DNA from: Octopus bimaculoides
Lineage: Eukaryota
Length of the DNA stretch: 58,361 nucleotides
Reading direction: 5' to 3'
NCBI RefSeq assembly: GCF_001194135.2
Contig: NC_068989.1
Coordinates: forward strand, 59,791,181 to 59,849,541
Both the position numbers and the translations under genes were made by a program. Positions 1 to 58,361 of the stretch are shown here, piece by piece (the first letter of the stretch is position 1; the number at the start of each line of letters is the position of its first letter). A model generated the notes under the pieces. That model saw nothing but the letters and a program-made list of their open reading frames with translations. It searched no databases and was not told where the DNA came from.

Positions 1-145
1 TAACAACAGGGTTTAGAAAGGTCTTTTTTATTTTTTTTACTTGTAGATTGCTTTACTGAGTTAAGCATAAAAATTATCGAATTCTGTACTGCAGAAATAC
101 TATCAAACTTGGCATTTTCTTGAGGATCTCTCTTTCCACATTAAC

Positions 146-370
146 TTGCATCATCATCATCGTTTAACGTCTGCTTTCCATGCTAGCATGGGTTGGACGA
201 TTTGACTGAAGACTGGTGAACCAGATAGCTACACCAGGTTCCAATCTGATTTGGCAGAGTTTCTACAGCTGGATGCCCTTCCTAACGCCAACCACTCCGA
301 GAGTGTAGTGGGTGCTTTTACATGCCACCGGCACGAAGGCCAGTCAGGCGGTACTGGCAACGGCCACACA
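146..370 (-). mobile_element. RTE-LINE 3' tail / tail-sharing SINE ending in (GAT)n
   Basis: catcatcatc-gtttaacgtc...; same family recurs at about 1860-2230, 3760-3900, 6640-6915, 12296-12691, 45055-45260 and 54917-55078. Confidence 0.7.
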
Positions 371-590
371 TAGTTCTAAATCAACTGCATGTCATTCTCA
401 CTTGATGCTTCACTATTTTCCTAATATTCATGTTTTCTGGTTAATTATAAACTCTTGTTGTTGTCATTCATTTGCCTTATAACTTGAAAAAATTCCACAT
501 ACTTTCTCAAAGAACTGTTTTAGCCCCTCTTCCCTCAAATTAAATTCTTTAACACAAGTACTCCTTTACTTTCTTCCTGTCTCCTCTTGC

Positions 591-818
591 TTAACTCTTC
601 AGCATTCAGATTCCTCTGCCAAATGTAATGCTTATTTACTCAGACGGTTTTGAATTAATCATGCGTTATCTCATAGCTTCGAGATATCAATGGTTTGATT
701 GCATATTTTTAGAATCTCATTGCAGGGTAGGTGTAAGAGGTTAGATCTGGATAGTTTGAACATAAAACTGGTAGAATATTTGGACCAGATATGACTGGTT
801 TCAATGCAAAAGCATTAA
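591..818. mobile_element. non-autonomous MITE, TTAA-flanked (piggyBac-like ends)
   Basis: ttaactcttcagca...tgcaaaagcattaa; related copies at about 5545-5763 and 53915-54130, and a ttaaccctttagca end near 46575-46590. Confidence 0.55.
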
Positions 819-1114
819 TAATTCAAAGAAGTATGGTATCTTAATCTAGAATAGCTCTTCGTTTTATTTTTTTTTATGAAATGGTTCTACCAATATTATA
901 CTGTTTAAAAATGGAAGACTAACAAACTATTTTCATTGTATTTTGTGTGCTTCTACCCATACTTCAGTAGCAAACATCTGTAACATTGGCTATGCTTTGT
1001 GCTCAAAATTGTCTCTTCAAATTAAGAAATGAAATTAACTGTTGTTTATTGTTGAATGAAATGCATTTTGTTGATTAAGTATGATAACACTTTTTTATTT
1101 TTATCCCCTGCAAG

Positions 1115-1202
1115 GCTCATCAATCCAACAGAGTTTGCAATGCTTTAGCACTTCTACAATGTGTTGCTTCTCACCCAGAAACAAGATCAGCATTTTTACA
1201 AG
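1115..1202 (+). CDS. CNOT9: CNOT9 exon ([29 protein letters not shown])
   Basis: ctgcaag|GCT...CAAG|gtaagt; phase 0 to 1. Confidence 0.97.
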
Positions 1203-4200
1203 GTAAGTATCACTCATTAATCTTTTACTCTTTTACTTGTTTCAGTCATTTGACTGCGACCATGCTGGAGCACCGCCTTTAGTCGAGTAAATCGACCCCA
1301 GGACTTATTCTTTGGATGCCTAGTACTTATTCTATCAATCTCTTTTGCCAAACCACTAAGTTACGGGGACATAAACACACCAGCGTTGGTTATCAAGTGA
1401 TGTTGGGGGGACAAACAGACATACAAACACATACATACATATATACGACGGGCTTCTTCCAGTTTCCATCTACCAAATCCACTCACAAGGCTTTGGTCGG
1501 CCCGAGGCTATAGTAGAAGACACTTGCCCAAGGTGCCACGCAGTGGGAATGTACCGGAACCATGTGGTTGGTAAGCAAGCTACTTACCACACAGCCACTC
1601 CTGCGCCTATTCACTTCTATAATACTCTTGCCACTGACTATTTTATGACTATCCATCACTCACTTGCTCTTTTCCTCTCCCAATACTTTCTCTTCCTGAA
1701 GTCCTCTTACACTCTATCCCGTTCATTTCTCTCTCTCTCTCTCTCTTTAACACACTGACACTCCAGTTATCCTGCCTTCCTCTCTTTTCTACCCACTCTT
1801 AGTCACATTGCCCCCTACAAACACAGACAGTACTGAGCACTGAGAACCCCTTTTTTGTTTTGGAGGATAAAAAGCACTAGTGCTGGAGCCACAATAAAAT
1901 GCTTCCAGTACACTGTAAAGTCGTTGGTGAACAAGCAGAGATGATGTAGAGTTGAGAAGACTCTTAATTTATATTATTGAAGATATGACAACCTTTCTAG
2001 TGCTGGTGCCATGTTAAGCTGCACCCATACACTTAGTAAAGTGGTTGGTGCTAAGAATAGTATCCAGCTTACAAACCATACCAAACTTGAAAAAAAGTCT
2101 TGTAACACATGATCTCTCAACATGTCTAGGAACAAAAAAAAATAACTTCAAATACGAACTGGTTTGGGCCATGCCAACTCGTCCAACCGATACCAACATG
2201 GAAAGTAGATGTAAAACAACAATGACATAATTTCAGTCCCAACCTGGTTTGAATGCATACATAGATTCAAGCATGTTAGTATCAAGGTATTTGGAAACTT
2301 AATACCTTCTTCATATTCATTATTCTGTCAGGAAGTTGTGTGGCTTTTAATTTCTAGACTAAGACTCGATATATGCCTCTACTTTGTTCTGAATAGATGA
2401 CATTTTTGTTTCAGAAGACAACTTTTATTATAATTTTTTTTGTTTCATTTTTCACAGCTCACATCCCACTGTTTCTTTATCCATTTCTTCACACTGTCAG
2501 TAAAACACGTCCATTTGAGTATCTCCGTTTAACAAGTCTTGGTGTTATAGGGGCCCTTGTTAAGGTAATTTTTTTTTCTCTTCCTAATTTAAAATTGTTC
2601 TGATTTCAAACACTAAAATGATATTTTGTTATGGAGAGCCAAGTCATGTTCTTAGTTAGGATATCTCGTTTCTAATTGACATTGACATCTGTATTCTTTT
2701 TTGACTATAATATCTGAAGTGTCACACTTAAAAGATATTTTCTGAAATAAATTTTATAATACATTCACTTTCGTTTTTAACTTTTAGAATGTCAACAGAA
2801 ACTCGTAGGGAGTTGAAATTAACTGGAAGTTGTGAACGCTATGTAATTTATGAATGTTACAGGCACTCAGTCCAAGTCCTCTCATGAGTATAACTTGGAA
2901 AGAGAGATGGGCATTGCCAAGCTGATTTGCTCTAGATATATTTTATAGTCTTCATTTGGTAACCCATGACACCAGTGAGTTATAGGACACACATAATCTT
3001 CTAGCTTGGTGTTAGTCCCTGTTGCAGCCTAAAAGACTACTTCAAAGACTATCCAACTAACCCTAACACATTGGCCAAGAATTTTTGTGGATAATATAAA
3101 TGTGTATCCTAGCATGAAAAATATTAATCTATTTAATCTCAACATACATGATATAACTTCTATCTATTAAGTCACAGATGGGAAAAGTTGATATTTTTCA
3201 GAAACAAAAATTCTTTGGAAATACACTTAATGATGTGTAGCCTCAGTGGCTCTCTTAGAATATCAGTGTATGGGGAGATAGGTATTCATGCTGACTCTCC
3301 TGTGTTAAAAAAAAAATGAGTTAGACCTTTGCTACAAGACTACAAAGAGGTAATAGTGATTCTTGCTGTAACTTCAAATACTTCTACCAGAACCAACAAT
3401 TAACTTTATCACTCTAGAATACTTCCTTTGATCCATAGTTATGCCTATGTATAAATGACTTCACCTGTAATTATAAATTGGGAAATTGTTTGTTTTGTTA
3501 TTTCTAGCCTGATGAACAAGAAGTAATTACATTTCTTCTTACGACTGAAATAATCCCTCTCTGCTTGCGAATAATGGAGTCAGGAAGTGAATTATCTAAG
3601 ACTGTGAGTAATTTTTTATTTTCATCAATAAAGCCATCTCCTCCTCTACTACAACTCCACTCAATTGAAGGGAGCTTCTTTTTTTATCTTGTATGTTACT
3701 TGGTGACCTTAATAGTATCACTGTCAAAAAAAAAATGCATTCAGTAACTCTATACTAAGATTGGTATTAGGAAGAGCATCCAGCTGTAGAAACCATGCCA
3801 AAGCAAACATTGGAACTCAACACAATGATGTAGATCATTGGATTCCATCAAACTGCCCAACTCATGCCAGCATAGAAAACTATTAAATGATGATGATGAT
3901 GGCAGTGCCCTGCAAAAGGGCATATTTTCTTAAGGTTGAGCTACCGACATTATGGTTCTCTTGACTTTCTAACAGATTTTCTGGTTAAACTTGAAAGAGA
4001 GAAAAATACTTACTTTACTGGGAAAAAATAAGATTCAGCAATTATTTACTTATTTATTCTTAGCACATCTAAGCAGGTTTGGACACAAAATATGCTGGCT
4101 GCTGTAGTGTACATGATAGGGGAATAACTTCTCTTTTTTACTAGTGTGTTCCACATACTCAGCTCATTAGCATATGGCATTTTTGGGCACTGGTGTTTCG

Positions 4201-7200
4201 ACATGTTGCATCTCATCAGCCAAAAGCAGTGAGAACTCTGAGCCCAGACAAATTGTTTGCTGTTAGATGCTTGTATTTGCTAACTAATAAAAAAAAATCG
4301 TTGTTTGTGCTGTGTACAAGAACATTTATTCTGTAGTTCTCTGCCCTTAATACAAATGAACACTTCACTCAACTTCTATTGGACTAAACCAGAGTTAACT
4401 AACACAGCAAGTCTTTGTTAAAATACAATGCTATTTTAGTATTTCTAACAGCAACTATTAGATTTATAGTTGCTCATTTGGTCATTTTTATACTTAGTTA
4501 AAGAATTAACATTCTAATTATCCTAAGAAACATCATCAGGTAGATAACTGGTATAAACAAGCATTCTCTGTTATAAGTTTTTTTTTTCTAGTTTGTCTCT
4601 TGTCTTATTTATTAGTGTTCCTTTCTCACAGGAACCAATATTTTTATCTTTGTTTTCATAAAATTAGCATATAAATTAATTTGATGATGATGATGATGAT
4701 GAATTCCAAAATCAAATTATTTCATCAAAGTAATTCTCTTTAACATTAATTAGTGATAAATTTTAATATTTTTGTTGCTCCAGGATTATCTTTTTACATT
4801 ACACTAACAAATTATATCTCACATGAAAATTATCTTAGAAACAATTAACTGTGTATGTATATATATCATCCATTTGTTGTTTACACCACCTGTTTTCGTC
4901 TGTTGTTTTTTCGTCAATTGTCCCATATATATATATATATATATATATAATTATGTTGATCTTTTTAATAAAACCATAACTTACAATGTGCTGTCATTAA
5001 TTTTCTATAAAAACTTCTATTTTTTTTATTACCAATGTATCATTTAAAATTAGAATCCACAGGTTTAAGATTATCAAATGGTACTGAAATTGCATATTTT
5101 CTCCCTCTCTTTTTCTCTTTACAGGTTGCTACTTTCATACTACAAAAAATTCTTTTAGATGAAACGGGTTTGTCTTATATTTGTCAAACATACGAAAGGT
5201 TCTCACATGTTGCCATGATCTTGGTAAGATTCATTTTTTTCTTTAGTGTGTTGGCATTTACAGCTTCATGAAAGCTCTTGACCATTCTTTTAACTCTGCA
5301 GTGAATTGTATAGATAGTATAATATGTTTGATGTGACTGTGTGTATGTTATCACAAGAGTTCATACAGAGATTATTAATGGCATGCTAGACAGTCTAGAA
5401 ACTTCCAAAAGAAACTCCAAGCTTCTTGAATAATTAAGAATTAGGTTTTGTGACCTCGATGCTTCAAGAAACTTAGAAAAGGGAGTTTACTCTATGATCT
5501 TTCTTGCAAGGGAGATCATTCAACTATCTATCTACTGCTACAACTATTTAGCATTCTGATTACTCTATCAAATGTAATGCTTATATTCACATTGTTTTGA
5601 ATTAATCATGCATTATCTCGTAACATCAAAATTTCAGTGATGTGATTACTTATTTTTAGAATAACATTTAAGTGTAGGTGTGAAAGGCCAGATCTGGCTA
5701 GTTAGAACATAAAACAGATAGAATATTTGGGCCAGATATGGCCAGTTTAAATGCTAAACATTAAAAGAAGAAAAATTTTGCACCTAAAGTCTTACTGGCT
5801 TATAGTTTATGTATAAATGTCCCGTTCTTGTCTACTTTAGATAAATGTTATATTCATATATTACATATTTGATCTAGCAAAGGTCTTAGTCCACTTCAGT
5901 ATATCACTGAAATTTTACATTCAAATTCTAGTTAACTATTATGTTGAAAATGCATTTCTGTTGTTGATAGGTACTCTCACAGTTGTGTGATTAGGGAGTT
6001 CACTTTGTAGTCAGATGGTTTTGGGTTCAATCCCATTGCATGAAATCTTTGGATAGTGTCTTTTACTATAGCCCCAGGCCTGCTAAAACTTTGTGAGTAG
6101 ATTTTGAAGACAGAAACTGAAAGAATCCATTGTGTGTGTGTGTGTCCATAATCTCTTTGTCTTGATATTGCACACTCTTTGTAGATGAGCTTCACTGTTA
6201 AGTGATGTCACTCATTTGAAATCTACTGTGGAATTGTCCAGCCACTATACTGTTCATTTTCTAAAGCACTTAGGAAAATTTTATCTTACTTGAAAACAGG
6301 TGAAGTTTGGTGATAGAAAGGCCATCCAGCCACAAATTCTACCTCAAAGAATTTCGTCTGACTCATGCAAGCTTGGAAAAGTGGAGGTTAAAATGATGAT
6401 AATATCAAATTTAAAGAAAAAACGTTAGGTGTTCTCACACAATTAAAAATATTCAGTAGTTTATTGGCTGTATTTTAGACATGAAGCTGTATTTTCCCTT
6501 TTATTAGACAGACTGATAGACAACCATTAATTTAGAGTGAAATGAATCTGATAAAAAAGTAGATTTAGTTGACATAGAGTAAAAATAGAAAGGTAAATAA
6601 GAATAGAAAATCTAACCTTAGAAGTGTTAAGGCCACATCCCCTGGCAAAGAAGATTGTCCTGCAAGAGTCCTGTGTCAGTGCCATGTAAAAAGCACTTGT
6701 GCTGGCATCAAGTAAAAGCACTTGTGTTGGTGTTACGTTACAAGCACCCAGTACACACTATAAATTGGTTAGCATTAGGAAGGGCATTCAGCTGTAGAAA
6801 CCAAGCCAAATCAAACTGGAACCTGGTGCAGTTCTCTGACTTGCCAGCTCTGGTTAAACTGTCCAACCCATGCCAGCATTGAAGGCAGACGTTAAAGGAT
6901 GACGATGATGACGATACTTTCATTTACATTTTCATATATATATCATCATTTATCATCTCTTTTTCATGCTGTCATGGGCTGAAAGATTTGACAAGCTCCA
7001 GTGAGCCATAGAACTTCATCAAGCTGTCTGCTGTAGCATGGTTTCTATGTCTGGATGCCCTTCCTAAAAACAACCATTTTACAGAGTATATTGAGTTTTC
7101 TTGTGACACTAGCACAAGTAACTTGCAAAACAAGACCCCTTGATAGANNNNNNNNNNGTTAAACTGTCCAACCCATGCCAGCATTGAAGGCAGACGTTAA

Positions 7201-8659
7201 AGGATGACGATGATGACGATACTTTCATTTACATTTTCATATATATATCATCATTTATCATCTCTTTTTCATGCTGTCATGGGCTGAAAGATTTGACAAG
7301 CTCCAGTGAGCCATAGAACTTCATCAAGCTGTCTGCTGTAGCATGGTTTCTATGTCTGGATGCCCTTCCTAAAAACAACCATTTTACAGAGTATATTGAG
7401 TTTTCTTGTGACACTAGCACAAGTAACTTGCAAAACAAGACCCCTTGATAGAGTAAGGTATCATATTGTGAGGGGTTGCTTTTTACCAAATTTTGAGAGG
7501 CTAAAGTGTGATACAGGGTTAGGAATATGTATCTTGCTGTAGTGGTGGTGATGAGGTATCAGGATGTATCCTCAAGGCACAAGAAGATGGATATAAATGG
7601 GAATAGGAAAATTGGATCTGGGATGAGTATATTTGCAAGATTGAAAGGAGAATGACATGGTTAGAGGTGAGTGACCATCTCTCTCTTTATGTGTGTGTGT
7701 GTGTATTTATGTATATCTATATGTATCTATCAGATATTTTAGTGTGAAATAAATTATTTTCAGGGTAAGATGGTCCTTCATTTATCAAAAGATCCTTCTG
7801 CAAGGCTGCTCAAGCATGTTGTTCGCTGTTATCTACGACTTTCTGACAATCCACGGTGAGGTTTTACTTTAAAATACTGATTTTTTTTCCTACTAATTTC
7901 CAAACTTTTCTGCAATGGTACTTTATCAAAATAATTTACCTCAAGCTATGGCAGAACATGAAGCATGAAATTTTAAATTAATAACCTTCTGCAATTCACA
8001 CTTAACATATATACAAAGTTGTCGTGAATAACTTTACTTTGAGATTGATGCTGGGGCAGGTAGTTAGAAATAGACAAAATTAGATATGGGAAATGCAAGC
8101 TCATATTTAACTCTCTATGTAATTGTAAGGCAATGATATAGCAATTCTCTATTTGTCTTAGATCAAAACTTGAAGATTATTTATTACAGAATACATTTAT
8201 TTCATTGTTGATTGGTTTCACTCCTGAGTAGGAAATTTTTCATTTGCATATGAACCAAATTAATTTTAGCTATTGCCATTTTAATATTTAGATATCTACT
8301 GTTGAATACATTTATTTCATTGTGAACAGGTTTCACTCCAGAATAGGAAATATTTCATCTGCATAAGAACCAAGTTGTTTAGCTGTAGATGTGAAGAACT
8401 GTAAATACCCCCCAAAAATGATTATTTGTATTGTGTTTATGTTTAAAATCAATTAAAATAATTTTTCTTTTTTTTTTATATATACTGTAGAGCCAGAGAA
8501 GCCCTTAGACAGTGTCTTCCAGATCAACTTAAAGACTCCACATTTGCAAACATCCTCAGTACTGATGCACATACCAAGCGCTGGTTAATGAATCTCCAGT
8601 CTAACCTCGAAACTGCCAGCGTCCCAGACCCACGTGGGATGCCTTTGCATACCCAATGA
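1115..8659 (+). CDS. CNOT9: CCR4-NOT subunit 9 (Rcd1/Caf40), 3' part; six coding exons, 5' exons lie upstream of the window
   Basis: join(1115..1202,2458..2564,3508..3603,5125..5223,7764..7855,8491..8659). All introns are GT-AG with matching phases. Translation [71 protein letters not shown]...[10 protein letters not shown] is nearly identical to known Rcd1/CNOT9. Confidence 0.98.
1223..1597. mobile_element. tRNA-derived SINE family copy
   Basis: cttttacttgtttcagtcatttgactgcg..ccatgctggagcaccgcc; copies at about 15755-16000, 36680-36970, 49625-49800 and 56395-56730. Confidence 0.65.
2458..2564 (+). CDS. CNOT9: CNOT9 exon ([35 protein letters not shown])
   Basis: ttcacag|CT...AAG|gtaatt; phase 1 to 0. 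Confidence 0.97.
3508..3603 (+). CDS. CNOT9: CNOT9 exon ([32 protein letters not shown])
   Basis: tttctag|CCT...ACT|gtgagt; 96 nt. Confidence 0.97.
5125..5223 (+). CDS. CNOT9: CNOT9 exon ([33 protein letters not shown])
   Basis: tttacag|GTT...TTG|gtaaga; 99 nt. Confidence 0.97.
6853..7452. other. 295-bp exact duplication either side of a 10-N gap, probable assembly artefact
   Basis: 6853-7147 is identical to 7158-7452. Confidence 0.85.
7764..7855 (+). CDS. CNOT9: CNOT9 exon ([30 protein letters not shown])
   Basis: ttttcag|GGT...CG|gtgagg; phase 0 to 2. Confidence 0.97.
8491..8659 (+). CDS. CNOT9: CNOT9 last coding exon ([15 protein letters not shown]...[10 protein letters not shown])
   Basis: ctgtag|A GCC...; stop TGA at 8657-8659. 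Confidence 0.96.
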
Positions 8660-8783
8660 CTATTACCGAACAGTGACATTATTTCCACACCTAGTCAACA
8701 TGAGAATTTCAGCTGAATTGACTCTTAAAGCCCTATTATTCATTTATCATCACCGTTTCATTAATGCCATTAGTGCATACATC

Positions 8784-8789
8784 AATAAA
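8784..8789 (+). terminator. candidate polyadenylation signal of CNOT9 (second AATAAA at 8996-9001)
   Basis: AATAAA about 125 nt after the stop codon. Confidence 0.5.
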
Positions 8790-8948
8790 GACTTGTATGC
8801 ATGCTTTCTCAAAATCCTTTGGCTTTGATCTCAATTTATCATGCCAATTACATGAATATTACTCCTAATCCATGGTGTTACTGAGCATTGCCAACGTTTA
8901 TTTCAGTTAAGATGTTATATTCCCTTAATTACTGTTATCATCAAACAT

Positions 8949-8986
<38 letters not shown>

Positions 8987-9835
8987 GACAGTATTAATAA
9001 ATTTATTTATTTCATCAAATTTGTCTAATTAGTAGGTGAATTGATAGATGGAGTATCGTGTAATGCTTTCTGAATGAGAAAATCTGAATTTTGACTTGTA
9101 TAGTTTAATCCTGAAGTATTTACACATTTCTATGCAATTTATGTTGCTAGAATTATGAGGTCACTGCACTCTTATTTATGTAATGATAATGAAATTATTG
9201 TGTATAATGCTCAGGTGCACTACAACTCCTCAAAGCTGCATGTACAGTACATAGAATTATCTACAGAAGTCAGGAAAGTGAACAGTGTATGAGTCATGAT
9301 ATACATGTGTGCATGCGTATGGAGTGGAGGATATCTGGTATAGTGTTGGCGAATTTCAGGAAGCATAGAGGTTTTAAAGGATGCAATGTCTTGGCAACTA
9401 ACAACTGATGCAGCTAGTTTGTTCCATGCTTCAACAACTCTGAGTGTGAGAAAATGTTTCCGAAAGTCATGGGAGCTGAAAAATTGAAATGAAACAATGA
9501 AATAGCCAAGTTGTTTTTTAAATGATATATGGGGGAAAAAATACTTAATAAATTCAACCTCAACAAGAGTGATGTTTAGGTGAAACCATGTAAACTAAGT
9601 AGTGTAAGTCAAAGGACAACTCTGTATGTGTGTATGTGTATGTACGGGTAAAGCTGAATGGCTAAAAAGTTCACTTCATAACTGTAAGATCCCAGGTTCA
9701 GTTTCACTGACTTTATACATGGCTTCTTCATTACTCATGGTTCTCTCTGTTAAATTGATTTATATTTCTTTAATCATTCCTCTCTATCTACAGTTGTTTT
9801 TTTTTCTTGCGGTGGGGAGAGTCTAGAAATAAAAA

Positions 9836-12800
9836 TCATCATCATCATCATCATCATCGTTTAACGGTCCACTTTCCATGGGCTGAATGGTTTAACTTAG
9901 GACTGGCAAGCCGGTAGGCTACACCAGGCTCCAATCTGATCTGACAAGGTTTCTACAGCTGGATGCCTTTCCTAATGCCAACCACTCCGAAAGTGTAGTG
10001 GGTTCTTTTTATGTGCCACCAGCATGGGAGCCAGTCAGGCGGCACTGGCATCGACTACATTAGGATGGTGCTTTTTACCTGCTACCAGCACAAGAGCCAG
10101 TTGGAAGGACACTGGCATCAATCATGTTCACATGGTGCTTTTTACATGTCACAGGCACAGAGAGCCAGTTAAGTGGCACTGGAATCGACCCATGCTTGAA
10201 TGGTGCTTATTGCGTGCCACCAGTATGGGTGCCAGCCAGGCAGCACTGGCATCGGCCACAACTACGATTTCCATTTTGATTTCAACTTTACTTGACTCAA
10301 TAGTTCTTCTTAAGCACAGCGTATTGCCTGGCAATTCAAGGGTACTCTTTAATGGGCTGGTTATGCAACACTGGTATCAGCCACGGTTGTGATCTCACTT
10401 TACTTGCCGGGTCATTGACCACAATTTGATTTCACTTCACTCAGCAGGTCTTCTCAAGCACAGCAACGATTCAAGAGTACTTTTAAATGGGCTGGTTATG
10501 TGACACTGGTATCGGCCATGGCTGTGATCTCACTTTGCTTGCCAGGTCTTCTCATTCACAACATATCTCCAAAGGTCTCAGCTTCTTGTCATTGCCTCTG
10601 TGAAGCCCAACATTCGAAGGTTGTGCTTCACCACCTCATCCCATGTTATCCTAGGTCTCTCTTTTCCACAGGTTCCTTCCACTGTTAGGATGTGACATTT
10701 ATTCACACAGCTCTCCTCATCCATACGCAGCACATAACCATACTAGTGCAGTTATGTCTCTTGCACACCACATCTGATGCTTCTTATGCCCAACATTTCT
10801 CTCAGGATGCTTACACTCTGTCGTGTATCCACACTGACATTACACATCCAGCAGATCATACTAGCTTCATTTCTTTCAAGCCTACATATGTCCTCAACAG
10901 TCATGGCCCATGTTTCACTGCCATGTAGCATAGCTGTTCACACACATGCATCATGCAGTCTACCTTTCACTCTGAGTGAGAGGCCCTTTGTTACCAGCAG
11001 AGGTAGGAGTTCCCTGATTTACAATATGGGTGACTAGACCATAGCCCACACCACCAGATATTTTAAGCATCTCGGTGGTGATTCCTGATTGGCCGGGAGC
11101 TTTCCCCATCTTCATATCCTCAATTGTTTTATCTGCCAGGGTACAGTCAATTCGGGTAGCTGGTCCCTCAATTGGATCAACATTTGGCAGGCTCTCCTAC
11201 TATACGTTCTCCACATTCAGCAGTCTTTCATAATGGCATCTCCAAGCCTCTTTCTTTTCAGAATCATTAAAAACAAGTGCACCATCATCCATGAGGACAC
11301 ATTTCTCCCCTATGACATCACAAGGTTTTCTTACATACTGTCTAGCAATCCAAAATACTTAAGTTCATTGGTCCTCACATCACTGCTTCTCCTTTGGCTA
11401 TATATACCTGTCTCCTAGCCTCCCTTCTGGCTATCTGATACAGTTCCCTGCTACCCTGACTCTTCCAGGTTTTCCAGGCTTGTTTCTTTGCCCTAATGGC
11501 CCTGTCTACAGTATTATTCCACCACCATGTTACCCTAGGTCTGGAAGGGACTTTGCACCAGCCACAGATTTGGTCTGTGGTGCTCAGTAAGTTGTCATAC
11601 AGGAATTTCCAGTTGTCTATGTCACAAGTCTGTAGCTCCTCCTCCCTATCATCAGATTTCTCAATGAGGATGTCCCTAAATCTTTGATCATGTGCAGGGT
11701 TCTTAAGCATCCAAATTCTTTTCCAGATTGGTCTGCTTCTTGACATCCTTCTGGCCTCGAGTCTAAAGTTGCTAATAACCAGTCTATTTGGAGGTGGGGT
11801 ACATTATTCACCAGGGAAGATCTTGTATCTAAGAGCAACCATGCATCCTGCTGTCTGGTGAGAATGAAATCAATCTGGCTAGCAGAGTCACCTGATTGAT
11901 AGGTTTCAGGTGGCTGGCTGACTTCCTGAAGTTGGTGCTGTAGATTAATAAGTTGCTTGCTCCACAGAACTCCAGTAGCCTAGTTCTCTCTTCATTTTGG
12001 GTCCCATGAACACTATGGAAGATGCCAGATTGCCATCTGACATGCCCATTAAAATCTGCAGTCACAAAGATGAGATCATTGTCACTCATCTTTGAGGTAG
12101 CCTGGAAAAGGATGTCATAAAATTCTGTTCATTTGGTAGACCCACTTGTGGGGCGTAGGCAGAGATAATTGTAGCTTTGCTATTCTGCAAGACTAGCCTG
12201 AGCTTAAGCACTCTCTCGCACACCCTGACTACCTCTATGACCTTATCCACCCATTTCTCCACAAGGAGTTCTAGTGGAGCACCATCTGAGAGTGATCATT
12301 GCCAGGGCCGCTGACTGGCCCCCGTGCCAGTGGCACATAAAAAGCACCATTCAAGTGTGATCGTTACCAGCATCGCCTTACTGGTACGTGAAAAACAGCA
12401 TTTGAGCGAGAGCGTTGCCAGTGCTGCTGAACTGACTCCTGTGCAGGTGGCACGTAAAAACACCATTTGAGCTTAGCCGTTGCAGTACCACCTGACTGGC
12501 CCTCGTGCCAATGGCACATAAAAGCACCCACTACACTCACGGAGTGGTTGGCGTTAGGAAGGTCATCCAGCTGTAGAAACTCTGCCAGATCAGATTGGAG
12601 CCTGGTGCAGCCATCTGGCTCATCAGTCCCCAGTCAAACCGTCAAACCCATGCCAGCATGGAAAGCGGACGTTAAACGATGATGATGATGAGTAACCTAC
12701 ACCACCTACCCCATCACTGTTTCCTTCCCAGAAGATTTTATACCTATGTGCCTTGTCTGTGAGGACCCTGGCTGAAGCTCCTCTCCACCTTACCTCTTGT

Positions 12801-12900
12801 ATACAGCATACATCAACACATCTCCATTTAAGCATGTCTACAATCTCACTAGACCTACCTTTCAGTGTGCCTACATTAACAGTGCCAACTCTAAAAACTG
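9836..12900 (-). mobile_element. decayed, internally deleted RTE-clade LINE with a same-family tail inserted at 12296-12691
   Basis: APE endonuclease motifs FRVGTVNVGTLKG..VDVCCIQEVRWRG and ADFNGHV; TWWWNNTVDRAIRAKKQAWK; tandem-repeat 3' UTR and (GAT)n tail; many stops and frameshifts. Confidence 0.85.
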
Positions 12901-12999
12901 GAAAAGGGATTTGGGAGGAATGTTTGGTGTAATTTATGTTTGATGTCTGGAAGTTCAAATATTTCGGAGTTAGTTTCAGGAATCCAATCTCTGTGTTTG

Positions 13000-13780
13000 C
13001 ATTTCCTGAAAACCAAAGTATTGGAAGTAGTAATATAAACTTTTTTTGTTTAAAATCTAACAATAAGCCATTTGATGAAGAATTTGCTCGAGATTTTCCT
13101 AAAGCAACAGATATTGTTGCGTCTTGGAGTTTATCAACATTCAACTGTTTCAGAACATTTGTGTTATTTGTTGTAAACTTTCACAACCACCTTCAGCCTA
13201 GCCAAACTGGATAGCGGTTGCTCAACACATAGTACCATGCAAAACTTTAATGGTAAATAGATCATGAATATCATTTTTGTATATTATGACAGTCAATAGG
13301 ATGACACTGTTTCAAGCAAAGGCAGACCCAGTTTTTGCTGAAACGTATATTGCCTATTACATCACCAAGCTTCAAACAGCAGCACCAGGTACAGGCAACT
13401 GCTCTATCAAACCATCTCAAACTGGACCACATATTGCAGTTATGACTTTCTCTGCTATTAAAATCATTAGATAGAATGAATTTTGTTAACAGTAGGTATA
13501 GAAGGAATGGTACTTCTAAAATTCTCTGAGAAAAAAGATAGAGCGCCTTCCATTGATTTACAAGACAACAGCAAATGGAGTTTAATGATGCAGTTACTTA
13601 CATTGATGGCAACTCATCTAGCCCATCAGCTAGGTTCTTCCTGATTGCAAAGCTAATGCTGGCCTCTTATTTCTCATGTGTTGCTATGCCAACCCAAAAG
13701 AAACCAAGCATAACACATTTCAGGAATGTAGTAATAACTCTTGCACATATCAATATTTTGACTCTCACTTTTATGTTGCT
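13000..13780 (-). mobile_element. second RTE endonuclease fragment (BovB-like)
   Basis: FFWVG..EK*EASISFAIRKNL..LDELP and NSSSNGLLL resemble RTE endonuclease. Confidence 0.55.
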
Positions 13781-14872
13781 CTAACAAGATGAATATTTTC
13801 ACAGATTTAGTACAATCCAGATGTGTATTTGCCACTATCATTCTAAAGCAGTTATCATCACTTTACATCCATTTTCCCATGCTGATATGGGTAGATAATC
13901 ACAGCCAAAGCCATGAGTTGGAAGACCACATTTTACTTATATATTCCATTTTGGGCTTAGTTTCTGTCTTTGGATGCCCTTCTTAACACAAACCATTTTA
14001 CAGAATGTAACAGGTACATTTTATCATGACCCCTATACTAAGGGGTTGTCATGTCCTTAGTAAAAGTACAGGATCCTCTCCATCTTACATCTACTGTCTA
14101 TTTGCCAATCACATTACATAGTGTATTGTAAACACTTTATCATGGCACAAACATAATGGAGGTTGTAATGTTCTTAGTAATACTAAAACACCTCCATCGC
14201 TCAAGTGCTTCTCTCATCAGGATGAGTGTATACCAATTTCTTTCTCTCTCTCTCTCTCTCAACATAAGAAACAATAATTTAGAAACTTATTCACTTATCT
14301 ATAACACTCTTCTTTTGTAACTATCATTATGTTGAAAAGGAATTAGTCTCTAACCAATGTCTGACAAGATTATCAAAATTCTTCAAAAATATCCATAGTA
14401 AACGGATTGAGGAGAAGCCTTCGTGTGGTTGTTCTACCTGCAACAAATAGAAAACAAATCTGCTTAAAAACACTTTGTTATCAAAAATATACAATATTCA
14501 GAGGTGAAATATCTTTGATTATAGATCTGTTCAATCAGTCTGGGCTGCAACTAAACAACAATAACAACAGAGTGAGAAATATTCTTTAATCTCTAAGAAA
14601 GAGATACAGTGGTAGAAAGATATTTAAACTTTATCTCTAAGAATAGCTTACAATAACATTGAAAATGTCAGTATACTCAAACATAAGGTAAATTAGGTTC
14701 CTGGGTTTTCAGTTGAAAATCATTGAGAATAGTTACTTTATAATGCAGCATGTAAAAATTGTCTTTTTCTTTGATGCTCAGAATTACCCTAGCCATTTTA
14801 ATACAGGAAAAACAGATGTAAAATCATTTGATACTTGACTACTTCAAAAATTAATTTAATCCAAATGTTTAT

Positions 14873-15024
14873 TTAATACTTCTTGCATGAATGGATTATA
14901 TATGCTATAAAGCCTTTACGTTCCGCTTTTTTTTTAATACCAGCAAATATCATCCTCGTATCTGGCCAATATTGCTTTGGGTTGATCAAAAACTTCTCAA
15001 TTTCTTCAGGATAGAGAATGCGAC
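14873..15024 (-). CDS. last exon of cytochrome c-like gene (C-terminal cytochrome c half, Met80 retained)
   Basis: attttag|GT CGC...; [50 protein letters not shown]. 23/49 identical without gaps to the last exon of the cytochrome c at 47234-47382, with the same phase-1 intron position. Confidence 0.92.
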
Positions 15025-15060
15025 CTAAAATAATTAAGATGATATGAATATATATGCATT

Positions 15061-15099
<39 letters not shown>

Positions 15100-15652
15100 N
15101 NNNNNNNNNNNNNNNNNNNNNNNNNNNNNNNNNNNNNNNNNNNNNNNNNNNNNNNNNNNNNNNNNNNNNNNNNNNNNNNNNNNNNNNNNNNNNNNNNNNN
15201 NNNNNNNNNNNNNNNNNNNNNNNNNNNNNNNNNNNNNNNNNNNNNNNNNNNNNNNNNNNNNNNNNNNNNNNNNNNNNNNNNNNNNNNNNNNNNNNNNNNN
15301 NNNNNNNNNNNNNNNNNNNNNNNNNNNNNNNNNNNNNNNNNNNNNNNNNNNNNNNNNNNNNNNNNNNNNNNNNNNNNNNNNNNNNNNNNNNNNNNNNNNN
15401 NNNNNNNNNNNNNNNNNNNNNNNNNNNNNNNNNNNNNNNNNNNNNNNNNNNNNNNNNNNNNNNNNNNNNNNNNNNNNNNNNNNNNNNNNNNNNNNNNNNN
15501 NNNNNNNNNNNNNNNNNNNNNNNNNNNNNNNNNNNNNNNNNNNNNNNNNNNNNNNNNNNNNNNNNNNNNNNNNNNNNNNNNNNNNNNNNNNNNNNNNNNN
15601 NNNNNNNNNNNNNNNNNNNNNNNNNNNNNNNNNNNNNNNNNNNNNNNNNNNN

Positions 15653-15690
<38 letters not shown>

Positions 15691-17438
15691 CACACACACA
15701 CACATACTAACAGAGATACCTGGTATTACTCAGGATTAAAATAGTATAGTTTTTTACTGTTTTACTTGTTTCGGTCATGTGACTGCAGCCATGCTGGGGC
15801 ACCGCCTTAAATCAAAGAAATCAACCTCAAGGTTTATTCTTCATAAGCCTAGTACTTATTCTATTGGTGTGTTTTGCCAAACGGCTAAGTTACAGGAACA
15901 TAAACACAGCAACACTGGTTGTCAAGCGATAGCAGGGGAAGAAACAAAGACATACACACACACGCATATATATACACACAAACATACATATATATACATT
16001 GGAGGAAACACACCTTCAGCTCGTTTCATTAATTTCATCCTTTTTACTAATTTTAGTTATTGTTATTTTTTTCTCACCTACCAACAAACTCACTAGTTGA
16101 CAGCCACTTTACATGTGGTATGAACTATCACCCCACTTTGTATTTATTTTTATTTAACTTTAGACAATAATAGTAATAATAATACATTTATTTTTACATT
16201 TATAATAATAATAATAACAACAATGAGAATAATAACATTATAATATTATCTAAAATAACAATTATATCTAACTCCAACGCCAGTTGTTCACACTCTCTCT
16301 CCTTCTCTAGTTAGTACAGCAAGTTTAACCCCTGAAAAGTTATATTCGTAGAGTTTTAAGTATATTTATATATATTTACGTATATACTATCGATTTTGTT
16401 ATCGTAAGCATGTTTATTCTTATTATTTCATCATTTTATAGTTTTGTACCTTGTATTGCCATGTATTTAGTTTAATTACCGTAACTTAATATGATGCAAC
16501 ATTAATTTTCCTTCCTTATAAACGTTTATTTACATAATTAGTCATATATAAAGAATTCATTGGATTCTCTCCCTTCCTCCTTCCAATTACAATAAATTTT
16601 TATTACCATTATTATTAACTTTAAGATTTTTCTGCGGTTCATTATGTCTTCCTTTAATTTAAACTCTTAGGATAGCGTTCATAGCCTCTCTCCCTAAACA
16701 GCTCCCTGTAAACTAGCGTTCTTGTTTCTAACGGTCATTTAATTTAGCAATATAGTGTTATTCCTCATACGTAACCTTAGCGTTCAGCACAAGCCTTGCA
16801 TTTGTAATATGGTTCCCTGATGATGAAATTATATGTATATACCAGCATCTCTTACTTCTTTGGAGTAGTGTGCATATAATTTTNNNNNNNNNNNNNNNNN
16901 NNNNNNNNNNNNNNNNNNNNNNNNNNNNNNNNNNNNNNNNNNNNNNNNNNNNNNNNNNNNNNNNNNNNNNNNNNNNNNNNNNNNNNNNNNNNNNNNNNNN
17001 NNNNNNNNNNNNNNNNNNNNNNNNNNNNNNNNNNNNNNNNNNNNNNNNNNNNNNNNNNNNNNNNNNNNNNNNNNNNNNNNNNNNNNNNNNNNNNNNNNNN
17101 NNNNNNNNNNNNNNNNNNNNNNNNNNNNNNNNNNNNNNNNNNNNNNNNNNNNNNNNNNNNNNNNNNNNNNNNNNNNNNNNNNNNNNNNNNNNNNNNNNNN
17201 NNNNNNNNNNNNNNNNNNNNNNNNNNNNNNNNNNNNNNNNNNNNNNNNNNNNNNNNNNNNNNNNNNNNNNNNNNNNNNNNNNNNNNNNNNNNNNNNNNNN
17301 NNNNNNNNNNNNNNNNNNNNNNNNNNNNNNNNNNNNNNNNNNNNNNNNNNNNNNNNNNNNNNNNNNNNNNNNNNNNNNNNNNNNNNNNNNNNNNNNNNNN
17401 NNNNNNNNNNNNNNNNNNNNNNNNNNNNNNNNNNNNNN

Positions 17439-17473
<35 letters not shown>

Positions 17474-17480
17474 TATATAT

Positions 17481-17520
<40 letters not shown>

Positions 17521-20500
17521 ATATATATGTGTGTGTGTGTATATATATATGTATATATATGTATATGGGAGAATGTACGAAAAAAAAACAACAACAGACG
17601 AGGACAGGTGGTGTAAACAACAAAAGGATGTATTAGTTTGACGCTCAGGAATACAGAAAGTCTTTAACGTTTCGAGCTACGCTCTTCAACAGAAAGAATA
17701 TGGAGAAAAACACAGAGAAAAAAAAATGAATGGTGTTTGGTCAGCGATCTATCATATATATGTATGTGTATATATGTATATATATATATGTGTATGTGTA
17801 TATATATATGTGTATATGTATATATGTATATATATATATGTATATATATGTATATGTGTATATATATATGTGTATATATGTATATATATGTATATATATA
17901 TATGTATATATATATATATGTATATATATGTATATATATATATATGGGAGAATATACGAAAAAATAACAACAGACGAGGACAGGTGGTGTAAATAACAAA
18001 AGGATGTATTAGTATGACGCTCGGGAATACGGAAAGTCTTTGACGTTTCGAGCCACGCTCTTCAACAGAAAGAATACGGAGACACAGAGAAAAAAAATTG
18101 AATAGTGTTCCGGTAGGTGAAGGAAAGTAAAGGTAAAAAAAAGATGATAAAGGAGGTTTACAAAAGTGGAAAAGTTCAAAAGTTTTTTAGACGTCGTGGT
18201 ATATTGAAGCGATTTCCAATCAGAAGATGGGTCCAGTGTAATCCGTGGGTAGGAGAGGTGCAGCCGGAGGGTATAAAGTTCAGAATCAAACAGTCCAGAA
18301 AGAGTAGATCCAGAAGGAAAGAAGGTAGAATCCAAAAGTTCGTAGTGTGTGATGAGAGGAGACAGGATTAGCTGGTGCGACCACGTGAGCGTGTATTATA
18401 TGTGGGAGAATATACGAAAAAATAACAACAGACGAGGACAGGTGGTGTAAATAACAAAAGGATGTATTAGTATGACGCTCGGGAATACGGAAAGTCTTTG
18501 ACGTTTCNNNNNNNNNNAGTTTTTTAGACGTCGTGGTATATTGAAGCGATTTCCAATCAGAAGATGGGTCCAGTGTAATCCGTGGGTAGGAGAGGTGCAG
18601 CCGGAGGGTATAAAGTTCAGAATCAAACAGTCCAGAAAGAGTAGATCCAGAAGGAAAGAAGGTAGAATCCAAAAGTTCGTAGTGTGTGATGAGAGGAGAC
18701 AGGATTAGCTGGTGCGACCACGTGAGCGTGTATTATATGTGGGAGAATATACGAAAAAATAACAACAGACGAGGACAGGTGGTGTAAATAACAAAAGGAT
18801 GTATTAGTATGACGCTCGGGAATACGGAAAGTCTTTGACGTTTCGAGCTATGCTCTTCAACAGAAAGAATACGGAGACAAGGAGAAAAACACGGAGAAAA
18901 AAAAATTGAATAGGGATCAAGGGACCCAGTCAAAGGCTTTCTCGAAGTCTGCAAAAGCTAAGTATAGGAGTTTATCTTTCACTAGGTATTTCTCCTGCAG
19001 TTGTCGAACCAGGAATATAGCATCAGTGGTGTTTCTACCTGGCACAAAACCGAACTGCATCTCATCTAAGCAGCTTCTCTCTCTAATGAGATGGGCTATG
19101 ACCCTCTCTGTGACCTTCATCACCTGATCCAGCAGTTTGATACACCTGTAGTTATTTCTATCTAGAGCATCACCTTTACCCTTGTAGCAGTTGACTATGG
19201 TGCTGCTACACCAGTCATTGGGTATGACTCCACCATGAACTACCTGGTTTACAATGTGGGTGACTAGGCCATAGCTCACACCACCAGATATTTTAAGCAT
19301 CTCAGCAGTGATTCCTGATTGGCCGGGGCTTTTCCTAGCTTCGTACCCTTAATTGCTTTATCTACCTGGGAGCTGTCTATTCACATACCTGGTCTCTCTA
19401 TTGGGTCAACATTTGGCAGGCTCTCCTTCTCCCATTCATTCTCCAAGTTCAGCAGTCTTTCATAATAGCTTCTCCAAGCCTCTTTCTTTTCCAAATCATT
19501 AAAAGCAAGTGCACCATCATCCATGCAGACACATTTCCCTTCTGTGACATCACAATTTTCTCTCACACATTGTCTTGTAATCTGATCGAAAAATACCTTA
19601 GGAATGAGAACCCATGTTTGAAATTTCCCCAAGACACCTGATGAAGGCTGGAGGGTATATCAGCCGAAACGTATTAACATCAAACAAGATGAGTACAAAT
19701 ATCTGTCAAATGTAAATAATGTTCCCAGACAAGTTTTGTTGCACACCAACAGATGGCAGCACACAGTTGCATGTGCAGTGAGAGCTAGTAGTGACCTTCA
19801 TGAGGCAGTATGCCAAGTAACATTGCTGTGTTTACTTTGCAAGCTGTGAAATTTGTGTTTTTGTGATCATGTGAATGCTGTAGTCTGCAATTTTGCCATG
19901 GACTGGAACAAAGAGCCAATGTGAAATTTTCTGTTAAACTTGGGAAGTGTGCTACGGAGACATTGAGCATGCTTCAGCAAGCTTATGGCAATAAGGCAAT
20001 GGGTTGTACACAATGTTTTAAGTGGTATGGGCACTTCAAAAGTGGAAGAATATCCCGGGAAGATGATGAGCGATCTGGAAGACATGCAGCAAGTGTCACC
20101 TGGAAATGTGGTATTGTGTATCAAGAATTCGTCGAAGGCCAGACCATCAGTCATGAGTTCTACTGCAATGGTTTGAAGTATCTGATGGAGGACCCTCGGC
20201 AAAAGTGACCGGATCTGTGGAACGCGAATAATTGGATTCTTCATGTCAACAATGTACCCTGTCACTGAGCTCTCCTCACTCATGAGTTTCTTGCCAAAAA
20301 CAACATGGTATCACTTCCACACTCACCGCATTCCCCAGATTTAGCACCTGTGGAATTCTGTCTCGTCTCCAAAATGACAATGCAGCTCAAAGGTCGCTGT
20401 TGTTAAGATCCAAGTGAACTGCAGAAGGTCCTCAACCACTTATGGAAAACGACTTCCAGGCCAGATTCCAAAAGTGGCAGGAATGCTGGGTCTGGTGTAT

Positions 20501-23500
20501 TGCTGCACAAGATGGCTATTTAAAAGGAAATGATGTTAAAACTTACATAAATAGCCTATTTGTTTTATTAAACATAAATAGTCCAGGAACGTTTTGATAC
20601 CACCCCATAATTCACCATGGAAAATTTTTTTCCTTCAATTCTCACAATTGCTCAAATATGAAATCATATGATACTTACCATCCTTAAAGTTCTCAAAAGT
20701 TAATTTAAACCAAACATTTTGTACTAATTCTCCTTACATATATAGATCATATATGCTTTTAACATATTAAAATCTCTATCTTTCTTCATACCAGCATATA
20801 TTATCCTTGTAGAGGGTAAAAATTTCTTTGGGTTTTTCAAAAACCTCCTAAGTTCGTCATGTTGGTAAATATAACCTAAAAATGAATTTATATATAAATG
20901 TAAAAATTATATGTGCTTGTGTGTATATATATTGGGTTATCCCATAAATAATGCGGGTTTTTTTATACTTCTTTTATTTTTCAAAATTAAGATAAATGAA
21001 GTTCTTTTTCAATCTAAAATATACTCTCCTTCATTTTCTACAATGCTCTTCCATCTATCTGGTAGACTTGCAAGGCCCCTCTTCCAAAATTCACTTGTCT
21101 GTGATGAAAAATACTCCTCCAGTACTGTTCTGACCTCACTTACAGAATTCATATTTTTTCTGTCCAAATGATTTTGAAGACTGCAGAATAAATGATAATC
21201 GGATGGAGCAATGTCCAGTGAATATGGTGGGAAGGGCAAAAAAAAGTTTATTCATGAGACTTGACAGCAAAGAAGAGCACACATTTGCTCTCTGTCCATG
21301 ATTAGACTTGGAACCCATTGAGCCAATTTGATGATTTTTCCAATGACATGCAGGTGTCAATGACAGGTTGAATGACTAAATCCAAGCTTCTCTGCTAGTT
21401 CCTCAACAGTTACGATAAGATTTTGTTCCACCATGGTTTGCAGGACATCCTCATTGAGCTCTACAGATCTTCCAGGACATGGCTCATCTTCTAGGCTGTA
21501 GTTCTGGCTCAGAATTTCTGAAATCACTGTTGACACTGGTTTACACTTATTGTCCCATCCCCATATATCATCGTCATCATCATCCAGTGTTTTAAATCCG
21601 GGTTTGTCCCATTAATGGGGGTGACTGGATCTACCACAATGCCATAGCAACCGAGGTAGGCAGGTGCAGCCCATCCCAACCTTTGGGCTGGCTGGTGCCC
21701 ATTCTCCCTTGCTATCTTGAGGCTTTTTTGAAGCTGGATTTTCTGTAGGGAGCATGCCCTTGCTTACCCCCAACCTCAGTTTCTAGACATGAGTGGTCTT
21801 GAGACCAAAGCCTCTACCATGATTTTCAAGAAATGTAGTGGAAAACTAGCTCAGGAAGGCATAGATACTACTCCCTGAGACCCCTTTAAGTGCTCCCCTA
21901 CCTAATATACTGCATTAATATTCCTCACACTTTTCATTGTGTTGGTGCCTTTATTGAACTCATAAAGCGAAATAAGCTGAATATGCTCCTTTGTCACTAC
22001 CATTATAGCTTTGAAAAAAATAACCATTAAAATCAAACTGCACTCTTCAAAACTTGCACTGAGAATAAGTACAAGATAAGTTACTACCTGCTTTTACAGC
22101 AAGTTGATGCAGTTTATCCTGTCCCCTTCCAACTTTTAGTTCATGCAATTGAAAAAAACCACATTATTTATGGGATGACCCTATATATTGTTTATATCAG
22201 TGTCTACCCCTTGCACCCAAGTCTTTAAACCTTCCCAATAACTTATCTTTGTCACTTCCATTCCTCCATCACACTTCTAACTATGGCACTATCTTCTTAG
22301 TTGCTGTAATTATATGAGAATAGAATTGCACATATTTCATCCCTCATTTGTACTGCTGGTTACCCCCACCCCTTTGTCATCCATCATTTATTATTATCAT
22401 CATTGAGTGAGAGAACAGTACATGCCATCAAAGTAACACTGGGGTAAAATATACAAAGCCCAGTATACCCATCATGACTACCCATCTGATAAGGGTATAC
22501 CAGTATACCAGGCACATGCATCACAACCATATGTATGCGACATAGTGATCTCATTTTGAAGTAAGCAGTGCATGACCAGGTGGGGCCCAGTTAGAATTTT
22601 CTTCAGGTCAAATATCCTATTCCACTCTAAAGGTCCCTGAATAAGAGTTGTTTAAGGATGTTGAACAAAACACCCATGTTTCCAGAGGTGAATTATTCAA
22701 AATTCCTCTCAACTCGTGGCTATGATGCCCCCCACCACTACCACCATTGCTTTTGCTCATGATCAGAGATGCACATATGGACATGCTCAACTGGTTAAGG
22801 TCAGACAACTGACAAGCAAATTTGTGGTATTGAGCAGAATATTTGCTGTAGCCCATCTTTTATACCAAGACAAAACATGTACATGATAACACTTCCAATC
22901 AGCTAAAATCAGAAGCCACACCTGGTACTGCATCAGAGCATTTATTATTAACAATTATTCAAACCCCAAAGAATTCCTCTCAACACATGACTATGATCCT
23001 CCCCCACTACTTCTGCTCATGATCAGAGAGCAACATATTATTATTATTATTATTTTGGATTGGCTTAGGTTCAGTCTTATTCTTGGTAGGATTTATGTGG
23101 GTAGTGGGTTACTTCCTGTAACCTTAGGTATCCACAAGTCTTCAACAGTCTTTCAAGTACTTAGAACCCTCCTGAAAATCCTTGTTGTCCCTAAGAGACA
23201 AACTTTTTGTAGAAGCCCTACTGGGCATTCTATTCCAATTTCCTTCAGCCATCTGCTTACTGTTCCCAACACACCAATTATTATAGACACAAACCTTTAC
23301 TGTTCTCATACTCCAAATTCTTTGTATTTCAAATTTTAAGGGATTGTATTTTTTTAGCTTTTCATTTTTCAAACGGGCATGTTGAGTTGATCAGTAAGCA
23401 ACTTTGCTTTTCCTTATCTATAATTATTATGTCCAGTTCATTATTTTCTAACTTCTTGGCCATTTGAATAAGTGAGTCCCACAAAATCTTACATTTCTCC

Positions 23501-23716
23501 CACTCCAGTACTCTTTTGACTTAGTGATGATACCAAGTGTTTCCAACTTCAAATCTCCATTTCTGGCACAGTTTCCAGTGTAAAACATTTACAACCTGGT
23601 CATGCCTCAATTTCTTATACTCTTCTTGTGCCAACTTGGGGCATTCTGTCACAATTTGTGCCACTGTTTTTATCACTTGATCTTGGGCTGCTACAATTAA
23701 GTTCTCTGAGTTGTTG

Positions 23717-23782
<66 letters not shown>

Positions 23783-26700
23783 TTTAAAAGGATTGATGTA
23801 ACTCTTCACAAAAGTAAACAGTCAAGACACCAATAATAATAATAATAATATTCCTAAAAAAAAATAATAATAATAACATATACATTCATCTCTATTTTTG
23901 TTAGCAGTTGTATGTAGTATGTCAATATGTTTGTATGCAGTGTAAATTAACCATATATAAGCAAATTGTAAATACCTTGCAACTGCTGCAGTAATTATGA
24001 ATTGTTAATTGAACTTTAGATATGTATTATTGTATAACTTGGGCCTTCCACGTAATGGTTTTTTGTCAAGCGTTTCACCTCCAGCTGTTCTCATCACATG
24101 TGTATGTGTAGATGTATGTGTGTATTTAATAACATATGTAACAGGCGCAGAAACACACACACACTCACAGGCACACATTCATATACAAAATGTGATGATA
24201 CACACGCATACACTCTCACATACAGTCACATACATGTAGTAAGAGAGACACATACAGACATACATTCATGCATATCAGTTGTGACATGTGTATATGTATT
24301 TTTCATTTATATTTATATAAGGGCATTACTACAGAATAATGCCACACACTAGACTTCCAAAATAAACACATTTTTATCGAATGCGAGGAAAAGCAACTCT
24401 TAAAAGAAACCAACCTTTTTAATTGGAAGTCTAGTGTGTGGCATTATTCTGTAGTAATGCCCTTATATAAATATAAATGAATAAATATATTCTTGGGAAT
24501 AAAAAAATGATGGTTTTTTTTCCCTTATGAATTTTTTTCACGCTAGCTTCCTGATAAAATTCTTGTAAAAGATTTTTATCCCATTATTGAATTAATTGTG
24601 TATATGTATGTATAGATGTGTGTGTGTTTAATAATGTACCTAATGCGGAAATACACACACAGTCAGAAAAACATACACATTCATACACCCACACACATAC
24701 ATTCAGAGATACATACACACTCATATATGTGACATCGTCGTCATGATATAAAACATCCTTTACTATCTCATACGTATCGAACACGCAAACACACACACAT
24801 AAAGTGAAACAATACTCTTATCACATTAGAATTAAAAGTGAAAGAATAAAATTGCAACAATATTATATCACACAAAGAAGTTAATTTGTAGACAGAAATT
24901 ACAAACTCCATTTCAGCATATTAACTGTAGAAGAAAATAGGTTGGGTGAACAAACTTAAGCCACTTTAGGATATCTTTTTCTAATGCATGAATATTCAGT
25001 GGCATGGTTGAATTCTCATTGGTTAGTAATGAAGGCTTATCGGCTGTATCCCAACAGTTTTCAATAGAGAGGGAAATGTAAATAGTGTATTTAAATAGAC
25101 AGAGTGCAAAAAATTTTAAATAAGTAATGTTGTAGGGGGAACATACAAATAGCATGATGACAGAGATATTTACACACGACAGAGAGAGAGAGAGAGAGAG
25201 AGTGAGTGAAAGAAACAGACATAGACTTAAAGAGGGAGAAAGAATTGCAGAGGATGTAAATGAGAAAGAAAAGAGATAAACAGAGAGAGAAAAGGGAGAG
25301 AATTGTTTGAACACTGCAGAAGTCAAAGAGAGAGAATCGGTTGGAAACTGCAATTTTTACAGAAAAACTCATGTGAAAAACCTAGTCAGTTTCTCACATT
25401 ACATGGGAACTCTGGGCAAAATGTTATAGTCCATGACTATCCTTGGCACGTAAGTAATGTGTGTGTAAAGTTTGGTAAAAATTGGTTGAAAACTGTAGAA
25501 ATACATACATACTACACACACACAAACATGCACACACACAAACATGCACACACACACACAAACATGCACACACACACACATCCTTTGTTTTATATATAGA
25601 TGTCAAAAATTATTGATATTGCAAGCTAAACTAATATAGCAAAATAGTAGAATAGTCTAAACAAATGCAAACTTCTGACTAAAATTTCAAAATTAAAGAA
25701 TAATTACCCATGTGTGCATCATCTACGATATACATCAAACCAGTATCTTCATCAGTCTCACCACATATAATCAGTAGATATGGGCTTAAACGTTTATATA
25801 ATTTCTCACCAGCTTTCAAAATCCTCCTAAAATGTAGATGATGGTGAACAAAAGTGAGGACATATATTAAACTTAAAATAAAGATTCTCTTTAAAACTAT
25901 TTGCAAACTAAAAACAAATTGAAATTGTATTGAATAATTTCTCAACAGTATTTCCATATAACTTGTGATTTATTCCAGCAGTCCTTCTTATAAATGTAAA
26001 GCAAGACGGTTTATCTTAATTTTCTACTACATAAAAAAATACTTAAACATTATATCTCATATTTTATATTCAAATATTCTGAAATTAGTTTTTTGTAAGT
26101 GTGGGCTAGAGACAGAGACAGAGATACAGAGCATCTATGGGACATAGATGGCTAGACAGACAGATAGAAAGGCAGTCAGGTTATTCAAAAGTAACACATT
26201 TTAAAGAATCCTTTCTAAAATTAGACCAACACAAGTATTTGCAGAAGGCCTTCTGTAGGAAAGACTAAGACATTCCTAAAAGTCAGAATAGTAAAACATG
26301 GAAAGCCTTAATGAGAGGAGAAACATTTACGTCAGGAATAGCTGAATGTACTTTTCTAAAAATAAAGTTAAAAATCTGGAAAATTATCACTCTTTTTTTT
26401 AAGCGCATTGAAGTTGTCATCTTCAAATATATTATACAATTGTTCAAATATAAAATTGTATTCTTCAGAGCTTAAAAATCTTATTTCTTACTGTTGTGTT
26501 GCTCTCTTAAAAATGGTATTTCCATCTGCAGTTCCCAAACAGGTATCTGAAGCAGCAATAAGATGAGAAAATTTGAATTATTATCATATCAAGGACAGGA
26601 ATGTTTTCTTTTATTACATTATGATAGCATCATTGATTAGTAGAGTTTAAAGGTGATGAAATTCTTGCAAAATATTTTTGAATAGACAAAAGGCCATCTT

Positions 26701-29700
26701 TTATTGAAGCGGAGACACAATTCATTGAAGGATGTTATATTCAGGATGCAAAGCAAATTAGCTTTTATTACCAAAATAATAATTAGAAAGTTGAGGTATT
26801 CTAATGTTAAAACAGATATTTTCCATTTTGTTGTTAAGATAATGTAAATGCATATTTTTTGGAACATGTAATAATATGTAATATATTGTTACATTAATTG
26901 TTTGTTAACTACATATAAGATATGTTACTGAGTGTCACGAGTCAAAAACTTGAACCATTGAGATGGTAACTATGTCATTATTCAACCTGCTGCAAATAAC
27001 AACCAAATGCCTCTCAAATCACATTCTACTATTTTTTAAAAAGGAAGGAAACACTGAATGACATGGTCTAGATATACTGTGCTTGAATATACCATTGATG
27101 GTCACAGTTGAGTGGTCTTTGATCATAAATCTGCTCAATCAATGAGAATACAACAAATTAAAACTAAAAAGTGGTTTTGTTGAATCTTACTCTAAATTTA
27201 TTTTTCATTAAAAAATGGATATGATACAGGAAACTTTTATTTAAATGTATTAGAAATTAAAACTTATCAAAGCTCAAAACTAAGTTGGCCTGCAGTATTC
27301 CAGATGATTCAACATCTCCATTCCTACATACATCTTCTCCTTAACATATGTACCCAGAATTCATCCATCAGAACCATAAGATTTAATTCAAAAATGACCT
27401 TGCCCAGAATAATAGGATTCTTTTCTTCTTATACTGCACTAATATTATATATTTTATTTTCCCCCTTTTTTTTATTAAAATTACTTTATTTCTTTATTGC
27501 TGACTGGGGGCTAAACATAGAGGGGACAAACATTGGGCAGACAAAGGGATTAAGTCGATTACATCAAACCTCCATTACGTAACTTATTTTATCGACCCTG
27601 AAAGGATGAAAGGCAAAGTCGACCATGGTGGAATTTGAACTCAGAATGTAGCAGCAGATGAAATACTGCTAAGCATTTTGCCAGGCATGTTAACGATTCT
27701 GCCAGCTCACCACCTTATTTAAAATACTTATTGAACTAAAATTTATCAATGCAGACCACAATCGTCCTTTCTATAATGGTGTTGCAGTTGCACTGCTTCT
27801 GAGAATTTCTTTTAATGTCTGTATATGGAAAATTTTTATTTTCATATATAACATATAAACATGTACATCTTTTAGAACATTGTCATTTTATAAGCTTTTG
27901 GTGACAAATTTTTAAATTAACATAAGCATTTATTTACGTGGGAGAAGATTACCAGAGAACTTTCATCTAATTCTTCCAAATCTTTCTGTTAGAACTGTGT
28001 CAAAACCATTTGTGGGGAAATTTTTTCATCACAACAACTAGTCACACACCACAAGTTTTGATGGAACCTACTGAAGCAAGCCAGCATGCTTGCAGCATTA
28101 CCACAGGCGATGGTGAGGCTTAGACATTGGGAAGGCCAAGCACCCTCACAGGCATCACCTGGCACCTCAGTGAGGCAAGCTACCAATGTTGACAAGAACT
28201 CTGCAGTTAGTGGCCCAGTCCCTCCAAACGTCTCAAATGCCACAGGCTGGAAGAGATAGTTCACTGTCAGATCCTGATATTTCAGAGTTTTCTTCCATTT
28301 GGCTATGGAAGCAGTGACCCTCCCATTAACTGCAGCATCCAGGATGTGGGAGGGACAAAAGGAGTCACAGACTGTGGCATCCCAAATGAGGCACCTACCT
28401 TTAACCCAGGGATAGAGGATAAGACCATCTGGTCTCTTACCATCACTTTTGGATAACCCCAACAGAACTGAGGGGATATTAATCCGAGCCAGGGTTGGCT
28501 TAAGGATTAGGTTTAGCTTGGTGTGACAAGTGAAGCGACCAGCATTTAGGTAGCAAGACAGACCTTGAAGACCTGTTGGGTTGAGGGGCCTACCACAGCA
28601 GCATCCAAGTCCCCTACAGATATCAGCTCCTACTCTGAGTGTGACGGAGATGCAGAGATCATCTAGACAGACTGAGTAGACCTCTAATGTTGGCTACAGG
28701 CAGGGCGTCAATCCAGTCCCCCGAGAATCTTGCACTAGCTGAAAGTAGACGACACCTTGAAAATTGATCAGATTGATCAAGGTGAGAGCTGAAAGTGGCA
28801 CCTGGATGCAGACTGTCCCATACTCTCTCTTTCTGTCTATCCTCCACTGTAACCAGAACTGACAAACCCAGCTCTCTCCCCTGTAATAGAACTTCATCCA
28901 TCTCCCTGTTGGAATTAGTCCATGCTGGAGAGGTGAGAATGTTGCCTTCTAAAGGGGAGCAAGTGTGGATGGAGAAAAAACAACAGGGAAGACATAACGA
29001 TGAGCACTTGCGCAGACCTAGACCCTCAAACCATTTGGGCAAAGCAGCTTGGTCGCGAGAGTCTGGAGAGAGTTTGACATTGACAAAGCATTCAAGTTTC
29101 CTGAAGATTAGGTAATTAGAGTATTAGAGGGTCAACAGGAATCTGTAAGAGGGACTAACTCTCAGAAAATACAATAGATTAGGAACTGACAAGTAATTCC
29201 TAAGTATCAAAAGACTTTGCTGGGGCTCACTTCAAGGCTTTAAAAGTTGTTCAAGGTTAGCCATTTTGGATTTAAAGATGGACTCGAAAGCTAGGTCAGT
29301 AATTGGGGCTGTAAGAGAGCACCACACTGATGAAGGAGGAATTGCTATTGAGGGGAGGGAGTCAACAAATAGTTTAGCAGTCTGCTCATGCAAAGCTGGG
29401 TGGTTGAGGTGCCAGAGCTTGCATTTGAAGCTGTTAACACTAAGACCTCTCTGACCAAGTTCCTCAATCATTGTCCTCACATTTGCAAGTACCTTGTCAG
29501 GAGGGCTTCCCAAACAAGCATCATTGAGGTGCCAGACATTTAGTTCTAGGTCGGCTCCTATCTAGGTAACATCATTAATACCCAATGCAAATTGGGCAGG
29601 ACTAAGTGGATCACCCTGTTAGACTGCAGAAGCAGATAGAGTCTAGCAGGGCTCCTGATAGGCTTGCCAAGCAAAGTGATAAAGTGGTGGGCAATTTTCC

Positions 29701-30143
29701 CTTACTGTGTGGAGGTTGATGTCTCGACTGATGGAGTTAAAAGCATTCTTAAGGTCAAGTTTGAGGATCACCTTTGCGGACTCAGAGGGCAAATTGGTGA
29801 AAGCCCTGGTGGCATAATACAGTTATCAATTAAAGAGTTATCAACCCCTCTTCCATATAGATGCTGTCACTTGAACAATTTGCCTTAAATGTCAACCAAT
29901 TAACTTTATAAATTTAGTCAAGTTTGTCTACTATAGAGAGACAAGATAATTAATGTTTTGAGCAAAACCATTTGTCTTTGAAAAAAAAACAAGTTTGTAA
30001 ATGTTTATAATAAAACTGAGAATATAACATTCAATAACTCTATCCCAGAAACTTTATCTACTGCTAAACAAATACTTGTATTATAGTTACTTACCAAAAT
30101 TTATGACCATGCAGAGAAATACTGCTAAAACAATGAGCTTCAT
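14873..30143 (-). CDS. signal-peptide-bearing, haem-motif-less cytochrome c-like protein, 124 aa, four coding exons
   Basis: complement(join(14873..15024,25708..25826,26492..26546,30095..30143)); GT-AG introns, phases 1,2,1, one open frame: [124 protein letters not shown]. Confidence 0.82.
17560..18900 (-). mobile_element. Penelope-like element 3' end with tandem pseudo-LTR units
   Basis: unit gggagaatatacg...ttcaacagaaag repeated at about 17566, 17947, 18403 and 18740; C-terminal-like [23 protein letters not shown]; the copy across the 10-N gap may be artefactual. Confidence 0.6.
18037..18073 (-). ncRNA. minimal type I hammerhead ribozyme motif (variant core CUGUUGA); further copies 17661-17697 and 18832-18868
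   Basis: minus strand UCUUU-CUGUUGA-A-GAGC gug GCUC-GAAAC-GUC-AAAGA: stem I UCUUU/AAAGA, stem II GAGC/GCUC, GUC cleavage triplet, palindromic ACGU stem III. Confidence 0.65.
18915..19610 (-). mobile_element. RTE LINE reverse transcriptase fragment
   Basis: [35 protein letters not shown]...[24 protein letters not shown]...ADFEKAFD. Confidence 0.9.
19633..19678 (+). ncRNA. degenerate Penelope-type hammerhead motif (relic also at 52243-52285)
   Basis: gacac-CTGATGA-a-ggctg..cagcc-GAAAC-gta; the stem I partner is eroded. Confidence 0.5.
19718..20610 (+). mobile_element. decayed mariner transposon
   Basis: [23 protein letters not shown]...[22 protein letters not shown]; PHSPDLAP motif; TIR-like end gtccaggaacgttttgataccacccca. 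Confidence 0.85.
20929..21570 (-). mobile_element. second mariner fragment (C-terminal half plus TIR)
   Basis: [22 protein letters not shown]...[23 protein letters not shown]; TIR tattgggttatcccataaataatgc. Confidence 0.88.
23090..23700 (-). mobile_element. R4/Dong-like LINE C-terminal fragment (zinc-knuckle region plus restriction-like endonuclease)
   Basis: AAQDQ...[27 protein letters not shown]...KILWD...[17 protein letters not shown]. Confidence 0.75.
23705..23780. repeat. (ATT)n microsatellite
   Basis: long pure ATT run; other microsatellites include (TG)n 30661-30737, (AG)n about 35834-35868 and (TA)n flanking N gaps. Confidence 0.95.
24302..24481. repeat. perfect 59-bp inverted repeat with 62-bp spacer
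   Basis: 24302-24360 is the exact reverse complement of 24423-24481. Confidence 0.95.
25708..25826 (-). CDS. internal exon of cytochrome c-like gene (N-terminal half without CXXCH)
   Basis: attttag|G AGG...ATG G|gtaatt; phase 2 to 1, as in the CXXCH exon of the neighbouring gene. SPYLLIICG aligns to GPNLSCLIG and GLMY to GFAY. Confidence 0.82.
26492..26546 (-). CDS. 55-nt internal exon ([19 protein letters not shown])
   Basis: cttattgctgcttcag|AT...CA|gtaaga; phase 1 to 2, bridging the flanking exons in frame. Confidence 0.75.
27505..27715. mobile_element. SINE family with atcgaccc.gaaaggatgaaaggcaaagtcgac core
   Basis: related copies at about 30300-30510, 32455-32670 and 54228-54470. Confidence 0.65.
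27990..29890 (-). mobile_element. decayed CRE-clade (RLE) non-LTR retrotransposon
   Basis: RT motifs [34 protein letters not shown]; RLE domain [25 protein letters not shown]...[11 protein letters not shown]. Confidence 0.8.
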
Positions 30144-30149
30144 GATTTC
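30095..30149 (-). CDS. start-codon exon encoding signal peptide [16 protein letters not shown]
   Basis: T12-ctgttttag|gaaatcATG...TTTG|gtaagt; ATG at 30143-30141; strong acceptor and donor, phase 1. Confidence 0.8.
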
Positions 30150-30657
30150 CTAAAACAGAAAAAAAAAAAACATACTTTTTTTCCACATTACAATTACTGA
30201 AGTAAGCATCAAGGATTGGTATGTTGACTGTGGTTGTGAAGTAAAAATAATAAAAATGTCCTATGAAAGAATAAATTAATGAATTTCCTTTAAAAAATTG
30301 ATTTCAAATTTTGGTACAAGGCCAGCAGTTTTGGGGGAGGTAGTAAGTCAATTACATTGACCCCAGTACTCAACTGGTGCTTATTTTATCAACCCCAGAG
30401 GGATTAAAGGCTGAGTTGACCTTGGTGGAATTTGAATACAGAGTGTAAAGACAGACTAAATGTTGTTAAGTATTTTGCCCAACATGCTAATGATTCTATC
30501 AACTAATTGCCCAAGTTTCCTTTCAAATATTAAAATATGTTTATCTTCATAAAAACTACAATTGTCAGCTTAACAGTAACAATTCCAGGAACATTGTGTA
30601 AGCAATAACAAGAAATCGGTTGGTGAACACAAATGCATCCCTGTAATTAAGTGTGTG

Positions 30658-30740
<83 letters not shown>

Positions 30741-30974
30741 ATTAAACAACTTAATGGTTGTAATTCTCTTTATAAGTGACCAACTAAAGTAGCCATCAAT
30801 GGCAATGGTGTTTGTTATTGCTGACCAGCTGCAGTGGCTCATTTCTATCACTGCTGCTGTGATTTGATGCCAGGCACCAAATAAATTACCAGTCTTTGTC
30901 TTTATGGCAGTCCATTAGAAAAAAGTCACAAATAACATGATCAAGAGGATTAAAAGGATATGCTTGGTTTTGTT

Positions 30975-31005
30975 ACTCACCTGTAGAAGAAATTAAATTA
31001 AAAAC
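30975..31005 (-). promoter_or_regulatory. strong splice donor (CAG|GTGAGT after 30981), probable end of an upstream non-coding exon of the cytochrome c-like gene
   Basis: minus strand tttttaatttaatttcttctacag|gtgagtaa, 830 nt upstream of the ATG exon. Confidence 0.45.
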
Positions 31006-31850
31006 GCCAGATTGCAAATGTGCTGAGATTTAAAGTCAGTGAACCAAGAGTTCAGGTTTCAAATCCAGACTAGACCTCTTATTACAAATAGATAGATGTT
31101 GCCAAGAATACAATACAAATGAATCTAAAGGCTTGGTCATTGGTGACACAAGTATATTAAACTTGAACCTTAATTCAAATCAACATTATGTTTATTCTTT
31201 CTACTTGCCATTTTCCTACTACTCATTATAAATGGAATTTAACCAGATAAACTTCTCCATTTTGAGAGAGTCTAAGAATGATATGGTTACTTCCTCTCAT
31301 TATTAGTGGTCCTGTGATAGTTCCATACTTCTTTGCCATCAATATCACATCCTGTACAAATGTTTAATCTTAATATACATCCTGAGAAACCTATGTTTAT
31401 GGTTCCTTAGCAGAAAGCAGTATGAATAGACCATCCTTTAAATGTTGGGATTGTTTAATTAAGTGTTTCATAATTTGATTTTCTTTCTAACTGTATGAAA
31501 TACAAGTAATTCACCATCATCATTGTCATTGTTATTACTGTTATTGTCATCATTGTAATCATCATCATCATTGTTGTCATCATCACCCTTGTTTTAACAT
31601 CTGCTTTTCCATACTCAGACACATGAGACTACTTTGTGGTAGAGTTTTCTAAGGTCAGAAACCCTTCTTTATGCCAACCTTTTCCTGTTTCTATGCAAAC
31701 TAATAAATTTCTCAGTCTCTCAAACAAAAAAAAAAAGCTCATACTGGGTTACATTGAGAAAATGGCACCATTTATAAGAGCCTAGAAAAATGCTGCGGGG
31801 AAATGAATTTTAACTCAAGTACTTTTCTCAAATAAATCACCTATGTAGAT

Positions 31851-32106
31851 CAGTGGTTCTCAGCTGGAGGTCCATACGGCTTTTGGGGGTCCATAGAAGA
31901 TTTTGTTTGTTAAAAATTATGCACAAGAAATTACTTATAATTCTACAATACACAAAATATTTAAACACTTTTTTAATACACTACCTGATAATATATAATT
32001 ATAGGGATATAATGGGATTTTTAAACATCAAATAACTATGAGGGGTCCACCTGAATAAAATAGCCATTAAAGTGGTTCACAGGCAAAAAGTAGTTGAGAA
32101 CCACTG
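31851..32106. mobile_element. hAT (Charlie-like) MITE; older related copy at 50800-50980
   Basis: TIR CAGTGGTTCTC/GAGAACCACTG; 8-bp TSD atgtagat/atctagat. Confidence 0.8.
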
Positions 32107-32829
32107 ATCTAGATGGTACAAACATATTAATCTCTTGTAAGGAACAACAATTTTGAGGCAACTGAGCCAACCTGATTGATAACTCACATTTAGATGGTGG
32201 GTGGGGGGGTCCCCCATACTTGGAAAATCCAATTCTAATCTACAAAAAATATTAACATTTTGATTCCTTGTTAATTGATATATTTCAATAATCCTTCAAG
32301 AGCACTCCTGAATCTCTATAGCAACAGACATAGGTAAATATATGAAGAATATTTTATGTTCCCCTAATATAAAGTGCTCTGTCAAAATCTTTAATAAGTT
32401 GCAACATTGAAAAAGAAACCAGAAACTTTTTGTTTTGCCAAACTCATAGTATCATATTGGTTTCAAATTTTGGCACCAGGCCAGCAATTTTTGGGGAGGG
32501 GTAAGTTGGTTGCATCAACCCTTGTGATCAACTGGTATTTATTTCATTGACCCAAAAAAGATAAAAGGTGAAGTCAACATCAGTGGAATTTGAACTTAGA
32601 ATATAAAGATGAGTAAAATTCCACTCAGTGTCTTGCCTAGCATACTAACAATTTTGCCAGCTCACCACCTTCACTCAGAGTATCATATTATATGCATTCT
32701 TAAATTGACAGTTAGAGTAGTATGTATCCTGGACTATGGGCTCTTAACCACAAATATAGTACGAACGAGTGGTATTTGTTTATTGACTCATCAAAAGTAA
32801 TCTTGAAAGCAGTTTTACTCCACAATAGA

Positions 32830-34069
32830 AATTAGTTCCCTTCTATTCTTCTGGCCCATGCAGCTAATGTGAATGAAACATATAAGAGTATGAAGCTTCT
32901 GTTGCAAAAAATTAAGTACAAAGAACATAAGTGGAATATTTGTAGTGACCTAAAGGTTGTGGCACGTTTACTAGGAATGCAGCTGGGTTGCACCAAGTTT
33001 GGTTGCTTTTTCTGTGAATAGGACAGTCAGGAGAAGAAAAATCATTATGAAAAGAATGTGTGGATGAAGCAATCTCTGTCTCCTAGAATGTCATCAATCC
33101 TCCCTTTGCTGATTCTGAGAAAATTTATCTGCCTCCTTTACATATGAAGCTAGGGTTAATGAAGAATTTCATCAAAGGTATGAATAGAACTGGTAAGAGA
33201 TTCACATCTTTGAAAACCAAATTTCCAAGAGTAAGTGATGCAAGATTCAAAGAAGGTATTTTTGTTGGGCCACAGATTAGGGAGCTGATGAGAGACCAAA
33301 AGTTTGATTAAGGGTTCGATGAAGTTGAAAAAGCTGTGTGGCTGTCATTTAAGAAAGTTTGCAGAGAATTTGGTGGGAATCACAGAGCAGAGAACTATTC
33401 TGACATTGTGAAAGATCTATGATATCATACAAGACCTTGAGATGCAATATGAGCATAAAAATCCACTTCTTGAACTCTCACTCGAACTTTTTCCCTGCAA
33501 ATTTTGGGGCTGTCAGTGACAAGCACGGTGAGAGGTTTCACCAGGATATTCTCAACATGGAAACCCAGTACCAAGGAAAGTGAAGCGTTTCTATGTTGGC
33601 TGATTATTGTTGGTCACTAAAAAGGGATGTTCCAGAAGCTAAATGCAATCGAAAATCATACACGCCTCTATGCTTTAAAGGCAAGTTTCCTTGTCATATC
33701 AGCCTAATTTTTGAATTCATGAAATGCAATTGTTTAACAATTTACATATGCTATCACAGAAAAATTATGACTTATACAAAAACAATCTGAAAACTCACTT
33801 GAATTCTGCAGATAAAATGCTATTAAGTTCACCTACTTTTGTTTGTGGGACAGAATTTTTCATTTATTCTGTTGACCAATCATAATTGTCAGCCTTATTT
33901 CTGTATTAATATAGTACATTTATTGTATAATTTAATTACTCTGTCACATAAAAACCATACCTGACAGAAAAATTCTAGAAACAGATTCAAAATCTGCATT
34001 AAAAGTACTATAAAGTTTACTTTCTTTAGTTCATGGGACAGCAAAAAGTTCAAATTTTGTTGACCAGTG
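32830..34069 (+). mobile_element. decayed Chapaev3-like (CMC) DNA transposon, 3' part
   Basis: DLKVVARLLGMQLG.TKF.CF.CE; KEGIFVGPQIRELM; IKIHFLNSH.NFFP.NFGAVSD.HGERFHQDI; MLADYCWSLKRD; terminus ...ttgttgaccagtg (CAC..GTG type). Confidence 0.7.
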
Positions 34070-34239
34070 TTATTAGTGAAGAGTATATTTGAATTTTCAT
34101 GCTTGAAATACTCCATCAATTTTTAGACAATAATGTGAACACTCTTTACATTTCATTAAGTGGAGCACAACATATTTTCTGAATGAATTATTGTACATTA
34201 GTTATCATTTATTTTAATACCTTATTGTCAATTAATGTT

Positions 34240-34611
34240 GTTGTTGTTGGCACTCCGTCGCTTATGACGTCGAGGGTTCCAGTTCATTCAATCAACGGAA
34301 CAGCCTGCTCATGAAATTAACGTGCAAGTGGCTGAGCACTCCACAGACATGTGTACCCTTAACATAGTTCTCAGGGATATTCAGCGTGACACAGTATGAC
34401 AAGGCTGACCCTTTGAATTACAGGCACAACAGAAACAGGAAGTAAGAGGGAAAGAAAGTTGTGGTGGAAGAGTACAGCAGGGTTCGCCACCATCCCCTGC
34501 CGGAGCCTCATGGAGCTTTAGGTGTTTTCGTTCAATAAACACTCACAACGCCCAGTCTGGGAATTGAAACCGCAATCCGATGGCCCTAACCACTGGGCCA
34601 TTGCGCCTCCA
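34240..34611 (-). mobile_element. tRNA-headed SINE with target-site duplication
   Basis: tRNA-like head (ggaggcgcaatggcccagtggttagg) on minus strand, (AAC)n tail, TSD tgtcaattaat at 34226-34236 and 34613-34623. Confidence 0.8.
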
Positions 34612-35831
34612 CTGTCAATTAATAATACTCTATCATCTTAAAAAGGACGGACACATCATTATGTAACCTTAGTATATTGTTTGATAAGAAGGATGGTCAA
34701 GGCTGGAAGATCTTTAATCAGAGGTCAAACTCAGTGGAGTTGATAGTTTTGGGACATTATGTATTGAAATTGGGTGTCCCTTTCCTTAAATTTAACATAC
34801 TCTCAACTACAGGAAACACAATGTGACCATCCTGTGCGGTCCATACATTCCACACCCCATGCTATGCCATTGTGTTAGCTTGATCAAGGCTGAACTGGGG
34901 CCAAGCAAAAGCCTCAAGTTAACCTTATAATGCTGTTTTTTGATATCTACTATATGCCACTCATGTAGGCTTGTAAAATGATTCCTTTGCAAATTTTGTC
35001 GCTGAATTGGAGCAAACAACAACACCCACAAGTTGGTCTTATAATGTTGATCATAACTTTTTTTTATATTATCTACCATATGCCACTGATGTAGACTTGT
35101 AAGATAATTCCTTTGCAAATTTTGTCATGTCATAATAAATTCTCAGCTATACCAAGTCACAATTAAACTACAATTCTCAATTGAAACTACATTTTCTTTG
35201 TATCATTTATGTTCTTTAGAAACAAAAGCAGTCTCACAAATGTTTATATGCTCTCCTATAATATCTTGGTTTCGTGTCATTTGGTTGATAAAAATGGAAT
35301 ACCACTTTGATATTGTAAATAATTTTTCATTCTATTTTACTTTTGCTGTCATTGTAAATGTTAGGGTGTTTTTACGAGAAGTAAACAGGAAATAAACTGT
35401 CATTTCATTTGGTTTCAGGATCAAAAATTCTGTGTGGCCCCACTGTGTTATTCGCTTTTTCCTGAGCTGTACCTTATGAATTAAATTGTATGTGCTAAAA
35501 CTATGTGGAAATCCATCAGACTCCTGTTTTGGGACGGAAGACTTAATTCCTTGCCACCACTAGGCCTTTGAGTTTCTTTAGTGGAGTTGAGCGTATTGTA
35601 AGTATTGGGGCCAGATTTAAAGACAACCAATGTCCCTTTACATTAGTAGTTTCCAAGACCTGAAAAAAAGGGCCATTGTTGCTCCATCACATCTCCTGAC
35701 TAAGTCCTCTGATTACCCAATTTAAGCAATATATTTAGTTTGTAAAATCACTGCTTAAATTTCAATATATACTATCTAAGGAGGTAGGTTATGGACATTG
35801 TTTCTTTTGGTCACTCATAGTTCTAAATAAA

Positions 35832-35871
<40 letters not shown>

Positions 35872-36126
35872 AAGGACAGATATAAAAGAAAATAAATCAA
35901 CACAGAAAGTGTAAACTAAATTAAAAACTCACTTTGACAGGTCAGCTGTGCAGAGACTATCAAGTAACTTGGAAGTTTATGTGAAAAATTCTTTCTGCTC
36001 CTGTATTTTACAGCAGTGCAGGAAAGTAAAGCAAAAGAGACTCTAAAGTAACTTGTGTGAAAAATTCTTTGTTACCAATTATATTAACTTGTCTTCTTCT
36101 GTTGTCATTTTTCCATTGGTTATTCA

Positions 36127-36473
36127 TTTCCTGTTTACTTTGATAAGAACATACCTCATACTTACAATGACGTTATTGTAATTTTATATTTTTATAAAAT
36201 AAAATGGAAATGAAAATTACAGGAGATAAGAAGTTTTGGATATAGAAAAGATGGTCATGGCTGGAAGGCCTTTAATTATAAGTTGATTGAATAAAATTGG
36301 AATGTACTGGATTTTTAAAAAAATTATTTTTAACTTCACATCAAGTCTGATCAGTCAGTCATAGCTGTGACCATTCTGTCTTTTTGGATGTATATAGAAC
36401 TATGTCATATAATGTGTTGTTTATTTATGTCACTGTAAATATGAGGTGTGTTCTTATCAAAGTAAACAGGAAA
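36127..36473. repeat. fold-back element / MITE with 34-bp terminal inverted repeats
   Basis: 36127-36160 versus 36440-36473, 1 mismatch; weaker pairing continues inward. Confidence 0.8.
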
Positions 36474-39400
36474 CAAATAACAAGTGTGTAACTTGAGAGA
36501 GATTTTGCTGCTACTCCTGATGGGTTGAATGACCGTAGAGGCTCTCTCTGTAAGCTCTGCTTGAGTACAACAAAACCCCACTTGGACAACCCTCCCCTAG
36601 GACAAAACCCCCATAGTTAAAGTGTGAAAGTGGACAAAACCCCCTTGGTTATATTCTTAGTTTTTTTCCCCTTTTTAATTGTTTCAGTGATCAAACTGTG
36701 GCCATGCTAGAGTACTGCCTTGAAGAATTTTTTTGTTGAACCCCAGAATTTTTTTTTCCTTTTTTCTTATTGCAGTTATTAGACTGCAGTCATGTCAGGA
36801 CACTATCTTGAAGAATTTTTAGACAACTGTATTGAACCCAGAATTTTTTTTAAGCCTGATCAAAACCACCTCAGTGATATACTTCTTTTTTTTTTTTCTC
36901 TTTGTACTTGTTAAATCGTTAGATTCCGGCCATGTTGGGGCACCGCCTTGAAGAATTTTTAGTTGAATGTATCAACCCAAGAATTTTTTTTTACGTAATT
37001 TTCAACCAGCACATGAAGTTAAGCCAAGAAGGTCTTTCCACTTGCTAGAAACAATAGCCAAATCTCTTGANNNNNNNNNNNNNNNNNNNNNNNNNNNNNN
37101 NNNNNNNNNNNNNNNNNNNNNNNNNNNNNNNNNNNNNNNNNNNNNNNNNNNNNNNNNNNNNNNNNNNNNNNNNNNNNNNNNNNNNNNNNNNNNNNNNNNN
37201 NNNNNNNNNNNNNNNNNNNNNNNNNNNNNNNNNNNNNNNNNNNNNNNNNNNNNNNNNNNNNNNNNNNNNNNNNNNNNNNNNNNNNNNNNNNNNNNNNNNN
37301 NNNNNNNNNNNNNNNNNNNNNNNNNNNNNNNNNNNNNNNNNNNNNNNNNNNNNNNNNNNNNNNNNNNNNNNNNNNNNNNNNNNNNNNNNNNNNNNNNNNN
37401 NNNNNNNNNNNNNNNNNNNNNNNNNNNNNNNNNNNNNNNNNNNNNNNNNNNNNNNNNNNNNNNNNNNNNNNNNNNNNNNNNNNNNNNNNNNNNNNNNNNN
37501 NNNNNNNNNNNNNNNNNNNNNNNNNNNNNNNNNNNNNNNNNNNNNNNNNNNNNNNNNNNNNNNNNNNNNNNNNNNNNNNNNNNNNNNNNNNNNNNNNNNN
37601 NNNNNNNNNNNNNNNNNNNNNNNNNNNNNNNNNNNNNNNNNNNNNNNNNNNNNNNNNNNNNNNNNNNNNNNNNNNNNNNNNNNNNNNNNNNNNNNNNNNN
37701 NNNNNNNNNNNNNNNNNNNNNNNNNNNNNNNNNNNNNNNNNNNNNNNNNNNNNNNNNNNNNNNNNNNNNNNNNNNNNNNNNNNNNTGTATATATATATAT
37801 GCATATAGGGGTACAGGATGTCACAAAATGTAAACAACATGAAATGCGTAAACATGGAATACAAACTTTTGTATGCAAACAACGAAAGAAACAAATGGAA
37901 ACAAGACTCAAAATGTGGAAAAGATGAACAGCCGACAACTGATGAAGGGTCGTTCTTTATGTTACTTGTCTTGTTTTCCATTTGTTTTTTTCATTCTTCA
38001 CATACAAAAGTTCATATTCCAGGTTTGCGTATTTCATGTTGNNNNNNNNNNNNNNNNNNNNNNNNNNNNNNNNNNNNNNNNNNNNNNNNNNNNNNNNNNN
38101 NNNNNNNNNNNNNNNNNNNNNNNNNNNNNNNNNNNNNNNNNNNNNNNNNNNNNNNNNNNNNNNNNNNNNNNNNNNNNNNNNNNATATATATATATATATA
38201 TATATAAGGTGTAGAAGTGGCTGTGTGGTAGGAAGCTTACTTCCCAACCATGTGGTTCTGGGTTCAGTCCCACTGCATGGCACCTTTGGCAAGTGTCTTC
38301 TACTCTAGCCTCAGGCTGACCAAAGTCTTGTGTGTGTTGTTCTGAGTCATGACACAAGTTTGATCTATCAACTCGCTCACAGGGCATGGTGTGGATACCC
38401 AGCAGCTGCTACAAACTTATTGAGATGTGATCAGGAAATTCAGTCACAAAGGCCAACCTCACAACACTCTTTATTGCCTTGCAGGAAATCCCTGCTAAAG
38501 CCACCAATCTCCTAATCTCACTCACATAGTCATCGACCTGTTTTCTGGTCTACCTCATGCTTCTGAGCTTACTATACACCTTAAAGGCTCCCTCCATGCA
38601 AGCAACTTTCAGCTGTTCCTCGATCTTTTTAATCTTTTGCTGATCATCTTCTGACATCTCTAGATACAAGCTCAGCACACTACCTTCTAAATACAACGGT
38701 AGGAGGCTGGCTATGTCTTGTATCCTCTGCTATTTTGCTACTAGCTTCACCTCCTTTATCCAGGACACCACATCGCCTTGGCCGGAGAATGGTCTCAACA
38801 TGATGTTGCCAAGTCTAATTTTCAATGCCATATTTTACCATGGACATTAGATTGGGTTTTTTTTTGGATGCTATGCAATGAGCCAAAATAGCTTGTGGTA
38901 TGAAGGGGAAATTAGGAAAAAGGAGAATTGAGGCTTTCTTACCAGTCGATTTGGAGTGAACATTCTCTCACCACCCAAGTAGTCATTTCCTTCTGTTGAT
39001 TGTACACACACATCTTGACTTCATGCTGTCTGGCTGCACTCTGCCCTCTTCCTGTCTCTGCTGCACATGCTCTCTTCAGCACTTCTGTCCTCAGGGACTC
39101 ATGACAAGGCCTACCCACTCTCCCACTTCTGCCTTCACCACAGCTTCAACTTAATACCACAAGGGTGAAGAAAAATTAAAGCATACAAACCAATCAGGCA
39201 TAGGGTCAAGGTTTAGGATTCGCTGGCTATGGCTAAAGGCCAAAGGGAGGTGGGGGCAGAAGTACATAGAATTTAGGGGTATTCTGTGGATATTGGTTGA
39301 AAGTTGGGTAAGGGTACGAAGGCAACTGAATAATAAGATCATACTTTTATGGAATTGTAGTGTTAGTAATAGTGGAGTACTCACTCGTAAGAGGTTTGGA

Positions 39401-40079
39401 TAGTATGTTCTATCTATTATTTAACAAGCGCAGAACAAATAACTGTATCTTGGTGCAAGGATTACTTACCTAGTAAAATTGGAAAAGAACTGGCTAGGGT
39501 GTGCAGGTTGCTGTTTCTAGGTGAGATATCTTTGCTACCACTATTACATAATACTGAGTACCCTACAAATAGAATGGTTAGTTCCTACAATATAGAAACA
39601 AATAGGTAGATTGATCAACTATTGGGTCAACAATAGAGGGAGTAAATTAGATTGGCCTTAGGTTAGGAGCTATTATAGAGGTTGTTTAATGTCCTTAAAA
39701 TATTTAAACATGTAGGTAGGCTTATGTATACATGAAAGACGAAGGTCTAGTCTATTATTTAGTAGAATTTCACCATTTGATCTCTGCAAAAATTTCAAAC
39801 AGCTCCATGCAGCAAAGCCTGCATCCTTATTTGCTGTTTAAGTATGGTTTAGCAACTCCAATGATGTTCCAACTCAAATCGAATTTAACATTGTTGTACT
39901 TGAGCTTCCAAATCTTCATGGCTAGAGAGACCCTGCCAGCCTTATGTCTTGATTTAAAGAAGAATAGTGGTTATGTAAGCACGCCTTGAGATTTATGGAG
40001 CAGCCGACATAAGTGTAAGTATTGGTCTCTGTTACAACATCACATTTGTAAACCACATTTACTGCTAGACATCGACTAG

Positions 40080-41900
40080 AAAGTGGATATGATATTTTGT
40101 CTAAACAATTGCACCCAATGTTATTATGACATAATAGTTCGAGCTTGTGAGAGTTACTGGTGTTTGCATAGTTGTTGCTGAGGTTTATATTATGATCAGT
40201 TGACAGAGATGAGCTTTCAAGGCTAATCTTCTTTGTTTGTACATTTCAGCAGGGATAGATTCAGAATCAGGAACCTTGTTGTCACACTTCTGCCAGATGA
40301 CAGTGTCCAGTTTCTTTGATTCAGAGGTGCTGACACTCACAACTACTTGAGGAATGTGGGAAGATCAACACAGCATTTATCAGAGGCTGCTGATAGTCTG
40401 TTCAAGGAGTTGTTGAAATGTTCAGTCCAGCAGCTTAAGATTGTTTTGTCTTCAGTCAAAATACTGCAACATTCAGCTTTCCTGGGCATTAGTACTGCCT
40501 TCACAGGTCTGTGATTCAGACAGCAGAATAGAAGTTACACATATGATGTTAATCAGCATATCGTTGGTTAAATTCTACAGATTTATATTTGAACATCAGC
40601 CCTAAGATGTTGATAGTTGTATCCCTTGGTTACTGCTTAAATATTGTATCTCTAGTAAGTCTTTCAGAGATTTTCAGTGAGATGAATTGGCAGATTTCAA
40701 TGTTAATTCCATTGAATCAGCTGATCTCTGTGGAAGACCAAAATAAAAAGCTGTAGGTGCAGTTATCTCCCTTGAGGGTGACTGCCAAAATAGCTGTTCA
40801 CTAGAGGGAACATGCAACACTATGGTTCGGACACTTACCCCTTCCTCCTTTGCGTTGAGATGCTGGAGCATAAAGACATGACCAAGCTACCTTTCATACA
40901 CATGCGGCAGCTAGCAGACACCAAACAGACATGAGATAATGCACTGAAGAGTTAACAAATGAAGGCCATGTTCATCAAACTCTTTCCATTATTATTCAAC
41001 TTGTGTATATTTGAGACCTTGAATAAAGGTGTTTAAAGTTACAGCTTTGTTTTTTGAATTCATTGTACCATGTTCCTTCATCAAATGACATATTACAGCC
41101 TTCTGAACAGAGTCATCATTAGATGGTTTCACAACGTGAGACTATGACCATCTAAAATGGTGACCCCGATGCAGCACACACACCACAACATTCTAGACTA
41201 CAATTCCTTTCAAAATGGTGACCTTCCTCGGATGAATTTTTTATCTGTGAATACATGCTTTCCTTTTTATCCTTTCCAACTTTGTCTACATGGCTAAACC
41301 GCCATTCATTGTGTAAGAACATACCACTGATGTCTCTCTCATCACCATATTGTCTTCTCTACCAAAATTTTGGTGCCATTTTCAGGTGGGAACTGCACAT
41401 CATTTTGTAACTGAAATTACGACCTTGTCCTTCTAAGACACAGCTTTCCAGGAGAATTTTCTTCTTTTTACATGCAAGAAGTATATTTAACAGTCAATGT
41501 TATCTAGAATTTGCACAGATAACAATTCTTCCTACAAACCAGGTACGAGTTTCTCTCTCTCAACCCCACCCGGATTATCCATGTGTTGGCCATTGTTTTG
41601 TTCTCCTTCTGTTAGCAAGGACTTCTCCCATTTCACCCTCTGCTGAAAAAATTCCTAGTTCAATGCTCATTGTATCTTCTTTCAACTAGGGTGTTTGACT
41701 GCCATTTCTAACGGTGTTTCCTTCAACCAGCTTGTTCTTCATGGCATTCCATTTCTTATTATCGTCTAAAGATGGGTCCAATTTAATACCTCTGTAATTA
41801 TTTCTATCTAAGGCATCACATTTACCATTGTAGCAGCTGATTATGGTGAATCATCATCCATGCAGACACATTTCTCTCCTATGACATCACGATTTTATCT
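40080..41900 (-). mobile_element. patchwork of decayed LINE fragments
   Basis: includes the RTE motif [20 protein letters not shown] near 41780-41840; otherwise heavily frameshifted. Confidence 0.45.
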
Positions 41901-42454
41901 CACACATTGTCAGGCAATTTGATCTCACTCTCTCTCCATATATATATATATATCCTATTTTGTGTCTGGTTTATACATTTTAATTTAAGTTTTGAAATAG
42001 AAATCTATGGACTGAAATGAAATCTGATAGAATGAATTGGCTAGTAGTTATTCAAGGTGCATAACTCTGTTCCACCTGAGAAATAAATTTCATAAAACAT
42101 GCAAGCCTCTATATAATTGTTGTTTGTTTGAAGAAACAGCCAAATCTCCCTCAAATGATATCCAACAGTCTTAAAAGGGATATACTGGGTAACGTGGCCT
42201 GGGCTCCCTGCACTCAAGACGTTGGGATTAAAAGCATTTCGACTATTAATCAACAATTCTGTTGATTCAAGACTGATCAACAACTAAACAGCGATACAGG
42301 TTTCAGTCGTACTTGAAACACCGTTAGAAATGGCAGTCAAACACCCTAGTTGAAAGAAGATACAATGAGCATTGAACTAGGAATTTTTTCAGCAGAGGGT
42401 GAAATGGGAGAAGTCCTTGCTAACAGAAGGAGAACAAAACAATGGCCAACACAT
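41581..42454. repeat. perfect 140-bp inverted duplication
   Basis: 41581-41720 is the reverse complement of 42315-42454. Confidence 0.92.
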
Positions 42455-45400
42455 AGTTCAGTATCATATCTTCAAATATCATGAGTACATTCGTGTATTC
42501 TAAGACTTAAGTTTTCAATTTTGGTTAGGATAGCAAGAGAGTGGCTGCTGAGCTTTGAACAAAAGTATTCCAGACCATTTGGTTTTTCTATCTTTTTCTT
42601 TCAGACATTCTATGACGATCCAGAGGTCCTTCCTTTGAAATCGTGATGTGATTTGAAAGAAATTTAACTGTTATTTCTATAGCTGAGCTACTACACAGAA
42701 CTTCCTTCATTGCCTGCATGGTGGGAGAGAGATAGAGATGCTAAAAGTGTTTATTTCCTATTAATAATTCTTTATTTTTGTTGTATTGCCAATTATGATG
42801 AAACTTTTTACACTATAACCATGTAATAATAAAACACATAATGAAGCAAGGTAACAACATAACAATCCATAAACTCTCCACGAACCAACAAATTACCAAA
42901 ACAACACCTTACGACTTCCTACAATAAACACCTAGTCTGTCTCTCAGACTGCTACTATTTATAGTGGTTTGTGTCAAGTCTCTTCTCACAGGGTAAAACA
43001 TGACTCTTGCCACAATTTCCCGCTTCTATATTTTCTTTTTATATTCCATTCTAAAGTTTGATTCAAGGTGCCAGCTAAGTAGATAATCCCATTCTACCAG
43101 AGTAATTGCTGACATAATTTTCAGCATTGATTCCAGTAGTAGTGTATTACTTTTCTTTTTTTTGTTGTTGTTGTTGTCACAAACTTGTGGTTGTTTCACA
43201 CTGCGGATGTATTAAGTCCAGAAACCTAGGTCTGTGAGTATCATGTAAGCATGTAAGGCTAGAGACAGGGATGATACAAATGCTATAGATACAAACTATG
43301 TTGATAGCCAGCTAGAAAAGATGTTTTCTTGGGTCTAAAACAACAGTAACATCGTCCTTTATACTACTGCCACATTCTGTTGGCATATAATACTATTCGG
43401 CACTGCTACTCTTGCTCAGAGATTTAAAACAAGTTGTTTTTCTCAAAATAAAATCAGCGACTGTGTGTCACCTAAAGTATAGTATTTGCAAGTGGAGAGA
43501 GCTTTCGTCACTAGCTTGTGGTTGTCTCATACTGAGGATGGAAAACATCCAGAAACCTAGGTCTGTATCATGCAAGGCTAAAAATGGGAGTGATGACCTC
43601 CCTTTTAAATGCTATACAGACACAAACTGTGGGTTAAAACAACAGTAACATCGTCCTCTATAGGACTGCTACGTTCTGTTGTCATATAAACATCACAAGG
43701 ATTATTATGCTGATAATAAAATATGCAATGGTTCTATTTCACTTCTTTATTAATCATTTGGTTATGTAAACAATCAGTTATATTGCTGGAAGTCCTTTGA
43801 AGCCATTTACAAACTCTTCATTGCTATACCCTCCTCTCTGCTCCAGGCCTGTCATTGATGTTTCTAGTTTTTTTTTTGGTTCTATATTTATGTAGTTCCA
43901 TAGAAATGAGTGAGAAGAAGCAGGAGAGAGAGAGAGAGGTGATATAGTTGATTGTATGTGTTAGACAGAATGTGCGTAAGCATACATGTTTGTGTATGGT
44001 GTGAGGGATAAAACATATCTTATGGTTCTGTCTTTTTGACTGGACTGTGTGCATTTCTTTTATTGATCTCAAAAATATTGTTTGGATCCTTTAAATACCA
44101 ACACACTAGAGGTCTTTAATCATTATCATGTTTGCTCTCCCGCTAACATGGGTTGGACAGTTCAACAAAATCCAATGGACTCAAGGACCATGTGCTGCTC
44201 CAGTGCCTCATCTTTTAGTATGATTACTATCACAGGATGCTCTCCCTAATATCAACCACTTTACAGAGTGTATTGGGTGTTTTTAAGTGGGGTGGGGTGC
44301 CATCACTAGTGAGGTTTTTTGACTGCCTAAACTATTAACCAGGAAATACCTCTAATGCTGCAGAACATGGCTGGTTATTTTATTTGATCAATCCTGGATG
44401 AATGAAAAGCACAGTTGATCTCACACATTTTTACAACAGCAACAATGAAATGTAAGCTTATGAAAAAAGCCCATTCTTTACTGAACAGTTCATTTAACAA
44501 TCTGAAGAAAATATTAAAAGAACTTTCAGTTATGGTAACCCATAATCTATATGTAGAATGCTTAATTTTAAATTGCAGTTGGATAAAGGTAAGTTATATT
44601 AAAATACTTGAACTGGAACCTTTAAACTTAATGGTAACAATCTGATTTCAAGAGTGAATGTCAATGATATTGACAAGAACTTGAAATGGTTCTTGACTTT
44701 TTGTTATCATCATCTCTGCAATACAACCAATTCAACACTTAATCATACTATATCAAACTTTTTAACCTGAAATCTCCTGACACCAGTTTCCATCACAGTG
44801 GCTATGGTTTAATGTTTTCTGATTACACCAGTTTCATGTGGAACTTAATATATTTTAAAGTATTTTTACCTTTCTGTCGTAATACTTTTAAATATCCTTA
44901 TAAAACAACCTGTAAATTCAGCAAGGAAAAGAAATACTTTTAAGCGTAGTAAAGCAATTACACGGCTAATATAAACTCAGAACTATTGAACAAATTAGTT
45001 AGCCTTACAGCAATCTGTAAATATATCAGAGTAGGTAGGAAATCTTTTTATATCATCATCATTTGACATCTGTTTTCCATGCTGGCATGGGTTGGATAGT
45101 TTGACAGAAGTTGGTAAGGCCAAGAGCAGCATCAGTCACCAATGTCTGTTTTGACAGGTTTTCTATGGTTGGATGCTCTTCCTAATGACACCCATTTTAG
45201 AGTGACCAGGTGCTTTTTACATGGCACCAGCACTGACCAGGCCACCAAGTAACTTGCAGGACAAAAACCACCTCAGCTGAGAGGTGGAGATGTGACAGTG
45301 CACCAGCTGATGGGAGATTAAAAGATATAGAGGGACAGGAGTAGGTGTCATGTTGTTGAGTAGATACATGAATACTTCAGTTGAAAAAGAAAGGAAGAGA

Positions 45401-47187
45401 TGGTGACAAAGATGTGTTGGAACATGCCCTCGAAGAACATTGGGGATAATGAGAATAAGCATGGTGATACAGAAGTTTAGACAAGTTGGGTAGGCAGGAT
45501 AGAGGTGCCTGAGGCAAATGATGGCATGAAATATAGGAGAGGCTCAAGGACAGGGGTTGTGGTAGGTATGTGAGGACACTGAGGGTGATAGCAAATAAGG
45601 TGTTAATGATGGAGAACAGCATAAAGGCGAGAAGGCACAGAAAGGTGACTGATAGAGACAGTAGGCAGGGAAGATAATGGGAAATGAAAGTGGTTCAGGG
45701 AGGAGAAGGAGGAGGTAACTGAGGAAGCAGTGGAATGTAGTATACACCTATTCTGCTCTCAGGTGATAAAGAAGTGATAGGTGTTAGGGGAAATATTTAA
45801 CAGGACAGAGAGAATGCAGGTGGGTATGGGGCAGATAAAATACAGGTGTGCATGGGACAGAGCCCCTCACAGACAAGCATAAGGTGGTTTGGGATATCAA
45901 TTCTGCTGTGGTGAACAGGTCTTCTTGAGTACAGCAAGGCACCAGATATTTCCGCCCTTTTGTCATCTTGTTTGTAAGGCTCAGTGTCTTGAGACTGGCC
46001 TTCAGTACTTTGTCTTATGTTTTGGCTCTCCTTCTTCCATGCATTCCATCTACTTTAAGTGATTAGTACTTCTTTATTCATACATATCACATGAACAAAC
46101 CAGTGCAGTCTTCTCTCTTGCAAATTGCATGTAATTCTTCTCGTGCCTAACTTATCTCTCAATACACTAATAGTCTGTTGTACATATACACTGACAATGA
46201 ACATCCAGCAGTGCATATTAGCTTCAGTCCGCTCTAGTATTCACATGTCCTCTGCATTCAGGGCTCATGTCTCACTAACATGTAGCATTGCACTTCATAC
46301 AATCTTTCTTTCACCTGGAGAGAGAGACCATTGGTTGCCAACAAAAGTAAAAAACACTAAATTTTCTCCATCTTATCCTTAATCTAGCAATTATAGTTTC
46401 AGTACATCCTCCCCCACTGCTAATTAGGCCCCCTAGGTAGCAGAAATTATCCACTATCTCTAAAGAGCCTTAGGGACATTTGAGTTAAATCCATTTCCTG
46501 AGCATTTGTAGTCTTTATGGTTCTTGTGTATCTTCTACATACAAACACCACTTTCTCAGATTGGCCAGTTAGAGTGCTAAAGGGTTAAGGCCCTTTGATT
46601 CCAAGTTTTGCTTCCACATCTGGAATATGAAATTATAATGGATAGCTGTAGAGGAAAAATACACACAAGGATAAAACAGTTATTTGTTATGCATTTAGAA
46701 ATATTTTTCTGATACATTTGAGAGATAATTAACTGATAGAATTTTGAGTAAATAAAGAAGTTTTTATGCCCCTACAAAGACAATGACCATGGCTGGGATG
46801 CTTTCCATAACAGATCTGTTTGTTCAGGGATGATCTGGGATTAAACAACAATGGGTATCATTTATAATCAAATGATCACAAAGTAGGGTCTTGAGTGAGA
46901 GCTGGGTTAATTTATACTCAGGCTTAATTTAATCTTGTAAATCGAATTTTCAAAGTTGGCTTCTGTTGATTCTAGATAGAGGGATCAACTATAAATGACA
47001 TATACTGTTATTCACAATACTGATATATGCAGTTACTCCGAGATCTTTTTTTTTTTTTCCAATGGTTTTAAAAAGAAAAGGTTGAATATAGTCTGTGATA
47101 TTTTCCTGCAATGTTCTTAGAATGTAATTTTTACAATATTTTATGAGACATACAAACCAAACAAAATCAAATTATATTTTTGCCTAT

Positions 47188-47193
47188 TTTATT
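47188..47193 (-). terminator. candidate polyadenylation signal of cytochrome c gene
   Basis: AATAAA on minus strand about 40 nt after TAA. Confidence 0.55.
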
Positions 47194-47233
47194 ATCTAAT
47201 CCTATTATTTTGAGATCACTAAGTCAATTGTCA

Positions 47234-48458
47234 TTATGATTTACAGCATTCCTCCAGATAGGCAATAACATCAGCTCGTTCTTTTTCTCTCTTAATACCT
47301 GCAAATATCATCTTTGTGCCAGGAATGTATTCCTTGGGATTCTTCAGATAAATAAAAAGAGTCTCCCTTGTCCAAGTAATACCTAGAAAATACAGATAAA
47401 AAGAAAGTCAATAATTTTGTTACACACCATTTACTAAGATTCTTAAACAGAATATTTCTAATAGAAAGAAAAAGAATATTATGAAATGTTAAAAAGAGTG
47501 AATAAATTGGCAGAGATGACTAGCAACTTGCTGTGCAGAGCAGGTTTGCTTGGAAGTGCAGGCAAGGTAAAAATGGACATTAAAATTGCATATATCAATA
47601 TTTGCTTATTTAGCATTCATTTTTTCCATGCCAGCACAAGTTTGAATGAGTACACATAATATTTACAGTTAGATTCTCTTTCTGTCATTAACCCTCACAG
47701 GTTTCCTTATACCATGTCTCTGAAAACAGAGAACTAGAGGATGATTTTTTTCTTATTTTTTTTGTTGATAGAAAATGTCAACAAACCTCAAAGTACTATT
47801 TAGTTCAAGACTTTTCATACAAAGTGAGTAATATGTCTACTGGTTTCAGTGAAAAAGCAATAGTTGGTCTGTCACTAATTCATTTCTAGCAATTATGTCC
47901 CCTTCCTTTCAGAGTTTATAACAATTACTAAATTTCCATTCAAATTTCATATTTTTTTTTTCCATATGGCAAGCTTAATGCCACTTATGTAATTTCCCAT
48001 TGCCCATCCTATTTTCCAATTTTATTCGTCATGCTTCCTGACGTTGTATGACATTTTGCGTACTAAGGAAGTACTAATAAGTTCTCATTTCATTTGTTGA
48101 GATATGGTACACCATTTCATAGGACTGAATCAGATAGGTGAAATTTTAACGCATGACTTACAAATAGAGGCCAATTTTGCTAAAACATACAATAAACAAC
48201 ACACACATATATATTATATATTCACAGAACTGTCAGAACACTTAGTAAAGAGCCAAGAATTCTCCAGTAACACTTACCTTTGTTTTTATTGGCATCGGTG
48301 TAAGCAAAGCCAGGTGCCTGGCCAGTTTTACGTCCTATCAGACAAGACAAATTTGGTCCAGTTTTGTGCTTTCCACCACAATCTACTGTATGGCACTGAG
48401 CACAGCGCTTGACAAAAATGCTTTTACCCTTAACTGCATCTCCAGCAGGAATTGGCAT
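47234..48458 (-). CDS. CYC: cytochrome c, divergent cysteine-rich paralogue (109 aa from the ancestral Met)
   Basis: complement(join(47234..47382,48278..48458)): [119 protein letters not shown]59, Y67 and M80 are present; phase-1 GT-AG intron. Confidence 0.96.
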
Positions 48459-48875
48459 CCTAGAAATAAAAATATGCCAAGTCAATATAAATTGTTATAA
48501 ACTTTAAAATAATTAATGAATTTATCAAATTTAAATATAATAAACTGAATGAAATTTGCATATCTTCAAACCAAATAATGTTCGTGATTTTGTGCATCTA
48601 ACTGGAATTTCATAACATAAAATAAAATTCATTTAATGCTGAGTACATTAAATGTGAGAATCATAGTTTTATTGAATTTTACCTTATATTATTTTTTTTT
48701 TTGGAAGTGTGTGTATATGTATATATATAAAATTAATATGAACAGCAGTTTGCAATGTCTCACCAAAAGGAGAATTACATATGTCATTAAATGCAACTAG
48801 GGGGTCAGAAAACAACTGCTTTCATTCCTAAGATATGTTACTGATGTTATTTTTTTTTTTGATATTATTTTTCAA

Positions 48876-49600
48876 GTCCTTGCCTGGGATTGAACTTAGA
48901 ATCCGAGGGTTAGTAGCCCGCACTCTTATCCACTATGCTATATGCATGTGGGCAATTATAGAGTGAATTTTAGGGCTTATAAACCTAGTATTTTATCTTT
49001 TCTTAACACTGGTTCCCATATTACTTTCATATCAGCACTAAGTCTGCTAAGGAGGTTATTGTGTCCTAGCATATGTGCAGCATCTTTTAATTTTTGTATT
49101 TTCCAGTGATGTTCTCTGTCCATTATTTTAACTTCATACTACAGTGGGAGGTGGTCTCCGTTTTCCCATACATGATCGGCTATACCTGATTTTTCAACAT
49201 CCCCTCATGTCACAGTTTTACGATGTTCCTCTACCCTCACTTTAAGTGGGTGGAATGTTTCACCTTTGTATAACCTACAACAACTGCATGGGATAAAGTA
49301 CATGCAGTTTTTGGTAATATTCTCTTCCATGTGTAGTTTTACTCAGAGAAGATATTTGAAAAGTGTTGTATTACTTCTGAATACTGTCCTGATGTCATAT
49401 GGACCGCATATCTTTTGTATGAAGCCTTTGACATAGGGTAGACAGACTGTGCTCAGTTTATGGGCTTCATCCTCTCTCTCCTCTTCCTAACAGGAGTGGA
49501 TAGTATATTTTCTGAATAGTTGTTGCACAGTAGATTATTTCTTAGCCTGATCATTTCTTTGTGGCGTGTATCAGGATCACTACTTATAGTCTTTGCTCAA
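48876..49600 (-). mobile_element. Penelope-like element 3' part (GIY-YIG region plus tRNA-like segment)
   Basis: reverse-complement homologue of 51530-52230. Confidence 0.75.
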
Positions 49601-50203
49601 TGTTTTAGGCACTGACCAATCCCTCTCTTTACTCTTTTACTTGTTTCAGTCATTTGACTGCAGCCATGCTGGAGCACCGCATTTAGTCGAGCAAATCGAC
49701 CCTAGAACTTATTCTTTGTAAGCCTAGTACTTATTCTATCGGTCTCTTTTGCCGAACCGCTAAGTTACAGGGACGTAAACCCACCAGCATCAGTTGTCAA
49801 GCCTGAAAGAAGCAAGCTCCCATTTAGAGGTGCATGAAACTTCTAAGTCACAGGGAGCTGAATCAAAATGTTTCAAATATTATATATCAGTTGTATCAAT
49901 GACATAGCTACGCTGACTGTACAGCAACCCTCTAATCTAACACACAATGCTTAGTCCATACCAATTCAATAAGTTTCATTGCTATAAAGGTCCTTTCATG
50001 TGACTGAAGGAGAGAGAGCAGAGAAATGTTTCTTTCATCAAAATGACACCACTACTTTATCTTCCTCTCAAACAAGAGCCTTTCATGTTAGATTTTTCAA
50101 TCTTCGTAGCAACTGAACTTAGTAAATCCTTCTAAGGATTCTTCTCATGACTAAATGGTCTCAACACAAACCATCATCAGCTTATTCAAATTCTAGAGTT
50201 TAC

Positions 50204-50257
50204 CTCAAATATGCTACTCCCACAAATGACAAGTTAGCCAACAATAAGAGCATTAAG
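50204..50257 (-). CDS. candidate leader exon of the cytochrome c gene (MLLLLANLSFVGVAYL-R)
   Basis: atattttacag|cttaATG...TTGAG|gtaaac; ATG 50253-50251. The phase-2 end joins the acceptor at 48459 (G ATG CCA) in frame. Confidence 0.5.
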
Positions 50258-51529
50258 CTGTAAAATATTTGCTTCAACAATATGAAACCATTTCACTCAT
50301 CTTTATATAGAAAACTGCAAAGATGGAGAGAGAGAGAGAGAGAGAGAGATGTATACATGTGGTTCATGAAATAATTTGGCAGTTTTAAAAGTAAGGGCAG
50401 TAACTTTCATCTTAATTGAACTTGATTATACAATGTAAATTATAAGATTATTACCATCGTCATTATTTACTAAATGTCATTAGATCATACGATAAAACCA
50501 TTAGAGAAAGCACTAAAACTCTTTAACACAGTAAAAATCAACAAATGACAAAGTACTGAATCAATACATGATTAAATGAGATTCGATAATTAAAATGTTG
50601 AGGGCATCCTAGATAATATAACATACAGCCAATGTTGAATAAGGACAAAACAGATATTAGTAGAATATTACAAAACTAATGGTTTATCAATTTTCCTTAA
50701 CATCTTTATCATGCCAATACTTGTGAAAAAAGATACAGGGCAATAGTGAACTAAACTAAATAGAATAAAGTGGGTGCTGAAATACTTGATGGTGTAAGCC
50801 AGTGGTTCTCAACCAGGATCCATATAAGATTTTTGGGGGTCCATGCAACAAAATAGTAAATTGGGGATCCACAATAGTTTTTCAAGGGCCCTTGAAAACA
50901 TTTTGCATTTGATGTGTCCACCAGAAATAAAATAGCAATCAAAGGGGTCCACAGATTTAAAAAATGGTTGAGAACCCCTGGCATAAACCATGAAATTTTA
51001 ATTTTATCCAACTAGATTTATTAAAGCAAATATTGGAAATATTTATTGCTAATAAATATTTATACTTTATCAAAAATCTTTAACTACTTTTCATCTGACC
51101 ACTAGTATCTACTTTAACCCTATTTTATCTCCTATGTTTGTTAACAATTCTACGGCATTCTTACCTGATCTTTTAACTGCTATTAATAATGTCATCCAAA
51201 TTTTAATCTATAACTGTTTTTTAACTTTTCTAATCAGATATTTGTAAACAAGTGATTAATAATTAGGTGTATCATTTCATTCCATACAAAGCAAATTTCT
51301 CCAGTTGATCAGTACAGAAGGAATTGAAAATGTTTAAGAAAACAAATGCTTATGTTGTTAATGAACGAAATCTTTCTCTGAGAAATTAACATGTGTAATG
51401 AAGATCTGTTTTGTACTTCAAATACAACCTGAATAACATAAGATAACTTACGTAAGAATACACATACTTTTGGTATATGGTGTGAAATGTGTATTACTAT
51501 CCAATAAGACAAGTGGAAGAAAACTATAG

Positions 51530-52340
51530 ACAGAGTGATCACAATGAGACAACAAGACTATGGAAGAAATGATCAAGCTACATAACAATCTAGTAAGTAA
51601 CAACTACCCAAAAAACATACTATCCACTCCAGTTATGAAGAAAGGAGAGTATGAAACCAATAAACTGTCCACAGTCTGTCTACCCTAAGTGAAAGGCCTC
51701 TCCAAAAAGATACAAAAGATATGCGGCCCCTATGACATCAGGACAGTATTCAAGAGTGATACAACACTTCACAAATATCTCCTCCAAGTAAAACCACCAA
51801 TAGAAGAGAGTATGACCAAAGACTGCGTGTACTCCATCCTATGCAGCTGTGGTAGGTTATACAAAGGCGAAACAATGCCACCCACTCAAAATAAGGGTAG
51901 ACGAACATCGCAAAGCTGTGACACCAGGAGACATTGATAAATCGGGTATAGCTGATCATGTATGGAAAAATGGAGACCACCTCCTCCTGTGGGATGAAGT
52001 TAAAATAATAGAGAACACCGCTGGAAAATACGAAAACTAAAAGCAGCAGCACATGTTAGGACACAACAACCCTCCTAAGTAGACTGAGTGCAGATATGAG
52101 TAGCATATGGGAATCGGTATTAAGGAAGGATAGGAAAATATTAGATTTATAAGCCCTGAAATTCACTCCATAATTGCCCACGGGCATATGGCATAGTGGT
52201 TAAGAGCACAACCCCAAGATTCCAAGTTCAAAATTTCCCCAAGACACCTAATGAAGGCTGGAGGGTATATCAGCTGAAACGTGATAGCAACAAACAAGAT
52301 GAGGACAAATATCTGTCAAATGCAAATAATGTACATAATT
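51530..52340 (+). mobile_element. Penelope-like element 3' part (GIY-YIG endonuclease, tRNA-like segment, hammerhead relic)
   Basis: GLSKKIQKICGPYDIRTVFKS...CVYSILCSCGRLYKGET..LKIRVDEHRK...SGIADHVW. Confidence 0.85.
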
Positions 52341-54680
52341 CTTCATCTCTTAAATATAGAACTGTAAGACTATGGAAAGTTTGACCTCAGACAAAGTAAT
52401 AAGAGACTGAAATACCACTTTGCAAATCTAGCCAATAAGCTATTTCTGCTTCACATTTTAAAGAAAAGGGTTTGGTTGATTTAACCAAGATCAATACTCA
52501 AATGTAATGTGAAAGTTGAAGTTGATCCAGGTATGATTTGAACATAAAGACATGTAACTACATACTGCAAAGCATTTTAATCATACATCACACTACTAAT
52601 TCTGTTGCCCACCATCCAAATTAATGCTCTTGTAAAAATAGTGTTAAATTGAAGATCACTATTTATTTACAAAACATTGCAAGTGTCTACATAAGAATTT
52701 ATTGTTAATTTTTTTTAATTACTGTACAGATATGATGAGTATTACAAAGTAATACTGTTTTTGATGGGACCCTGGGTAAGTGTCTTCTACCTATAGCATC
52801 AGGATGACCAAAAAGTCTGTGGATCTAGTAGATGGAAACTGAAAGAAGTACAACCTATATGTGTATGTTTGGGTCTCCTTGTCTTGATATTGTATAATGT
52901 TCTAAATCAATGACATTCATTTCCAGCATTTTGTGAAAACATGCCTGGCTAAAGGGAAATATTACCTTGTATGGAAACAAGTAAGGGTTTGCAAGAGGAA
53001 GTGTATCTAGCCACAGAAAATCCGTCTCATGGAAACATGGCAAAGTGTACACTAAAACAGTGATGATGATTATTTCATTGATTATGAAACTAAAAATCAA
53101 GAGTCAACACTAAATAGCGAGAGGCGGATTAAAGTCTAATTACTGTATGATTATTAACGTTACAGTTAATTGTATTATGTGGTATTCTCAGTTCAATGGT
53201 TGGCTCTAAGGACTGGAAAAAATGGTTTAGCAACAACAAAATTAACACACAGAGAGGATAAATCGATAGTAAAAAAACAATTGAGCTATTGAACTTTAAT
53301 ATTTCAATAAAGCTACCTAATCCATTCTAATGTATGATTGTTTTACGTTAAGAGCAGCCAACAGTCAAAAAACTTACTGTTTGAATAATTAATTACAATT
53401 GCCATTCATATCATACAATAGATAAGGAAGAAAACATTAAATATAAACATTGAAGAATGTGAGGGAAGTAATTAGTTGAATGGATAAAAACAATTAGTTA
53501 TGTGTTTAGTCTAGTAACGAAGGCATGTTGTTATATAATGAATATGGTACGTACCACCCCCAACCAAGTTCACCTATCTCCTCTCCCAAATCCAAGTGAA
53601 AATCAGTTGATAGAATCTCACTTATCTGGGAGTGGCTATGGCCATATTCAAATAAAATAAATGATGATGATGATGAGTTAAGATAACAAGTCAATTAACA
53701 ACTATTTGTTGTCGTAGATAAAAAAAAAAAAAACTGTCTGTACAAATGATTATTGATAAAAGGTCACTAGGCATTGATCACAAGATATTTGTACTTTGTA
53801 CTAAATTTACTTACATTGAACAATTAACTTCTCAAGGACTCGTTTGAAAGTTAATGCTTCTTAATCATAAAGCCTAAAAATTTTAGGGGAGAAGATCTAG
53901 GAAGTCGATGTATTTAACCCTTTAGCATATGGCAATATCCAGTCAAAATATTCTACTTGTTTTAAATTCAATCCAGCAAGATCTGGCTTCTCACACCTAC
54001 CATACCATGTCATTCTAAAAATATGCAATCACATCTTTGAAATCTCAAAGTTACCAGATAATACATAATTGATTGAAAACAATGTAATAAGCATTACATT
54101 TGACAGAGTAATCTGAATGCTAAAGAGCTAAGCCTAACTCACAGGAAGTCACATGGAATAGTTTTAACTAAGAATGAAAGAGGACTCAATTCACAAGACA
54201 ATCCTCATTTTTTTTATATTGATATTCAGATTGGAGTAGGGTGGCGAGCTGGCAGAATCGTTAACACACCGGGTGAAATGCTTAGTGGTATTTCGTCTAC
54301 TGTTATGTTCTGAATTCAAATTCCACTGAGGTCGACTTAGACTTTCATCCTTTCGAGGTCGATTAAATAAGTACCAGTTATGCACTGAGGTTGATGTAAT
54401 CGACTTGATCCCTTTATCTGTCTTTGTTTGTCCCCTCTATGTCTAGCCCCCTGTAGGCAATAAAGAAATAAATATTCCAACTGGAGGAGTCTAACATTAA
54501 CTGTACTCACTATTTCATATGACATAATAAATCCTGTCCTCGTTTTTGACACTAATATCTCTTTCTCTATCTCAAACCCACTTCTGCTTTCAATATTTTG
54601 TATTTCAACTACTGTTCTTACTTTTACTTGGGTGTTAGCAACAGATTTTCAGTCATTTTAAATCAAAAACTTACTAGTAG

Positions 54681-55078
54681 GGGAAGCAGCTGTCGATCGG
54701 ACGGTCGTTTCGTCCGACTCACACCCCGACCGCGGCGGACGGAAAGGCCGACAGTTGCCACCACGTACGCGCCAGGTTGAACAGAGCAGCCGAATTCAGA
54801 CCGATGCTTAGGTGGCGGAAAGACTGTCGTGCGGCGGAGTTCCGCCGGCGAACCGCAGGCGTGATCGAAAGCGCCGTCGTCTCGGCGGCGATACCAACCG
54901 CGGGTGTGCGTGTCCGTTACACTCTCTGAGTGGTTGGTGTTAGGAAGGGCATCCAGCTATAGAAACTCTGCCAAATCAAATTGGAGCCTGGTGTTGCCAT
55001 CCGGTTTCACCAGTCCTCAATCAAATCGTCCAACCCATGCTAGCATGGACAGCGGACGTTAAACGATGATGATGATGA
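54681..55078 (+). mobile_element. chimeric insertion: GC/CpG-rich structured segment (54681-54916) joined to an RTE 3' tail ending (GAT)n
   Basis: abrupt GC/CpG rise, several hairpins, junction into tacactctctgagtggttgg of the RTE tail. Confidence 0.6.
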
Positions 55079-57779
55079 CTTCCTTATTTGTTCAAGTTCA
55101 TCAACTAAAACCAACACTCTCCAGATGCCTCAAATTAACGACAGTCTTCTATACTGTAGCATCCACAATAACATAAATGTACAAAATTTCTCTTCATTAC
55201 CAAAATGCTATTGTGAACCATCTGCACTTATATCTTCATCCACTAACACCATTCACAAATGCACAACAACTTTCCCAACACCCTTTACTTTCTCACCTCC
55301 AAGCCTAGTCTTTACACAGCCATTAAATTCTCTGGCCACTGCTTAATCTGCAGCACATCTTTCTACTGCACACCTCTTGTGAAATGAACCCTGTGGTACC
55401 TCAAGCTATCCAGTTGAACCTTTGCCAGTTCTATGCATGTATATTTAATCTCTGACCTATGAAAGATTGTTAAAACAGGTAGCCAATACCAATGTCCAAG
55501 GTATTAATTGCCATATCCCGCTCACAACCCTCCGAGTGAGTAAACAACCACTGCTTAAAATATTTAGAAAATGTAACACATTCTTCTAAACTGAAAAGTG
55601 TACCCACTGCCACTACCAAGCTCTCTCACCCACTTCTAAAGAGAATCTCTAACGCTGAGGAATCTCTCCACCAACATCACTAAATAACAATCCTGCAGAT
55701 AAAGCTACCACATTTGCTTCCAACTCCACACACAAACCTCACCGGTTCTAACAATGTTCATTACATTATCATTATCCTTGGTGTGCGCCAGAGCTTCATT
55801 ACCATCCTAATCAAATACCAATATTTTTTCTCTCTCTCATTACAGAGGTCCCTGTAAACAGAGGTACAGTGGTTTGTCTCATAACAAAAGACTGACAACC
55901 AGCTAACTTCAGCTCCATAACTTTCACATCCAGCCTACATTCCAACTCTGTATACTTCTCTACATTAATGTCCAAGTTACTGTTACTACAAACTACACAC
56001 ACCAACAAAAATGATACAGCCATCATGCCTTCTTACCATCTTGCACACAGGGATCATGTGCATGCAATCTAGATACCTCCGACTAGACATCAAAGGCCAC
56101 CACAAACTGAAACTTCAAAAACATCTTCAATGCAAAAGCAATAACTGGTTTCCTTTAACAAGATGAAAAACAATTCCAACTCTTAGAAAAACAGTCTTGC
56201 ACTATACACTTCTTAAACATGAACAATACAAAATAAAAATCTTCAAAAGTCTAGGCCCCACAAACTAATCTGTAATGTATACCAATTAGCCTAATAATGT
56301 TTAGATTCTTGACTAGAATATTTGTAGTAGTAAGTGGATCTTGAATTTTGAAGAGTAAATAAGATGATACAGGTTTGCTTATATATATATATATATTCTA
56401 TTTTACTCATTTCAGTCATTAAACTGTGACTATGCTGGGGCACTACCTTGAAGAATTTTAGTTGAACGAAGTGACCCCAGTATTTTTTTTTTAAGCCTGG
56501 CATTTATTTTATCGGTCTCTTTTGAAGAACTGTTCAGTTACAGGGGACATAAACACACCAATATCAGTTGTTAAGTGGAGGACAAACATATATATAAACA
56601 CAGAATGGGCTTTTTTCAGTTTCCATCTACGAAATCCACTCACGAGGTTATAGAAGACATTTGCTTAAGTGGGACTGAACCTGAAACCATGTGGTAGGAA
56701 AGCAAACTTCTAACTACACAGTCACGCCAAATATTTTGGTGGAGATCTGGAATAGGTCGCCACATAAGTAGGAGTTACTCCGATTTGAAGAGAACTTTTC
56801 AAATTTGTTTTTATCACCAAGCACTTCAAAAATGATAGGGGAAAGCTTTTTACGAAAAAAATTTTTTTGAAATGTTTTTTTTTTTTTTACTTCACCCACT
56901 TCCTTAAATCAGACTTTTTCCAATTTTTTTTTTTGCCCTATGTACTTGAAAACCTTTTTGTTAAAAAACAAAAAAGGGTGTTGAAATCTGTGAAAATCCA
57001 TCAGGACAGTAATCATCACCATTACAATAATTAAATGATTTTCACTTTCTTTCAGACTTTTAATTTCCCTCCAAGTTTTAGCAAATGAATTATATATATC
57101 AGTAATAATAACAATATTAAGGCGTTTATACCAGTGGGATTGTGAGTTAGGTAGGTGCGAACACTCGTAATTTTACAAAGAAAAATAAGTTAAATTATAA
57201 GGCACAAAAAGAAAATGACTATCCCCAGACACACACACACAAAAAAGTTATTTTTCTCATTGTGTGCACGTGGCGGTGGGGAAACATCCAAAATGTTGGT
57301 GAAAAAATTTTTTTTAATTCCTGTCAAAACGGAGAAAATCCAACTTGTGTGGGTGTGCTATTCCAGACCTCCATCATAATATATTATGTAATATATCATA
57401 TATATTATATAAGATATATCGAACAGTATACTACAGTTTTTTTTTTTTCAGAACAAAGTACTTCCACATTGAGCTGGTAAGTCTTCTAAACTGAAGTTCT
57501 ACTACTTGGCTGCTTAGTAACTATTCACTCGTTGACAGTTTCTTCTGTCACTTGAACCACTTACATAATGGCCTACATATAACACCCAACCAACAGTGTC
57601 TCTTCTAATCATCCCAGCTGTCTTACTCCACTTCCAAACATTGCCAAGAGTTCGAACTAAATATAACTGCATTGATATTTTAATGTCAGGAGAGGCGGAC
57701 TTCTGATGTAAGCACGTAGTAACAAAACTGACCACTGTTTTTTTTCTTTCTATTTTTTGTCTAGAAATATGAGTGACCC

Positions 57780-58230
57780 CTAGCGAGATTACAATCAAAT
57801 TGAAATTTGATTGAATGAAATTTTGATCGTGTGGATCTAGTGGAGATATGCGCTGGTCGCATGTCGATGAGGGCTCGGTACATTCATATCGTCACACGTC
57901 ACACACACGAGAGCACATTTTTTTCTTCATATTCGTTCAGAGCAAGTCATTTTACATCTATTACACTATTTTTCTTTTGTTTCTTGGCTCCGGTGAGGCG
58001 TCTCGGAACATTCACATTCTGAATGTTCCGAGTCCTCTCCCCACTCCCCACGTTCGCGAGCGCGCGTTTTTTTTTCTTCATATTCTTTCGCAGCAAGTTG
58101 TTTTACACCTATTAGAATATTTTATTTTTTTATTTCCCACCGGGTCAAACCCTTTAGTTTGACCCAAACACGTGATTCTAGTGGAGATGCTCTCTGGTCG
58201 CCATGCGCACGCGCGATTGTTTAAACGTTT
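57780..58230. repeat. CpG-rich two-unit degenerate repeat with hairpins
   Basis: ctagtggagat..ctggtcgc at about 57837 and 58178; tttcttcatattc..gcaag..ttttaca at about 57920 and 58073; hairpins 57792-57813, 58002-58032 and 58142-58165. Confidence 0.55.
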
Positions 58231-58361
58231 TCAATTTTCAGTTCGAAGTATTTAAAAAATTATTTGGAAATTATAAAGAGAAACGAATAGTATTTTAAAA
58301 CCAAGGATTTTAAAAAATAGAAAAACAGTGGAAAGGGGAAATTTTAAACTTCATTGCATAA

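Follow-up and report, generated by a model that had tools for sequence, protein, structure and literature searches.

Two genes of the cytochrome c family were found in the window, a stretch of 58,361 nucleotides of the Octopus bimaculoides genome that was identical to chromosome CM046609.1 of this species. The analyses described here point, with good confidence, to gene 1 being an ordinary cytochrome c and gene 2 being an octopod tandem paralogue that has turned into a secreted, haem-free protein. The original prediction was of a stepwise retargeting series running from a canonical cytochrome c elsewhere, through a leader-bearing, cysteine-rich gene 1, to a secreted haem-less gene 2; the leader-bearing intermediate does not exist, gene 1 being a cytochrome c without a leader. 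The predicted arrangement was correct, with both genes on the minus strand about 17 kb apart (gene 1 3′UTR end at ~46690, gene 2 signal-peptide exon from 30149).

Gene 1 has the following features.
48459-46690, minus strand: gene 1, annotated cytochrome c XP_014772787.1, 109 aa (exact protein match)
48278..48459, minus strand: first coding exon, 182 nt (tblastn with horse and fly cytochrome c, E 1e-27 to 8e-29)
46690..47382, minus strand: last exon (CDS 47382-47234, GITW...EECCKS and stop; 3′UTR to ~46690)

The first coding exon opens with a single G and the ATG at 48458, contains 60 codons with a CAQCH motif and ends on the first base of Gly56 (AG/G ATG CCA ... AAA G/GT, in the splice context TTTCTAG/ and /GTAAGT). 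This exon was covered by two transcript contigs, L003 and L004. L003 was 100% identical to it and 99.9% identical over 47384-46690, the last exon being joined directly to the first coding exon; L004 was ~95% identical and came from another Octopus species. Both contigs were spliced and carried a non-coding 5′ exon (...TAA TAT ACA AG/G ATG), in which a TAA lies in frame four codons before the ATG. This 5′ exon was absent in the window and in the 10 kb upstream in O. sinensis and Argonauta, and the non-coding first exon of gene 1 would be located >9.9 kb upstream, beyond the window. Annotation at gene 1 consisted of the 109-aa CDS only. The PF00034 score was 50.6 bits (cutoff, 21.3), and unusual extra cysteines were present at C22, C34 and C102-C103 (horse numbering). 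Gene 1 is an ordinary nuclear-encoded mitochondrial cytochrome c that starts at Met 48458 and has no leader. The separate canonical cytochrome c expected elsewhere did not materialize: no other Octopus cytochrome c was present among 2231 database matches, in a search of annotated proteins in which clustering had hidden gene 1 itself. Nor could gene 1 be maintained as something other than the housekeeping gene, it being the annotated cytochrome c with its start at that Met.

Gene 2 has a more elaborate set of exons.
30149-14373, minus strand: gene 2, LOC106871044 (exact match to XP_014772792/3/4)
30095..30149, minus strand: signal-peptide exon, 55 nt (same in RefSeq isoforms X1-X3)
26492..26546, minus strand: 55-nt exon, phase 1 to phase 2, missed in the original prediction (tblastn of XP_014772793)
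25708..25826, minus strand: 119-nt exon, ending on the G of Gly (orthologous exons in O. vulgaris, L008 20132-20263, and in Argonauta)
20724..20875, minus strand: proximal alternative last exon, 152 nt, isoform X2, XP_014772793 (orthologue in O. sinensis and O. vulgaris)
14873..15024, minus strand: distal alternative last exon, 152 nt, isoform X1, XP_014772792 (O. vulgaris orthologue, L008 34861-35010)
14373..14437, minus strand: third annotated terminal exon, isoform X3, 95 aa, not cytochrome c-like (annotation)

The signal-peptide exon consists of GAAATC, ATG, 15 codons and a G, and exits in phase 1; 15 of its 16 residues are identical in O. vulgaris. It is preceded by an acceptor, and a 5′UTR exon of gene 2 therefore lies further upstream. 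Direct splicing of this leader onto the 119-nt exon was rejected, as the junction reads ...NFGGF and then a stop, after 3 codons. Exon 26546-26492 is needed because without it the gene 2 leader is out of frame; it encodes the region where signal-peptide cleavage is predicted and IFKRA, which is invariant in the family, fits in its splice sites and exact translation, and is conserved in O. vulgaris and Argonauta. The 119-nt exon reads AG/G AGG ATT ... ATG G/GT, carries the invariant Cys56 and has no CXXCH; as predicted, it shares with the 182-nt exon of gene 1 a single leading G and a phase-1 exit inside the Gly56 codon. In the mRNA models, these three exons are followed by either the proximal or the distal last exon, which are duplicates and mutually exclusive, and gene 2 exons with canonical AG/GT sites assemble exactly into the three RefSeq proteins. 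The window contains three cytochrome c-like last exons rather than two (one in gene 1 and two alternatives in gene 2). Exon 15024-14873, 75 nt from the gap at 15100-15652, was rejected as a separate third gene copy, being an alternative last exon of gene 2. The X3 terminal exon is probably not conserved as a coding exon, its O. vulgaris counterpart having two in-frame stops. No transcript contig was found for gene 2, the splicing of which rests on annotation models (RefSeq, original genome, O. vulgaris and Argonauta) and cross-species conservation.

The surroundings of gene 2 include a neighbouring gene and several gaps.
1115-8656, plus strand: CNOT9 (Rcd1) 3′ exons, six exons (tblastn with human CNOT9, E 1e-13 to 6e-19)
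15100-15652, 16884-17438 and 18508-18517: gaps between the two alternative last exons of gene 2
37071-37785 and 38042-38183: gaps between gene 1 and gene 2

CNOT9 is convergent with gene 2 and provides a conserved synteny anchor. The suggested synteny was confirmed: family members always lie between cytochrome c and CNOT9 in Octopus and Argonauta, and a gene with the Rcd1 Pfam domain adjoins the paralogue family in O. bimaculoides, O. vulgaris and Argonauta. No gap was in contact with any exon, and every CDS assembled from the window was exactly the RefSeq protein. Two gaps of 10 N, at 18508-18517 and 7148-7157, are unmerged overlaps, because each is flanked by 100%-identical direct duplications (327 bp and 295 bp, respectively). 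The possibility that gaps concealed further copies was not borne out by the gap-free O. vulgaris assembly, in which the gene 2 layout and exon set were the same and no additional copy was present.

The gene 2 product contains no CXXCH anywhere, and no Pfam cytochrome c match was obtained for four family members. No member retains His18, either haem cysteine or Trp59; the Met80 position retains Met in isoform X1, is Ile in the proximal last exon of gene 2 and is Ile, Leu, Val or Lys in family last exons other than X1. The N-terminus consists of MK, 14 hydrophobic residues and DTCLG/T in Octopus and of MKLFLFLTLLCLTVSLHFILVDA/E in Argonauta. In both genera it is laid out (n/h/c) like a cleavable Sec signal, the residues at −3 and −1 being small, and an amphipathic basic presequence is lacking. 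Mature family proteins are 103 to 108 aa (gene 2, ~103 aa) with a pI of 9.0 to 9.7 and two invariant cysteines, the length and basicity of the gene 2 product being about those of cytochrome c. There were 35 invariant columns across six family sequences, including the two mature cysteines, IFKRA and YLL. Judged by its sequence, gene 2 is a cytochrome c derivative with a signal-peptide-like leader and without the haem-attachment motif, and its product would be secreted and haem-free. Of the secreted haem-less form originally predicted, the leader and the missing CXXCH were thus seen directly, while secretion and haem loss are what they suggest.

Loss of the haem motif can be read in two ways. 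The start codon was predicted to have decayed from ATG to AGG and the haem segment to have been removed by a clean 63-nt deletion; the AGG and the lengths of 119 versus 182 nt were confirmed, and this may be what happened. A substitution fits too: the 55-nt and 119-nt exons (174 nt together, versus 182 nt) may represent the whole ancestral exon, with a 12-residue stretch aligning with a 13-residue stretch and the motif substituted rather than deleted.

The last exons of the two genes were homologous, as predicted (tblastn E 3e-9 to 5e-11; hhalign E 3e-17), with Cys at 102 in common. Comparison of the gene 2 family with cytochrome c by hhalign gave a probability of 98.6 to 98.9% (E 1e-15 to 3e-17), and the best PDB fold matches of the predicted gene 2 structure were all mitochondrial cytochrome c. 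The C-terminal 38 to 57 residues of this structure superposed on cytochrome c at 1.7 to 3.0 Å, with whole-chain TM-scores below 0.5 and E = 0.08; pLDDT was 72.9 with cytochrome c sequences in the alignment and 43 with family sequences alone. In the predicted structure, the C-terminal half of the product retains the cytochrome c shape. In animals, the standard cytochrome c gene (rat, human) has a non-coding first exon, a second exon starting just before the ATG and an intron inside Gly56. This is the architecture that genes 1 and 2 share, and it is no special link between them.

A phmmer search of 1.84 billion representatives detected three clusters above 125 bits, the rest scoring 69 bits or less, and profile searches matched only proteins of O. 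bimaculoides, O. sinensis, O. vulgaris and A. hians (149 to 240 bits; next, 50 bits). By these searches, gene 2 orthologues occur only in Octopus and Argonauta, in agreement with the suspected lineage-specific family. In Argonauta, three or more complete tandem units separate cytochrome c from CNOT9. Orthologues of the X2-type last exon were present in O. sinensis and O. vulgaris and of the X1 type in O. vulgaris. No publication on the paralogue was found, and databases auto-name it 'cytochrome c-like'.

The retargeting series, in which both leaders are spliced directly onto a 'G + codon' exon, turns on a supposed leader of gene 1.
50204..50257, minus strand: supposed gene 1 leader exon MLLLLANLSFVGVAYL, 54 nt; intronic, not an exon
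49896..50252, minus strand: 357-nt segment present in O. bimaculoides, missing at the syntenic place in O. sinensis

Both mini-exon-like sequences have an ATG, 16 codons that are mostly hydrophobic and AG/GT borders, the frame of the gene 1 sequence continues into G ATG, and the extra cysteines of gene 1 are unusual. However, gene 1 transcripts carry the other 5′ exon with its in-frame TAA, reading ...TTAATATACAAG/GATGCC and not ...GCATATTTGAG/GATGCC, and the ATG and entire ORF of the supposed leader lie within the 357-nt indel (blastn of the window against L005 stopped at 50253 and restarted at 49895, the sequences then being compared by eye). Markov-shuffled sequence yielded a mean of 3.0 hydrophobic in-frame mini-exons per 9.9 kb (P of at least one, 0.9), so the gene 1 leader is no more than chance would produce. 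The 126-aa leader form was absent among 15 billion proteins, no second Octopus cytochrome c appeared among the annotated proteins, and the phase-1 leader of gene 2 requires exon 26546-26492. The gene 1 leader exon was rejected on its transcripts, the indel and the chance expectation, and the series is extremely improbable. Sequences with an ATG exist at both places, as described, but that of gene 1 is unused in transcripts and the phases differ (54 nt minus 4 gives phase 2; 55 nt minus 6 gives phase 1), as do the downstream exons; the 'parallel' 54/55-nt leaders are a coincidence.

A reading of gene 2 as a decaying duplicate, transcribed but without function, is also unlikely; on this reading the signal-like N-terminus and alternative last exons would be annotation noise or neutral by-products. 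Decay would account for the missing Pfam match and transcript contig, the non-coding X3 exon in O. vulgaris and the dN/dS values of ~1.0 to 1.7: 1.1 for gene 2 between O. bimaculoides and O. vulgaris, 1.7 for its X2 exon and 1.45 to 1.7 among Argonauta copies, all from small counts and not significantly above 1 (~1 also being expected of a decaying gene). Against it, dN/dS was 0.11 in the signal-peptide exon (0.36 for gene 1), the invariant columns persist, orthologues of both alternative last exons exist in the O. sinensis/O. vulgaris lineage, and ORFs and AG/GT sites are intact in O. bimaculoides, O. sinensis, O. vulgaris and at least three Argonauta copies although introns have diverged beyond any alignment between Octopus and Argonauta. 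Reading frame and splice sites have thus been kept since the Octopus/Argonauta split despite a dN/dS of ~1 or higher. Somewhat less probable again is a product that is made without being extracellular and haem-free, through an uncleaved anchor, an organelle-targeting signal or non-covalent haem binding. Localisation is predicted from sequence, X1 keeps its Met80 and the C-terminal half is predicted to retain the cytochrome c shape; the cleavable-signal layout in both genera, the lack of an amphipathic basic presequence, the loss of His18, the haem cysteines and Trp59 throughout the family and the replacement of Met80 in family last exons other than X1 argue otherwise.

On the preferred reading, of a secreted haem-free paralogue, gene 2 would have arisen in the octopod lineage by tandem duplication between cytochrome c and CNOT9. 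The signal peptide would direct the nascent chain into the ER, where it would never meet holocytochrome c synthase, an enzyme of the mitochondrial intermembrane space, and would stay haem-free because of this routing. The two invariant cysteines may form a disulfide that stabilises the surviving part of the cytochrome c fold, chiefly its C-terminal half, and the secreted product may be a small basic protein that binds or signals outside the cell. Diversity in the C-terminal half of the product would come from alternative last exons in Octopus and, in Argonauta, from tandem gene copies.

Gene 1 is a member of the class I mitochondrial cytochromes c (CYCS, PF00034) in all respects tested. Gene 2 resembles them in its Gly56 phase-1 intron, similar length and charge, last exon (NPK..P.T....AG.KK......AY...CK, with the position-102 cysteine as in cephalopod cytochrome c) and location beside the parent gene, but differs in its signal peptide, extra coding intron and alternative last exons, in lacking CXXCH, His18, a conserved Met80 or Trp59 and a Pfam match, and in evolving at a near-neutral or faster rate. 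Venom and reproductive proteins provide examples of fast-evolving, lineage-specific secreted families derived from recruited housekeeping folds. By analogy only, the octopod family, as known from sequence, resembles these: a housekeeping gene was duplicated, acquired a signal peptide and expanded in tandem, dN/dS is 1 or higher, and cysteines are conserved while the surface varies; unlike them, the family has no known link to venom, reproduction, immunity or chemical signalling. Mouse and rat testis Cyct and Drosophila cyt-c-d are tissue-specific cytochrome c paralogues with a haem motif, a mitochondrial location and electron-transfer or apoptotic functions. Like these, the octopod genes are lineage-specific duplicates of a single-copy housekeeping cytochrome c gene with a putative specialised role, but in the octopod family the haem site has disappeared and an apparent ER signal has been added.

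Proteins that matched exactly, together with a genomic locus of 100% identity, placed the window at ~59.8 Mb on chromosome CM046609.1 (GCA_001194135.2). The window is eukaryotic, with 36% G+C and six N runs, and carries every cytochrome c-like piece on its minus strand. Two coding exons were assigned to gene 1 (splice junctions are marked by a slash here and below).

48459-48278, minus strand: first coding exon, 182 nt, AG/G ATG CCA ... AAA G/GTAAGT
47382 (start), minus strand: last exon, joined to 48459-48278 to give a 109-aa product

This product is exactly XP_014772787.1, "cytochrome c [Octopus bimaculoides]", also 109 aa in RefSeq. The haem-attachment motif and His18 axial ligand are present as CAQCH (residues 19-23), the Met80 ligand lies in PGTKMIFAG, and Trp59, Pro30, Arg38, Tyr48, Tyr67 and Pro71 are all found; Gly34 is the exception among the conserved residues, being Cys in Octopus species. 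The PF00034 score was 50.6 bits against a Pfam curated cutoff of 21.3, and identity was 94% to the cytochrome c of O. sinensis and 85% to that of Argonauta hians. There is no cleavable presequence, translation starting at the Met just ahead of the conserved N-terminal helix. No other Octopus cytochrome c was detected among 2231 database hits; on this basis, the housekeeping cytochrome c is most probably gene 1, an outcome that the original prediction had itself set against its proposal.

The gene 1 product was absent from the first homologue search because the 90% protein cluster holding it is headed by a WDR24 protein. This clustering is explained by the O. vulgaris model CAI9728438.1 (P0126, 880 aa), in which WDR24 minus its last exon is fused in frame to cytochrome c exactly at the 'G ATG' acceptor (...VKRL/MPIPAGD). 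This fusion places WDR24 upstream of cytochrome c on the same strand, beyond window position 58361, and no WDR24 exons were found within the window. The model reflects either read-through transcripts or an annotation merger.

The Cys at horse position 34 lies in NLSCLIG (NLYCLIG in O. sinensis); its codon in gene 1 is 48344-48342 (residue 39), and the residue is the same in proteins P0131 and P0132. Position 34 is Gly in all 23 other aligned animal sequences, Argonauta included. Octopus cytochrome c also has Cys-Cys at 102-103, and that of O. bimaculoides an extra Cys22. A disulfide or redox role of Cys34 with Cys102/103, if there were one, would be unusual for a housekeeping cytochrome c.

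The original prediction had given gene 1 a 54-nt leader exon at 50257-50204, making it the intermediate in a stepwise retargeting series from canonical cytochrome c to a secreted haem-less form. Three independent results ruled this out. Public RNA runs yielded two spliced transcript contigs that span the coding exons, both of them, and lack the intron: L003, which is 100% identical to the window in the first coding exon and 99.9% in the last, and L004, which is from another Octopus species and ~95% identical. In both, the sequence 5' of "G ATG" is ...TTAATATACAAG rather than the ...GCATATTTGAG of the leader, and the frame before the start reads TAA TAT ACA AGG ATG, with a stop four codons 5' of Met 48458; the 94-nt 5'UTR of L004 contains no ATG. 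The exon carrying this 5'UTR was not found in the window, in sequence L002 or, for O. sinensis and Argonauta, in the upstream 10 kb; its absence from the window puts it >9.9 kb upstream. Alignment with the syntenic O. sinensis intron reaches window position 50253 and restarts at 49895, so that the ATG and reading frame of the leader fall within a 357-nt segment missing from this sister lineage. Finally, same-composition sequence is expected to contain a mean of 17 in-frame ATG mini-exons per 9.9 kb, of which 3 are hydrophobic; the real 9.9-kb sequence contains 12, of which 4 are hydrophobic. The 126-aa leader form was absent among ~15 billion proteins, and proteins P0121 and P0133 had no record as gene products. 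With gene 1 an ordinary cytochrome c, no leader-bearing intermediate is left; the apparent series arose from a chance reading frame in an intron together with an exon missed in gene 2. The record for the Octopus housekeeping cytochrome c is thereby corrected to a form without a leader.

Gene 2 (LOC106871044) is composed of the following exons.

30149-30095, minus strand: signal-peptide exon, 55 nt, with 6 nt before the ATG, ending in phase 1
26546-26492, minus strand: missed exon, 55 nt, encoding 17 residues between a split D and a split Q, revealed by the full RefSeq protein
25826-25708, minus strand: middle exon, 119 nt, AG/G AGG ATT ... ATG G/GTAATT
20875-20724, minus strand: last exon of isoform X2, joined to the 119-nt exon as in XP_014772793 (100%)
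15024-14873, minus strand: alternative last exon of isoform X1, beside a gap, with a 152-nt coding part like that of the X2 exon
14437-14373, minus strand: third terminal exon, isoform X3, with stop codons in O. vulgaris

XP_014772793, a product of this gene, is 124 aa long and auto-named "cytochrome c isoform X2". The 119-nt exon had been described exactly and the earlier sequence observations were largely right, but they missed one exon, contained a phase error and did not include the third last exon. Direct splicing of the leader onto the 119-nt exon, as had been proposed, reads ...NFGGF followed by a stop; since the 6 nt before the ATG make the signal-peptide exon end in phase 1, the exon at 26546-26492 is needed between them. 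When it was included, the window exons reproduced all three RefSeq isoforms exactly. The X1 and X2 last exons are 43% identical. The X3 terminal exon is probably not a conserved coding exon, because its O. vulgaris counterpart contains stop codons.

Descent of gene 2 from a common ancestor with cytochrome c was indicated by hhalign (E values of 1e-15 to 3e-17, carried almost wholly by the last exon), by the Gly56 intron common to both genes (a G/GT phase-1 junction at 25708 and 48278) and by the tandem position of the family beside cytochrome c in Octopus and Argonauta. The homology is secure. The architecture common to the two genes, previously read as a special link between them, is the standard cytochrome c gene layout. 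The last exons of the family were 40-43% identical to those of all animal cytochromes c, with a maximum of 54% among cephalopods, levels by which the origin of the family cannot be placed.

As had been predicted, gene 2 is devoid of a haem-attachment motif: no CXXCH was found in any isoform or orthologue, and His18 is also absent. Met80 is kept only in O. bimaculoides X1, the other last exons of the family having Ile, Leu, Val or Lys; Trp59 is replaced, and four family members compared with PF00034 had no match at E <= 1. The haem segment may have been lost in either of two ways. In the original prediction, a 63-nt in-frame deletion within the homologous exon removed it, and AGG is the old ATG; GCTGGNGA (A-G-D/E), which by eye lies at an equal offset from both acceptors, favours this. 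Alternatively, the 26546-26492 exon and the 119-nt exon (174 nt together) correspond to the ancestral 182-nt exon, divided by a new intron, and the haem motif was substituted; MAFFT and full-length hhalign chose this alignment, and the mature length is equal. Piecewise hhalign was equally weak for both placements (7.8 versus 9.8), and shuffling tests favoured substitution in O. bimaculoides (P = 0.005 to 0.05) but not in Argonauta (P = 0.13 to 0.47). Under either reading the predicted protein is without a haem site.

The N-terminus of gene 2, inspected by eye, has a basic n-region, a core of 10 or more hydrophobic residues and small side chains at -3/-1, with predicted cleavage after 21 residues and before T in Octopus and at MK-LFLFLTLLCLTVSLHFIL-VDA/E in Argonauta. 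In both genera it resembles a classical cleavable signal peptide, in agreement with the leader proposed earlier. The predicted mature protein has 103-108 aa and a pI of 9.0-9.7 (cytochrome c: 108 aa, pI 9.4) and contains exactly two cysteines, both invariant, one of them at the position-102 site also used by cephalopod cytochromes c. We infer that the protein is secreted, haem free and disulfide bonded. An AlphaFold model built from an alignment with cytochrome c rows reached a pLDDT of 72.9 and depends on those rows, the model from family sequences alone being unusable (pLDDT 43). Its best PDB matches were all mitochondrial cytochrome c (whole-chain TM 0.43-0.49, E 0.08), with good fit confined to the C-terminal 38-57 residues (1.7-3.0 A).

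Just past the predicted cleavage site, the pentapeptide IFKRA, encoded by the 26492-26546 exon, is invariant in all family members (alignment A3). It could be what is left of IFVKRCA in cytochrome c; alternatively, its dibasic KR could serve for pro-peptide processing, which would release a 10-residue N-terminal peptide.

All five listed gaps lie between exons or between genes; the chromosome-level record has these gaps too and does not close them. The suggestion that they hide further copies was not borne out at the gap-free O. vulgaris locus, where the five coding exons recur in unchanged order and no other copy is present. A direct duplication flanks the 10-N gap at 18508-18517 (18181-18507 and 18518-18844; 327 bp, 100% identical), and another flanks that at 7148-7157, outside the finding (6853-7147 and 7158-7452; 295 bp, 100% identical). 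Both gaps are unmerged overlapping contig ends with no sequence missing, the perfect duplications being the signature of such overlaps, and ~300 bp is artificially doubled at each site. Between the two genes there is a perfect 140-bp inverted repeat (140/140; 41581-41720 and 42315-42454, arms ~600 bp apart), which may represent the paired ends of a transposon or an artefact of assembly. G+C-richer blocks (42-46%) were seen at ~10000-13200 and 18917-19300 on the minus strand, containing an endonuclease-like ORF (12623-13144) and a reverse-transcriptase-like ORF (18917-19300), and at 27989-29042, where the first coding intron of gene 2 holds further ORFs. The endonuclease-like and reverse-transcriptase-like ORFs look like candidate non-LTR retrotransposon fragments.

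In a HMMER scan covering all 1.84 billion representatives and in a profile search against a 5.8-billion-sequence set, the only species with family members were O. bimaculoides, O. sinensis (LOC115216643), O. vulgaris and Argonauta hians, with a steep drop from at least 149 bits for the family to 50-69 bits for ordinary cytochromes c. Within annotated proteomes, the family was not detected outside octopods, consistent with the lineage-specific family that had been anticipated. After cytochrome c, the Argonauta locus has at least three compact units, all complete, each with a signal peptide, an equivalent of the 55-nt exon, a middle exon and a last exon; next comes CNOT9, which is on the opposite strand. 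The copy count covers the two loci below, which are separated by a 6.8-kb stretch.

L001 18159-19563: Argonauta hians paralogue copy
L006 728-2690 and 10001-13390: Argonauta hians paralogue copies (including that in L001, at least three tandem copies in all, one with a second last exon)

Exons of two separate copies are merged in the annotated 188-aa Argonauta model P0258. The expected synteny with CNOT9 was confirmed in the window (1115-8656, plus strand) and in O. vulgaris as well as in Argonauta; the family lies between cytochrome c and CNOT9 in both genera and, therefore, predates the Octopus/Argonauta split. Literature searches on the accessions and on secreted octopus proteins named "cytochrome c-like", the database auto-name of the gene 2 product, found no relevant paper.

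Ratios of nonsynonymous to synonymous change (dN/dS) in gene 2 and gene 1; all are based on small counts
Gene 2 mature region, O. bimaculoides versus O. vulgaris: 1.1 (dN 0.18, dS 0.165)
Gene 2 X2 last exon: 1.7
Gene 2 X1 last exon: 1.0
Gene 2 signal-peptide exon: 0.11
Argonauta paralogue pairs: 1.45-1.7 (closest pair, 5 nonsynonymous to 0 synonymous)
Gene 1, O. bimaculoides versus O. sinensis: 0.36

Between Octopus and Argonauta, the introns of which can no longer be aligned, the reading frames and splice sites have been kept, as have 35 invariant columns. This persistence favours a functional, fast-evolving, putatively secreted protein over a decaying duplicate.

Gene 2 is thus, from its sequence, a predicted octopod-specific haem-less cytochrome c derivative with a signal peptide; in Octopus it ends in alternative last exons, and in Argonauta it is present as tandem copies. 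A broader proposal, which we put forward tentatively and regard as less likely than not, is that octopods turned a cytochrome c duplicate into a haem-free, disulfide-stapled secreted scaffold, the C-terminal half of which is exchanged in Octopus through mutually exclusive last exons, or multiplied in Argonauta through tandem genes, and evolves under diversifying selection. Such a scaffold would found a new family of extracellular proteins that act in recognition or signalling; it would illustrate the recruitment of a housekeeping redox fold to an extracellular job and would add a cephalopod lineage-specific gene family of traceable origin. Cytochrome c ranks among the most constrained proteins known and is the textbook example of extreme constraint. 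To our knowledge, its duplicates have kept both the haem and the mitochondrial location, whereas gene 2 appears to have acquired an ER signal, to have lost all of the haem ligands while remaining recognisable only in its C-terminal half, and then to have diversified.
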